Translations under genes and position numbers: made by a program
Source of the DNA: Macrostomum hystrix
Lineage: Eukaryota; Animalia; Platyhelminthes
Direction of reading: 5' to 3'
Length of the DNA stretch: 64,000 nucleotides
Assembly (NCBI GenBank): GCA_950097015.1
Contig: CATNEN010000028.1
Coordinates: 248,001 to 312,000 of the forward strand
Shown here: positions 1 through 64,000 of the stretch, piece after piece
How the letters are laid out: each line of letters starts with the position of its first letter
Position numbering within the stretch: the stretch's first letter is position 1
Notes under the pieces: model-generated
What the model was told of the DNA's origin: nothing
Seen by the model: only the letters and a program-made list of their open reading frames with translations
Databases searched by the model: none

Positions 1-150
1 TATAAACTTATAGCATCACCAAATGAGTCCCACTCAAATACCAAGGAAAATTGAGGTGCATGTACTAAGCCTTAATAAAACCGTACATTTATAACTGAAC
101 CAATAAATCACATTGTACCTATCAGAGAGCTGGCTGACAATAGTTCTGCA

Positions 151-471
151 GTTAAAAAGCCGTCAGGAGCACCGTCAGCGGACTATCCGGAGTGTAACAG
201 CGACCATGGTAGCTGCATTAGTGAAATTAGTGTGCCTCCGGGAGATGAAGGTAAAGCTCGGGTGGCAAACGCTCTTGCTGCTGCTGCTGCTGCGGCGGCG
301 GCTGCGGCTACGGCTTATGCTACCTCAAATGCGTCTGCTACTGCTGCTGCTACATCTGAAGCGACCGCGACCACAGTTGAATCAGCATCGAATACAGTGG
401 AAAGTGAGACAGCTGGAGAGAAGACACCGGCCCCTGTCTGTCCCGAGAAACTGAAGCCTAAGCCAAAGTAA
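151..471 (+). CDS. Probable terminal exon of an upstream gene; Ala/Thr/Ser-rich low-complexity C-terminus
   Basis: Acceptor-like ttctgcag at ~150; open frame ...PSADYPECNSDHGSCISEISVPPGDEGKARVANALAAAA...KLKPKPK-stop. No family recognised. Confidence 0.45.
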   Translation, partial: VKKPSGAPSADYPECNSDHGSCISEISVPPGDEGKARVANALAAAAAAAAAAATAYATSNASATAAATSEATATTVESASNTVESETAGEKTPAPVCPEKLKPKPK

Positions 472-1690
472 GATTCCAGACGTTCTAAGCCTATACAAGA
501 TAAAAAATTAATTTTTAATATCAACACGACGTTTTGGAAGTTGGGCATATATTTCTGCTTAATAACTGATGGTATCAATAGAATAGTAATTACGAGCTAC
601 ACCTAGCATAATTGGCGCATAAGTTCTTCCAGGGGCCAGTAGGCTGTGTACAGCTATTAAGTCCGTGGACTAGGAAAGCGGCCATACAGGTCAAATTTCC
701 ACTCTTACAACTGAAGAGACGGGTAATTACGTGTCTTGTTTAATGACAGATAGTCCACCTTGGCACGAGATTCGAGCTCCCGATCTCTTGCTCAGAAGTA
801 ACCATGGGCAACAAGCTTCCCTTATGAACAATATAAATTAACAATTGACAGGAGTCTATCATCTTTTCTGAACCGCAAAAAGGACACATCGAAGGGTAGC
901 AGAGATGAGCTGAGCTCATTCAACTTTCCGCAGGACTTGCCGGACAGTGTGAAAGCTTTGTTTGGGGTGAGTAGCTTCAAAACTTCCACAGAACTATTCA
1001 AATTTTCTATTAACGGAAGCCATAGCCCCGATCCGATTGACTTACGGTGTGAACATTAAAAGCTTTAAGAGTTTTGGTTGAAAACAAATAACCTTGTATT
1101 GCAATTGAAATCTTGAACGAAACGCCTAACAATGTTAAAACTGATTGACTGCTATAAAGGCAGAGAAAGATCTCAGAGAATGATATGCTAGAAATGGTAC
1201 CGATTCATGTGCATACTTTTGCACACAACAATCACCGCTTTGCTGCCCTATTCGAGTGGACCACGCAGTTGCTAACTCTGCATGCAGTTTACACTTAGTG
1301 ATAACTGCAGCTATCCAAATAGAAAACAAGTTAGCTGAAGAAAAGTGGTTATGTATTTGTGTTATTCCATTTACCAGAAAATACGGAAACTGTTAGCGCT
1401 TATCGAATTTGTGATCATGCCACGATAGTCATGGTCAGAAAAATTTTCAGGTCCACTAAATTTAACGGCTTATATTGGTGTTTGTTCAGTAAAACACTTG
1501 GCAGTGTACTGGTTGCATAGCTTGAACGTGCAGATTACATTCTTTAACGTCGGCTTCTCTGATGAGCCCACTTTGATCGGTTGGTTATAAACAATCGCCA
1601 AGGATGATTTCATAGCAAAATTATTTGATTGCTTAACCAGTCAGCCACCCTAGACCCCGCGACCGGCAAATACATTATACTCCACTGCAG

Positions 1691-2528
1691 ATAACGTCGG
1701 ACACGCACCTCATCGCCACAGTCTACGCATCAAAAGCAAATGTCAAGAACCAAAAGAGACTGCTCATAGAGGGCTCCAAAAAACGGTTCACAGTTGACGG
1801 CAAGCAGCGCTCCGTATGGCTGGACCCATCGCCCGGAGAGCTCGTCGAGATTTGGAAGGAGTACATAGAGTACACTGGCAATGAAGGAACGTGCAACCGA
1901 GCTCTCGGAAGGCTGCCGGGTACAGAAAAGTGTGAGTTGGCGGAGTGGCTGCCTGGACTGACAACTGTCAGTGGGCAGTGGCTGCCTGGACTGGCAAGTG
2001 TGAGTTGGCAGTGGTTGCCTGGACTGGCAAGTGTGAGTTGGCAGTGGCTGCCTGGGCTGGCAAGTGTGAGTTGGCAGTGGCTGCCTGGACTGGCAAGTGT
2101 GAGTTGGCAGTGGCTGCCTGGGCTGGCAAGTGTGAGTTGGCAGTGGCTGCCTGGACTGGCAAGTGTGAGTTGGCAGTGGCTGCCTGGACTGGCAAGTGTG
2201 AGTTGGCAGTGGCTGCCTGGACTGGCAAGTGTGAGTTGGCAGTGGCTGCCTGGACTGGCAAGTGTGAGTTGGCAGTGGCTGCCTGGACTGGCAAGTGTGA
2301 GTTGGCAGTGGCTGCCTGGACTGGCAAGTGTGAGTTGGCGGATGAAAGCTCAAGGTCCCACTGCACTCAACCTGTTAAACTCTAGATGGCTACATCGTGC
2401 CAGACGAAGTGGACTACGAAAGAGAGTTTGACACGCCGGAAGAGAGACAGGAGTACAAGTACATGCTGGAGAAGCTGTCGATGTTCCAGGACGTCTATGG
2501 CAACGACGACGACGAGCAGTATGCTTAA
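1691..2528 (+). CDS. Orphan spliced gene, last two exons (1691-1931, 2386-2528); candidate upstream exon 852-966
   Basis: cactgcag acceptor, AAGT|GTGAGT donor and ctctag acceptor; phase-1 join gives ...LPGTEK-Y-GYIVPDEVDYEREFDTPEERQEYKYMLEKLSMFQDVYGNDDDEQYA*. Not reported as a single ORF in the track. Confidence 0.7.
1928..2340. repeat. Intronic minisatellite, 33-bp unit (aagtgtgagttggcagtggctgcctggactggc), ~12 copies
   Basis: Directly visible; 11-aa periodicity in the translated frames. Confidence 0.95.
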
Positions 2529-3261
2529 AAGGGGCGCTCTGAACCGACAGGTACATCAAGTTGCAGATTCCTAAAGAGAGCTGGATCAATTGATTTAAAA
2601 AGTTATTGTAATTATCACTACCTTGTCTAGCTAGCTCGTAGATACTAACTCAATCCATGTAAACAATCTTAACTTTACATGTCGTCTAAAAAAAGTAAAA
2701 ACAAATCAGAATTTATTATGTATATCAAATTGTCGTAGATACCGCAGCAAAAAATAAATAAACTGTTTGACGATCTGTTGTTTTCAATTAATAAGCAAAA
2801 CAATAGATCAGCCACGCCTTCTTTTTAATAATGGCCTGTACTAAAAGAATAATATTCGTTTACTATGGACAAAAAAGTTTTTGAAAAAATTAATCAGCAA
2901 ACATGCGAAATTCTGAAATTCAATGGAACAAAGAAAAAAACATTTTTTTAACACTACAATGACTATTACAACAAAGACAAAAAACAATGACATTACATCA
3001 AACAATATTTTACTTTATTCATCACCAAGCCTAAAGCCGAATATTTATGACTAATACAAAAAATCTAATTACTTTACTCTACAGTTAAAATTTTAACGAT
3101 GCCGTCAATATAAACGACAGAAAAATACTCGTTTTTAGACTGCTGTCCAGCTTATCATGTCCAATGCGACATTTCAGAGGCCGCCAGGTCTGAAATAAAC
3201 ATTTCATACTTTCAGTTATTAAGGAATAAGTAGCAGTAAAGGGAAAAGGAACTCAATAGGA

Positions 3262-4770
3262 AAAGGGTTGTGACTCACTGAAGCATTGGGGAAGTAGCTG
3301 GGACTCACTGAAGCATTGGGGAAGAAGCTGGGACTCACTGAAGCATTGGGGAAGTAGCTGGGACTCACTGAAGCATTGGGGAAGAAGCTGGGACTCACCG
3401 AAGCATTGGGGAAGAAGCTGGGACTCACTGAAGCATTGGGGAAGTAGCTGGGACTCACCGAAGCATTGGGGAAGTAGCTGGGACTCACTGAAGCATTGGG
3501 GAAGAAGCTGGGACTCACTGAAGCATTGGGGAAGTAGCTGGGACTCACTGAAGCATTGGGGAAGTAGCTGGGACTCACTGAAGCATTGGGGAAGAAGCTG
3601 GGACTCACTGAAGCATTGGGGAAGTAGCTGGGACTCACCGAAGCATTGGGGAAGAAGCTGGGACTCACTGAAGCATTGGGGAAGTAGCTGGGACTCACTG
3701 AAGCATTGGGGAAGAAGCTGGGACTCACCGAAGCATTGGGGAAGAAGCTGGGACTCACTGAAGCATTGGGGAAGTAGCTGGGACTCACCGAAGCATTGGG
3801 GAAGTAGCTGGGACTCACTGAAGCATTGGGGAAGAAGCTGGGACTCACTGAAGCATTGGGGAAGAAGCTGGGACTCACTGAAGCATTGGGGAAGTAGCTG
3901 GGACTCACTGAAGCATTGGGGAAGTGGCTGGGACTCACTGAAGCATTGGGGAAGTGGCTGGGACTCACTGAAGCATTGGGGAAGTAGCTGGGACTCACTG
4001 AAGCATTGGGGAAGTGGCTGGGACTCACTGAAGCATTGGGGAAGTAGCTGGGACTCACTGAAGCATTGGGGAAGTAGCTGGGACTCACTGAAGCATTGGG
4101 GAAGTGGCTGGGACTCACTGAAGCATTGGGGAAGGGTTTGACTCACTGAAGCATTGGGGAAGGGTTTGACTCACTGAAGCATTGGGGAAGTGGCTGGGAC
4201 TCACTGAAGCATTGGGGAAAGGATTGGGACTCACTGAAGCTTTGGGGAAGTGGTTGGGACGCACTGAAGTATTGGGGTAGTGGTTGGGACTCACTGAAGT
4301 ATTGGGGAAGGGGTTGTGACTCACTGAAGCTTTGGGGAAGGGGTTGGGACTCACTGAAGCATTGGGGAAGTAGCTGGGACTCACTGAAGCATTGGGGAAA
4401 GGATTGGGACTCACTGAAGCATTGGGGAAGTGGTCGGGACACAATGAACTAGTGGGGAAGGGGTTGGGACTCACTGAAGTATTGGGGAAGTGGTTGGGAC
4501 TCACTGAAGCATTGGGGTAGTGGTTGGGACTCACTGAAGTATTGGGGAAGTGGTTGGGACTCACTGAAGCATTGGGGTAGTGGTTGGGACTCACTGAAGT
4601 ATTGGGGAAGTGGTTGGGACTCACTGAAGTATTGGGGAAGTGGTTGGGACTCACTGAAGCATTGGGGTAGTGGTTGGGACTCACTGAAGTATTGGGGAAG
4701 TGGTTGGGACTCATTGAAGTATTGGGGAAGTGGTTGGGACTCACTGAAGCATTGGGGCAGGGATTGGGAA
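3262..4770. repeat. Minisatellite, 30-bp unit (gggactcactgaagcattggggaagtagct), ~50 copies, more degenerate from ~4140
   Basis: Directly visible; begins ~35 bp past the stop codon of ZAP-like gene A. Confidence 0.95.
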
Positions 4771-4806
4771 TCAATAAAAAAGTAATGAAGAACTCACAAA
4801 ATGAAT

Positions 4807-7800
4807 TTATACTGACCTATAAGCCGGTTCTTCTGGGTTGCTCATCGACAAGGAAGCGCCATATGTTGGGATCGACGGGTACATCAGCGGGGGATGAGCT
4901 TGTACTCGAACACCAGAATAAAACGAAGTAGGCATAGAAGACGGTGGCAGAAACGAAGCCGGTTGCATCGGTGGCGTGGGCCTGCGTCGAAGCGGTAGCT
5001 TCTGATCGACGCCTCCCGGACCTCGGACAGTGACCAAAAGCTGGCTGACGTCGCAGTTGAAGTCACCGACGCTGATGCTGGAGACGCCGCGGCAGAGAGC
5101 AGCCTCGAGTTGGTCGTTGAGGCCAGGCTCGTGCAGGTTGTCCACGGGGATCCAGGCGCCGCCGCTGAGGAAGAACCAGCGCCAGTTCGTGGCCAGAGGC
5201 TGGCGGAGCACCACGCGGCTGTCAGTGCGAAGGCAGCGTAGGCTGCCAGAGGCGCCAGAGGTGGTTCGAATCTCCATGGGGCCGGGGCCGAAGAACATTG
5301 TCAGCTGGCCGGGAAACTCGGCAACGAACTCCGAGTCGCTGCCGCTCGCAGTGGTGACAAATTCGGACCGGTCAGGCTGGCAGAAGGCCTCCTCAAGCTG
5401 GATATTCAGCACTGGATCCGCGTCCTTCCATTTGTTGGACGGCCATCGGGCGGCCCGCCACTGCCACAGGTAGGGCAGCTTGTGGCGGCTGTGCCGTCTG
5501 GGGCAGCTCTGCTCGTAGCATTCGTGCCGAAGGAATTCCTCGCATAGGGTCTCCGAGGGAGCGGAGGCGGCTGCAGGTGGCGGCTTTGATAGGGCAGCGG
5601 CGGCTGCAGGTGGCCGCTTTGATGGGGCAGCGGCGGCTGCAGGTGGCGGCTTTGATGGGGCGGCAGCGGCTGCGGTTGGCAGCGGAAACAAGACCGCAGG
5701 GGCGACAATTGGCACTCGCGGTTTCGACGGGCCATCTGCCGCAGCAGTCCTTCGCTTTTGATGACCGGTCAGGCTGGCAATGTCGTCAGCGAGCATTGGC
5801 CCGGTAGGAGCCGACTGGTTCTGCTTCTGAGTTACCTTTTTCTGCTGTTTACGCGGCTTTGACTGCACCTGCATAGCTTGCGTCTCACTCTGAGCAGATC
5901 TGGACGGCGTATCAGGTCTAGAAGCAGAAATTTGCATTAGGCTCGTGACGCTCGCATTTGATAGCTTCTGTTTTGGTTCTTTATTCTTCTGTTGTTGCTT
6001 TTCAGCCTTCTTATCCTGGCTCAGCTTAGCTGCACTGGTGCCGGATGCTTGGGGAGGAGGCGACTTGGGTGCAGGGTTCGTATTCAAATTGGACAGCGGA
6101 GCAGGCAGCGAGGGCGGAGCTTTAGAACTGCCTTGCAGACTCGGGTGCCGATCCTTGACTGGGGCGGTGCAACACAGCGGAGCGGGCACTAAAAAAGCGC
6201 GGAGCACATGGCCAGGGTTCAGAGAGTCCATGTCGAATGGAAACAGTTTGTTCTTGTTGGATTCGTCAATGATCAGCGTGTGCTGCCTGTGGCAACTACA
6301 GCGGCCACAGTTCCTGTATGTGACATTGTTGCACAGGTGAATGTCTGGACATTCTGAGCGCTGGCAGCCAGAGTCTGAGTTGTAGTCTGAGCACACCTTG
6401 GGGTGACAGGCCCGCAGCAGGTCCAGAACCTCGCCCTGCCTCAGACCGTCTGCTATGCCCAGAGCGCTGCGAATGCGGTGGTTGCGGCCGGTGAGGTCGT
6501 GGCACAGCCGGCAGGAAGACTGGAGAAAGCGATTGAGAAGCGTTTGAGTCGACAGAAATGAGTTTCAAATGACATTACAACGGTGCTCGATATGGTACAC
6601 TTTTTATCGGGGTACACTTCCATTCATTCACGGGATGCTGCAGAATCTATCATTCACGGGATGCTGCAGGACACATTCATTCACGGGATGCTGCAGAATC
6701 TATCATTCACGGGATGCTGCAGGACACATTCATTCACGGGATGCTGCAGAATTTTTTCATTCACGGGATGCTGCAGAATCTATCATTCACGGGATGCTGC
6801 AGAATCTATCATTCACGGGATGCTGCAGGACACATTCATTCACAGGATGCTGCAGGACACATTCATTCACGGGATGCAGCAGGACACATTCATTCACAGG
6901 ATGCTGCAGGACACATTCATTCACAGGATGCAGCAGGACACATTCATTTACCCAACGCCATCAGCCACAGCCCTCACTCGCCTTATCGTGCACTTTTCCA
7001 TCAGGATCGGCCAGGAACCAGAGGCACAGGTGCAGCTGGCAGCAGTCGGCCTTCAGGCACGAGTTGGGGGCTCCGTTGTGCATCGGGCAGATGCGGAATC
7101 GGCGGAACACATTCACGCTGACGATGCGTCCGCTGTCCTCAGCCTTGTAGATGTCAATCATGCTCTGCACTGGCTTCAGCTGCTCGTCGATGCTGTCGCG
7201 CCAGTTTTCCAGCGGAAAGTCGGCCGGCAGCTGCAGGTCCGTCAGCAGCTCCGACGGAGTCGCCTGGCCGCAGCGGCGAATCAGCGCGGCGTAGACGGTG
7301 CGCAGCTTCAGGCCGCGGTCCGAGACGTCAGGCAGCGGCGGTGGCAGGCAGGCTTTTTTGAGTCCGCTGGCTCCGGCTGAAACTGTCGCTGCTTTGGCGG
7401 CTTTGGGACTGGGCTTAGCGGCCTCGTCAAGCTTTGGCGCCTTTGGTAAGGCAGCCGGCACCAGATAGGAGCGGAATACAAAGCTCAGCTTCTCCGCTTC
7501 CAGTCCATAGCGGGCCAGTTTTGGCACACTGTCCTGCTCAAGCCGATGCTGTCTGGGACATCGGCAAGCGGTGGTCTTCTTGTTGGCTTCCGTTGAGCTG
7601 CGCAGAGCATTATTGCACACGTGTATGTCGGGACAGTCAGGTCTGCTGCAGCCATTGTCGGCATTGTAGCTGACGCACACATTTGGATGACACTGGCGCA
7701 GCAGCTTCATGATCTCGGCCTGCTTGTAACCGATTGCAATGTCCAGAGAGTGCCGGATGCGATGATTGCGGCCAGAGAGATCATGGCACAGCTGGCAATT

Positions 7801-10708
7801 TGCCTGTGATGCCCGGGGTGTGTCAGGACAAAGCACAGGTTTGCTTAATAAGATCAGCTAGTCCCTGAACCTTTCATGTTCATCATGGCTGCAGCCAGTC
7901 CCTGATCCTTTCAGATTCTTCATGTGACCACAGCTATTTTCTGATCCTTTATGGCCACAGCTAGTCCCTGATCCTTTTAATTAAAATCGAAGGATTTCTT
8001 TCGAAATGTTCTAAAATTTTGCGCTATCCTTACTTTCTTGTGAACTTTTCCATCAGGATCGGCCAGGAACCAGAGGCACAGGTGCAGCTGGCAGCAGTCG
8101 GCCTTCTGGCACGAGTTTGGGGCTCCGTTGTGCATCGGGCAGATGCGGAATCGGCGGAACGCATTCACGCTGACGATGCGTCCGCTGTCCTCAGCCTTGT
8201 AGATGTCAATCATGCTCTGCACTGGCTTCAGCTGCTCGTCGATGCTGTCGTGCCAGTTTTCCAGCGGAAAGTCGGCCGGCAGCTGCAGGTCCGTCAGCAG
8301 CTCCGACGGAGTCGCCTGGCCGCAGCGGCGAATCAGCGCGGCATAGACAGTGCGCAGCTTCAGGCCGCGGTCCGAGACGTCAGGCAGCGGCGGCGGCAGG
8401 CGGTCTGGCTCCGGTGCGGTGGCAGCTAGAAGCTTGTCAGAGTCGCTCGGATCTACTGGTGCCAGCGGAACAGGCAACGGAGCCGGAATTGTGAGGCACT
8501 TCAAAATTGTCGCCAGGTTCACCCTGCATAGCGGAGTCAAGTGTGCGCGTTCAGAATGTTTTAAGAAGCTCTGAAGTCTCCGATGTTCTCAACATTTAAG
8601 TTACAATAGCACTATATCGTCTGACTAATATGTCAGAGGTTAGAATCTTAACCCAATGAAAATCTACTCTTTAGCAGCAGGAATTTTGTATATACTACTT
8701 GGTATGAGTAGTACATTTGCAAAAATCTTCCGAAATAACAGGCATATCACATAGCTTGAAGGTACCTGGTTAGGCCATACGTTTCCAGTTTGTCTGAGAC
8801 TTCAACAGCGTCAATTTTATGCTGAAACTGGCACTGGCAGGCACTAGCCGTGGCGGTGACACTGTTGCACACGTGCAGGCTCGGGCATACCACGGGTGAC
8901 AGTTCGCAGCCAAGCCCGGTGTTGTAGGCCAGGCAGACAGATGGATGGGCAGACTTCAGCAGCCGGACAAGTTTCTCCTCCGAAAAGGTTTGAATGCCAA
9001 GTTGGCAAAGAATCTGAAAGATTGCAACGGAATGAAAACTCGATCTGGCTTTCAGAAGTATTGAAATGGGCTTAGGACCCACAGAGGGGGTCGGTGGCAG
9101 AGCGGTTAACGCGTTTGCCTCTCGCACCACGGTCCCTAAGTTCGATTCCACAGCGAGGCCACTTTTATTTGGGGCTCAGCCGCGAAGAGAAGGCTTGGGG
9201 GCTTGTCGTGCAATTTACGCCCTTGAGGGCCAACCTCCAAGGCACACTGAAGTGTACACTGCCTGCCTCCTCGCTGGCTGCGGATCTAGTATCACTAAAT
9301 GATGTGCTATTGCCCGCAGCCCTCCTGTAATTGTTATTATAATTAATATTATTAGGACCCCACAGAACTCGGTATTAAAAACTTCACATATTAGGATGGA
9401 ATCACTAGTTTCAAGATAAAGATTATAGAAATCGAAGTAGAAACGCATTTGGACTTTAATCCGGTCGCTTGTCAGATTTCCATCCGATTTTTTTACCGAT
9501 TTCCGTACGAAATTCAGAAGCCCGGTTTTTGTCCGATTTCGACGTCGGGTGAAGCTGCGGACCAAACTCGGGCGAATCGTCCGCTTCTTTTCGACTTTCA
9601 TTCGATTTCATTCAAACTTCATTCAATTTCTCGTTCGCTTACTCGTCCGCTTCCGACCCGGGCCAAAAACGGACGGGAAATCGAATGTGAAAATTATTTT
9701 TTCGATCGGTCGTCTGGTTTCTAATCCGCCGTCTGTTTGTCCCCTCCGATTTCAAAAGAAAAGTAGTGCAGGTCGATAATTTGTGAATTGTATAAATGCC
9801 TTCGCTCTTGTTTGCCTTTGCTAGTGCCTCCAGTTTTGGCTGAAGCCACGGTTTTAAAAGCTATTTTGTACTCATTTTTAGATATTTTAATAGTTGAACC
9901 AAATCTAGCTGCGCAAGTTGCAGAATTTTGCCTTCCGATCAGTACTTTAACAGCTTGAAATCCTTAAGACTTCAGCATTTAAAGCCGTACAGTGTGTAGA
10001 CTGGTCCCGTATTTAATATGAGTAAGTAGTATTTATTAATAGGTAGTTATTATCAGAATATTACAGTAATACTCTGTGGTTATTATTAGTAGAAGTGACA
10101 CCAATAATACTTTTGGTAAGCTAGCCGAATTCAGCTTTGTGTGTTATTCAATCTTCAACCTTTAATCTACCCTCCAATTACAGGAAGGGGATTTTACAAA
10201 TCATACCATTTAGGGAATTTCCAGAGCTGTTGGGAAACTTTTAGAGGCCAGTTCCCGGGTGACTGACAAAGCACACAAAAAGCACTCTTGTGTCGCTGAC
10301 CTCCTTGTTGTGGGCGTCACTCAGGCCATGGGCCAGGCCGCAATGTCCCTTGTGAACCGACCCATTCGGGTCAGCCAGCCACCACAGGCAGACGTGCAGG
10401 CGTGGGCACTCGACATTCCGGCAGCTCTTCTTGACGCCATTGTAGAACTGGCAGATTCGAACTCGTGGATAGGCATTGAGACGGCCGCGGGACAGAATGA
10501 GCTGCTCAGCTGGCTGATCAGACAGCCACTGGTCCAGTGGGAAGCTGCTTTGCAGAGCAAAGTGGCTCAGAAAGTCGGCCACGGAGGCGCTGCCTTCAGA
10601 GGACAACAGAAATTTCAGCACATTGTCCAGGGTAAGCAGGGGCGCCTGTCGGATGTGCCGGAACACATTTTCAAAGTCCAGCGCGTCCTTGTATGGCTCT
10701 GGCTTCTC
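4807..10708 (-). CDS. ZAP/PARP12-family (ZC3HAV1-like) gene A: 3 tandem winged-helix-like + 4-zinc-finger modules, Pro/Ala linker, CCCH-WWE-WWE, no PARP domain; 5' end not found; >=1226 aa
   Basis: Exons 10708-10301, 9013-8766, 8523-8034, 7803-6982, 6519-4807 join in frame (phases 0,2,0,0). ZAP-type motifs: R.R.C..(Y/H)NG..C....C..LH.C, HP.VC..YN...GC....C..(L/I)H.C, and [28 protein letters not shown]...LEEAFCQP...W.WFF...W...RRRP. Confidence 0.88.
6620..6950. repeat. Intronic minisatellite of mixed 26/27-bp units (tcattcacgggatgctgcag-gacac/-aatc)
   Basis: Visible inside intron 6981-6520 of gene A; same family expanded at 24990-25855 in inverted orientation. Confidence 0.93.
9090..9290 (+). 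mobile_element. tRNA-derived SINE family 1; other copies ~21378-21640 (+), ~40400-40712 (-), partial ~53415-53560 (+)
   Basis: A-box-like GGTGGCAGAGCGG and B-box-like GTTCGATTCC head; body motifs gcttgggggcttgtcgtgca, gtgtacac and gcctcctcgctggctg recur, in whole or part, in the other copies. Confidence 0.75.
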
Positions 10709-11649
10709 CTGAAAAAAAACAGAAAACTATTAGCTTTTTTGTTTTTACAGGATATACTCATGTATACTCATAACACTCATACATTCATATGAAATTCAGT
10801 AAGACTTACATTGTTTTATTTTATGTCATACATGCATGGGCAATGGCCTATTTAATTATTTGCAATCAATCATTCTCAAATTTCTAATACATATAACTCT
10901 TTAATTATAGTCATTAGTTTGAAATTTAAATTTAGTACTATACTATATAAAACTATTTACACTTTAGTCATTCATTGATGTTTCCTTACTAAATAAACAT
11001 GACCTACTTTAAAAGTTATTTACAAGTAAAGATACTAGATAGCAATGTGAGACTAATGGTCAATTTAAGACATAATCCAATTTTTATTTATTTAATTTGA
11101 CTGAAAATCTGCCTTTCATATCATCTGTACCTAGTTTCAGGTACAAAAATATTGTTTTTATCTAACACAAAAATAAAACATGTATATCACAAGCAGTTTA
11201 TAAACAATGCAAGATTTATTTAGAAATGTGTCTAAAAAACTAAACAAGGTTGCACTCACTATAAGATATAGGATTACAAATAAATTGTGTACCAAACTGT
11301 GCTTTAAATTGAGTTTTAGATTAAATGTTGCTTAATTTTAAACATGCATACATGTCTTTATACCTAATAGAATATCAACCAATCCATGTAGCTTTTAATT
11401 CATACGCTACTTATTTTTATTTGTATATGGACAAAAATCAAGTTTTAGTTGTAGTAGAAGACTGGCTCAGGCAAGAAGTCAGTTTTGCCCACATTATTCT
11501 ATGTATATTAAGATAATTTTAAGTGTTTAAAAGTAGTAGTAGTTATATTCAGGAATGTTGAATTATTTTTAATTTCAATTGTATTAAATTAATTTTAATT
11601 AATAATTTAGTCAATTTCAGAATAACTTCCATTTGACAACTCAATCTCA

Positions 11650-12600
11650 AGTTGCCAACATGGCAGGACGTCCACCAGCTCTAACAACCATTGTACCACC
11701 TGGCGAACTTCGACAGCCTGTGGAATTGTGCAACTTGGACCCTACAATGTGTGAACTGGGTGCGATGAAGGCGAATCCAATGGAGACCATCAAGTGGCTG
11801 GCCAAGTATCGGCTTCTGGCAAATGAATGCCATTGTGACAGTTGTCCTGGTCATCCATCAATGCATCTTCAAATGTTGTGGGGGAGACCACTTTGTTGAT
11901 TACTGTGCATGGGCCTGTCCCCAATGCCAACTGCAGGCTTCAGTCTGCAAGGGTTCCTTCTTTGAGAGAAGCCATCTGACACCGACCCAGCTACTTGACC
12001 TGATCTACTGGTGGGCCACAGGTGCCAAGCAGGCCAAGGTGCAGCACCAATGCCACATTGCCGAGCATACCATTGTTCAAAATTTCATCAGGGACATCTG
12101 CAGTCAGTTCCTGCAGAACCACCCTGTGCAGCTTAGTGGCAATGGTGTTGACATCAAGGTGGATGAGAGCTACTTCTTCCACTGGAAGTATCATCAGGGA
12201 GCCTTTCGCCCTGGGCAGTGGGTGCTCGGGATGATCGAGCGTGGTTCCAACCGCTGCATGATGGTGGCTGTTCTGGACAGGTTGGCAACAACTCTTCTGC
12301 CAATCATTGCCCATCATGTGTTTCCTGGCAGTTGGATCATCACGGACCAGTGGCAAGCCTATAACCAACTGGCCAACCATGTGACTGTCAATCACCAGCT
12401 CAACTTCGTGGACCCCAACAATCCAATGGTCCATACCAACACCATTGAAGGCACATGGGCCCATGTCAAGGCCAGACTGTGGTCCATGCATTGAACATCA
12501 AAGTGCTATTCGAAACACACCTAGAAGAGTTTCTCTGGCACCTCCAGTGGAAGATCTTCAGTAATCTTCTATTCTGGGTGGCTCACTACTACCCGGTGTA
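11650..12600 (+). mobile_element. Merlin / IS1595 (ISXO2-like) DDE transposase pseudogene
   Basis: Cys-rich N-terminus (CHCDSC, WACPQC), KGSFFE, VDESYF, QWVLGMIER, IITDQWQAY, VNH..NFVDP, HTNTIEG.W; broken by a frameshift near 11880 and a stop at 12494. TIRs not identified. Confidence 0.88.
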
Positions 12601-13325
12601 ATTGGTGCAGCTTTGCTAGTCTCTGACTCTGACTCTGAGGTTTCTATCATGTGTCTGACTGTCTCTTGTTGTTTCCTGTTGCATTGCATTGCATTCTGTT
12701 GTCGTTTCCTATGATGCCATCTAAAACAATTTAAAATTAAAAATAATTAAACCTGCTGACTCTGCAAGATTGCCGAAAAGGCAAGCAGTCAATTCTGAAA
12801 TTGTATTTGTAAAGAATCAATTTAAATTAGGCCTAATAATATAATAGACATGGAGACACCTGGTTGATAGTGCTGTGATTGGGTTAAAAGCTAAATTGGT
12901 ATTTGGAGGCACATTATTGGTAGATACAAGGTTTTCCATTCTGGTTTTAATAATAAAACATAATATTTTTTCCATAATAGGTTGTACACAAATCACTCTA
13001 TAGTTACTACAATCTGTGTTCTAAATGTTATATCTACATAAAATCCGATTTCATTGTTAATGGACATTTAATGGGCTCATTCTGAGCCACGAATATATTG
13101 TCTATGGTTGGAAAATGCAAAGTCTTGAACCAGTGTGCCATATAATGGTCCCGAAAATGGGGCCCATTAAACTGTATAATGGGCGCCAAATAATGGGCCG
13201 CAAATCATTTATTGTTGCGAAACATTTCAAACATGTTTAAACAAGTAGAATAAGCGACAACTAAGTAGTTAATAGTCAGTGGCAGTAGGCCCTAATGGTC
13301 AATACCCATTGTGAGGTAAACATTG

Positions 13326-13867
13326 TTAGGGCCAAGTCAAATTTGATCTCAATCCTGCCACCCTTGATGACAAGAGACTTGACCCTATGGCCAGCAGTGG
13401 ACTTAATTCCGCGTCCGTCCAGATAGACATCTGCTGCTTCAAGGTGTAGACATAGTAGTGCTGAATCATTGCCACTAAGTCCTTGGGACTACCCCGCAGG
13501 TATTTCTCTCCATTCTCCTTACAAATCTCAAAGACGAAGAATTGGAGAAGCTCATTCACCTCAGACTTTGACAGCACCTCAAGTGGCTTTATCACCATGA
13601 GTCCAGGCACGTCACCTTGCGCTTGCAACTGGACGCAACTTTCCTTCCACGTTCGAAACACCTTGACAGCCCACTTCTCCTTCGCACGCGTAGCGTCAGG
13701 CAAACTCTCCGCCATCCTAGGCCTACGCTACACGTCGTCTGCACTTAACACCTCACCAACACGAGTAGTATCAAGCAACGGCAGAAACTTCACATCAGTG
13801 GCGGGTGAGGCTTCAAAAGAGTCCAAGAATGCAGAAAAGTCTAATTCTTCTTCAGTGTCGGCCATTG
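13326..13867 (-). mobile_element. Crypton-A-like (DUF3504/KCTD1-ZMYM-QRICH1-related) tyrosine-recombinase N-terminal fragment, truncated
   Basis: ATRAKEKWAVKVFRTW...SEVNELLQFFVFEICKENGEKY...LVAMIQHY matches the pattern of the core-binding region; in-frame stop upstream and no catalytic part. Confidence 0.7.
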
Positions 13868-13922
13868 TGGATGCAAATAAACTCAAAGCTAGGCCTAGCA
13901 AGACTGATCTCTCTCTCTGACT

Positions 13923-15513
13923 GACGTCTATACTTTCAGTACCAGAACCAGTACCAGAACCAGTACCAGAAAAAATTTATGTTATAACCAATAAAAAATC
14001 GACAAGCAACTAATAAAAAGAATTCTAACAGATGAAATACTTATATATCGGTCCGAAAATATCATTATTGCGAATAAAATTAATAAATATCGACGGACTT
14101 GCGCACAACACACAAAAAATCGTTTACTTTTACTTTCACAAAACGTTTTCTAATATATTTTTTTCATAGAATAAAACAAATTTGCTCATCCAACTGAGTA
14201 AACGAATACAAAAAGCGGTTTACTAAATATCGCAACTACTAAAATCACAACTCAAAACTCACCTCACCGAATGTGTTTGTATAATTTCTTCTTTTTATAA
14301 TCATCGTAAACTTCATAAAAAAAACTAAAAATATAACCTCACTTTTGCGCTTCGCAGGATTATTACTAGTACATCATATACAGCTGAGAGCAAAGATAAG
14401 GAAGGAAACATTATCTGTGAACACGGCTGTAAAATTTCAGAGCCCTGACTAGTCGCGTCTCGGAGTTATAGACCCTCGAGTCCCCCCCACTCTGATATCT
14501 CCCATTTTAAAAACTTTTCGTCACCTCACTGAATCTGGTGGTCAGACGAGGCTGAAAACTCAGATCTGGAAGGAAACATTATCTGTGAACACGGCTGTAA
14601 AATATCAGAGCCCTGACTAGTCGCGTCTCGGAGTTGTAGACCCTCGAGTCCCCCCACTCTGATATCTCCCATTTTAAAAGTACTTTTCGTCACCTCACTG
14701 AATCTGGTGGTCAGACGAGGCTGAAAACTCAGATCTGGAAGGAAACATTATCTGTGAACACGGCTGTAAAATATCAGAGCCCTGACTAGTCGCGTCTCGG
14801 AGTTGTAGACCCTCGAGTCCCCCCCACTCTGATATCTCCCATTTTAAAAGTACTTTTCGTCACGTCACTGAATCTGGTGGTCAGATGGGGCTGAAAACTT
14901 AGATCTGGAAGGAAACATTATCTGTGAACACGGCTGTGAAATTTCAGAGCCCTGCAGACTAGTCGCGTCTCGGAGTTGTAGACGCTCGAGTCCCCCCCCA
15001 CTCTGATATCTCCCATTTTAAAAGTACTTTTCGTCACCTCACTGAATCTTTGCTCTCAGCTGTATATGATGTACGAGTAATAATCCTGCGAAGCGCAAAA
15101 GTGAGGTTATATTTTTAGTTTTTTTATGAAGTTTACGATATTATAAAAATAAGAAATTATACAAACACATTCGGTGAGTTGAGTTTTGAGTTGTGATTTT
15201 AGTAGTTGCGATATTTAGTAAACCGCTTTTTGTATTCGTTTACTCAGTTGGATGAGCAAATTTGTTTTATTCTATGAAAAAAATATATTAGAAAACGTTT
15301 TGTGAAAGTAAACGATTTTTTTGTGTGTTGTGCGCAAGTCCGTCGATATTTATTAATTTTATTCGCAACAATGATATTTTCGGACCGATATATAAGTATT
15401 TCATCTGTTAGAATTCTTTTTATTAGTTGCTTGTCGATTTTTTGTTGGCTATAACATAATTTTTTTCTGGTACTGGTTCTGGTACTGGTTCTGGTACTGG
15501 AAGTATAGACGTC
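13923..15513. mobile_element. Foldback / large MITE-like element: ~470-bp TIRs (13923-14397, 15046-15513) around ~3.8 copies of a 168-170-bp unit
   Basis: Ends GACGTCTATACTTTCAGTACCAGAACCAG... and ...CTGGTTCTGGTACTGGAAGTATAGACGTC; arms are near-perfect reverse complements; internal units start at 14400, 14568, 14737, 14907. Confidence 0.9.
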
Positions 15514-16439
15514 CTAAATATAACCACTTCATGATCAATTGGAAGAATACAAGCGAAGCAAGTCAATGAGTTCACAAGCTAATTATATGATATTAATATT
15601 CAAATTAAAATACGAGAAAATTCAAATATCAAATCTGATATCTGTACATCTACTGTACATCTGATATCAAAACTACACAACACAATTTCAAGACCAGAAT
15701 GTAAAGACTAATTGTTCATTCATTCTACTTAATCATTCAGCCTTATTATTTTTTACATTATTTCGACATTTAGTCTGTTTAGCTTTTGTTTTAGTAAAGA
15801 GGTGAAACTGAACTAAAACTGCAGTTTAGGTTCATTTTCACGAACTCACCCTTATAGACACCCAATAAAAAACAGCACCATTCTTTCACATTTCGTTTTT
15901 TCTCTCGCATATATTCCAATAATAATTTCAGAACATAGAATTTTAGAATTCCAATAATAATTAATTAATAAGCACTTTCCATTGGCAATGCTGATTTGTT
16001 GCAAATCGTCAGGTGACGTGTAAAAAACGGACTTTATTCATAATCATAGTGTTCCAGATAAATAGGCAATACTGTCACTACTATTCAGTAGTTCAGATGG
16101 GAATGTTTGTAATAGAAAGCTATAATTAAATGCTAAAAAAACAAAAATGCTTGATCTAGGTATTTACAGCACTGCCACAAAGCATTCTTTCATATGCCCT
16201 TGAGGTTTGGGATTCTAGTAGGGCCTAGGCCTATCCTAGTCATATTTTAACTGCCATTTTGTCAACTTGGGTTGTAGCAACTGATTCCTTTAGTTGGTCG
16301 ACTATGTTATCATGAATGTAATGATTAAAAAGCAGTCTCTTTTTTTAAATTAGGACAATAAGTGTTGCAGGTAATAATAATTAATAATAATTGATTACAC
16401 CTGCCCCAATTGGGTCAGATGTGCAGCCGACAGCACAGT

Positions 16440-16678
16440 CGCAGCTAATGCTCAGCGCATCTGAAGGCTGCGTACAGCTGTTCAGTCCACGGACTGGGGG
16501 ACGCCACACCCACCTTCAATTATCCCAGCTGATGCTGGTACCCATTTAACAGCTGGGTGAACTGAAGCAATGCAGAGTTAAGTGTCTTGCTAAAGGATGC
16601 AAATTGTTCCAGTGGAGTCGGGAATCAAATCCCCGACCTTCAAGTCGTGAGTCCGACACCCTAACCACTAGGCTACAA
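16440..16678 (-). mobile_element. tRNA-derived SINE family 2 with Meta/V-like central domain; possible degenerate relative at ~650-790
   Basis: Minus strand reads TAGCCTAGTGGTTAGG...GGATTTGATTCCC then CTTTAGCAAGACACTTAACTC...TCAGTTCACCCAGCTGTTAAATGGGTACC. Confidence 0.7.
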
Positions 16679-17196
16679 CCTCTGCATGTTGCATGTACAA
16701 TAGTCATAGACTCTTAAACAGCTCAACCTTTTTTTCTTTTCTTGGCCATGGCCGAGTTACAAGCACAAAGATTGTCATCTCATATGGATCTAGTATAGTT
16801 TATTCATGTAGTATTAAATAAATAATATGTAAATATGTAAATACATGTAGCACAAAGACACAAAGTCACAAAGAAAGGAGGCAGAGGGGAGAGGGAGTGA
16901 GAAAATTTTATTTTGCTTTTAAAATGAAATTTAACTTAATTCAGCTTATTTGGCTTGCCCACCAAAATGGGGAATGTGGCCTAGGCGACTGCAGCTGACC
17001 AGAAAGCTACACATAGAGAGCTTGCCAGCTCAATAAATTGCCCAGTTATGTGTGGCTCGCAGGTATGGGCCCTAGTGTTCAATGGCTGTGGTGCGACATT
17101 TGAACCTGGAATTGTAGCTAGTGGAACAGTAATTCTGCTTGCCATTTTTTTTCATAGTTAAATCCCATCACAAAATCCCCCTGTCTATATGATGCA

Positions 17197-17615
17197 TCAC
17201 TGCGTCTTTCCCATTATTTGTTCCACTGGCAATATGGAAGTAAGTCTTCTCCTGAAGACCCACAAGAAACTGCTGAGGTACTGGTACTGGTACTGCTCGA
17301 GTTCGCTCTCTTGAAGCCTTTGTGGCTCCTGGAAGTGACCCACATCAGCAGCGTACAGTTCAGCCAGGATCTGATCTATATCTGGCTCCACAGGTTGCTG
17401 CACTGCTGGTAGCTAGGCTGCAGCTGGCTCGGCACCTCTGCGGCAGGCATGGCAACGCCAGTCGAATTCATCCAAGTGCATGAGTCATTGATACTCTACC
17501 AAAGACACATTCGTTCGCATGTCCTGTGTTGCCACTGGTGGTATTGATTGCACTGAAGGGCTTGCTGGCGAGGTCGCACAAGGGCATTGCATTCAATGCA
17601 ATTATCTGCCTGCAT
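17197..17615 (-). pseudogene. Decayed PHD-finger ORF, probably the N-terminus of a DNA-transposon protein (MULE-type by inference)
   Basis: MQADNCIECNALVRPRQQALQCNQYHQWQHRTC...EYQ*LMHLDEFDWRCHACR with stops and frameshifts. Confidence 0.6.
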
Positions 17616-18240
17616 TTTCAGATTTGATTGTTTGTGCTCATGTGGTTTCATTCCGGTTGCCCTTATATACTAAATAACTAAATAGGTTGCACGTCGGAGT
17701 GATGTAAGAGTTGAAAGACAGGTGCCAACACGATGTGGGGAGGGCTGGTTCTGTTCTAACTTTGAAAACTTTTGTTTTATAGATGCCGTAGTGTCCACGA
17801 GTCACTTCGTCATCCATCCTTTGAGATATTTGAGATTGTCATCTGGATGACGAAGTTGTTAGATGACGAAGTGTCCGGGGACAATATTTTATAGTTGCAT
17901 GTATATGGACCAAAATATGTATTTAAAATAGTCATAGACTATTTGAACCCTAATTTAAATATTAAGATATAGGGTTAGCTTATAATTTGCTATAGATTAG
18001 CTTTGATTAAAACCCTTAGTCCATGTATAGATTAGTCTTGTTTGTCTAGAGTTATTGCTATTGAATTAGGTATATTTTTGCTCTATATAGTATAGCTTCT
18101 TGGTGTCATAGCTAGTTATGTATAGATAAAAATGTATCTAGAACAATTTTGTTTTGACATTCTGTAGTTAAAATGACAATTCAAATAATAATTTATCATT
18201 TTACACTGTTTAACACATGCAATTGCATATTTTACTTCAG

Positions 18241-21200
18241 TATAGAAGAAAGAAAGCATTTGTTCGAAATGCTGCCAAAGCACGATTCAGCTACTTATCC
18301 ATGGAGTTTGCAGTTGTGTACAATTTACCGCAACAGTTCGATGTGCAGCAATAAGCTGTGCCGCTGTCTTCACATCTGCCCAAACTGGTTAGCAGGATAT
18401 TGCAAAGCTCAGACAAATTGTCGTATGGCTCATTCCACACTGACTCTGCACAATATCCAGGTGTTGCAGCACTACATGCCAAAACTGTCAAAAGATTGCG
18501 AATTCAGGCGTCACAAGTGCATCCTTTCAGCCTTTGTTCGGCCCTGCACGCATAACTGGGGCGGCAAATGCCGTGTGGGTCCAGCTAAATGCCCCAATCT
18601 CCATTGCTGTCCTGCTACAGCTCGCGGCAGACCGTGTCCCCGAGCCGACCAGTGTAAACTCGGCCATCAGTTGGACAGGGCGGTGTTTAAACGGCGAAAT
18701 ATTAATATTCCGGATGGCTGGGAAGACGTGCAGGTGAATTCTAAATATTTGTGCATGGCTACTTTTGTGTACGACTTCCTTTCAAAACATTAAATTTACT
18801 CATTTTAACAGTAGGACTATCAAGCCATATTGCCGCCTGCCCACCTGAACATACCGCCCCCTATACCGAACCGCCTGAAAATTTTGTTGGCAGCGCCTGA
18901 ATGTTAATAGCGCCAAATATTTAGGCTTCATTAGTGGCAGTTTGACCTTTTTTAGCCCTTGAAGGTCCAGCAGTCCGTCTAGATAAAGGTAGGTGACCAC
19001 CAAAGATGGAGATGTAAGGAGATGCAGGCAAGTTTGGGAACAGGCTGATAAATTTTGAAGGCCTAGTGATGTGTCGTGCAGTGATGTGAAGATAATCCAG
19101 TCGAATGCTTGCAAGTTGGCGAGCTTGCTTATTTGGGCTTGAGTCGTGGTAACACGCGTTGGACTAGCTTACGGGCAAGCACTTATCGAGGGCACTGGGG
19201 AGCTGGGGCCATAGACAACTACTATTATAGAATAGGAAAACAAGACGAACAATTATAAGTACATTTACAAAGCACGTAGCTACACTACACGTCACCTAGC
19301 AAGGCCGCACTGAGGCGCAGTGCTAATTCCTTTATAGAGGTGTATACACTCAGCAACATTTAAAACGCAACACTCTAACTAGAAGAAAAATCAACTCACC
19401 CAGAAGAGTCAAAGCGCATAGTCTATGGTTCAAATCGAGCTTCAGAAACGCGTGTAGCCTCCTCTCGCAAGTAACAGGGCGTTGACTCGACGTGGCATTC
19501 CCAGAACAAGGCGTCGAAAAAAGTCCTGGGGAATTTCCTGCCACGCGTTAGCAACAGCGTTTCGCAGTTCAGCGACTGTCTGCGGCGGATTCTGCCGTTG
19601 AACACTCCGCTTGATAAAGTCCCAGACATGTTCAATTAGGTTCATATCAGGGGATCTTGAAGGCCACCGAAGATGCAGTTTGCAGTTTGCGACGCCACCA
19701 AAGTGGTTGTTAACAAAAGGGAGCAGATGCGTCTGCAGCAAACGAGCGTACTCATCGCCGTTCACGTTTGCGTCTAAGAAAACCAACTGGGTCCTGCCTC
19801 GCATTGAAATCCCTGCCCACACGTGTACGGAGGGTCCCTGCCCATCGCAGCTTTGCACGTGCTGCTGCAGAAGCTCTTGCAAAGGCTCACGCCAGACGCG
19901 AATTCGACCATCACTGCGAAAAAGACGAAACCGACTCTCGTCTGTAAAGATAACGCGCTGCCACTGTCCTTGCCGCCAGTGCGCCCGCTGCATGGCCCAC
20001 AGTTCCCTGTTAGCGACATGTGCAGGACTCAGGCGCGACCTCCTCCGCATTTTTCTTGACCGCAATCCTGCAGCGTGAATCCTGCGGCGAATCGTCTGCG
20101 CGCTGAGAACGTTGCCTCTGCGGCTTCTCTCTGCCCACATCAATCGCAGGAGTGTGGCATGCAGTGTGGGGTTTCCACGCACTATTCTCAGCAGGCGTCG
20201 ATCTGCCCTCGCTGTTGTACTGCGAAGTTGGTGAAGCACCGTACCTTTTCTCGCGTGAGCCACGCTTCCAGTGGCTCTGCTCTTCTGTAGCAGACGTAAA
20301 ACTGTTGAAGGCGACCTCCCGAAGTGGTTCGCAACTGTTCGAAGAGTACAACCTGCTTCCAACATTCCGACTGCTCGCCATCTTTCCGCGTCTGTCATCT
20401 GTTGAACCATTCTCTCAGCTGGATCACTCTATCTGAAAACAGTCCATAGTCATCGCCCTGTTACTTGCGAGAGGAAGCTACACGCGTTTCTGAAGCTCGA
20501 TTTGAACCATAGACTATGCGCTTTGACTCTTCTGGGTGAGTTGATTTTTCTTCTAGTTAGAGTGTTGCGTTTTAAATGTTGCTGAGTGTATATGAAATAC
20601 ACTAGCGCTTGTGGGAAAAATCTGACTTTAGCCAGAACCATTGAATATCTCGACGGTCTAAAGAGCTGGCGACTTGGTTTTTGTTTCAGAAGATGCGCAA
20701 CAAAAATTTGGCCGTGTTCTTGAGTTTCGTGGGCTTGCGCTTGCAGCAAAAAATCCCCTTTTGGTATTTCTACTGTTAATGTAAAAAACCGATATTAATT
20801 TATTTAAAGCTAAACAGGATAGTGAGGAACAATTAAACTGCATGTGGTGAAGAACCGGTCAAGGACCAATCAAACGACGGATTGTTTAGAACCAATCAGA
20901 AAACGGGCAGCAAAGAACCTATATAAACAACACGGCTAATATATGTATTGCCTGGAACCGCATTTCAGATTGCCTGGCGATTTATAGTTATCAGCGATCC
21001 ATACAATGCGGCCATGCTGCGCCAAGCCCACGCCTGCCATTGCCGTCGGTGCCAACCTCCGGATGCCGGCGACGCAGCTGACAGCCGGGCCGAATCTTTG
21101 GCCTCTAACACCGACGAGCGATCCAGTATCGATGACTTAGATATCGATTTGGACGATGTGGCATCTTCCAGTGGCGATTTTGTAGACGATTTCGCCGCCG

Positions 21201-24200
21201 AGAAAACGGGCGCCGACGTTGAAGGAGCTGTCGGAGGCGGTGACTCATCATTTAATGAAGACAATATGATGGTGGCTAACGACCTAAACTATCTTGACAA
21301 TATGGAATCGCCGATGAGTACAATGAGAGAGCCGCGTAACATTGTAAGTCGATTAGAAAATGCGAGGCTTGAGATGTGAGTGGCAGAGCGTTTGTGTCTG
21401 GCACCAAGTCGCCTTGAATATTAAAGGCGCAGCAGTGGAGACAATGCTTGGGGGCTTGTCGTGCAGGTTATTCCGACGAGGGTCAAATCCCCAATGCCCT
21501 GTCGGGGCAGATGTACAGACTTGTCTTAGTGGGTGCCTGAATGCAGTATCTGTGTGCGCGTGTGCTCAGGAGTCAGCGTAATGGTACAGAATTGCCTCCT
21601 CGCTGGCTGTGGGTCAACGGTCAATAAAAATGGCAAGTGCCAATAGACCTGCAATTATATATCCATATTATTCTAATAATAATTGCCATTGTATTGTAAT
21701 ATCAATTATTTATCTCCCCTAGGCTGGTCCATACGAGGAGAAGCCAGAGCCATACAAGGACGCGCTGGACTTTGAAAATGTGTTCCGGCACATCCGACAG
21801 GCGCCCCTGCTTACCCTGGACAATGTGCTGAAATTTCTGTTGTCCTCTGAAGGCAGCGCCTCCGTGGCCGACTTTCTGAGCCACTTTGCTCTGCAAAGCA
21901 GCTTCCCACTGGACCAGTGGCTGTCTGATCAGCCAGCTGAGCAGCTCATTCTGTCCCGCGGCCGTCTCAATGCCTATCCACGAGTTCGAATCTGCCAGTT
22001 CTACAATGGCGTCAAGAAGAGCTGCCGGAATGTCGAGTGCCCACGCCTGCACGTCTGCCTGTGGTGGCTGGCTGACCCGAATGGGTCGGTTCACAAGGGA
22101 CATTGCGGCCTGGCCCATGGCCTGAGTGACGCCCACAACAAGGAGGTCAGCGACACAAGAGTGCTTTTTGTGTGCTTTGTCAGTCACCCGGGAACTGGCC
22201 TCTAAAAGTTTCCTAACAGCTCTAGGAATTCCCTAAATGGTATGATTTGTAAAATCCCCTTCCTGTAGTCTTTAGGATTCGCCATCCCGAATTGTGAAAT
22301 CCCCATTCTGGAGTCTTTAGGATTCGCCATTCCGAGTTTTGAAATCCCATTCTGGAGTCTTTAGGATTCGCCATTCCGAGTTTTGAAATCCCATTCTGGA
22401 GTCTTTAGGATTCGCCATCCCGAGTTGTGAAATCCCCATTCTGGAGTCTTTAGGATTCGCCATCCCGAATTGTGAAATCCCCATTCTGGAGTCTTTAGGA
22501 TTCGCCATTCCGAGTTTTGAAATCCCATTCTGGAGTCTTTAGGATTCGCCATCCCGAGTTGTGAAATCCCCATTCTGGAGTCTTTAGGATTCGCCATCCC
22601 GAGTTGTGAAATCCCCATTCTGGAGTCTTTAGGATTCGCCATCCCGAGTTGTGAAATCCCCATTCTGGAGTCTTTAGGATTCGCCATCCTGAATTGTGAA
22701 ATCCCCATTCTGGAGTCTTTAGGATTCGCCATCCTGAATTGTAAAATCCCCATTCTGGAGTCTTTAGGATTCGCCATCCTGAATTGTAAAATCCCCATTC
22801 TGGAGTCTTTAGGATTCGCCATCCTGAATTGTAAAATCCCCATTCTGGAGTCTTTAGGATTCGCCATCCTGAATTGTAAAATCCCCATTCTGGAGTCTTT
22901 AGGATTCGCCATCCCGAGTTGTAAAATCCCCATTCTGGAGTCTTTAGGATTCGCCATCCCGAGTTGTGAAATCCCCATTCTGGAGTCTTTAGGATTCGCC
23001 ATCCCGAGTTGTGAAATCCCCATTCTGGAGTCTTTAGGATTCGCCATCCTGAATTGTGAAATCCCCATTCTGGAGTCTTTAGGATTCGCCATCCTGAATT
23101 GTAAAATCCCCATTCTGGAGTCTTTAGGATTCGCCATCCTGAATTGTAAAATCCCCATTCTGGAGTCTTTAGGATTCGCCATCCTGAATTGTAAAATCCC
23201 CATTCTGGAGTCTTTAGGATTCGCCATCCTGAATTGTAAAATCCCCATTCTGGAGTCTTTAGGATTCGCCATCCCGAGTTGTAAAATCCCCATTCTGGAG
23301 TCTTTAGGATTCGCCATCCCGAGTTGTAAAATCCCCATTCTGGAGTCTTTAGGATTCGCCATCCTGAATTGTAAAATCCCCATTCTGGAGTCTTTAGGAT
23401 TCGCCATCCCGAGTTGTAAAATCCCCATTCTGGAGTCTTTAGGATTCGCCATCCTGAATTGTGAAATCCCCATTCTGGAGTCTTTAGGATTCGCCATCCT
23501 GAGTTGTAAAATCCCCATTCTGGAGTCTTTAGGATTCGCCATTCCGAATTGTGAAATCCCCATTCTGGAGTCTTTAGGATTCGCCATCCCGAGTTGTGAA
23601 ATCCCCATTCTGGAGTCTTTAGGATTCGCCATCCCGAGTTGTGAAATCCCCATTCTGGAGTCTTTAGGATTCGCCATCCCGAGTTGTGAAATCCCCATTC
23701 TGGAGTCTTTAGGATTCGCCATCCCGAGTTGTTAAATCCCCATTCTGGAGTCTTTAGGATTCGCCATCCCGAGTTGTGAAATCCCCATTCTGGAGTCTTT
23801 AGGATTCGCCATCCCGAGTTGTGAAATCCCCATTCTGGAGTCTTTAGGATTCGCCATCCCGAGTTGTTAAATCCCCATTCTGGAGTCTTTAGGATTCGCC
23901 ATCCCGAGTTGTGAAATCCCCATTCTGGAGTCTTTAGGATTCGCCATCCCGAGTTGTGAAATCCCCATTCTGGAGTCTTTAGGATTCGCCATCCCGAGTT
24001 GTGAAATCCCCATTCTGGAGTCTTTAGGATTCGCCATCCCGAGTTGTGAAATCCCCATTCTGGAGTCTTTAGGATTCGCCATCCTTTGAATTCTTTGGGA
24101 TTCCCAATCTCGATGCTACCGCTCTCTTCAACCAATATACATCTCAAATCTTATTCTGGAAATCCGAACGATGCGACAGGTTTTGTCCCAGCTCGGTTTG

Positions 24201-27200
24201 GCTGGCAGTGATAGCGAAAAGATCTGCGGACTTCTACGCGCCAGTCATCCGACTGTCTGCTCAGACTACAATTCTGATGCCGGCTGCAGGAGGAGCAGCT
24301 GTTCGGATATTCACATCTGCAACAATGTCACGCACAGGGAGAATAAGATTTCCAAGCAGCTATGTCCTTGTCACCGCAGCCACCAGTTGGAGCCGCCAGA
24401 TAAGGATCCCGAGACCTTTGCCAAATTGGCCAGATTCGGTTTGGATAGCGACGAGAAGCTCAGCTTCGTTGTCAGATCATTTCTGATACCGGCACCGCTG
24501 ATGAATAGGCTATCGAGTATGGCCTCTGCTCAAGCCGCACCTGCAGCTGCTGCTCAGGCGCTCCCAACTCGCGCTGAACCAGTGCCGCCGCCGCTGCCTG
24601 ACGTCTCGGACCGCGGCCTGAAGCTGCGCACCGTCTATGCTGCGCTGATTCGCCGCTGCGGCCAGGCGACTCCGTCGGAGCTGCTGACGGAGCTGCAGCT
24701 GCCGGCCGACTTTCCGCTGGAAAACTGGCGCGACAGCATCGACGAGCAGCTGAAGCCAGTGCAGAGCATGATTGACATCTACAAGGCTGCGGACAGCGGA
24801 CGCATCGTCAGCGTGAATGCGTTCCGCCGATTCCGCATCTGCCCGATGCACAACGGAGCCCCAAACTCGTGCCTGAAGGCCGACTGCTGCCAGCTGCACC
24901 TGTGCCTCTGGTTCCTGGCCGATCCTGATGGAAAAGTGCACGATAAGGCGAGTGAGGGCTGTGGCTGATGGCGTTGGGTAAATGAAATGATCCTGCTGCA
25001 TCCCGTGAATGAATGTGTCCTGCAGCATCCCGTGAATGAATGTGTCCTGCAGCATCCCGTGAATGAATGTGTCCTGCAGCATCCCGTGAATGAATGTGTC
25101 CTGCAGCATCCCGTGAATGAATGTGTCCTGCAGCATCCCGTGAATGAATCTGTCCTGCAGCATCCCGTGAATGATAGATTCTGCAGCTTCCCGTGAATGA
25201 TAGATTCTGCAGCTTCCCGTGAATGATAGATTCTGCAGCATCCCGTGAATGAATGTGTCCTGCAGCTACCCGTGAATGAATGTGTCCTGCAGCATCCCGT
25301 GAATGATAGATTCTGCAGCATCCCGTGAATGAATAGATTCTGCAGCATCCCGTGAATGAATGTGTCCTGCAGCATCCCGTGAATGAATGTGTCCTGCAGC
25401 ATCCCGTGAATGATAGATTCATCTCATGGAGTCACAGCTTCCCGTGAATGATAGATTCTGCAGCTTCCCGTGAATGAATATGTCCTGCAGCTACCCGTGA
25501 ATGAATGTGTCCTGCAGCATCCCGTGAATGATAGATTCTGCAGCATCCCGTGAATGAATGTGTCCTGCAGCATCCCGTGAATGAATGTGTCCTGCTGCAT
25601 CCCGTGAATGAATTTGTCCTGCAGCATCCCGTGAATGATAGATTCTGCAGCATCCCGTGAATGATAGATTCTGCAGCATCCCGTGAATGATAGATTCTGC
25701 AGCATCCCGTGAATGAAAAAAATTCTGCAGCATCCCGTGAATGAATGTGTCCTGCAGCATCCCGTGAATGATAGATTCTGCAGCATCCCGTGAATGAATG
25801 TGTCCTGCAGCATCCCGTGAATGATAGATTCTGCAGCATCCCGTGAATGAATGGAAGTGTACCCCGATAAAAAGTGTACCATATCGAGCACCGTTGTAAT
25901 GTCATTTGAAACTCATTTCTGTCGACTGAAACGCTTCTCAATCTCTTTCTTTAGTCTTCCTGCCGGCTGTGCCACGACCTCACCGGCCGCAACCACCGCA
26001 TTCGCAGCGCTCTGGGCATAGCAGACGGCCTGAGGCAGGGCGAGGTTCTGGACCTGCTGCGGGCCTGTCACCCCAAGGTGTGCTCAGACTACAACTCAGA
26101 CTCTGGCTGCCAGCGCTCAGAATGTCCAGACATTCACCTGTGCAACAATGTCACATACAGGAACTGTGGCCGCTGTAGTTGCCACAGGCAGCACACGCTG
26201 ATCATTGACGAATCCAACAAGAACAAACTGTTTCCATTCGACATGGACTCTCTGAACCCTGGCCATGTGCTCCGCGCTTTTTTAGTGCCCGCTCCGCTGT
26301 GTTGCACCGCCCCAGTCAAGGATCGGCACCCGAGTCTGCAAGGCAGTTCTAAAGCTCCGCCCTCGCTGCCTGCTTTTGGCTCCGCCACCGGCGGTCCGCC
26401 GCCGGTACCGCCATTGATGAGAGGGCCGCAGCAGCAGCACCCAATGGGGTAGGACTGGCTTGTCCCAGTGACTTTTCTACAGTTTTGTGCCTTAATCGTA
26501 ATTCATTCGTAAGTCTTTGTTCTGTACATGCAGTCGTCCAATCGGTGAGATCCAGTCTGGTGGTCCGCCGCACCTGCGCGGTCCGCATCCGGTCTATATG
26601 AACCTGCAGAGCAACCGTCAGAAGAAGCTAGCAGCAAGCAGTGTTCCGAACATAGCTAACTTGAGACTGCCGGGCGGTTCTGTTGCTTCGAATTCAGCTA
26701 AAACATTTCAGCAGCGACATCTGAAACAGCGTCAAGCGGCAGTTGCTCCCAGCCAAGTTGCTGCCGCAGCTGCTGCAGTCCCGCCGCCACCCGCAGCCGC
26801 CGCTGCCCCATCAAAGCCGCCACCTGCAGCCGCCGCTGCCCCATCAAAGCCGCCACCTGCAGCCGCCGCTGCGCCATCAAAGCCGCCACCTGCAGCCGCC
26901 GCTGCGCCATCAAAGCCGCCACCTGCAGCCGCCGCTGCGCCATCAAAGCCGCCACCTGCAGCCGCCTCCGCTCCCTCGGAGACCCTATGCGAGGAATTCC
27001 TTCGGCACGAATGCTACGAGCAGAGCTGCCCCAGACGGCACAGCCGCCACAAGCTGCCCTACCTGTGGCAGTGGCGGGCCGCCCGATGGCCGTCCAACAA
27101 ATGGAAGGACGCGGATCCAGTGCTGAATATCCAGCTTGAGGAGGCCTTCTGCCAGCCTGACCGGTCCGAATTTGTCACCACTGCGAGCGGCAGCGACTCG

Positions 27201-27704
27201 GAGTTCGTTGCCGAGTTTCCCGGCCAGCTGACAATGTTCTTCGGCCCCGGCCCCATGGAGATTCGAACCACCTCTGGCGCCTCTGGCAGCCTACGCTGCC
27301 TTCGCACTGACAGCCGCGTGGTGCTCCGCCAGCCTCTGGCCACGAACTGGCGCTGGTTCTTCCTCAGCGGCGGCGCCTGGATCCCCGTGGACAACCTGCA
27401 CGAGCCTGGCCTCAACGACCAACTCGAGGCTGCTCTCTGCCGCGGCGTCTCCAGCATCAGCGTCGGTGACTTCAACTGCGACGTCAGCCAGCTTTTGGTC
27501 ACTGTCCGAGGTCCGGGAGGCGTCAATCAGAAGCTACCGCTTCGACGCAGGCCAACGTTTAGAACCCTGCTTACGTCTGCGCCCATGCAGCCGCCGCTGC
27601 CCAGTAGCCCGCGCCCGCTATTCCAATTTCAACCGCGCCCGAATTTTCAACAGCCACCGCCTCACGGAGGCAGCTACTTGTTCAGCCGGCCTGGGTACGC
27701 TTAG
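18241..27704 (+). CDS. ZAP/PARP12-family (ZC3HAV1-like) gene B: 3 zinc-finger RNA-binding modules, acidic linker, Pro/Ala linker, CCCH-WWE-WWE, no PARP domain; 5' end not found; >=1240 aa
   Basis: Exons 18241-18733, 20969-21343, 21723-22145, 24180-24947, 25955-26448, 26534-27704 join in frame (phases 0,0,0,0,2); same motifs as gene A; several segments are near-identical inverted copies of A. Confidence 0.88.
19347..20588 (-). mobile_element. Tc1/mariner element (1242 bp) with 135-bp TIRs and TA TSD; transposase ORF 20410-19442, internally deleted; inside an intron of gene B
   Basis: TA|CACTCAGC...GCTGAGTG|TA; HTH region, [27 protein letters not shown]; the QDNA segment with the second catalytic Asp is missing. 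Confidence 0.95.
22268..24084. repeat. Intronic minisatellite, 45-bp unit (gtctttaggattcgccatcccgagttgtgaaatccccattctgga), ~40 copies
   Basis: Directly visible; fills intron 22146-24179 of gene B. Confidence 0.95.
24990..25855. repeat. Intronic minisatellite of mixed 26/27-bp units, expanded paralog of 6620-6950
   Basis: Visible; short junction sequence (atctcatggagtcac) near 25420 separates two blocks. Confidence 0.93.
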
Positions 27705-27855
27705 TCGTCCATTCCATTTTGATTGCCACGCCCTTCGCCCGTGTCTTGTTTTGCTAACACTGCCTCTTTCACCTTAATAATTGGTCCACCTTTCTCACCT
27801 GACGTTTGACTAATCCTAACCTACCTGTCATTTTCATCCCTACCCTGAACTTGTC

Positions 27856-28035
27856 GAATCACCTGTCATTTGATTGTTCCCTAATCACCTGTCATTTGAT
27901 TGTTCCCTAATCACCTGTCATTTGATTGTTCCCTAATCACCTGTCATTTGATTGATCCTTAATCAACTGTCATTTGATTGGTCCTTAATCACCTGTCATT
28001 TGATTGGTCCTAAATCATCTGTCAGTTGATCTTTA
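27856..28035. repeat. 26-bp tandem repeat (aatcacctgtcatttgattgttccct), ~7 copies, just 3' of gene B
   Basis: Directly visible. Confidence 0.85.
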
Positions 28036-28475
28036 CTTTATCGCCTGTATTTTAATTATCCAATCGTTAATCCCATTTCAGATATCCCCCAAATCCTCGC
28101 TGATACCCAGCCAACGTGTTTGGCCGAACCGTTTTAGTGGAGAGTACGGACATTACTCCTGATTTGAGGAATGCGGGTTTAATTTTAATTTATTTTTTAC
28201 TCTAAAACAAATTTTCTTATTGAAGTTTTTTCGAGGTAAATTATTTTTCACGTTTATATTAAATACAGTCGTGTAACTAACTTAAGCGATTGTATGATGC
28301 ATGAGAGAACGAGCTCAATATGACTTTGTCCATGGTAGAGTGGTTCAGGTGTCTGATTTAAATTTTTCTGGTGAGTTTCCATGATTGAAATAACGTCTGC
28401 CACCTTCTGAGAGAAAATTTACATTGTGTCGTTTTATTCCTGTTTTTACTGAGCTAATTTACTCGTAAAACCGAA

Positions 28476-29487
28476 CTAGCTATATAAATACTGGCTTCAG
28501 GCCTTAGGGCTGAGAAGAAGGCTAAAACACCTCTAGTCCATGGACAATCTATACTAGCTATATAAATACTGGCTTCAGGCCTTAGGGCTGAGAAGAAGGC
28601 TAAAACACCTCTAGTCCATGGACAATCTATACTAGCTATATAAATACTGGCTTCAGGCCTTAGGGCTGAGAAGAAGGCTAAAACACCTCTAGTCCATGGA
28701 CAATCTATACTAGCTATATAAATACTGGCTTCAGGCCTTAGGGCTGAGAAGAAGGCTAAAACACCTCTAGTCCATGGACAATCTATACTAGCTATATAAA
28801 TACTGGCTTCAGGCCTTAGGGGTGAGAAGAAGGCTAAAACACCTCTAGTCCATGGACAATCTATACTAGCTATATAAATACTGGCTTCAGGCCTTAGGGC
28901 TGAGAAGAAGGCTAAAACACCTCTAGTCCATGGACAATCTATACTAGCTATATAAATACTGGCTTCAGGCCTTAGGGGTGAGAAGAAGGCTAAAACACCT
29001 CTAGTCCATGGACAATCTATACTAGCTATATAAATACTGGCTTCAGGCCTTAGGGCTGAGAAGAAGGCTAAAACACCTCTAGTCCATGGACAATCTATAC
29101 TAGCTATATAAATACTGGCTTCAGGCCTTAGGGGTGAGAAGAAGGCTAAAACACCTCTAGTCCATGGACAATCTATACTAGCTATGTAAATACTGGCTTC
29201 AGGCCTTAGGGCTGAGAAGAAGGCTAAAACACCTCTAGTCCATGGACAATCTATACTAGCTATATAAATACTGGCTTCAGGCCTTAGGGCTGAGAAGAAG
29301 GCTAAAACACCTCTAGTCCATGGACAATCTATACTAGCTATATAAATACTGGCTTCAGGCCTTAGGGCTGAGAAGAAGGCTAAAACACCTCTAGTCCATG
29401 GACAATCTATACTAGCTATATAAATACTGGCTTCAGGCCTTAGGGCTGAGAAGAAGGCTAAAACACCTCTAGTCCATGGACAATCTG
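28476..29487. repeat. Minisatellite, 78-bp unit, ~13 near-identical copies
   Basis: 26-aa periodicity in the minus-strand translation; only a few variant positions (gct/ggt, one tat/tgt). Confidence 0.95.
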
Positions 29488-30069
29488 TCAAGCGCTTTAT
29501 TATTCTACATCATAAAGTTATATTAGCTGCTCATGATACTTTATCATTTAACATTTGCATTGCGCCTTTGTTTTTTCTGTCATTTTTCAAATTGGTCCAA
29601 ATATTTATTTATTTAGTGTTAATAGATAATAGCGCCTTTGTTACGCGCTTCCTCATTTTCGGCTTGGTGCAAAGTTATATATTTATTTAGCGTTAATATT
29701 CATGTTGTTTCAAAGCCAGACTTATGTTTAATAGCTCACACTCTTTACTCATTTTCTGACTATTTGTGCGTGAATTTTTAGTTTATACCTAAATTAGGCA
29801 TTAGAGCTTTAATTTTTGTTGCGACCCGTGCGTCTTCACGTTCAAATGATGATTATAACTTATATTATAATATTATTTGCTATGCAATACAATGGTATGC
29901 CGTACAGAATAGAATGACGCCCTTAAATGTTACAAAAAATTTTCAACATTCTTTCTTATCTTGCAAGCTAAGCTATAAATTACAAACTCTAGCACCTGCA
30001 GTGACGGCCTGTCACCATGGCCTTTCAGAATCATTCTCAGCCATGCATATTTATCAAATGCCATGGAGT

Positions 30070-32618
30070 TCTATCTAGAAACGGATAGATCGCAGCACTA
30101 TCTAGAAACGGATAGATCGCACCACTATCTAGAAACGGATAGATCGCAGCACTATCTAGAAACGGATAGATCGCACCACTATCTAGAAACGGATAGATCG
30201 CAGCACTATCTAGAAACGGATAGATCGCAGCACTATCTAGAAACGTATAGATCGCACCACTAACTAGAAACAGATAGATCGCAGCACTATCTAGAAACGG
30301 ATAGATCGCACCACTATCTAGAAACGGATAGATCGCAGCACTATCTAGAAACGTATAGATCGCAGCACTATCTAGAAACGGATAGATCGCAGCACTATCT
30401 AGAAACGTATAGATCGCACCACTAACTAGAAACAGATAGATCGCAGCACTATCTAGAAACGGATAGATCGCACCACTATCTAGAAACGGATAGATCGCAC
30501 CACTATCTAGAAACGGATAGATCGCACCACTAACTAGAAACAGATAGATCGCACCACTAACTAGAAACGGATAGATCGCAGCACTATCTAGAAACGGATA
30601 GATCGCACCACTATCTAGAAACAGATAGATCGCAGCACTATCTAGAAACGGATAGATCGCACCACTATCTAGAAACGGATAGATCGCACCACTAACTAGA
30701 AACAGATAGATCGCACCACTAACTAGAAACGGATAGATCGCAGCACTATCTAGAAACGGATAGATCGCACCACTATCTAGAAACAGATAGATCGCAGCAC
30801 TATCTAGAAACGGATAGATCGCACCACTAACTAGAAACAGATAGATCGCACCACTAACTAGAAACGGATAGATCGCAGCACTATCTAGAAACGGATAGAT
30901 CGCAGCACTAACTAGAAACGGATAGATCGCAGCACTATCTAGAAACGGATAGATCGCACCACTATCTAGAAACAGATAGATCGCAGCACTATCTAGAAAC
31001 GGATAGATCGCACCACTATCTAGAAACGGATAGATCGCACCACTAACTAGAAACAGATAGATCGCACCACTAACTAGAAACGGATAGATCGCAGCACTAT
31101 CTAGAAACGGATAGATCGCACCACTATCTAGAAACAGATAGATCGCAGCACTATCTAGAAACGGATAGATCGCACCACTAACTAGAAACAGATAGATCGC
31201 ACCACTAACTAGAAACGGATAGATCGCAGCACTATCTAGAAACGGATAGATCGCACCACTATCTAGAAACGGATAGATCGCACCACTATCTAGAAACGGA
31301 TAGATCGCACCACTATCTAGAAACGGATAGATCGCACCACTATCTAGAAACGGATAGATCGCAGCACTATCTAGAAACGGATAGATCGCAGCACTATCTA
31401 GAAACGTATAGATCGCACCACTAACTAGAAACAGATAGATCGCAGCACTATCTAGAAACGGATAGATCGCACCACTATCTAGAAACGGATAGATCGCAGC
31501 ACTATCTAGAAACGTATAGATCGCAGCACTATCTAGAAACGGATAGATCGCAGCACTATCTAGAAACGTATAGATCGCACCACTAACTAGAAACAGATAG
31601 ATCGCAGCACTATCTAGAAACGGATAGATCGCACCACTATCTAGAAACGGATAGATCGCACCACTATCTAGAAACGGATAGATCGCACCACTATCTAGAA
31701 ACAGATAGATCGCAGCACTATCTAGAAACGGATAGATCGCACCACTATCTAGAAACGGATAGATCGCACCACTATCTAGAAACGGATAGATCGCAGCACT
31801 ATCTAGAAACGTATAGATCGCACCACTAACTAGAAACAGATAGATCGCAGCACTATCTAGAAACGGATAGATCGCACCACTATCTAGAAACGGATAGATC
31901 GCACCACTATCTAGAAACGGATAGACACCACTATCTAGAAGCGGATAGATCGCAGCACTATCTAGAAACGGATAGATCGCACCACTATCTAGAAACGGAT
32001 AGATCGCACCACTATCTAGAAACGTATAGATCGCACCACTATCTAGAAACGTATAGATCGCACCACTAACTAGAAACAGATAGATCGCAGCACTATCTAG
32101 AAACGGATAGATCGCACCACTATCTAGAAACGGATAGATCGCACCACTATCTAGAAACGGATAGATCGCAGCACTATCTAGAAACGTATAGATCGCACCA
32201 CTAACTAGAAACAGATAGATCGCAGCACTATCTAGAAACGGATAGATCGCACCACTATCTAGAAACGGATAGATCGCACCGCTATCTAGAAACGGATAGA
32301 CACCACTATCTAGAAGCGGATAGATCGCAGCACTATCTAGAAACGGATAGATCGCACCACTATCTAGAAACGGATATATCGCACCACTATCTAGAAACGG
32401 ATAGACCACTATCTAGAAACGGATAGATCGCACCACTATCTAGAAACGGATAGATCGCAGCACTATCTAGAAACGGATAGATCGCACCACTATCTAGAAA
32501 CGGATAGATCGCACCACTATCTAGAAACGGATAGATCGCAGCACTATCTAGAAACGGATAGATCGCACCACTATCTAGGAACGGATAGATCGCAGCACTA
32601 TCTAGAAACGGATAGATC
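30070..32618. repeat. Minisatellite, 27-bp unit (ctatctagaaacggatagatcgcacca), ~94 copies
   Basis: Directly visible; 9-aa periodicity. Confidence 0.95.
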
Positions 32619-33373
32619 ACCACATGTATTTTATTTGGATTGTGCGGACCGCGGATTGAGGACAATAGAAGACACAGTCTGATAATTTGTTACGTTAGCT
32701 AAATTTTTGGCATGCAAGCAAGATGGTCAGTACTGTTTTTATGACCAAATAAAGGTACGACTAAAAGTAATTATTGAGCTTGTCACTATAAGAATAGGCT
32801 TTGGACGGTGCAACCAGTCAAACAAGTCTTTGTGTTTTTGCTTGCCTCGAGTTGAGTGTTATACTGCTGTTTCGTTTGCATTAAATATTTTCTCTATACG
32901 GGCTTAATTGTTCGCATGAAATGGCTCGCGGTATTTATAAGGAGAAGCTACACCTGGCTGCTTTAATCCACTTAATTTGCATCTTTCTCTATGCAAACCC
33001 TCAACAGTCTTCACTTTATGCTCATATTTCATCCATAGAAAACTAGAAGATGCCACAGGGGTTTAGACTGCTCGTCAAACCCGCAATGCAGCCTTTCTCT
33101 TCTCTCCTTCTCTCAATATTTCTCTCCAACAGTCCATGGCAACGGACCAAGCTATTTGAGTACATTCGCACATCTCTAATTCTATTCCAACTCGGGCAGG
33201 CACAAATAAATGCAGCCTATAAAAAAGCTAAATAGAGTTTCCAGCGAAGGAAGGGCGAATAAGAACTTTCTGGTTTCGTCTCGTTCAACGCACTGGTAAA
33301 AAAGGACAGACGGACTGAAAATTCACCAGAAGTCGCGGAATAGCCCACCAGAGCCTGAGGAGCCTACCAAGTC

Positions 33374-34453
33374 ATGTCTACTGCCGCAGTTGCCACCGCG
33401 AGTACGACAGCGGCAGCTTCCAGCGTCTCCTCTTCTGACGCAGTGCCCAAATCCGTAATCACCATCTGCATCCTGGTAGCCGGCTTCGTGATCGGCGTGC
33501 TGGTGGCCAAGCTTGTAAACTATTGCTACAACCGGGCCGACGTGCCAGACAACGCCAGTGACATCAGCGAGCACACCAAGGGCCTGCTGCGCATCCAACT
33601 GGCCCTGCTGAAGATGGGCAAGTCCAGCGGCTTCGGCGGCGCAGACGCTGGCGGCGATCCGGAGGAGACGAAGCGGCAGCAGCAGGCCACGGTGCTGAGC
33701 ATGTGGAAGATGAAGGCGATGAACAAAGCGGCTGCCGTGCAGAAGACTCAAGAGGAGACAGCTGGAGGCGCAGCAACGACCGTCCAGATTGTCAACGAGG
33801 CCGACGCTGATGGGAACAAGAAGGCTGGTGCGGCTGCTGGCGGCAAGAAGGGAGGAGCCGGTGGAAAAGCTGGTAAGCAGGAACTGCAACAGAACAATCA
33901 ATTAACGGGCATTCACCATCAGGGCACGTCCTGAACTTCGTTTGGCAGGGATCGACAAGATTCCAGAGACCCAGTTCTGATTTTCTTGTTAGAAAGCTTG
34001 AAAGTTAGACTCTTTTATCGCAAAGTTCAATTTAATTTTTTAGCAGGTGCCAACACCAAGCCGAAGCCAGTGGTGAAGCCGAAGAAGCTGTTTCCGAACT
34101 CCCTGTCCGGTGTTGCACCAAAGGAGGCGTCGTCCAACAATGCGCAGTCGTCGGCAGCAGCTATAGCAACGTCAGCCACATCAAAGAACGCCGGCTCCTC
34201 GACGGCCAGAGACAGACCAGACAGTGTCGCTTCCAAGCCGAAGACGGAAAAGTCAGCTCCGCCTGCTGCGGCTTCCACTTCGGTGACGACACCGGGGACC
34301 GCTAATATGCCATCGGGCTCCGCGACGTCTAAGACAGTCTCGGCCAAAGCGAAGCCGCCGATGTCGAGAAGTCAGACGCCGACAACGGCTACAGTTGGCG
34401 GCGGAAAGTTAAAGACTAGCAGTGATCCGAGCAGTCCGAAGTCGAATGCCTAG
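33374..34453 (+). CDS. Single-pass membrane protein with low-complexity Ala/Ser/Lys cytoplasmic tail, ~301 aa (exons 33374-33872, 34047-34453)
   Basis: TM segment VITICILVAGFVIGVLVAKLV; GCTG|GTAAGC donor and TAGCAG acceptor, phase 1. Confidence 0.72.
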
Positions 34454-35059
34454 TTGGGGCCTCAGTGTGCAGTCATATTAGTACCAGTAATTTGTGTTGC
34501 ATCGCAGTTTTCGTAGTGTGTTTAGTCCTTGATCGCTAATTTAAACCGGCGCCAAAAGAAAAGTTTACAACTGCTCGCAATTGGGATTCGTATACTCATT
34601 CCTGTCTCATCCGCATTTAGAAATCCCGATTGAGAAAGAGAAACGGTTGCCTTAAGATCATTTTTTGCTCTTTGTAAATTTTCGATGAATCTAGAAACTC
34701 TCGGACTGGCTGCCAGCCCCACACCCCTTTCAGCCCCCCCAATGCATATGCTTAAAGGGTAATTGAAATGTTAAAAATGTAGAAACAGAGAAAAATGAGC
34801 AGCTTTTCTGTCACGCGATTCTGTCATGAGCCTGCTCATGCACGCCTGGAATGCCCATGCATTGTATATTTAGTAAAGCGCATATATTGATAATTCATGG
34901 CATGGCAAAAAAATAGTGTTTCTAAACTAGCTGCCTTCGCTACCCTCTGGGTAGCCTCCCTGTGAGTTCTTATCAGTTCGTTATCAAAACTGGCTCTGAT
35001 GCAATCATTAAAATTGGCACTGGAGGCCTCACTGTGCACAAGCTGAAAACAAGAATGCA

Positions 35060-35270
35060 TTAGAAAAGCCTATTTAAAACTGTTTTTCGAATATTTAATC
35101 CCCTTGGCAATGGAATTAAGCTTAATAAAAACACGTGTACCGATTCGGGACCATTTGTGATCTTTTGGCGAAGGAATTGTGAAAATCGGTTAAGCCGTTC
35201 GGGAGCTAGTCGATTGCAAACAAGCAAGCAAGCAAGCAAGCAAGATTTTCATTTTTAGTATATTAGATAG
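35060..35270. mobile_element. Dispersed repeat with Helitron/Helentron-like 3' end; second copy at ~39380-39570 in the same orientation
   Basis: Shared tttcgaatatttaatccc...aagcttaataaaaa...gaaaatcggtt(a/g)agccgttcgggag...(caag)n...tttcatttttagtata. Class assignment is by resemblance only. Confidence 0.55.
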
Positions 35271-35364
35271 CAAGTTTTGCCCCCCTTCGGGGAGCAGAAA
35301 TATTTTGATTTCGTCCAGTATACACTTTTTAGCAGCTGCATTTTCAGCCTTTTTACGCTACAAT

Positions 35365-36335
35365 GATCAGTTGACAATGATCCCCCAGTTGATAAAGATC
35401 CCCCAGTTGACAATAATCCCCCAGTTGATAATGATCCCCCAGTTGACAATGATCCCCCCGTTGACAATAATCCCCCAATTGATGATGATCACGCAGTTGA
35501 TTATGATCCCCCAGTTGACAATAATCCCTCAATTGATGATGATCACGCAGTTGACAATGATCCCCCAGTTAATGATGACTCCCCATTGATGATGATCCCC
35601 AGTTGACAATGTTCCCACAGCTGACAATGATCCCCGAGTTGACAATAATCCCCCAATTGATGATGATCACGCAGTTGACAATGATCCCCCAGTAAATGAT
35701 GACTCCCCATTGATGATAATCTCCAGTTGACAACGTTCCCCCAGTTGACAATGTTCCCACAGTTGACAATGATCCCCCAGTTGATGATGATCAACAAGTT
35801 GACAATGATCCCCCCAGTTCACAATGATCCTCCGGGTGATGATAAACCCCCAGTTGACAATGATCCCCAGATGACAATGATCCCCCAGTTGACATTGACA
35901 ATGATCTCCCAGTTGACAATGATCCCCCAGTTGACAATTATCCCCCAGTTAACCATGATCCCGCATTTGATGATGACTCCCCAGTTGACAATTATCCCCC
36001 AGTTGACAACTATCCCCCCGTTGACAATGATCCTCCAGTTGACCATGATCCCCCAGTTGACGATTATCCCCCAGTCGACAATTATCTCTCAGTTGACTAT
36101 GATCCCCCATTGATGGTGATCCCAGTTGACAATGTTCCCCCAGTTGAACATGATCCCCTAGTTGACAATGATCCCCTAGTTGATTATGATCCCGCATTTG
36201 GTGATGTTTCCCCGTGACAATTGTCCCCCAGTTGACAATTATCCCCCAGTTGCCAATGATCCTCCAGTTGACAATGATCCCCCAGTTGACAATTATCCCC
36301 CAGTTTACCATGATCCCCCAGTTGACGATTATCCA
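35365..36335. repeat. Degenerate minisatellite, ~18-bp unit (agttgacaatgatccccc)
   Basis: Visible; QLTMIP periodicity in translation. Confidence 0.9.
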
Positions 36336-36342
36336 CCAGTTC

Positions 36343-38985
36343 TGGTTTAGCAATGATTCAAACGCTGGGTTAGCCATGATTCAAACTCTGGTTTTGCCAT
36401 GATTCAAACTCTGGTTTAGCCATGATTCAAACTCTGGTTTAGCCATGATTCAGAATCTAGGTTTAGCCATGATTCAGACGCTGGTTTAGCTATGATTCAA
36501 ACTCTGGTTTAGCCATGATCCAGACTCTGGTTTAGCCTTGATTCAGACTCTGGTTTAGCCATGATTTAGACTCTGGTGTAGCCATGATTCAGACTCTGGT
36601 TTAGCCATGATTCAGACTCTGGTTTAGCCATGATTCAGACTCTGGTTTAGCCATGATTCAGACTCTGGTTTAGCCATGATTCAGACTCTGGTTTAGCCAT
36701 GATCCAGACTCTGGTTTAGCCATGATTCAGACTCTGGTTTAGCCATGATTCAGACTCTGGTGTAGCCATGATTCAGACTCTGGTGTAGCCATGATTCAGA
36801 CTCTGGTTTAGCCATGATTCAGACTCTGGTTTAGCCATGATTCAGACTCTGGTTTAGCCATGATTCAGACTCTGGTTTAGCCATGATTCAGACTCTGGTT
36901 TAGCCATGATTCAGACTCTGGTTTAGCCATGATTCAGACTCTGGTTTAGCCATGATTCAGACTCTGGTTTAGCTATGATTCAGACTCTGGTGTAGCCATG
37001 ATTCAGACTCTGGTTTAGCCATGATTCAGACTCTGGTGTAGCCATGATTCAGACTCTGGTTTAGCCATGATTCAGACTCTGGTTTAGCCATGATTCAGAC
37101 TCTGGTTTAGCCATGATTCAAACTCTGGTTTAGCCATGATTCAGACTCTGGTGTAGCCATGATTCAGACTCTGGTTTAGCTATGATTCAAACTCTGGTTT
37201 AGCCATGATTCAGACTCTGGTTTAGCCATGATTCTGACTCTGGTTTAGCCATGATTCAGACTCTGGTTTAGCTATGATTCAGACTCTGGTGTAGCCATGA
37301 TTCAGACTCTGGTTTAGCCATGATTCAGACTCTGGTTTAGCCATGATTCAGACTCTGGTTTAGCCATGATTCAGACTCTGGTTTAGCTATGATTCAAACT
37401 CTGGTTTAGCCATGATTCAGACTCTGGTTTAGCCATGATTCAGACTCTGGTTTAGCTATGATTCAGACTCTGGTGTAGCCATGATTCAGACTCTGGTTTA
37501 GCCATGATTCAGACTCTGGTGTAGCCATGATTCAGACTCTGGTTTAGCCATGATTCAGACTCTGGTTTAGCCATGATTCAGACTCTGGTTTAGCCATGAT
37601 TCAAACTCTGGTTTAGCCATGATTCAGACTCTGGTGTAGCCATGATTCAGACTCTGGTTTAGCTATGATTCAAACTCTGGTTTAGCCATGATTCAGACTC
37701 TGGTTTAGCCATGATTCTGACTCTGGTTTAGCCATGATTCAGACTCTGGTTTAGCTATGATTCAGACTCTGGTGTAGCCATGATTCAGACTCTGGTTTAG
37801 CCATGATTCAGACTCTGGTTTAGCCATGATTCAGACTCTGGTTTAGCCATGATTCAGACTCTGGTTTAGCTATGATTCAAACTCTGGTTTAGCCATGATT
37901 CAGACTCTGGTTTAGCCATGATTCAGACTCTGGTTTAGCCATGATTCAAACTCTGGTTTAGCCATGATTCAGACTCTGGTGTAGCCATGATTCAGACTCT
38001 GGTTTAGCTATGATTCAAACTCTGGTTTAGCCATGATTCAGACCCTGGTTTAGCCATGATTCAAACTCTGGTTTAGCCATGATTCAGACTCTGGTTTAGC
38101 CATGATTTAAACTCTGTTTTAGCCATGATTCAGACCCTGGTTTAGCCATGATTCAAACTCTGGTTTAGCCATGATTCAGACTCTGGTTTTGCCATGATTC
38201 AGACTCTGGTTTAGCCATGATTCAGACTCTGGTTTAGCCATGATTCAGACTCTGGTTTAGCCATGATTCAAACTCTGGTTTAGCCATGATTCAAGCTCTG
38301 GTTTAGCCATGATTCAGACGCTGGTTTGGCCATGATTCAAGCTCTATTTTTGCCATGATTCAGACTCTGGTTTAGCCATGATTCAGACTCTGGTTTAGCC
38401 ATGATTCAAACTCTGGTTTAGCCATGATTCAGACTCTGGTTTAGCCATGATTCAGACTCTGGTTTAGCCATGATGCAAACTCTGGTTTAGCCATGATTCA
38501 GACCCTGGTTTAGCCATGATTCAGACTCTGGTTTAGCCATGATTCAGACCCTGGTTTAGCCATGATTCAAACTCTGGTTTAGCCATGATTCAGACTCTGG
38601 TTTAGCCATGATTTAAACTCTGTTTTAGCCATGATTCAGACCCTGGTTTAGCCATGATTCAAACTCTGGTTTAGCCATGATTCAGACTCTGGTTTTGCCA
38701 TGATTCAGACTCTGGTTTAGCCATGATTCAGACGCTGGTTTAGCCATGATTCAGATTCAGACTCTGGTTTAGCCATGATTCAAACTCTGGGTTAGCCATG
38801 ATTCAGACTCTGGTTTAGCCATGATTCAAACTCTGGTTTAGCCATGATTCAGACTCCAGTTTAGCCATGATTCAGACTCTGGTTTAGCCATGATTCAAGC
38901 TCTGGTTTAGCCATGATTCAGACGCTGGTTTAGCCATGATTCAAGCTCTATTTTTGCCATGATTCAAACTCAGGTTTGCTATGAT
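36343..38985. repeat. Minisatellite, 23-bp unit (gccatgattcagactctggttta), ~114 copies
   Basis: Directly visible. Confidence 0.95.
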
Positions 38986-39779
38986 TTATGATATTTTATT
39001 TACGAAATGAAAAAAAAAATCAAAATAATCTTCAATCACTACTGGCTGAAAATTAGTCTAAATGATTTGACGCAGTGCAGAATCGAACCCTAGCCTAGCC
39101 TATAACCTATTCCTAGTGCCTACACATCGGCTATTCCGACTGTTGGTTAGTGGGTGCAAAAATCAGCCTTATAAAATGAATTCTCAAAGTTCTGGCTTTG
39201 TACAATGAAGTGAGAAAATAGAGTACACTCAGTCTCGCGGTTGGTTGTGTACATTTATTTCAAATTTGTCTCCAGAGTGCAGGCTTCTAACTCAGTCAGC
39301 GAGGGGGTGTTGCGCAATTTGACGATGCAATTCCAATTCAGCGGCAGTGAGTAAAATTCTCAATAGGCCAAGATGGTTTGACCTTTGAAAAATCATGTTT
39401 TTCGAATATTTAATCCCTTTAGCAATAAAGTTAAGCTTAATAAAAATACGTGTAAAATTGTCCCCATATTTGGCATCTTTTGGTGAAGAAATGGTGAAAA
39501 TCGGTTGAGCCGTTCGGGAGAAAATCAATTACAACCAAGCAAGCATTTCATTTTTAGTATAGTGGATATATGAAATGAGAAACTAAACTTATTGAGTAGT
39601 TCACTTGACTTTCAAGAATATTATCTATTTTGCGCCTTTTGGCTTTGCTGTCTATGGCCAATCCTTAAGAAAGGGAGAGTGAAGGAAGAGTTTCTCGCGT
39701 GTCTGAGTGAGTGAGAGCCAGAGCGATAGGGACACATTCAAACACAAAGCTGCCACCCAGTTGACAGAGAACGCTAGCG

Positions 39780-40238
39780 ATGAGCAAGAAGAAAGATATG
39801 CACGACGATGTTCGCCAGGAATTGAACACGTTGACGGAGAACATGCGAGGAAAGCGTGCGGAAATGTACGACCGGACGAAGGACATGCTGAACGACGTCC
39901 TCGTCTACCGGGATATGCCCCGGCCAGACCAGCTGCTGCCGCCCATGGTCGATGAGTTCATGGAGAACGGCCTGTTGATGGAGCCGATGGAGGCGCGACC
40001 TTCGGTGGAGCTGCCGAAGCACTACTACAACTTCAACGCACCAGAGAATAATTTCATGGTATCGCTTCTTCTGGATGGCAACGATAGCCGACTGCGCCGT
40101 ATGCTATCCCAGGTGCACACCAGGGCGCTGTTCAAGGAGGATCGCTATTACCAGGTTGTGGACGAACCGACTCTGTACTTTCGAGGCTCGGGATGCATCG
40201 ACTATCCAGTCTTTCACGGTGAGAATCCAGTGTGCTGA
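39780..40238 (+). CDS. Orphan 152-aa ORF or exon of unknown function; possibly the 5' part of the gene at 40811-42557
   Basis: Strong C/G-ending codon bias and complex sequence; no recognised motif. Confidence 0.6.
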   Translation: MSKKKDMHDDVRQELNTLTENMRGKRAEMYDRTKDMLNDVLVYRDMPRPDQLLPPMVDEFMENGLLMEPMEARPSVELPKHYYNFNAPENNFMVSLLLDGNDSRLRRMLSQVHTRALFKEDRYYQVVDEPTLYFRGSGCIDYPVFHGENPVC

Positions 40239-40810
40239 ATAAAATTGCGCACCTGAAGTAATACTTTGGAATTCTACAAGATACCCATAATACAAATATT
40301 TCCATCGTTTTCTGCTATTTAAGAACTAAAAGACTAGACTGACTACTGACGATTAATAATAATTGATAATAATTGCAGGAGGGCTGCGGACAATGGCACA
40401 TCACTTGTTGACACTATACCCGCAGCGAGGAGGCAATTCTGCCTATTTCGCTGACTCCTGAGCACACATGCACACAGATACTGTACGCAGGCACACACAC
40501 ACTGCATGTGTACATCTGCCCTGACTTTCTCATCGTCAGGAAGTGTACACTCTCACTGCGCCTGAAGGTTGGCCCTTAAGGGCTTAAATTGCACGAGAAG
40601 CCCCAAAGCTCTCTCTCTGCGGCTGCGCCCCAAATGAATGTGGCCTCGTCGCAGAATCGAGCTCAGGGACCTTGGCGTGAGGGGTGACCGCGTTAACCAC
40701 TCTGCCACTCACCCCGCATTAACCACTCTACAGGCAATATATTTTTTATATAATATAAAGAAAATATATCTACTTCCTTTTCTCAAAAACTTTCTAGACA
40801 AGGTGGTCAT

Positions 40811-42557
40811 GTACCTTACGGCCACTGGCTTAATGATATTTCTGAAGTCCACCACAGCCCTGATGGCCTCGTCCTGCATCCTGGGCAAAGGCCAGCCACC
40901 GCGTACGCAAGCCGCCGCACGGGCCCGCGAAGCTCGCCAGTCAAAGCGCAAGAAGCCGCAGTCTGAGTTTGCCGCGGTACAAGCCTATGAGCAGAAAAAG
41001 AAGGACACGCCGACACCGCTGTTTAACGTGTACGCCTATCAGTACGCCACCTACGTGCACTGCTCCGATGGGGACATCCTTCGCTTCCAACTCGATTATC
41101 TGGCCATCAAGCGGAAGTTCTATGACGCTTTACCATTCTTGCTGCAGATGGACTGGCGGCCCAACTCGCCTTCGCTGCTGATGTACAGGCGGCGTTATTT
41201 CCAGTACATGACGCCCTTCCTGGACTGGGTGGACCTTGTTCGTTATCTTATGAAATCGAGCCCCACTCTACCAACCTCTAAAATCTACGAGCGTATGATC
41301 AGCGCCAACAATGACAACATAACACTGTCCGACATGAAGTACCTGGGCCAGACCATGCTGGAGTGCTTCGAAATTCGCAAGCTCTCTAAGGCCAACTGCA
41401 AGATCAGGGCCTACCACGGCGTTTACGTTGGCCGCAAGATTCTCAAGGACAAGGAGCCGCAGACACACGCCGACTACAAGGAGGCCTTCGGGCACGGCTT
41501 GGCCGTGCGACCCGTCATTCCGCACGTGTGCTCTCCGACGAGGCGTTTCTTAGTACACCTGTACTACTATGACAAGATCAGTCTGTCCACAATGGCCCAG
41601 GTGGTCTCCGTAGTCGAGTACATGCTGAAGCAGGACTTCTTTAGCATGCATCCGCTGTGCAAGCTATCGTCTATCCACTTGGAACCCATCATCTTCCAAA
41701 TATACGATTTTGTCTGGATGATTCGCAAGGACAATATCGGCAAGAAGGAATTCCTGCGCCACGAAACCTGGGACATGATTAAAACGGTAAGTAAAAATGA
41801 CAAATAAGTAGAAATTATTTCGCGCTTTGAATTTGTACTTAAAAAGTGATTGCATTTATCTTCTGCATCGTTTTAGTGCGATGAAGCCTATGCATGGTAC
41901 CTGCGCTGGGACGTGCTGAACTGCGTCAGTCTTCTATTCGGCATCTGCCAGAACGCCCTAATCAAGGATCTAAACGAGTCGGTTATTGAGCGCATAGTAA
42001 CGCTAATTATCGAAGTGCTGCGCAGCTCAGAGTACATGGAATCCGTGATGTCCTACAGCTTCTTTGACACCTACTTTGGCCTTACTAGCACCGTCAACTG
42101 CGTGCCCAACCTACAGTCCCGCTGCGTGCTGCGTGTGCTGAAACGGGTGCCCTTGTATCTTGTGGAGAAATTCTCCGCTCCCACCCTGCTCGGCATGTTC
42201 ACTCACCGCTTCTGGCGCAGGTCCAACGATCACGTTAAGCCGCCGCCGCGCACCCTGCATGATATTAGCGAATTTCTTGTCATGCGCAATCGGCGCATGT
42301 CGATGAAGACGGCTGCCGATGGCGGCGGCGAAGCAATGTCCGGTACGTCCGCCATGGGCGCCGGTGGAGCCGTCACGCTATTTTATCGAGACTACGAAAG
42401 CATGCCAGAGATCACTGCCGAAGATGAGCAGGCCATGGACAATGACAGGAATGACAATACTCGCAAAGAGGAGGAGGAACGCGTACACGTGGCCGAGTAC
42501 AAGCGACTTGAGACAGACTTCCGCTACTCCCAGATTTTCACCGACTCTTTCTTCCAA
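40811..42557 (+). CDS. Orphan spliced gene, >550 aa, rich in Tyr/Met/Leu; exons ~40811-41786 and 41877-42557, with a probable further exon from ~42698
   Basis: ACG|GTAAGT donor and ttttag acceptor join in phase 0 (DMIKT-CDEAYAW); CAA|GTGAGT donor at 42557; true start uncertain; no family recognised. Confidence 0.75.
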
Positions 42558-43260
42558 GTGAGTCACTATTCGATTTAATTAATCCTGAATCAATATTAGG
42601 ATCATTGATCGTCCTTTTTTGAGCATTCTCTAACTCAATTGTGATATTGTCGATTCGGGGATTTGAAATAAACTTGTTTTACCCCCCGAAACTTTAGGCG
42701 ACCGGTCGGCCAAGAATATTTTACGACGAGAACGCACAGATGAAGATGTGCAAACAGCGCAGTCGGGAGCTCTTCAAGCCGCTATAAACCAGCGCGGCGA
42801 CTGTCTAAATTCATTCCGAAACCAAGCCAAGCTTCTGGGAGCCAAACTGCTTCTATATTAACTTTTTTTTGCACGAAACAATCACCTTAGAATCGCTCTA
42901 AAGAATGAAACAGCTGCGGCACTTCTACAAATATATAATTTTCCAAGACAAATATGTTTTTTTAATAGAACGAGTTCCTTTCGAACGAACGCTCCGACAC
43001 GGAAGTATTAAGGAAGTTGCTGCATTTCGATGCAATTTCTTTTAAATCCGCAAAATGTTTACTCATTTTCTCAAACGTTTAACTATAGCTATTTTGATAA
43101 AGATAAAAACACACTTTATTAAGTTTGAAAAAGGAAAATTATATTCTTATTCTGCAACGATGTAAAAATTTTATTAGCGGGTACAGTGAGATATTTTGCC
43201 CTTCAAGCCCCAGCTGAGATTTCTTCAAACTGCGCGCGCTGCCTGAAGACGTCAGTCAGT

Positions 43261-45316
43261 TTAGCAGCCGTTGCCGATGTCGCTCCAACGTCTCAGCGTC
43301 GTGACGTCCAGCCCGACGTCGCTCCAAAGGCGCAGCCGGCCAACCATCGACGGTGAAGGCGATGGCTGCTGCTGCGCCCTCTCCTCAGCCTGAATCTCCA
43401 CGCGCAGCTCCGGCGGCCTCGACAGCCGGCGACGCTGACGCATCTCCGCGGCTGCGGCCGAAGCGGCAGCCAGCACTGTTGCCGCTCTTTCACGGCAGCG
43501 GCGAACAGCTCGATGCGACAGAAGGAAGATCAGCTCCACAACCTCAAAGGCAAAGGTGAGCGTAACGCCGATGGTCAAACTGCCGAGTCCGCCTATTCGA
43601 CTGACCAGTGCGCTCAGCGTGATCTGCAGCTTCTCCTGCTTCACAACCGTGTTGTAATTCAGCCGGGCAACCTTGATGAGCGCCATTCGCTCCACCAGAG
43701 GCTGATCCTCTGTTGTGTTGGTCCAGTCGTCAGAGATGCTGATGCTGTCCAATTCGGAGAACTTGAGCAGCTCGGGCACAGCCCAGCGGGCCAGTTTGTC
43801 GGAGGCGTTGACCGAGGCATGCCTCAGCGCGCCGTTAACGAAGCCCATCCAGCGCAGCTGCCACATTCGCGGCGCCCAGTTGGCCACAGATAGGTGGCTC
43901 TCGTAAAAGTACTGCGAGCACGGCTTGCGACACGGGCCAAGGGTGAACTGTCGCATGCTGTCGCTGAGATTCAGGCGTTGGACGCAGCGCTGACGCTTCA
44001 GAAAGTTCTCGAGCTCAGCTTCGTGGAAGTGGTTGCAATATGGGACCTGCTTTGTTGGCAACTGCGGTCGAATGTGAAAAGCAGACAGGCAGTTGCAGCT
44101 GTTGAGCACGGTGAGGCCTATGTGCGAGCTGACGCAGGCCGACTGGGTATAGTTGTACACGTGGTCGTGATCACTGATTTGAGGCTGGTCAGCCGGGGTG
44201 GAGCATTCGCCTTCCGGGTAGTTTTCTTTCTCGACGCGCACCTAATTTGGACCGGATGATATGGAATCGGACCAAGTATCAGAGGACCTCACCGAAAACT
44301 TTTATGTGCACTATCGCATATCAAAACATCTTCCATCTTCTAAAAGTACATCTCACCGTCCGATAGCGAATCAGCGTCGCTGTGCCTGTCTGCACAGTGA
44401 AGCTGTCCACGTCCACATCCGGGTGAGTCCCCGGCTCATGAAGCACCACCCGAAAACCCGTGGCCTGGCTGAAAACATTGAACGCCTGCTCCTCTGCCTC
44501 CCACAGAGTCTCATTGTCAACCGGGCTTTGACCGAACAGATCGGAGTTGCGAACGTTCGACAAAATCAGAGACACCTCGCTGAGGTGCTCCGTCCAGCTC
44601 TGCATGTGCACGGTGTGGCAGGTGAAAAACTCTGAATGGTGGACGCGGGTCGAATTGAACTGGCAGTTTGCTTCTTGCAGCTTCGATGGATTGGCGTTGG
44701 CAATGTGGCGAGTGATGCAGAAGGGCATGAGGTCAGTCAGCGGGTGACTAATCATTCCCAGCTCAGTCTCGTTCATCAGCTGAAAGTAGGTCGTAACCCG
44801 ATCGCTGTGGAACACATTGGATGCGTCGATGAAGCGACCCTGTCTGATCAAGTGGCCCATGGCGCGGCGAAGACCGCGCGACAGATTCGCGGGGCTGGCG
44901 ATGCGGCCGGAGCGCCAGTGCAGCCTGGCCTCAGGAGCGAACGGGCTGAGCGAACACACAGTCAGGCTGGGAAACGGCGTCGGGTCGTTCACTCTCTCTT
45001 CCACCTGGAAGTTGGTGTGAAAAGCCAGGTATTCGCTGACGAGGTTGTGCGAACAGTAGAGCAGGAAGCACGTCATGCTTATCAGGTAGAGCAGCCAGTG
45101 CAGGCGCAGCACTGGGTGGCGGGTTGTGTAACACTTTCGAACGCCTCTGAGTGTGGTGTTCTCAACGAACGTCTTTAGAGCGAACCGAATCCACTCAGAC
45201 TGAGAGGTTTTTACGGCGCTGTGAGCAGCGTTTTGCTGATCAATTTGAGCCGCGATTTCAGCAGCCATTGCTGCATCTGTGGCTTCTCGTGAGGTGCCGG
45301 GCACTGCCATCAGCAT
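43261..45316 (-). CDS. DEG/ENaC (amiloride-sensitive Na+ channel / ASIC-FaNaC superfamily) subunit, ~646 aa; exons 45316-44357 and 44241-43261
   Basis: F.ENTTL(R)G, TM1, PFPSLTVCS, Cys-rich thumb (C...CNC...C...PC), TM2 LVSRIGGLGSLTIGVT..FEVVEL; 115-bp phase-0 GT-AG intron. Confidence 0.93.
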
Positions 45317-45759
45317 ATTCTCTCACAAAACTTTGCTTTCATTCAAGGCGCAAATATTTGAGCCAGGAAAGACACGGAATTTATAGGTCTAGCAACCAGC
45401 CCTCGTACGAGGCTAATATTTCCCCAAAAATGCGATGCTGCTTTAGTCCCTTGAGAAATGATTGAGCAGGCGTGATGGGAGAAATTCGCGTAAAAGCAAT
45501 AAGGAACCGGAACCAGCCGGAAGGGGATCATTCTAATGCAGGAATAATAAGATTAGGGCAGCAATGAAAACTGTAAACTTTTTTGCAAACTGTTGTTCAC
45601 AGTTCGTAGTGCGTTAGAATATCTTTTTCTCTTTAATAATTTATATTTGTTATAGTCAGCCGAATTGAGTCGGGAGAGACGGCGAGTTCTCTGAGTCGGT
45701 GCGGTTTGCTGTCGCATTGCACAGCAGGCAAAGATATAGCATATTTGATGAACAGTGGA

Positions 45760-47931
45760 TCACATGGCACCCGAGCCGTTGTTGTTTTCTGTAGTCTTAG
45801 CGACTCGGTGGACTTGGATTTGACGCCAGTTGCTATTGGCAACCAGCAGCCAATCCCAGCGGCTGCCTGAGTCTCCCTCCCACAGATCGATGCTCACTGG
45901 CCCGGCAGAGCCGCGTACATCGACCTCACCCTCGTCCTCGCTATCGTCAATGCCCATCACAGCGCTGTTATCTACCTTGCCGACTGGGGTTTCGTCGAGG
46001 CCGACACTAAACTCGCAAAGGCATCGCCGACCGTCCGGGTCCAGCAGGCGAATTACCCGGCTAGCCAAGTCGGCGATGTACAACCGGCCTCGCCTATCAG
46101 CCAGGACGTCGTAGGGACTGCGAAACGCCACGGTTGCATCGCCGTCGCCATCGCCACCGGTTAGCGTAGCCACAGCCTGGCCAGTTTCGACGTCCAGGCG
46201 GCGAACGGCCTGCCCTCCCCAGTCCGTGATGAGCAGTCGCCGACTTCGCCGGCACCAGGCGAGGCTCTCGGTGAAGAAGGCCGGGCTGTAGCAGCCGGAC
46301 ACGTCCAGAAGGGCCAGCGTCGGCCACGGCGCCACACGGCCAACAACAACAAGACGCTGCTCGGCGTAGCTCAACGCGTAAAGCCGCTTGCCCCCCGGCG
46401 GCAGGCAGAGGCCGGTTAGGCGAGCCCGCGCCGGCAGGCCGAGCATCTGCGGGCTGAGCCGGCGCCGCAGTCGGCCCGTCAGATCCAAAATCGACAAGCC
46501 GCCCCGACCCTGGGTCAGGTAGAGTAGCTGGTCGCGCGAGTCGCAGCGTAGACTATGCACCTGGTAATTCGGGAGATTCGTATTGACGAACTGCACGTTG
46601 GATCCCGACTGAGGAGTGGTGGTAAGCGCTTGCTTTCTCACCTGAGATTGCCAACGAATCGACGGCCTAAGACGACCCACAGCCGGTGGGCCGCTGCCAT
46701 CGTTGCCGACTTCGCAGCCACCCTTCAACGCTAGCAGCGCCAGATGATCCGGCTTATCGTCAGCGTGGAACGCCACCGCAACGCACACTGGTGCCAGGCG
46801 ACGCCAGCTGCCGGACGCCGTTGGCGCCGCGCGCGCCCGGACTACGCGCCCGCTTTCGCCCTCGCGACTGGCGTCGGCGTTAACCCAGTGCCCGGCTGTG
46901 TTGTCGCAGACGGCGATCCGCCAGACCCGGCCGCCGCCTGGCACCGGGCCGAGCGACTGTGGCGGCTCAGCGCGCAAGTTGTTCAGGCCGGCCGTCAGAG
47001 CGGCGCTAGCGGCGCGCGTCGACGCCAGGCTGTCCGCGGCCCGACGCGACTCGGCTTCGCGCGCCGGAGTCTCGCACTCGGCCAGGTAGGCAATGGAATC
47101 ACCAATCTGGACAAATGAGGATGAGCTTTATTTTCTATCTATATTTTCTCAAGAGAAGAAAGACCTCTGATGCATTAAATACCCACCTTTTTCCGTATCT
47201 CACAAAACATTTTACCGTGAAAATCCAGAGCATAGAACATTTTCCGATAAAACAACTTCCGGACAAAGAAAACATCGGCATCGTCGGGATATTCAACGAT
47301 TCTCATCAGGATGGTGGTGGCCAAAACCACCAATATAGGCATTATTTTTCTTCTAGCAATTCAGTTTTTTATATCATTGTTGGTTATGTTAAATTGATTA
47401 TACGAGTTATTATGTTAAATGACTGATTAAATCAGTCATTCGGTTTGGGAGCTGTCGTGAAGTAGGCAGTGGCTATTTAAAATACCCCCGTGGTCTACTG
47501 TTGAGCTTCACCTGATCCACCAGCTGGAACATGAGCCGCCAGTTCCCAGCCTCCGCTGCCACCTTCGCAGTCTGGGCGAACTCGGCCGCATCGCCGAGAG
47601 CTCGAATTCGCGCTTCCAGCTGGTTGAGCTCGTCTCGAGCCGCGCTACAGATCCTCTGGCGCCAGTACTGATGCCGAGCCTTCAGCAACTGGAATTGCTC
47701 AGCCAGCTCGACCAGGTCAACCTCCTGCCGACTGGAGTGTCTGCGGAGCTCCGGGTAGCTGTTCGTGGCTGCGGCTAGGGCTCTCTGGGCGGCGGCTCCG
47801 AGGGCCTGAACCCGACGCTGCTCCCGCCGTAGGTGACCGCGGCAGAGCGGCTGGCCGGAGTGCGGGCAGAGGCCGGCAGAGGGTCCGGCGTCGCACAGAG
47901 CTACGCTGCAATGGGCGGCTGGCGCGAGCAT
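45760..47931 (-). CDS. B-box-like zinc finger / coiled-coil / NHL-repeat protein 1 (RING-less TRIM-NHL-like), ~588 aa; exons 47931-47512 and 47106-45760
   Basis: N-terminal C-x4-C-x7-C-x-H-x4-C-x2-H, a helical region, then NHL-type repeats (LLITDWGGQAVRR, FRSPYDVLADRRGRLYIAD, LLVANSNWRQIQV); phase-0 join. Confidence 0.82.
47120..47495. repeat. Dispersed non-coding repeat family; copies ~48250-48625, ~51200-51410 (inverted), ~55880-56580
   Basis: Shared aacatcggcat.gt...gatattcaacg.ttct and ttcggttt.ggagct.tcgtgaa.taggcagtgg.tattt.aaata. Confidence 0.75.
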
Positions 47932-49032
47932 GACTCAAGACAGCAGCTTCAGACTCTGAGCAGTTGGCTCGCCTGGCTTTGTTTCAGGTTTGGCTAGCAG
48001 CTTCGGCTTTAGAATCGCTAAAGGCGATAAGAGCCGCCCCTAAACCACCTGCCATGTAGGTCTCCTTGTTATCTTCGCAGGCATATCAATGAATTCGCAT
48101 TAATAGATCGCACAGTGAAGCAATCGTTTAAGATTGCCAATCCTGCCCTGAGTTTTACTGTTGGAATGAGTTTGAAAACCGATAAGCTACAAGCTGTTGC
48201 GCTGCATTTTTAATTTGAAATTCAATCGTGATTAACAAATGTCGCTATCATGCGCATTTCAAATAGCCACATTTTTCTTGATTTCAGTGTCCGCTCAATC
48301 CGAGGAAACAACTTTCAGAATCACAACACATCGGCATGTTCAAGATATTCAACGGTTCTTGTCGGGGGTGTCTAGTGTCAAAAACTACAAATAGAGGCAT
48401 CCTTTTCTAGTCACAATATTTCATCATGGTTAACTATTTGGGATCGATTAAATTGTTAAGTATTTCCTTTTTGAAACAATATGGATTCGCCATAGAAGTT
48501 AATACAGAGTAACTTATTCTTGTCACCAGGGTCTTCGTTTCCATTTGGTTGAATTTTCGCGAAAATCTTTCATTCGGTTTTGGAGCTATCGTGAATTAGG
48601 CAGTGGGTATTTGAAATAGTGATCTTTTACAAGGATAAAAATAGCGAGATAAATTCTTCTGTTAACAAGGTGTTATAAACCTACAGATTTCATAATGTAC
48701 AGTTGCATTGGAGCAATGTACTGTCATATTGAATCCGTAATTGTTTATATCAAGTATAACGTTTCTCTGAATGTACACGGCTAGAAAGAAGATTTAAGAT
48801 GCAAAGAAAATGAAAAACGACGCAGTGACAGAAAACTTTTGTATTTTATAATTCAAGAATGCCGCATACGAAATCCCTACTAACAAATTTTACTAACAAA
48901 AAAGCTTGTTTATTGTACATGTTTACTTTTATTGATAAAAATGTTAATACTCGTAACATTTATGTTTAAATATAGAATTTTGTATCACAAAATGTTACTT
49001 TAGTCATTTTACTAGTAAAAGTTCAGGATGTA

Positions 49033-50185
49033 CCAGAGGATTACGGGTAGCTGACGGATCTACCAGAGGATTTGGGGAGCTGACGAATCTACCAGAGGAT
49101 TTGGGAGAAGTTGACGGATCTACCAGAGGATTTGGGAGAAGTTGACGGATCTACCAGAGGATTTGGGAGAAGTTGACGAATCTACCAGAGGATTTGGGAG
49201 AAGTTGACGGATCTACCAGAGGATTTGGGGAGCTGACGAATCTACCAGAGGATTTGGGAGAAGTTGACGGATCTACCAGAGGATTTGGGAGAAGTTGACG
49301 GATCTACCAGAGGAATTGGGAGAAGTTGACGAATCTACCAGAGGATTTGGGAGAAGTTGACGGATCTACCAGAGGATTTGGGAGAAGTTGACGGATCTAC
49401 CAGAGGATTTGGGAGAAGTTGATGAATCTACCAGAGGATTTGGGAGAAGTTGATGAATCTACCAGAGGATTTGGGAGAAGTTGACGGATCTACCAGAGGA
49501 TTTGGGAGAAGTTGACGGATCTACCAGAGGATTTGGGAGAAGTTGACGGATCTACCAGAGGAATTGGGAGAAGTTGACGGATCTACCAGAGGATTTGGGA
49601 GAAGTTGACGGATCTACCAGAGGAATTGGGAGAAGTTGACGGATCTACCAGAGGATTTGGGAGAAGTTGACGGATCTACCAGAGGATTTGGGAGAAGTTG
49701 ACGGATCTACCAGAGGATTTGGGAGAAGTTGATGAATCTACCAGAGGATTTGGGAGAAGTTGACGGATCTACCAGAGGATTTGGGAGAAGTTGACGGATC
49801 TACCAGAGGAATTGGGGAGCTGACGAATCTACCAGAGGATTTGGGAGAAGTTGACGGATCTACCAGAGGATTTGGGAGAAGTTGACGGATCTACCAGAGG
49901 ATTTGGGGAGCTGACGAATCTACCAGAGGATTTGGGAGAAGTTGACGGATCTACCAGAGGATTTGGGGAGCTGACGAATCTACCAGAGGATTTGGGAGAA
50001 GTTGACGGATCTACCAGAGGATTTGGGAGAAGTTGACGGATCTACCAGAGGATTTGGGAGAAGTTGACGGATCTACCAGAGGATTTGGGGAGCTGACGAA
50101 TCTACCAGAGGATTTGGGAGAAGTTGACGGATCTACCAGAGGATTTGGGAGAAGTTGATGAATCTACCAGAGGATTTGGGGAGCT
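49033..50185. repeat. Minisatellite, 31-bp unit (gatctaccagaggatttgggagaagttgacg) with a 30-bp variant, ~37 copies
   Basis: Visible; abuts the stop codon of NHL gene 2. Confidence 0.95.
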
Positions 50186-50193
50186 GAGACAGC

Positions 50194-52808
50194 TCAGTGC
50201 AGCTGGAACTCCTTGATTGCCTGGTTGCGCCAGTCCGCCACATAGAGCAGCCGCGGACCGGACAGGGGGTCCGGTTCGTACATTCCGAGACCCTGCGGCC
50301 CGTCGAACTGTCCTTCTCCGCTGCCAGCCTGACCGTCGATGCCCAGCACCTGGACAGACGTGCCATCAGCCAGGAACAGTTGCACAGTCTGGCCCCAGGC
50401 GTCGCTGACGCAGATCACACCACGATTGTCCACAGCCACCCCGGTTGGTCTTTGAAGCTCTGGACTGTCAGCCGCCGCCCCGGCTGTCGGGTAGGACGCG
50501 ATCAAGCGCCCGGTGATGCTGCACACTTTGTGGACTGACCGGCCGCCTTTGTCGGCGACCAGCAATCGGCTGCCGCTAATTGCCAGGCCGCCCAGCCAAG
50601 GCCGGCCCGTGAAGAAGTCGGACAGGTCGAAGGACGCCGTTACACTGTAGGCGGTCTTTTCGATGCCTAGCAGGCGTTTCTCCTTGCCATCCAGCAGGTA
50701 CAGCAGGTCCCGGCTGGTGACTACAGCGGAAGCAGCTCCGAGTCGGTGCTCAAGGCTGTTGGTGTTGATCTTATGCAGCACGCTACCCCACAGGCTCACA
50801 ACTGTGGCGCCATCCTCGCCTTGGCTGATGTACAGGCGCTGGGCGGAGTTGTCGCAGTGCAGGTCGCTCACCGCTAGGCTCCAGTCGATCTCCGCGTCCA
50901 GACGATGCCGCTTACCTTCGGGCAGTTCAATCGCGAGCAGGTGATGCGAACGTTCGTTGACGTCGTAAGAGATGAACAGGCAAGTCGGGCCGAGGGGTCG
51001 CTGAGCTTCTGGCGAGTCCTTAGCAACTAGGCGGCCGCCGGACGAGCTTGAGCAGTGCAGTCCGGCAGTTTTTGAGCACACGGTCAGGCATTCGATTTCG
51101 CCACCCAGGTTGCGCAAGGTGCGACGAAGCTCGACTGGTGGCGCCGTTGCAGGCCGGTCGCCTGGATATTGTTGAGTTAGAGTTTTCATTATCGAGAAGT
51201 ACTAAGTGGATGAGACCACACTATTTTTCCCCTGGCAAAATACCCACTGCCTACTTCACGATAGCTCCCTAACCGAATCACCGATTTTCGTGAAAGTGCA
51301 CCATATGGATAGAAATTTTCCGTCTTGAACAAAGTATGGATTGAACAAAATTTTGTTCAAAAACGCAAAAACACCGATTTGATGGTTACGACATGGTTGG
51401 ATGATGAAATTTTGTGAGCAGAAAAAAGCCTATATTTGTGGTTCTTGTCACCCGACACACCGACGAGATTCGAGCTCCACCCACGAATTGTCTGCCCAGC
51501 ATGCTGTTTTTCTTAACGGCAACAATGTCACCTACTCTACCTCGCCGAAAATCCTGAGTGTCACCCTGGACCCCTTAATGAAGATGCACCTGCCAATGCC
51601 ACTGCTAACAACGTCAAGTCTGCCAATCATCTCTTCAGAACTCTCAGCGGCAGCAGCTGGGGGCTAGACAAAGAAACGCTCATTACCCCCTACAAAGCTA
51701 TCGGCCTCTCGCACCCTAATTACTGTGACCCAGTCTGGTCGCCACTTCTGAGCAGCAGCAGCAACCATCACCGGGTGCCACAGCTGCGCCCCCAAAGAGC
51801 ACCAGCATGAAGAAACCCAGATTCTGCGAGTCCGCCTGCGAGCTGCTGATCCCACTGGACTCAGATGCTCGACCAGTCTCATCCTAGCCACTCGCTCAAC
51901 CTTGAACCGATCGTTCCTCGTCAGCTTCGTGTCTCCCTGCCGGCCATCGCCTCCAGCTTCATCTCCTATGATCAGCCTGCCATCTGCACCATCACCACTG
52001 CTCCGTCCTCTTCATCCAACCCCATCAATGTGCTTCATTCCGCCTTCGTCCAGACCTACCTCAGTTCTCGCGTGGGTATTTATGTGGGTAAAAATAATTG
52101 GGCATTTGAAATACAGTGGTATTTCTGCTGATAATGGCACTGATGTGACATTCAGGCTCAGATTTAAGCAGCTAAGGTAAAACATCTTCACCCACCTGAC
52201 AGCGGAGCCATCTGCCTGTCCAACAGGTATCGGGCGTTCCGTACAGTTGAACAGACATCGGCCAGGCTGCCCTTCTCAGAGAGCAAGCTGCCGCCTCCGC
52301 CCCCGCCTGCGTCATCGCCGCTCGCTCCTTCCCCGTGGTCACCGTCGCTGGGATTCAGCAGCTCCAGGGTCGGTTCCACCTGGGCGGCGAGTTCGTAAAC
52401 TCGGCGGTAGTCGCCTACTCGGTCCGCCGCTCGAATCGCCTCGGTGTAGCCGACAACGTGCTGGCAGGCGGCAATTTTGCTGCTCAGCGATTCGAAGCGG
52501 CCCCGGGCGGCGTCTACAATATCCATTCGCCAGGCGTCGAGCTCGGCTTCCAGTGAGTCGAACACTGCCTCAAGTTCCTGCACATCGCTGGCCATGCGGA
52601 GTCGCCTAGGCTCCAATTCGCGAAGGCCCGCCCGCAAAGCGGCGATTCGCGCTTCGGTGTCGACTCGAAGCCGGCGAACTCGCTCAACGTCGGCGGCCAT
52701 GTGGCCGGAGCACAGCCGCAGGTTGGAGCGTGGTCCGCGACCGATGCTGGGCTCGCGGCACAGCATGATCTCGCACTTGCCCTTGGCTGGGTTGTTTGAC
52801 TTGGACAT
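50194..52808 (-). CDS. B-box-like zinc finger / coiled-coil / NHL-repeat protein 2 (RING-less TRIM-NHL-like), ~526 aa; exons 52808-52196 and 51161-50194
   Basis: CEIMLC...LCSGH, coiled coil, NHL repeats (LLVADKGGRSVH, LQRPTGVAVDNRGVICVSD, GEGQFDGPQG, LYVADWRNQAI); phase-1 GT-AG join. Confidence 0.85.
51490..52078 (+). mobile_element. Decayed LINE (non-LTR) reverse-transcriptase C-terminal fragment inside the NHL gene 2 intron
   Basis: PKIL(S)VTLDPL, G.DKETLI..YKAI, NYC.PVWSP and QNP.L..R motifs with frameshifts. Confidence 0.7.
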
Positions 52809-53597
52809 TTTTCACTGTGTCAAAGTCTGCTTCACTCAGGCATTTCTGCTGCGCTTCACTTTAGCCTGTCTCTTCTGCTCGATAAGATAAGATTTTGATT
52901 CTCTTCAGCACCGTCCAATAGGGCCATTGTGCATTGGCTCTGCTCAAAATGTATTCTATTCAAATACATTCATGTCATTTTTCAACGTAGACCCGAATGA
53001 AAAAAAGTTCTTCATTTGTTTTTTAATTGAAGTTCATAAATTATCGGTGCTATTACAGCCAAAGTTGATAGGGGTAGCAGTTCTGGAATGAAGCTTGATA
53101 TTGAGCTTAGATGCAATGGAGAGTCTGAAACATTGAGGTGCGTTGTGAGAGGGAAAAACTCACAGAACGCATCTGACATTGACATAGTAGCCTACCGCCC
53201 ACCCGCTTGGGCAAATATGGAAAAAAAACTGTGTCGACTAAAGCCGCGTGTGGAACATAAGCATCCTTTTCACTTATTACAATGGAATTTTTGTTCATTA
53301 ATGTACCCGATAGATTGGAAAACTACAGACACATTCAGTATCATTATGAGAGTTTGTTAGTATCGAGTGGGAGTTAACGGGACTTGACCCCATGAGGATT
53401 AAACACCCAAGGCACAGTGAGTGTACACTGCCATCTGACAATAATAAAGTACATTGAGTCTGTGCCAGCGTACGGTACTAGTGTGCGAGTGTACTTAGGG
53501 GTCAACGAATGGGCAGAATTGCCTCTCATCGGTCTGTGGGTCTACTGCCAACAAATGCGCCAGAGCCCACGGCTCACAGTAACATATATATATATAT

Positions 53598-53808
53598 ATC
53601 GTCTTTCGACAGTCGTCTTTCGACGGTCGTGTTTCGACGGTCGTCTTTCGACGGTCGTCTTTCACAGTAACATATATATATATATATCGTCTTTCGACTG
53701 TCTTCTTTCAACGGTCGTTTTTCGACGGTCGTCTTTCGACGGTCGTTTTTCGACGGTCGTCTTTCGACGGTCGTCTTTCGACGGTCGTCTTTCGATGGTC
53801 GTCTTTCG
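53598..53808. repeat. 14-bp tandem repeat (tcgacggtcgtctt) interrupted by (TA)n
   Basis: Directly visible. Confidence 0.85.
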
Positions 53809-54249
53809 ATATAATGCTCATGCCGTACCTTATCGTTCATGCAATGATACAATCATCTCAATATATAAGCTACACAGTTAATTTTTCAGTGCTAGACATT
53901 TGTACATGAATCCACTGATAACTTTGTTCTAGCATGCAAACGTAAGTCTACATATATTAAGCTCAGCATTTGGAAAGAATTTGGCATCGAGAAAATGTTT
54001 ATAACTCTCCCTACAACCTGGATTACTGCCTAGCGGACAGCGGCTACACTATTGTTGACCTCACAGAATTTTAAAACACTTTTTACAAGCTTCCAGTCTC
54101 TTGTCATTCAGCTATAATCTATTGATTAGCCAACTGGCCTATCACACTGTTTTAGAGAGACGTGTGGAAAGAAACTGAAAAAAAATATTTGCTCTTCACT
54201 AATTTATCAGTGAGTATATTCAGATAGCGAGAATTAGCAGGCAAACTAT

Positions 54250-55359
54250 ATGGTTGAGAAGCATCCAGTTCTCATGCGCCAATTAACTGTACCTCGCATA
54301 CGCAGGTACCTAGTTCTGGGCACCTGTTTTGGCCTCGGCTGCATTGTCATCCTGTGTAGTCACCTGGCAAACCAGCGATGCCACAATGTCCACTGCGGCA
54401 AACCCGCAACAAGCCAGCCGCCGACCAACTCGGAGGCTGAAGTATTTGCCGCTCTGAACCGAATCCGAGGCGGTCGAGTCAGGTGCGGCGTGGTCCAGAG
54501 CCTGTTCCCGGACCGGATTCCGCCGGTGATTCACTGGACTAATCGAGACAGCCGGGTGCTGCTGAAGCACCGAGACCTGGTCGCGTCCTGGCCGGCCATA
54601 CTGGGCGACTCCGCAGTCTACATGCTGTGGGACGACGCTATGATTGAGAGACTGCTAATCAGGCACTACCCGGAGCTGTGGCAGCGCTACAGACACTTGG
54701 GAGCGGGAATCATGCGCTCCGATCTTGGCCGGCTGGCCATTGTTCATCACGTCGGCGGCGTCTACACCGATATGGACGTGCGGCTGCTGCGCAATTTTCT
54801 ACCCCTGTTGCGCAATCATACAGCTCTGTGGTCGCAGGAGCCTTGGGAGCACGCCCACTACCTGTACGGCCGCAAGCAGATGCTGAGCAACGCACTTTTC
54901 ATGAGTCGCGCCGGCCATCCGTTCCTAGAGAACGTTCTGCGCACCTGGCCGGGCTGGTTCGACGCCTTCTGGTTGCACCGGCCCGGGCAGAGCCTCCGCA
55001 GCTCCTCGTCTGCCGTGGCCATGACCGGACCGGGTATGCTCAACAAGTTCCTCGACTCTTACATCGCTAAAGGAAAAACTGGGCCGACTTTGGCCAAGCC
55101 GGATGCATTCCAGCCGTGGTGGGACTCGGCTGCGATACCGTTCGCTATCAAGAAGCGCTGTGCCTTCACCGCCGTAATGCCGACGGAGCAGAGGCAGCGC
55201 TGTTTGGAGCTTCGAAGCGCCAACTTTGTCGCGCGGAGACTGCCACCGCATTCCTATGCAGTTCACCTGTACCTGCACACTGGCTACGGCGCTCCATTGA
55301 ACTATGCAAATGCTAGTCCATTCGAATCGCTGCTCAATTCCAGCTCTTGTGTTATATAG
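54250..55359 (+). CDS. GT32 (Gly_transf_sug, DXD-motif; OCH1/SUR1/A4GalT-like) glycosyltransferase, type II membrane, intronless, 369 aa
   Basis: N-terminal TM, IPPVIHWT, MRSDLGRLAIVHHVGGVYTDMDV, NALFMSRAGHPFL, MTGPGML, YAVHLY. Confidence 0.92.
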   Translation: MVEKHPVLMRQLTVPRIRRYLVLGTCFGLGCIVILCSHLANQRCHNVHCGKPATSQPPTNSEAEVFAALNRIRGGRVRCGVVQSLFPDRIPPVIHWTNRDSRVLLKHRDLVASWPAILGDSAVYMLWDDAMIERLLIRHYPELWQRYRHLGAGIMRSDLGRLAIVHHVGGVYTDMDVRLLRNFLPLLRNHTALWSQEPWEHAHYLYGRKQMLSNALFMSRAGHPFLENVLRTWPGWFDAFWLHRPGQSLRSSSSAVAMTGPGMLNKFLDSYIAKGKTGPTLAKPDAFQPWWDSAAIPFAIKKRCAFTAVMPTEQRQRCLELRSANFVARRLPPHSYAVHLYLHTGYGAPLNYANASPFESLLNSSSCVI

Positions 55360-58300
55360 AGTTCTCTTGTGTTAGGTCTTGTCCTGTGTTTTTATAACAG
55401 CTTTATGCGATACTTCGCTAGCAGATTAAAAAACGTAAGCTTTCAACGTAATGAGCGCCTTTAGAACTGGACTTTCTAGTGACTTATAAGTCAAAATTCA
55501 TATTTCGATTCGGAAGTTCGATCAATCTTATAAATACTTTTGAGAATTTTTTCAAGAGTTCGTGTAAAGCTGTTTAGTCCAAGACTAGATTGGTCAGGTT
55601 ACTGTTCGTAGTATTGCTCTTAGTACGAGCTCGTAGTCCAGTTGGCACTTCAGCGTTAGAACTAAAATGTTTAAGATATCATGATGAGAAGACCTAAAAA
55701 GCGATAACGTACGAGTAAAGACCAATTTAATTCCGTTAAATTCAGAGCTATGGCCTTTAGGAATTCGGCAATGCATTATCATGTCAAAATACTACAAAAC
55801 GTTTAGCTGTAAAAGACCGCGGACATTTCAAATACTTTTTCTTTTTTTCTTATTCTCCTAAAATATTTAACCGCGATCGCCAAATATTTGAATCCAACGA
55901 AAAAAATATTTTTTTCCGGCTCTATCCGATGAAGCAGCTCTTCCAGAATCACAAACATCGCATCGTCGAGATATTCAACGATTCTCGTCAGGTGGAAAAA
56001 ACACCAATGTAGGCATAATTTTTCTGCTTACAAATTTTATAGCCTATATCACCTTAATGCCAGCAATTATTGTTGATTTTTTTACCTTTATCATTATATT
56101 GTATATAATATATAAACTATTGTTATTTACATGTAATACAAGGACCCACAATTTAGTTTGCTAGGGCTAGGACTTGGGACTAGGACTACTTTTGTTGTAG
56201 CCCTTGGTAAATTATCGTATATAAATGGATTATAATGTTAATTATTTCATTTTTTGCCAATATGACTAGCCAAGAATTAAGATCGGTATTTACAGAGCAA
56301 TGTTGGTTGTCCTTGTCACCAGGGTCTTCGGCAAAAATCGCTGAATATCTCGACGATGTTGACTCGGACAGCTTAAAAAAGTTAGTTGATCGTGAAGGAT
56401 GGAACAAAAATGATTCAAATGGTGGACTTTCACGAAAATCGGTCATTAGGTTTGGGTGCTGTCGTGTGAGCAGGCAGCAGATAAAAGAACCACTAGGAGT
56501 AGGTCTACTGCTTGTGGTCCTTGAGTGTATATTTGAAATACCCCTCGTGACGTGGTTCTTCCCTAGGGGGAAATAGCGTGGCCTTTCTATTGTTAATTAG
56601 TATGTTTCCTGCTTTGTGAATTCGTTCGTTTTACGAATCTAAAATTTAAACAATTTCAACAGTTACACGTTGAGTTATATTATTTTAAATAGTTTCAAGT
56701 GCTTACAAAAAAATTTTTGTAACACAGTTTTATTAGCTTATAATTTATTAGTAAAGCGATATAAAAATATTAGGTTTCTTAATTTCTGTATTTAGGTCAT
56801 TTATTGTGGTTATCAATAAATATATTTTCATTCCCGAGATTGCTAGTTAGCTCAGTTTTGGTTGTCGTTTAGTTTACTGGTTATGCTATGAGCTTATAGT
56901 TGTACATATACATTTTGTTATAGTCAAAAATTTTTAACCTGTTGCAAACAGAATATATGTTAAAATTACATGAGTAATTTAATAACACCTAATAACATTA
57001 GTTTAAATTAAAAATATTACCATGCTCGCTGAGTGATTAGACTGATATAAACACGAAATATATAATATACTGTTATTTAGTAATCCTTATTATCACCTTT
57101 TTACTTAATCAGAACCAACAGTATGCGCAGTAAATGTTTTCATTTGAACTATACTTTTAAGCAAAGTTCATTCTGGATATTTTAAAAGTAGAAGGTTGTA
57201 CAAAATAAGATAATATATATTTAATGTTTTACAATATTTAACCAAAATTTTTTAGATGTTAAGAGATTTCTTCTTGAAGCTATTGTAAATGGCAGTTAAG
57301 TTTAGATTATATTTTTAACAAACTTGTTCTTTTAACTGTTTTAGTTATTTGTCCATGTTTTTTATGTCTAGAGTCCTTTTGTGTTAAATTTTGAGTTCTT
57401 TAAACTTCAGAATACTGTGCTGTGATGTTTCATGTTTGTATTAAGAGACAATATTTTACATTTCTGGCTTAATTCTCTTTTGATTGTTAGCAATTATAAG
57501 GTAGCTTTGGTTTAGTTTGTTGCCAATGTAGAAAACATAGGCTTGTTTTTGTATGCATTAGGATGTCCAATGTTCGGTTTGTATTGAAGTGAGATAAGCA
57601 TTTCGCTAAAAATCTAAAATCATATCGCATTGACTTCAATTGGCCTGGGGATAGAATCAAGGTGCAATGCTGCAAGGCTGTGTTGGGTATGTGTGTGCCC
57701 TCAGCATCCATTCACACCCCGATGGTTCTGTCACACAGATCGACCATTCATTTTCAGATCTACCCCGATCTCCTATCTGGGTCTGCTCAGACTTCGAGTG
57801 AGGAGCAGAGCTGCGGAGGCTGCTCAAAACTGTGCTCTTCGTTTGAGTCTTCTCTTAACTCCTGAACTCCCTCCCTGTCTCCCTGCTGCCTGCCATCGAA
57901 GCCTTTCCAGTCCCTAGTAGGCTCCGTACACTGCCTCCCGCCCCCTCCTCCTTGATCCATTCTAGATTCTCCCCTAGCCAAGCCTGCTCCCCATGTTCCG
58001 TCTAACCTCGTTGCGGAGGGCTGCTGACGTTTTCCTTCCCTAAATCTTTTTCCTTCCCCACGCTGCGCAGGGGCTTTCGGATGTGGGTGGAGAATCGTGC
58101 TTGGGGTGGTGAGTGGAGGGGCAGGGAGGAGGCGAGAGTGGCAGAGCAGACTAGGCCCTAGGGCCATACTGGGTCAGAGGGTTGGCGCGCATAGGCAGAC
58201 ACTGAATGGACGGCTTTTGACTGCAGGGCGACCGGGCGTTAGTTTATCGATCCGCTATGCATCCCTCTCCCCCTGTGTATGCATTTTAGGTATTGCTAGA

Positions 58301-58646
58301 AGATTCAGTTAGTACCGAGCGGCTTAGTCTGGGGAAAGGCATAAAACTAGTAACATTAATATTACTATTATTACTAGTACTTATTACTTGAAGACAGAAA
58401 ATATAATCTGTTTCGCCTATTAATGCCCACGCTTAGATTTTTGGGATAAATAATGTTCGATTAACCCTGCGAATTGCAATTAATCAATTTCTATCATTTC
58501 AGCATTTTTTTCTTTCTGCACATTTTGCACATCAGCTAGTGATTGCATATTTTCGCCGTTCAGCCCAATCACTAAAATATTCGATTGGAACACTTGAAAC
58601 ATTTAGTCTAAAAATATTTTATTTCTTTTATTATAACACAAACTAA

Positions 58647-61600
58647 ATGGGCTGCACCTTGAGCGCCGAAGAAAGACAGGCTGTTGAACAATCCAAGACC
58701 ATTGATAAGCGCCTGAAGGAGGATGGCGTACAGGCCGCGAAAGATATTAAACTGTTGTTGCTAGGTGAGTAGTCATGCAGGTCACTGATACGACTTTGAC
58801 AGCTTGCCGTTCTTGAGCCATACCTGACTTATCCCCTGATCTGAACCTCAGTGGGGCTTTTATCCCCTGGTCTAATCCTTCAGTGTGCTGTTATCCCCTG
58901 ATCCTTCAGTGTGCTGTTATCCCCTGATCCTTCAGTGGGCTGTTATCCCTGATCCTTCAGTGGGCTGTTATCCCCTGATCCTTCAGTGTGCTGTTATCCC
59001 CTGATCCTTCAGTGGGCTGTTATCCCCTGATCCTTCAGTGTGCTGTTATCCCCTGATCCTTCAGTGTGCTGTTATCCCTGATCCTTCAGTGGGCTGTTAT
59101 CCCCTGATCCTTCAGTGTGCTGTTATCCCTGATCCTTCAGTGGGCTGTTATCCCGTGATCCTTCAGTGTGCTGTTATCCCCTGATCCTTCGGTGTGCTGT
59201 TATCCCCTGATCCTTCAGTGGGCTGTTATCCCCTGATCCTTCAGTGGGCTGTTATCCCTGATCCTTCAGTGGGCTGTTATCCCCTGATCCTTCAGTGTGC
59301 TGTTATCCCCTGATCCTTCAGTGGGCTGTTATCCCCTGATCCTTCAGTGTGCTGTTATCCCCTGATCCTTCAGTGTGCTGTTATCCCTGATCCTTCAGTG
59401 GGCTGTTATCCCCTGATCCTTCAGTGTGCTGTTATCCCTGATCCTTCAGTGGGCTGTTATCCCGTGATCCTTCAGTGTGCTGTTATCCCCTGATCCTTCA
59501 GTGTGCTGTTATCCCCTGATCCTTCAGTGGGCTGTTATCCCCTGATCCTTCAGTGGGCTGTTATCCCCTGATCCTTCAGTGGGCTGTTATCCCCTGATCC
59601 TTCAGTGGGCTGTTATCCCTGATCCTTCAGTGGGCTGTTATCCCCTGATCCTTCAGTGGGCTGTTATCCCCTGATCCTTCAGTGGGCTGTTATCCCCTGA
59701 TCCGTCAGTGGGCTGTTATCCCCTGATCCTTCAGTGGGCTGTTATCCCCTGATCCTTCAGTGGGCTGTTATCCCCTGATCCTTCAGTGGGCTGTTATCCC
59801 CTCATCCTTCAGTGGGCTGTTATCCCCTGATCCTTCAGTGGGCTGTTATCCCCTGATCCTTCAGTGGGCTGTTATCCCCTGATCCTTCAGTGGGCTGTTA
59901 TCCCCTGATCCTTCAGTGGGCTGTTATCCCTGATCCTTCAGTGGGCTGTTATCCCCTGATCCTTCAGTGGGCTGTTATCCCCTGATCCTTCAGTGGGCTG
60001 TTATCCCCTGATCCTTCAGACAGTTGGGTATTATCCCTGATCCTTCAGTGGGCTCTTATCCCCTGATCCTTCAGTGGGCTGTTATCCCCTGATCCTTCAG
60101 TGGGCTGTTATCCCCTGATCCTTCAGTGGGCTGTTATCCCCTGATCCTTCAGACAGTGGGCTGTTATCCCCTGATCCTTCAGTGGGCTCTTATCCCCTGA
60201 TCCTTCAGACAGTGGGCTGTTATCCCTGATCCTTCAGTGGGCTCTTATCCCCTGATCCATCAGTGGGCTGTTATCCCCTGATCCTTCAGTGGGCTGTTAT
60301 CCCCTGATCCTTCAGACAGTGGGCTGTTATCGCCTGATACTTCATTGTGGGCTGTTATCCCCTGGTCCTTCAGACAGTGTGCTGTTATCCCCTGATCCTT
60401 CAGACAGTGGGCTGTTATCCCCTGGTCCTTCAGACAGTGGGCTGTTATCCCCTGGTCCTTCAGACAGTGGGCTGTTATCCCCTGGTCCTTCAGACAGTGG
60501 GCTGTTATCCCCTGATCTGACCCTCAGTGGGGCTTTTATCCCCTGATCCTTCATTGTGGGCTGTTATCCCCTGGTCCTTCAGACAGTGTGCTGTTATCCC
60601 CTGATCCTTCAGACAGTGGGCTGTTATCCCCTGGTCCTTCAGACAGTGGGCTGTTATCCCCTGGTCCTTCAGACAGTGGGCTGTTATCCCCTGGTCCTTC
60701 AGACAGTGGGCTGTTATCCCCTGATCTGACCCTCAGTGGGGCTTTTATCCCCTGGTCTAATCCTTCAGTGTGCTGTTATCCCTGATCCTTCAGTGGGCTG
60801 TTATCCCCTGATCCTTCAGTGGGCTGTTATCCCCTGATCCTTCAGTGGGCTGTTATCGCCTGATACTTCAGTGGGCTGTTATCCCCTGATCCTTCATTGT
60901 GGGCTGTTATCCCCTGGTCCTTCAGACAGTGTGCTGTTATCCCCTGATCCTTCAGACAGTGGGCTGTTATCCCCTGATCCTTCAGACAGTGGGCTGTTAT
61001 CCCCTGGTCCTTCAGACAGTGGGCTGTTATCCCCTGATCTGACCCTCAGTGGGGCTTTTATCCCCTGGTCTAATCCTTCAGTGTGCTGTTATCCCTGATC
61101 CTTCAGTGGGCTGTTATCCCCTGATCCTTCAGTGGGCTGTTATCCCTCATCCTTCAGTGGGCTGTTATCCCCTGATCCTTCAGTGGGCTGTTATCCCCTG
61201 ATCCTTCAGTGGGCTGTTATCCCCTGATCCTTCAGTGGGCTGTTATGCCTGATCCTTCAGTGGGCTGTTATCCCTCGATCCTTCAGTGGGCTGTTATCCC
61301 CTGATCCTTCAGTGGGCTGTTATCCCCTGATCCTTCAGTGGGCTGTTATCCCCTGATCCTTCAGTGGGCTGTTATCCCCTCATCCTTCAGTGGGCTGTTA
61401 TCCCCTGATCCTTCAGTGGGCTGTTATCCCCTGATCCTTCAGTGGGCTGTTATCCCCTGATCCTTCAGACAGTGGGCTGTTATCCCCTGATCCTTCAGTG
61501 GGCTCTTATCCCCTGATCCTTCAGACAGTGGGCTGTTATCCCTGATCCTTCAGTGGGCTCTTATCCCCTGATCCTTCAGTGGACTGTTATCCCCTGATCC

Positions 61601-63525
61601 TTCAGTGTGCTGTTATCCCCTGATCCTTCAGTGGGCTGTTATCCCCTGATCCTTCAGTGGGCTGTTATCCCCTGATCCTTCAGACAGTGGGCTGTTATCG
61701 CCTGATACTTCAGTGGGCTGTTATCCCCTGATCCTTCAGACAGTGGGCTGTTATCCCCTGATCCTTCAGACAGTGGGCTGTTATCCCCTGGTCCTTCAGA
61801 CAGTGTGCTGTTATCCCCTGGTCCTTCAGACAGTGGGCTGTTATCCCCTGATCCTTCAGACAGTGGGCTGTTATCCCCTGATCCTTCAGACTGTGGGCTG
61901 TTATCCCCTGGTCCTTCAGACAGTGGGCTGTTATCCCCTGATCCTTCAGACAGTGGGCTGTTATCCCCTGATCCTTCAGACTGTGGGCTGTTATCCCCTG
62001 GTCCTTCAGACAGTGTGCTGTTATCCCCTGGTCCTTCAGACAGTGGGCTGTTATCCCCTGATCCTTCAGACAGTGGGCTGTTATCCCCTGATCCTTCAGA
62101 CTGTGGGCTGTTATCCTCTGATCCTTCAGACTGTGGGCTGTTATCCCCTGATCCTTCAGACTGTGGGCTGTTATCCCCTGATCCTTCAGACTGTGGGCTG
62201 TTATCCCCTGATCCTTCAGACTGTGGGCTGTTATCCCCTGATCCTTTAGACTGTGGGCTGTTATCCCCTGATCCTTCAGACTGTGGGCTGTTATCCCCTG
62301 ATCCTCAGACTGTGGGCTGTTATCCCCTGATCCTTCAGACTGTGGGCTGTTATCCCCTGATCCTTCAGACTGTGGGCTGTTATCCCCTGATCCTTCAGAC
62401 TGTGGGCTGTTATCCCCTGATCCTTCAGACTGTGGGCTGTTATCCCCTGATCCTTCAGACTGTGGGCTGTTATCATTCCATGGCTTGATTCCTCAGCTGT
62501 TGAGTGACTCAGGAAACATGCTATTACATAAATTTCTCAGTGAGTTCACGCGATTCACCTTTTATCTCCCTTTCAACTCCGATCTATTTCAGGTGCCGGC
62601 GAGTCGGGCAAGAGTACCATTGTTAAGCAGATGAAGTGAGTGCTATTGATTTTTTAGTTTTCTATATTGCTTCATCGATCTCGTCATGTAGGAATAATGC
62701 TTGGGGATTACCGACTCAGTCTTCGATTTCTTGTCGCTACGGATCACTAAGCGAAGAATGGTCATTGAAAATTGAAGAAAAGTTTTTTAGAAACACTAAA
62801 ACGAAAAAAAAATCAAAGCTACCTAATCCATTTTAAAACCTTTCTGAGCCCGGTATAGTAAACTGGGACATTTACCTGTTTAGTTCAGTTACCTGTTCTC
62901 AGGTTACTGAGGGTAACCTGACACTGAGGGTTACCTGACACTTAGGGTTGCCTGACACTGAGGGTTACCTGACACTGAGGGTTACCTGAGACTGAGTGTT
63001 ACCTGACACTGAGTGTTACCTGACACTGAGTGTTACCTGACACTGAGTGTTACCTGACACTGAGTGTTACCTGACACTGAGGGTAACCTGACACTGAGTG
63101 TTACCTGACACTGAGTGTTACCTGACACTGAGTGTTACCTGACACTGAGTGTTACCTGACACTGAGTGTTACCTGACACTGAGTGTTACCTGACACTGAG
63201 GGTAACCTGACACTGAGGGTTGTCTGACACAGAGTTACCTGACACCGAGGGTTGTCTGACACAGAGTTACCTGACGCGTGAAAATCTGACCCGTCATAAT
63301 TTAATACTAAAGAGAGCTTGTTAAGTTAATCGTTTTTACTAATTTATTCGCTAGCAAAATTGCATTCCCTTTGTTCACCAAAGAATCATTCACGAGGGCG
63401 GCTTCACCCAGGAGGACAACAAGCAGTACAAACCGGTGGTGTACAGTAACACCATCCAATCACTGGTGGCCATTCTGCGTGCGATGGGCACTTTGAGCAT
63501 CTCATACGGCGATCCGGACAGAGAG
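58647..63525 (+). CDS. GNAO1: Heterotrimeric G protein alpha-o subunit, exons 1-3 (58647-58764, 62593-62635, 63384-63525); gene continues beyond the window
   Basis: [40 protein letters not shown]|[14 protein letters not shown]|[34 protein letters not shown]; exon sizes 118/43/142 match the conserved Gi/o gene structure. Confidence 0.97.
58830..62475. repeat. Intronic minisatellite in G-alpha-o intron 1: 26-bp unit (gctgttatcccctgatccttcagtgg) grading into 30-bp units, ~3.6 kb
   Basis: Directly visible. Confidence 0.95.
62905..63275. repeat. Intronic minisatellite in G-alpha-o intron 2, 17-bp unit (actgagtgttacctgac)
   Basis: Directly visible. Confidence 0.92.
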
Positions 63526-64000
63526 GTGAGTGCGGTTTTAATGTTGTGTCTGTTTTCTTTTGGGAAACGGGATTCCCCACACGATAGTCTAAATATAGCA
63601 ACAAAAGTCTATCCTCTTTCTATCCTATTCGGTCTTGAAATATACATTTCTGGGTCACGCGCTTCTGCTCCAATGTGGTTTTAAAACTGGGTTTCTTGAC
63701 TAGATAATCTAAAAATAGCAGCCAATAATCTCCTTTTATTTCCCATATGACCTCGAAGTATTGATTTTTTTAAGTTATTCGCGCATTTGTGTTTCAGGGT
63801 GGTTTAAAAACGGCGATTCCTGACAAGAACGTCTAAAAATAGCAGCCAATCAACCCCCTCTGCTTTTCATTATGCCCGTGAAATATTGATTTATTTGAAG
63901 TTTGTCGGACGCCTGTTTTTCAGGGTGGTTTAGAAATGGGATTCCCCACAGAACATAAGTCAACCAACCCGACCTGTCAATCAATCAGGCGGACTCAAAA

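Follow-up and report, generated by a model that had tools for sequence, protein, structure and literature searches.

To our knowledge, work on ZAP and PARP12 has been confined almost entirely to vertebrates, in which viral RNA is read by one RNA-binding domain. ZAP-S is an adaptor that passes the RNA it binds to factors for decay or translation repression. ZAP itself arose within vertebrates, and the CpG-contact pocket in its finger 2 comprises K89, Y98, K107, and Y108 (PMC8102003). Its WWE2 domain binds ADP-ribose and PAR via W611; in the mouse protein the adenine is sandwiched by W585, A628, and Y633, and a 16-residue loop contacts the ribose (PMC9720839). Goncalves-Carneiro et al. (2021) described ZAP/PARP12-related genes in cnidarians and molluscs, a few species lacking the PARP domain, with usually one copy per invertebrate genome; flatworms and tandem RNA-binding domains go unmentioned (PMC8102003).

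Here we describe two genes, A and B, in a 64,000-nucleotide stretch of the Macrostomum hystrix genome (the window). They form an intact, divergently oriented, head-to-head pair, and RNA contigs show that both are expressed. We are highly confident that A and B are relatives of vertebrate ZAP/PARP12 with the identity and architecture described below (Table 1). Our main reading, to which, together with the mechanism proposed below, we assign a probability of roughly 0.6, is that the locus is a conserved, expressed Macrostomum pair of the ZAP/PARP12 lineage, in which the PARP domain was lost or never present and the whole N-terminal RNA-binding domain was multiplied. Since ZAP is of vertebrate origin, A and B are pre-duplication relatives and not ZAP orthologs.

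Table 1. Exons, domains, and other features of the A/B locus, in window coordinates (a slash marks a splice junction)
Feature	Coordinates	Strand	Content and evidence
A exon 1	10301..10708	-	Winged-helix part and fingers 1-2, module 1
A exon 2	8766..9013	-	Fingers 3-4 of module 1, divergent half-module; joints 10301/9013 and 8766/8523 in RNA
A exon 3	8034..8523	-	Linker, winged helix, fingers 1-2 of module 2; joints in RNA
A exon 4	6982..7803	-	Finger 2 end, fingers 3-4 of module 2, linker, winged helix, fingers 1-2 of module 3
A exon 5	4807..6519	-	Finger 2 end, fingers 3-4 of module 3, low-complexity linker, ZnF5-WWE1-WWE2, proline-rich tail, stop
A exon 5 domains	ZnF5 ~5544-5491, WWE1 ~5478-5218, WWE2 ~5196-4975	-	
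A stop (TAA)	4809-4807	-	Coding part of exon 5 is 6519-4810
A alternative 3' exon	3020..3189	-	From donor at 4817; mostly 3' UTR
B exon 1	18269..18733	+	ATG, four canonical CCCH fingers, winged-helix part absent; donor CAG/GTGAAT
B exon 2	20969..21343	+	Acidic linker; collinear with PAA76514.1 residues 157-283
B exon 3	21723..22145	+	Winged helix and fingers 1-2; 99% identical to A exon 1
B exon 4	24180..24947	+	Fingers 3-4, linker, winged helix and fingers 1-2 of next module
B exon 5	25955..26448	+	Finger 2 end, fingers 3-4, linker start
B exon 6	26534..27704	+	Linker, ZnF5-WWE1-WWE2, tail, TAG stop (coding to 27701)
Tc1/mariner transposon	19343..20592	-	Inside first intron of B, not part of gene B

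Gene A occupies the minus strand from 10708 to 4807, with five exons and a product of 1227 aa. With each exon read in its own phase, the exons hold 1226 codons and zero in-frame stops, in agreement with the lower bound of 1226 residues given by the first-pass annotation; the exon 5 frame alone is open over 570 codons. All four introns, three GT..AG and one GC..AG, are spliced out in RNA-derived contigs that come from two studies, the joints of exon 4 being 8034/7803 and 6982/6519, the latter with the GC donor. Exon 1 is 71% identical to residues 284-419 of the Macrostomum lignano protein PAA76514.1, and the first half of exon 4 is 67% identical to the M. lignano A-type gene. The exon 3 protein is 97% identical to the second half of exon 4, a repeat also evident in the DNA, and exon 2 shares 34% identity with the half-module B2a. 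A 170-nt loose RNA end at 4817 maps to an exon with its end at 3189 (donor AG/GTCAGT, acceptor TTTCAG/); in this alternative splice the final two codons give way to PGGL and a stop, so that only five codons are added, the remainder being 3' UTR. Skipped-module isoforms of A may also occur, since all of its exons are never spanned by one RNA contig.

Two loose 5' RNA ends, neither of which occurs in the window as an unbroken string, were considered as upstream exons of A and rejected. The second is the exon 2-3 junction of gene B and spans the intron, so a search for the unbroken string misses it. The first proved to be the Macrostomum spliced leader, which is 35 nt long (PMC8629364): the RNA contig end at A exon 1 carries 22 loose letters, and adding the matching G at 10709 gives the final 23 nt of the leader. 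The leader is joined at an acceptor CAG (10711-10709) preceded by a T-rich tract. Its terminal AUG shares the frame of EKPEPYKD, so that ATG-GAG-AAG reads on into exon 1 in frame, and neither exon 1 nor exon 2 contains another Met. The leader AUG is thus the predicted start codon of A, a usage documented in flatworms (PMC9851317), and gene A would be a clean example of a spliced leader that provides the start codon of a large open reading frame.

Gene B lies on the plus strand (18269-27704) and comprises six exons with 1231 open codons ending in a TAG stop. An open frame of at least 1240 aa had been proposed for it; the frame is indeed open, but slightly shorter. The one junction seen in RNA is 21343/21723, in a 255-nt contig, and the remaining junctions were predicted from splice sites and collinearity with PAA76514.1, so that five of the six exon boundaries are predictions. 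The B-specific C terminus is also represented in RNA, as a loose end at 4975 in RNA aligned to A. Exon 1 shares 61-64% identity with residues 1-166 of PAA76514.1 and matches Pfam zf-CCCH_PARP12 with an E value of 0.006, its score lying under the family cut-off. Exon 4, with a predicted acceptor and GC donor, is 66-67% identical to residues 418-672. The 85-nt intron at 26449-26533 (GT..AG, predicted) is crossed by continuing PAA76514.1 homology, and the exon 6 linker contains a 33-nt coding repeat at 26783-26966.

Protein A contains three complete ZAP-type RNA-binding domains, each a winged helix with four CCCH fingers; B consists of a helix-less four-finger block, an acidic linker, and then two complete RNA-binding domains. 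The first-pass annotation, which had three four-finger units per protein and could not see the helical part of B's first module, was correct on both points. The helix is truly absent; the M. lignano ortholog of B begins 15 residues ahead of the first finger.

Homology of these modules to ZAP was examined with single exons or database proteins as queries. A Pfam scan of ten single-exon open reading frames gave zf-CCCH_PARP12 scores of 10-17 bits, below the cut-off of 27, and phmmer searches of solved structures with A exon 4 and B exon 1 did not find ZAP; profiles were therefore needed. A Macrostomum-only module profile retrieved the ZAP RNA-binding domain (6L1W, 3U9G, 6UEI) at E 3.7e-8, with profile positions 22-215 aligned to ZAP residues 13-201, and a wider profile gave E 1e-25. 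An AlphaFold model of an M. lignano module, 70-80% identical to module 3 of the window, had a pLDDT of 85. Foldseek ranked five structures of the ZAP RNA-binding domain ahead of every other match (E 8e-9 to 2e-7), and VIA-align 2 gave ZAP Z scores of 8.2-8.9, against at most 5.8 for the next rows. The overall fold match is moderate (TM 0.38-0.46, rmsd 11 Å) and is rigid over 131-134 residues, covering the helix and fingers 1-2. By profile and by fold, then, the modules match the ZAP RNA-binding domain, which was the check proposed with the first-pass annotation.

The CpG-contact pocket is not retained. In the HMM alignment the Macrostomum modules have a gap at K89, Gly at Y98, Arg, Gln, or Gly at K107, and Leu at Y108. 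Finger 2 is also without ZAP's second Cys, and its zinc ligands are uncertain. Because the pocket residues are absent, CpG sensing by the A and B proteins appears unlikely.

Both proteins finish with ZnF5-WWE1-WWE2 and stop about 55-60 residues past an RRRP motif; a CCCH-WWE-WWE tail ending some 50-60 residues after WWE2 had been claimed, and both parts of that claim stand. A tail profile matched the ZAP ZnF5-WWE1-WWE2 structures 7SZ2/7KZH at E 7.7e-24. The AlphaFold model of window positions 4930-5568 (minus strand; pLDDT 83) had the ZAP central domain, 7KZH, as its top Foldseek match (E 8e-8), with TM 0.62/0.71 and an rmsd of 3.5 over 210 columns. The motifs PYxW, LxTxS, TxWxW, and RRP are invariant in all 12 aligned sequences. 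A word-indexed protein search with the WWE region, run with a length window and word filter, returned two M. lignano proteins. With the whole RNA-binding domain and the tail both matching by profile and fold, the assignment to the ZAP/PARP12 lineage holds.

Given this tail, the proteins might act mainly as PAR readers, WWE2 docking on PAR made by other PARPs and so carrying the array of RNA-binding domains to PARylated sites, for instance stress granules. The fold of the tail, the invariant RRRP end motif, and an aromatic residue (Phe) at the W611-equivalent position are all consistent with this, as are the 29 PARP-domain matches found elsewhere in the genome. The adenine pocket, however, appears only partly conserved: the positions of W585, A628, and Y633 read Phe, Val, and Cys in Macrostomum, so that the first alone stays aromatic, and both species keep just one of the pair of stacking aromatics (mouse Y633 aligns to Cys). 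Moreover, the loop that contacts the ribose is some five residues shorter in the alignment than in deuterostome relatives, and Pfam WWE scores for the window exons (20-21 bits) fall under the cut-off of 21.1. We consider a primary role in PAR reading improbable.

An absence of the PARP domain, claimed in the first-pass annotation, was borne out. The genome-wide search with the PARP profile PF00644 that gave these 29 matches placed none on contig C28, which carries the pair, and both reading frames end after WWE2. A downstream PARP exon of A was considered and rejected, as the exon joined at 4817 supplies a stop and UTR only. The M. lignano ortholog of B likewise has no PARP domain.

That ortholog is Mlig005624g2 (PAA76514.1, 1158 aa); the gene adjoining it, Mlig025379g2, is the ortholog of A. 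On M. lignano contig NIVC01000815.1 the two are arranged head to head, with exon content as in M. hystrix, and they share 54-79% protein identity with the window exons. Both are deposited as "hypothetical protein," and the A-type gene is annotated solely as a 587-aa C-terminal fragment; its three-module form is therefore absent from databases.

Within the window, A and B are 97-99% identical across their shared segments, introns included. Such arms, with introns and spacer full of repeats, could be read as a recent duplication in which one or both copies are dead, or as an artefact created when an inverted repeat was assembled. Against this, both frames are fully open at 1226 and 1231 codons, and spliced RNA contigs contain copy-specific exons, junctions, and C termini of both genes. 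The two genes also differ in exon content, which together with the copy-specific RNA indicates that they are not an assembly duplicate, and M. lignano has both gene types, likewise placed head to head. This alternative is close to refuted.

The introns and spacer are filled by transposons and minisatellites. The Tc1/mariner element has 145-nt terminal inverted repeats and a 322-aa open reading frame matching HTH_Tnp_Tc3_2 and DDE_3. A depth spike at 8990-9389 resembles a tRNA-derived SINE; it matched neither an Rfam family nor a tRNA gene.

The identity between A and B is unevenly distributed. Half-modules carrying fingers 3-4 diverge strongly between modules and paralogs (34-47%), whereas the other segments are homogenized, and the A-specific half-module shares 67% identity across the two species as against only 43% with the paralogous half-module within M. 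hystrix. This pattern of sequence identity points to concerted evolution of A and B, of which the locus would be a clean example in an inverted gene pair. Besides this pair, the M. hystrix genome holds one divergent CCCH locus, on contig C1, and no more, so the term "family" in the first-pass annotation was an overstatement. The C1 locus was considered as the donor of A's divergent half-modules, but at 30-40% identity it is not the source.

What might such proteins do? Each may be a non-enzymatic, multivalent binder of single-stranded RNA, in which three serial four-finger units would each grip a short motif and so confer avidity for long RNAs or those with many motifs. The ZnF5-WWE1-WWE2 segment and proline-rich tail would form a docking platform for partner proteins or possibly for ADP-ribose, in the manner of ZAP-S, and the RNA specificity would differ from the CpG preference of ZAP. 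We give this adaptor mechanism even odds. As to its purpose, our first guess would be surveillance of RNA from viruses or transposons, purely by analogy; an immune or anti-transposon role is possible but rather doubtful. The RNA/PAR sensor and the antiviral or anti-retroelement system proposed in the first-pass annotation are likewise conjectural.

The proteins could instead be housekeeping post-transcriptional regulators that bind the animal's own mRNAs, for example in germline, neoblast, or stress RNP granules, and have no part in defense. Both gene types and their arrangement are kept across two Macrostomum species, and with two copies plus one divergent locus the genes have not undergone the lineage-specific expansion that is typical for many families of immune genes. 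A barnacle relative, in addition, has finger arrays fused to a LOTUS domain, which is a germ-granule domain that binds RNA helicases. The absence of the CpG pocket, in a host genome that is mildly CpG-depleted only (observed/expected 0.77-0.89), fits such a role as well. The strong divergence of fingers 3-4, on the other hand, would fit diversifying recognition surfaces, and the characterized members ZAP and PARP12 are interferon-induced antiviral factors (PMC8102003). We regard a purely housekeeping function as somewhat unlikely.

The multivalent adaptor model can be extended, more speculatively still. Tandem arrays of complete ZAP-type RNA-binding domains, often PARP-less, may be widespread and unrecognized multivalent RNA sensors of invertebrates. 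In the two-gene system of Macrostomum, conversion between inverted copies would keep the winged helix, fingers 1-2, and WWE tail identical while fingers 3-4 diverge, giving each paralog its own RNA repertoire against viral or transposon RNA. We hold this extension unlikely. If the arrays do bind RNA cooperatively, they would serve as a natural experiment in which the effects of valency and of finger variation on RNA specificity can be read, and as a lead into RNA-based innate defense in flatworms. RNAi and transgenesis both work in Macrostomum.

The first-pass annotation asked whether multi-module forms were already known in other invertebrates. The architecture is already present in databases, although no paper describing it was found: our literature search turned up no description of the tandem-domain architecture or of any flatworm member, no paper with the M. 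lignano gene identifier, and none linking PARP12 or ZAP to flatworms. Relatives with tandem four-finger units, two to three each and more in some unnamed matches, occur in the databases for at least six phyla besides flatworms (amphioxus, hemichordate, mollusc, nemertean, annelid, and barnacle). They are all automatic predictions and include Tubulanus polymorphus LOC141908132, Pomacea canaliculata PARP12-like XP_025082025.1, Branchiostoma LOC109478661, Ptychodera flava ZC3HAV1-like XP_070560801.1, and Dimorphilus DgyrCDS5610. They share only 20-30% identity with the window proteins. The Tubulanus and Pomacea proteins also have ZnF5-WWE and no PARP match, and the former begins with a helix-less four-finger block like that of gene B. 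The Branchiostoma and Ptychodera proteins, in contrast to A and B, retain the PARP domain.

Similar arrays sit unremarked in databases from several phyla, and here a flatworm keeps two transcript-supported genes with the RNA-binding domain tripled and the enzyme domain gone. PARP12 shares their lineage and domain types, but combines a single RNA-binding domain with an active mono-ADP-ribosyl transferase domain. A close parallel is ZAP-S, which has the same order of parts, an RNA-binding domain followed by ZnF5-WWE1-WWE2, and is likewise a product without the PARP domain. There are also differences. ZAP has one RNA-binding domain, whereas A and B have three four-finger units in series; the ZAP CpG pocket is not kept in A and B, and their WWE2 pocket is partly altered; and ZAP-S loses the PARP domain by alternative processing of a gene that encodes it, whereas the contig of A and B has no PARP exon.

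ORF listing and three-frame reading showed two groups of open segments rich in cysteine, one on each strand of the window, and these are the ZAP/PARP12-like genes A and B. Contigs assembled from four public runs of two studies were mapped onto window 4790-10780, which takes in gene A. The runs are RNA-derived, as judged from an intron depth near zero, four intron joints, and one contig with a spliced leader. The four joints carry CT..AC, as GT..AG introns on the minus strand do, with one GC..AG among them. None of the exons contains a stop when read in its own phase, and they give 1226 codons followed by TAA. Contigs of two runs from one study (X3 and X4) lose their match at 10709 and go on for 22 letters, which, with the matching G at 10709, reproduce without mismatch the 3'-terminal 23 nt of the 35-nt Macrostomum spliced leader, a sequence with ATG at its end (PMC8629364). 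At the acceptor, CAG follows a long T-tract. Since exon 1 continues the frame of the leader ATG and Met is otherwise absent from exons 1 and 2, the predicted protein most likely starts at this ATG, as M-EKPEPYKD, and has 1227 residues; a leader AUG serving as start codon is documented in flatworms (PMC9851317). At the other end, one contig departs at 4817, eight bases short of the stop, and resumes in an exon whose end is at 3189. With good splice sites and a new frame of PGGL followed by a stop, the event is a 3'-UTR intron, and the candidate of a domain hidden beyond the 3' end was rejected.

Apart from one junction seen in RNA, the boundaries of gene B were predicted by means of splice sites and of collinearity with the M. 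lignano ortholog PAA76514.1 (P0047, 1158 aa); the model has 1231 codons and no stops. That junction comes from a loose end of 255 nt in the same RNA experiment, links 21343 to 21723, and proves that the acidic exon 2 precedes exon 3. The distinct C-terminus of gene B (loose end at 4975) and its linker (joint 5650/6100) are also present in RNA contigs.

Coordinates of genes, repeats, and neighboring ORFs (window positions unless a contig is named)
Feature	Coordinates	Strand	Basis or content
Gene A, exons 1-5	10708-10301, 9013-8766, 8523-8034, 7803-6982, 6519-4810	minus	joints in RNA contigs
Gene B, exons 1-6	18269-18733, 20969-21343, 21723-22145, 24180-24947, 25955-26448, 26534-27701	plus	one RNA junction; rest predicted
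Third CCCH gene	C1:3826710-3830252	minus	several finger blocks, 30-40% identical to window modules
M. lignano A-type gene	NIVC01000815.1 ~356.7-363.9 kb (locus 5299-12474)		unannotated upstream exons encode 2.5 more modules
SINE-like element	9078-9300	plus	gene A intron 1
Tc1/mariner	19343-20592		gene B first intron
ISXO2-like ORF	11823-12494	plus	A-B spacer
Inverted repeats with tandem array	13923-15513		
Minisatellite	3272-4757		30 nt x 50
Minisatellite	6621-6948		27 nt x 12
Minisatellite	22247-24084		45 nt x 41
Minisatellite	24981-25853		27 nt x 32
Minisatellite	28475-29486		78 nt x 13
Coding linker repeat, B	26783-26966		33 nt, ~5.6 copies
Coding linker repeat, A	5555-5685		33 nt, fewer copies
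Neighboring gene	43261-45316	minus	domain matches listed separately
Neighboring gene	50194-51189	minus	domain matches listed separately
Neighboring gene	54250-55359	plus	domain matches listed separately

Gene A encodes three full modules, each a winged helix with four CCCH fingers, and then a ZnF5-WWE1-WWE2 tail. In gene B, an acidic linker joins a canonical four-finger block that has no helix to two full modules, and the ZnF5-WWE1-WWE2 tail comes last; the helix is truly missing from the first block, since the M. lignano ortholog starts 15 residues ahead of the first finger. The two genes described by the first-pass annotation are confirmed, both frames being open, with exon models drawn and three four-finger units plus ZnF5-WWE1-WWE2 in each; its assignment of the pair to the ZAP family is sound, given the profile and fold matches of module and tail described below.

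Single exons or database proteins served as search and fold queries, and the closest database proteins were from M. lignano. With single exons, Pfam matches to zf-CCCH_PARP12 and WWE were all sub-threshold, and phmmer against solved structures did not find ZAP. With A exon 4 as query, a full HMMER search of a set of 1.84 billion representative proteins gave just 46 at E <= 0.001, the majority of which match in several stretches. A profile of the Macrostomum modules alone (A3) matched the ZAP RNA-binding domain in each of the three distinct sequences that solved structures offer for it (6L1W, 3U9G, and 6UEI; E 3.7e-8 to 3.7e-7), the match to 6L1W spanning ZAP residues 13-201, a stretch with the winged helix and the full set of four fingers; a wider profile of 38 modules (A2) reached E 1e-25 against this domain. 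For the M. lignano module P0047:548-791, whose identity to the third module in the window is 70-80%, the AlphaFold model (pLDDT 85) had five ZAP RNA-binding domain structures as its sole full-length Foldseek matches (E 8e-9 to 2e-7), at a global TM of just 0.38-0.46. VIA-align 2 gave Z scores of 8.2-8.9 against ZAP over 131-134 residues, the next rows being bare winged helices three Z units lower. We read these profile and fold matches as true homology, with the relative placement of fingers 3 and 4 uncertain in a zinc-free model. In the tail, an alignment of 12 sequences (A1) had no variation in the CCCH ligands or in the PYxW, LxTxS, TxWxW, and RRP motifs, and its profile matched ZAP ZnF5-WWE1-WWE2 at E 7.7e-24. 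The model of the gene A tail (window:4930-5568, minus strand; pLDDT 83) had the ZAP central domain 7KZH as its best Foldseek match (E 8e-8, TM 0.62/0.71, rmsd 3.5 Å).

The PARP profile PF00644 had no match on the window's contig and 29 genome-wide; together with the PGGL-and-stop reading of the alternative 3' exon of gene A, this upholds the earlier claim that the PARP domain is absent. Across the genome, A and B were the sole matches to the ZnF5-WWE-WWE profile, and the module profile added one divergent locus, a third CCCH gene with no WWE tail and no PARP match nearby. By these three profile results, M. hystrix has no canonical finger-WWE-PARP gene, and the pair is, by the same measure, the genome's sole representative of the ZAP/PARP12 lineage with a WWE tail.

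A similar pair is present in M. lignano, where contig NIVC01000815.1 carries the B-type gene P0047 head to head with a second gene, annotated just as a C-terminal 587-aa fragment (P0084, Mlig025379g2). Mapping the window exons onto this locus showed that the second gene has an A-type structure, with an exon-1-like start and three winged-helix modules; no N-terminal finger block was found in it by this mapping. One of its half-modules is 67% identical to the first half of A exon 4. Within M. hystrix, that half-module is just 43% identical to its B counterpart, A exon 2 is 34% identical to B, and the other segments are ~97% or more identical. An inverted-repeat scan found the A and B copies 97-99% identical over five long stretches, introns included. 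Shared exon-containing segments of the M. lignano pair have 81-98% DNA identity (mostly 91-98%), and the same segments compared between species have 71-76%. Independent, parallel duplication could have produced the two pairs, and is the less economical account of gene types that are orthologous across species and near-identical within species in patches that include introns; these patterns indicate a probable ancestral inverted duplication, later homogenized by gene conversion. The conserved two-type pair and its concerted evolution, with the trans-spliced start, the 3'-UTR intron, and the exact exon models, go beyond the first-pass annotation.

Both genes have large minisatellites in their introns and flanks, which give rise to long spurious ORFs on either strand. 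In A and B alike, the 27-nt array sits in the same intron, at unequal copy numbers; the coding 33-nt repeat, an 11-residue peptide unit, is also unequal, so linker length differs between A and B. The ~200-nt element in gene A has a tRNA-like start, with motifs resembling an A box (TGGCAGAGCGG) and a B box (GTTCGATTCC); RNA contigs reach a depth of 490-1260 on it versus 10-30 on exons, with many of them running off at either side. It resembles a tRNA-derived SINE carried in numerous transcripts; neither ARAGORN nor Rfam made a call on it. The Tc1/mariner element has terminal inverted repeats of 145 nt that are 99% complementary, contains a transposase ORF of 322 aa without interruption, and may have been recently active. 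A 223-aa ORF between the genes matches the ISXO2-like (IS1595) DDE transposase domain (E 2.5e-14), and inverted repeats of 197 and 173 nt, 97-99% complementary, around a 169-nt x 3.8 tandem array look like a foldback element. Among the neighboring genes, two ORFs jointly span an amiloride-sensitive sodium channel (ASC/ENaC) domain, a further ORF has NHL repeats, and another is of the DXD glycosyltransferase type.

Several taxa have named relatives in which the four-finger unit occurs at least twice. WWE and PARP accompany the units in Branchiostoma ("Poly (ADP-ribose) polymerase" or uncharacterized) and Ptychodera flava ("ZC3HAV1-like"). Pomacea canaliculata has a "PARP12-like" protein with ZnF5-WWE and no PARP match (XP_025082025.1, 803 aa) and another with PARP, its WWE seen via the tail profile only (PVD35532.1, 942 aa). 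Tubulanus polymorphus LOC141908132 has three units, the first without the helix, with ZnF5-WWE-WWE and no PARP match. No other domains were detected in Dimorphilus gyrociliatus DgyrCDS5610; Amphibalanus amphitrite LOC122386057 combines a LOTUS domain with many fingers, and Mycena polygramma KAJ7659629.1 (5253 aa) has 28 matched stretches in the A exon 4 HMMER scan. Invertebrate ZAP/PARP12-related genes are usually single copy, with PARP missing in a few; tandem RNA-binding domains and flatworms are unmentioned in that account (PMC8102003). Our literature searches found no description of the tandem-module architecture. As far as these searches reach, it exists in databases as unnamed predictions and is otherwise undescribed.

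ZAP contacts CpG through K89, Y98, K107, and Y108 (PMC8102003). At these positions the aligned Macrostomum modules have a gap, Gly, Arg/Gln/Gly, and Leu, and their finger 2 is missing ZAP's second Cys; CpG o/e is 0.77 in the window and 0.84-0.89 in exons. Given these three observations, CpG-based self/non-self reading by the A and B proteins is unlikely. The WWE2 of ZAP holds the ADP-ribose adenine by W585, A628, and Y633 in mouse numbering, and binding is abolished by W611A in the human protein (PMC9720839). The A/B tail aligns Phe, Val, and Cys with the three mouse residues and has a shorter ribose loop; PAR binding by this tail is possible at most. Most likely, the two proteins would act as non-enzymatic, multivalent adaptors that bind ssRNA, with a housekeeping RNP role as a serious competing reading. 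The sensor role, possibly antiviral or anti-retroelement, that the first-pass annotation proposed remains an inference. Two ZAP properties in particular, the CpG pocket and an intact PAR pocket, find no support in the sequence of the Macrostomum proteins.

Follow-up and report, generated by a model that had tools for sequence, protein, structure and literature searches.

Two neighbouring ZAP/PARP12-like genes of the flatworm Macrostomum hystrix combine near-identical N-terminal half-modules (N-halves) with strongly divergent C-terminal ones (C-halves), and the question raised by this locus is which process produced the mosaic. A sequence-only reading had proposed combinatorial half-module shuffling, in which exon-level conversion or shuffling creates new N- and C-half pairings, a possible way to diversify RNA specificity. 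The genes were analysed in a window of 64,000 nucleotides (the whole stretch of DNA studied) and compared with their counterparts in M. lignano. It is highly probable that they form an ancient head-to-head pair whose N-halves are kept near-identical by non-allelic gene conversion, i.e. by concerted evolution.

The window contains two ZAP/PARP12-like genes, A and B, in a head-to-head arrangement (Table 1). Gene A, on the minus strand (10708-4807), encodes three ZAP-type four-finger modules; gene B, on the plus strand (about 18269-27704), encodes a PARP12-like exon and two ZAP-type four-finger modules. Splice sites were assigned by reading, and the analyses of both genes were made exon by exon. 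Gene A exon N1, which is 72 % identical in amino acids to M. lignano N1, lacks a Met codon and has a strong acceptor upstream (a T-rich tract and CAG). Exon C1 retains its CCCH ligands, with a C-x6-C spacing in finger 3, and ends in phase 2; no tRNA was detected by ARAGORN in the repeat upstream of it. Exon C2+N3 has a likely donor of the GC type (AAG|GCGAGT). Exact splicing of gene A as predicted would require this GC donor, with no Met in the first recognisable exon, and the gene may be expressed, possibly with a start codon from a spliced leader. The last exon of gene A aligns end to end with the M. lignano A-type locus (L010). Exon X of gene B is unique in the M. hystrix genome; its M. lignano orthologue match spans 18269-18760 (tBLASTN with P0045, 61 %), and it gives a weak match to Pfam PF25261.

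Table 1. Features of genes A and B and of the intronic minisatellites, in window coordinates. Tracts marked 'converted' are those attributed to probable gene conversion.
Feature	Position	Strand	Description
Gene A exon N1	10301..10708	-	N-half of module 1: winged-helix-like part, finger 1, finger 2
Gene A exon C1	8766..9013	-	Very divergent C-half at position 1, fingers 3-4
Gene A exon with module 1 tail, linker and N-half N2	8034..8523	-	'Converted' tract 8040-8401
Gene A exon C2+N3	6982..7803	-	C2 about 7803-7447; N3 'converted' tract 6988-7349
Gene A last exon	4807..6519	-	C3, K/Q-rich linker, one CCCH finger, two WWE-like repeats, A-type tail, stop codon
Gene B first coding exon X	18173..18793	+	PARP12-like CCCH module; absent from gene A
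Open frame with gene B second coding exon	20948..21379	+	Acidic linker; orthologue match 20966-21106
Gene B exon N1	21723..22145	+	Starts 5 codons upstream of the onset of similarity to gene A (21736)
Gene B exon C1'+N2'	24180..24947	+	N2' is the 'converted' tract 24583-24941
Gene B exon C3	25955..26452	+	Open frame ends at 26452; 98 % identical to C3 of gene A up to 26374
Open frame with gene B last coding part	26517..27704	+	Ala/Pro repeat, CCCH finger, two WWE-like repeats, B-type tail, stop codon
27-bp minisatellite	6621..6948		Gene A intron after N3; repeat family also in the matching gene B intron
45-bp minisatellite, 41 copies	22247..24084		Fills the gene B intron from N1 to C1'
27-bp minisatellite, about 32 copies	24981..25853		Gene B intron after N2'

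The genes were linked to the ZAP/PARP12 family through ESM Atlas neighbours, the M. lignano orthologue and a profile search. The neighbours bear PF25261/HTH_53. A profile of the gene B exons and the M. lignano orthologues matched residues 19-198 of the ZAP N-terminal domain structure 3u9g (E 3.8e-5) and also 6l1w (E 1.3e-4), and the M. lignano orthologue P0045 alone matched 6l1w with fingers 1-4 spanned (E 2.3e-4). Cys/His ligands were visible in the alignments of every module. In single exons no Pfam hit exceeded its cutoff, matches to PF25261 staying below it, and the sole match in a phmmer search of one exon against the PDB (3noh) was judged to be due to chance. Two WWE-like repeats are visible in the sequence; Pfam WWE scores were 19.8-20.9 bits, with 19.8-20.1 for the last exon of gene A (cutoff 21.1), and the M. 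lignano orthologue is named 'WWE domain-containing protein' in UniRef. No PARP catalytic domain was found in gene A or gene B by Pfam; in both genes stop codons occur soon after the WWE region (at 4807 and 27704), as they do in the M. lignano orthologues.

This architecture resembles that of vertebrate ZAP (ZC3HAV1/PARP13) and PARP12 in its winged-helix-like part and four CCCH fingers (matches to 3u9g, 6l1w and 6uei) and in the further CCCH finger and two WWE-like repeats that come after the N-terminal module; the short ZAP isoform and some invertebrate homologues are likewise without a PARP domain (PMC8102003). Unlike ZAP and PARP12, each protein has tandem modules, three in gene A and two plus the PARP12-like exon in gene B. 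Invertebrate genomes typically have one ZAP/PARP12-related copy (PMC8102003, in which flatworms are not mentioned), whereas M. hystrix has a pair. At the sequence level similarity to ZAP is low (E about 1e-4 to 1e-5, with Pfam models under their cutoffs), and the modules are predicted to bind RNA. Tandem PF25261-type modules are also found in multi-module PARP12-like CCCH proteins (P0003, of 1778 aa with nine matched stretches; P0005; and Pomacea XP_025082025.1), a group that is only distant (25-38 % identity over the matched stretches).

Repeat matches in the window were obtained by self-BLASTN. The segment of about 350 bp that had been described from the sequence as occurring three times, with eight differences between the gene A copies, was recovered as such: 6988-7349 and 8040-8401, both in gene A, are 97.8 % identical and gap-free (8 mismatches in 362 nt), and 8040-8398 matches 24941-24583 at 98.05 % (7 mismatches in 359). 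The three N-halves, of about 360 bp, differ from one another at 6-8 sites, and the 3-4 private differences in every copy give a star-like pattern. The edges were sharp in a three-way alignment, with similarity setting in at ...TGCC(G/A)CCGCCGCTGCCTGACGTC (PPPLPDVS) and that of N2 ending a few bases short of the splice donor. The N3 and N2' tracts form the 3' part of exons that open with the preceding C-half (7803-6982 and 24180-24947). Inside single exons, a maximal chi-square scan showed that identity rises abruptly at the PPPLPDVS codons, from 0.51 to 0.98 (Fisher p=2.8e-58), which in M. hystrix far exceeds chance.

Near-identity ran on into introns. The N1 exons of gene A (10708-10301) and gene B (21738-22145), which had been thought identical, are 100 % so, and the surrounding 532-bp block (10179-10710 / 22267-21736) has only three differences, all of them intronic (10232, 10222 and 10220). 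Self-BLASTN also paired 6624-7346 with 25306-24583. Two further stretches of gene A, 6100-6936 and 4975-5683, match gene B at 98 % identity (98.3 % for 5683-4975 against 26849-27557), and dS between the C3 of gene B and that of gene A is 0.012. Large intronic minisatellites flank these repeats, as might be expected if collapsed or chimeric repeats in a minisatellite-rich region had created an assembly artefact. Such an origin is extremely unlikely: every copy is marked by substitutions of its own and by unique flanks, the two arms are structurally different, and an independent assembly, that of M. lignano, has the same architecture. The M. hystrix assembly is moreover PacBio-based and polished, from an inbred line, with a QV of 42.8 (PMC10468722).

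The C-halves adjoining the alike N-halves share only 37-53 % amino acid identity, and their strong divergence, also claimed earlier, is evident in the comparisons of C2 with C3 (50 %) and of C1 in gene A with C1' in gene B (39 %). dS between C-half types was at or near saturation (1.3-2.3 where computable; three pairs were not computable), and among the BLASTN matches listed none of at least 150 nt joined different C-half types. C1 is 34-42 % identical in amino acids to every other C-half and lies on a long branch that groups weakly with C1' (support 71/83); it may descend from an A-type C-half already present in the ancestor or be a copy of C1' that has evolved fast. The idea that C1' is itself a recent hybrid of C1 and C2, made by unequal crossing-over, was rejected on its amino acid identity to them (39 and 49 %, respectively), on the saturated dS and on the existence of an M. 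lignano orthologue of C1'. In the M. hystrix genome no donor for C1 or C2 was found elsewhere, only a distant relative (G000:C1:3826704-3827483), and no other close paralogue able to act as donor.

M. lignano was the only second species, represented by a redundant, polyploid assembly with the A-type and B-type loci on two different contigs. Locus L009 is of B-type, with the X exon and two modules; L010 is of A-type, without the X exon and with an extra C2+N exon, and its similarity to the B-type gene begins at the same GAGAAG codon as in M. hystrix. An unannotated exon (L010:13679-14560) proved to be the orthologue of gene A exon C2+N3 (66 % amino acid identity over all 274 residues). The C-terminal tails are type-specific across both species, that of gene B matching only L009 in M. 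lignano, and the downstream flank of L010 matches 223-4706 of the window. L009[1-1731] and L010[1-1731] are reverse complements of each other (99.9 %), so that a head-to-head layout is implied for M. lignano as well. The markers retained to tell the two types apart were the tails, the X exon, the 5' edge and the C2+N exon. Linkers were rejected for this purpose: L009 also encodes a K/Q-rich linker, in read-through of the C3 exon, so that the linker difference between P0045 and P0046 is one of splicing or gene model.

Three C-half positions are common to the two species: in the A-type gene the second module carries C2, in the B-type gene the first carries C1', and in both genes the last carries C3. 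The C2 core is 72 % identical in amino acids between the species (dN/dS 0.13), and C1' of gene B is 63-64 % identical to C1' of M. lignano. A-type position 1 differs, with C1 in M. hystrix and C1' in M. lignano, where the latter is 99 % identical to the C1' of the B-type gene. This is the only real re-pairing seen between the two species.

Type-2 N-halves are 97 % identical in amino acids within M. hystrix and 96-97 % within M. lignano, compared with 78-81 % across species; same-type C-halves are 63-72 % identical across species, and different types 42-53 %. Separate trees of the two halves, the test named beforehand, were strongly incongruent. In the DNA tree N-halves formed species clades (support 100/100) whereas C-halves grouped by type, and AU tests rejected both orthology of N-halves by position (p 9e-5 to 4e-128) and a species clade of C-halves (p 5e-55). 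N-half dS was 0-0.05 within M. hystrix, as against 0.52-0.87 between species, and C-half dS between species was 0.76 or more. The intra-exon breakpoint at PPPLPDVS fell at the same codons in M. hystrix (p 3e-58) and M. lignano (p 3e-53).

Very strong purifying selection, in the absence of recombination, might keep N-halves identical, and their dN/dS between species (about 0.23) does indicate constraint. This reading, to which we give virtually no probability, is refuted by the contrast in dS, synonymous sites being alike within species and not between them, and by the identity that carries through intron sequence. The intronic identity and the shared intra-exon breakpoint point to recombination, not selection. 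Low dS within species would also be expected from birth and death, that is from independent recent duplications in each species with young N-halves inserted beside old C-halves. That history, which is very unlikely, would however require the N-part alone to have been inserted precisely and in parallel at three positions, in both lineages; in each species C2+N is one exon, its internal breakpoint is the same and its C2 is orthologous, and the two species also share the A- and B-type tails, the 5' edge and the synteny.

The shuffling proposal, taken as recurrent exon-level exchange that re-assorts N- and C-halves and is favoured by selection for diverse RNA specificity, starts from a mosaic that is real, and the difference at A-type position 1 is in its favour. 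The half-module boundary, moreover, lies inside finger 2 of the ZAP-type fold in the predicted gene models (exon ends placed on structure alignments), so that a change of partner could alter a binding pocket. Yet C2, C1' and C3 have kept their order and identity across species at dS of 0.5 or more; re-assortment should yield different unit orders, and the positions of these C-halves are the same in M. hystrix as in M. lignano. Recent events have equalised N-halves without making combinations, and the M. hystrix genome holds no pool of further modules. Exon-level shuffling does not apply because the 5' edge of the tract falls inside an exon; instead of units bounded by introns of compatible phase, the tracts have a 3' edge near a phase-0 donor and an intra-exonic 5' edge. 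Shuffling for diverse specificity is thus quite unlikely. Where the sequence-only reading had left the choice at 'exon-level conversion or shuffling', the incongruent trees uphold conversion, whereas shuffling fails on the conserved C-half order (bar A-type position 1) and the exon fails as the unit of exchange. The new pairings of fingers 1-2 with fingers 3-4 that it foresaw are not supported either, since homogenisation lowers N-half diversity and builds no combinations.

In concerted evolution by gene conversion, exchange would take place between genes A and B, and between the modules of gene A, wherever similarity suffices. It would have covered all three type-2 N-halves, both N1 exons together with some 120 bp of intron, the stretch that spans N3/N2', the intron and C3, and the CCCH-WWE block. 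C1, C2 and C1' would persist as old lineages predating the M. lignano split, having probably stayed distinct because a similar partner is absent from the M. hystrix genome; N-half homogenisation would be recent and independent in each species. GC3 is 0.82-0.87 in type-2 N-halves versus 0.61-0.65 in single-copy C-halves, figures from few segments with no genome-wide baseline. That of C1' is 0.63 in M. hystrix, where it is unique, and 0.84 in M. lignano, where it is shared (C3 there is also 0.84), again from few segments. This pattern fits GC-biased conversion, although codon usage could contribute. Copying was probably by conversion and not by unequal crossing-over, two processes that these data alone do not separate. 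The process is already known, and the locus is a clean case of it, not a new shuffling mechanism.

Ectopic gene conversion is known in palindrome arms and in immune gene families with mosaic paralogues. As in concerted evolution generally, the paralogues here are closer within species than orthologues are between species, and the edges are sharp and independent of exons, with introns included. Unlike the usual case, the tracts correspond to just one of the halves that make up a repeated module, and do so in two genes and two species, which results in 'same N-half, different C-half' within one polypeptide. Finger 2 forms the CpG pocket in vertebrate ZAP; in the predicted gene models of M. hystrix it is split by an intron in modules 2 and 3. 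It is conceivable, but rather doubtful, that conversion acts together with selection to keep N-halves constant and C-halves variable in an invertebrate ZAP-like sensor with several modules. If so, each module would join the same pocket front to a back that differs and has long been preserved; a single protein could recognise several RNA motifs, and a specificity would be switched by the occasional conversion of a C-half, as at A-type position 1.

The locus represents a well-resolved natural case in which concerted evolution affects only part of a repeated protein module: the same sub-exon tract appears to have been homogenised independently in two flatworms, beside half-modules that have probably differed since before the two species separated. 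The locus also reveals flatworm ZAP/PARP12-like genes with tandem, putatively RNA-binding modules and without a PARP domain, an architecture not discussed in PMC8102003. If the modules differ in RNA preference, they would provide a simple system for establishing whether specificity lies in one or the other half of the ZAP fold.

Exons of the ZAP/PARP12-like pair, gene A on the minus strand and gene B on the plus strand, were read singly, and the resulting inferred gene models are listed in the table together with the surrounding repeats. A profile built from gene B exons and their M. lignano orthologues matched residues 19–198 of the ZAP N-terminal RNA-binding domain structure 3u9g (E 3.8e-5), and also the ZAP structures 6l1w and 6uei. 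Each module thus corresponds to one ZAP-type domain, comprising a winged-helix-like part and four CCCH fingers, the front and back parts of which are termed here the N-half and the C-half. When the exon ends of the inferred models were placed on the ZAP alignment, the intron between the N-half and the C-half fell within finger 2 in modules 2 and 3, and about 16 codons further on in module 1. The WWE-like repeats scored slightly below the Pfam cutoff, and no PARP domain was found in either gene by inspection of open frames and Pfam. Any RNA-binding or antiviral role of the pair is putative.

Features of the gene pair and surrounding repeats (window positions unless prefixed by L009 or L010, the M. 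lignano B-type and A-type loci)
Feature	Position	Strand	Remarks
Gene A N1	10708-10301	minus	exon reading
Gene A C1	9013-8766	minus	exon reading
Gene A tail + N2	8523-8034	minus	exon reading
Gene A C2+N3	7803-6982	minus	probable GC donor AAG/GCGAGT
Gene A last exon	6519-4807	minus	C3, K/Q-rich linker, CCCH finger, two WWE-like repeats, stop codon
Gene B exon X	about 18269-18760	plus	PARP12-like CCCH
Gene B linker exon	about 20966-21106	plus
Gene B N1	21723-22145	plus
Gene B C1'+N2'	24180-24947	plus
Gene B C3	25955 onward	plus
Gene B last open frame	26517-27704	plus
Mobile-element frames	11823-12494	plus	spacer between genes
Mobile-element frame	13326-13715	minus	spacer between genes
Tc1/mariner transposase	19442-20410	minus	inside gene B first intron
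Intronic minisatellites, window	6621-6948, 22247-24084, 24981-25853
Intronic minisatellites, M. lignano	L009:12172-13932, L009:14800-15218, L010:14656-15644
Long minisatellite arrays	3263-4773, 28475-29486, 30071-32618, 36341-38986, 49019-50180, 58828-62474

The sequence-only reading had described near-identical N-halves joined to divergent C-halves, and both were present. N3 (6988–7349) and N2 (8040–8401) of gene A differed at 8 of 362 positions, and N2 and N2' of gene B (24583–24941) at seven of 359; these three type-2 N-halves were roughly equidistant, with three to four private changes per copy. The exons of N1 were identical between the two genes, and the 532 bp block common to both contained only three differences, all of them intronic. 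The C-halves shared 37–53 % amino acid identity, and their synonymous divergence was saturated or nearly so (1.3–2.3 where computable). Nucleotide identity within single exons rose abruptly, from 0.51 to 0.98, where the PPPLPDVS codons lie (Fisher p 2.8e-58). C1 formed a long branch, with 34–42 % identity to everything else, and was weakly sister to C1' (71/83). Genome searches revealed no further close paralogue in M. hystrix; the sole other family relative was a distant CCCH-module locus on contig 1 of the whole genome assembly (G000:C1:3826704-3827483, about 30 % amino acid identity).

The closest database proteins were PAA76514.1 (P0045) and PAA55276.1 (P0046) of M. lignano, and the comparison was extended to the two corresponding loci, L009 (P0045 gene) and L010 (P0046 gene), read from two separate contigs of an assembly that is redundant. 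L009 comprises X, N1, C1'+N and C3, the arrangement seen in gene B. In L010 the X exon is absent, and similarity between the two loci begins at the GAGAAG codon, the exact codon at which A/B similarity begins in the window. An open C2+N exon (L010:13679-14560), absent from the deposited protein model PAA55276.1, matched C2+N3 of gene A over all 274 residues (66 % amino acid identity); counting this exon, the A-type gene of M. lignano comprises three ZAP-type modules, as does gene A. The C-terminal tails were type-specific across species, that of gene A aligning only to L010 and that of gene B only to L009. By tBLASTX the downstream flank of L010 matched window 223–4706, downstream of gene A, so that synteny reaches past the gene pair. 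Over bases 1–1731, L009 and L010 are reverse complements of each other (99.9 %), which implies that the M. lignano genes, as pieced together from two contigs, would also be arranged head to head, at a distance of about 18 kb. The comparison of the two loci therefore indicates that the gene pair, the additional module of its A member and the separate types of C-half all predate the split between M. hystrix and M. lignano.

Separate trees of the half-modules, which the sequence-only reading had proposed, were in conflict. N-halves clustered by species (97 % identity within M. hystrix, 96–97 % within M. lignano and 78–81 % between them; for N1, 100, 97 and 72 %, respectively), whereas C-halves clustered by type across species (C2 72 %, C3 71–72 % and C1' 63–64 % amino acid identity, compared with 42–53 % between types). 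A DNA tree built from the six type-2 N-halves supported the species clades at 100/100; AU tests rejected every by-position orthology pairing of N-halves (p 9e-5 to 4e-128), as well as a species clade of C-halves (p 5e-55). The internal breakpoint in M. lignano equals that in M. hystrix (0.55 to 0.99 at PSLPPPLP, p 2.7e-53). Independent duplications in each species are therefore unlikely, because both the C2+N exon and this breakpoint occur in the two species. Synonymous divergence of the homogenised segments within M. hystrix was 0–0.05; between species it was 0.52–0.87 for N-halves, and for C-halves it ranged from 0.76 to more than 1.6. Selection alone cannot explain the identity of the N-halves, since synonymous sites and introns were homogenised as well. 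The A-specific C2 had a dN/dS of 0.13 between species, indicating that purifying selection has acted on the A-type gene. An assembly artefact is likewise unlikely, because the copies carry private variants, the arms are unequal and a parallel structure was found in an independent assembly; the M. hystrix assembly is PacBio-based, polished and from an inbred line, with a QV of 42.8 (PMC10468722).

With the two species compared, the best explanation of the mosaic is concerted evolution driven by non-allelic gene conversion, from which unequal exchange cannot be distinguished. Gene conversion that yields mosaic paralogues is textbook knowledge. The two genes form an old, inverted pair, and the tracts stop where alignable similarity stops. 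Third-position GC was highest (0.82–0.87) in the segments with the strongest homogenisation and lowest (0.61–0.65) in single-copy C-halves; C1' had a value of 0.63 in M. hystrix, in which it is unique, and of 0.84 in M. lignano, in which both genes carry it. Across these few segments, the pattern fits GC-biased conversion. Of the earlier proposal of conversion or combinatorial shuffling, conversion is thus supported, but shuffling as a source of new pairings is not, because the order of the C-halves is conserved and recent events have made the N-halves uniform. The sole real re-pairing affected the A-type gene at position 1: M. hystrix has C1 there, and M. lignano carries a C1' with 99 % identity to the C1' of its B-type gene; this C-half was most likely overwritten by conversion in the M. 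lignano lineage.

Minisatellites fill the introns beside the converted tracts in both species, with 27 bp and 45 bp units in the window, and may favour recombination or may merely mark those introns. The window was also unusually rich in long minisatellite arrays (1–3.6 kb each, units of about 23–78 bp), several of which yield long spurious open frames. The spacer between A and B measures 7.5 kb and holds an ISXO2/IS1595-like DDE transposase domain and a frame with a QRICH1-like domain. A short dispersed repeat lies just upstream of exon C1 (9087–9265 compared with 40537–40715, 82 % identical, inverted); it appeared tRNA-like by eye, but ARAGORN predicted no tRNA.

The first recognisable exon of gene A has no Met and is preceded by a strong acceptor, a T-run followed by CAG/GAGAAG (10701–10717, minus strand); in the M. 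lignano orthologue a genomic ATG precedes that GAGAAG codon (L010:9983-9990). In Macrostomum, the spliced leader terminates in ...TTGCATG (PMC8629364), and its ATG is likely to be a start codon (PMC10468722). Trans-splicing at 10709/10708, if it occurs, would yield in frame the N-terminus M-E-K-P-E-P-Y-K-D, as in M. lignano. The spliced-leader 31-mer occurred 208 times in the M. hystrix genome, partly in regular arrays with a spacing of about 11.6 kb on contigs C15, C17 and C42 of G000 (e.g. C17:2765-37730), which probably represent tandemly repeated SL RNA genes.

ZAP/PARP12-like genes are known in invertebrates, typically as one copy per genome, in an account that does not mention flatworms (PMC8102003); M. 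hystrix, in contrast, has a pair. Proteins with many PARP12-type CCCH modules are present in databases. What is new is the combination: two ZAP-like flatworm genes form a pair with tandem modules of ZAP type, and one and the same half-module tract became homogenised in each of the two species independently, beside half-modules preserved since before the species split.
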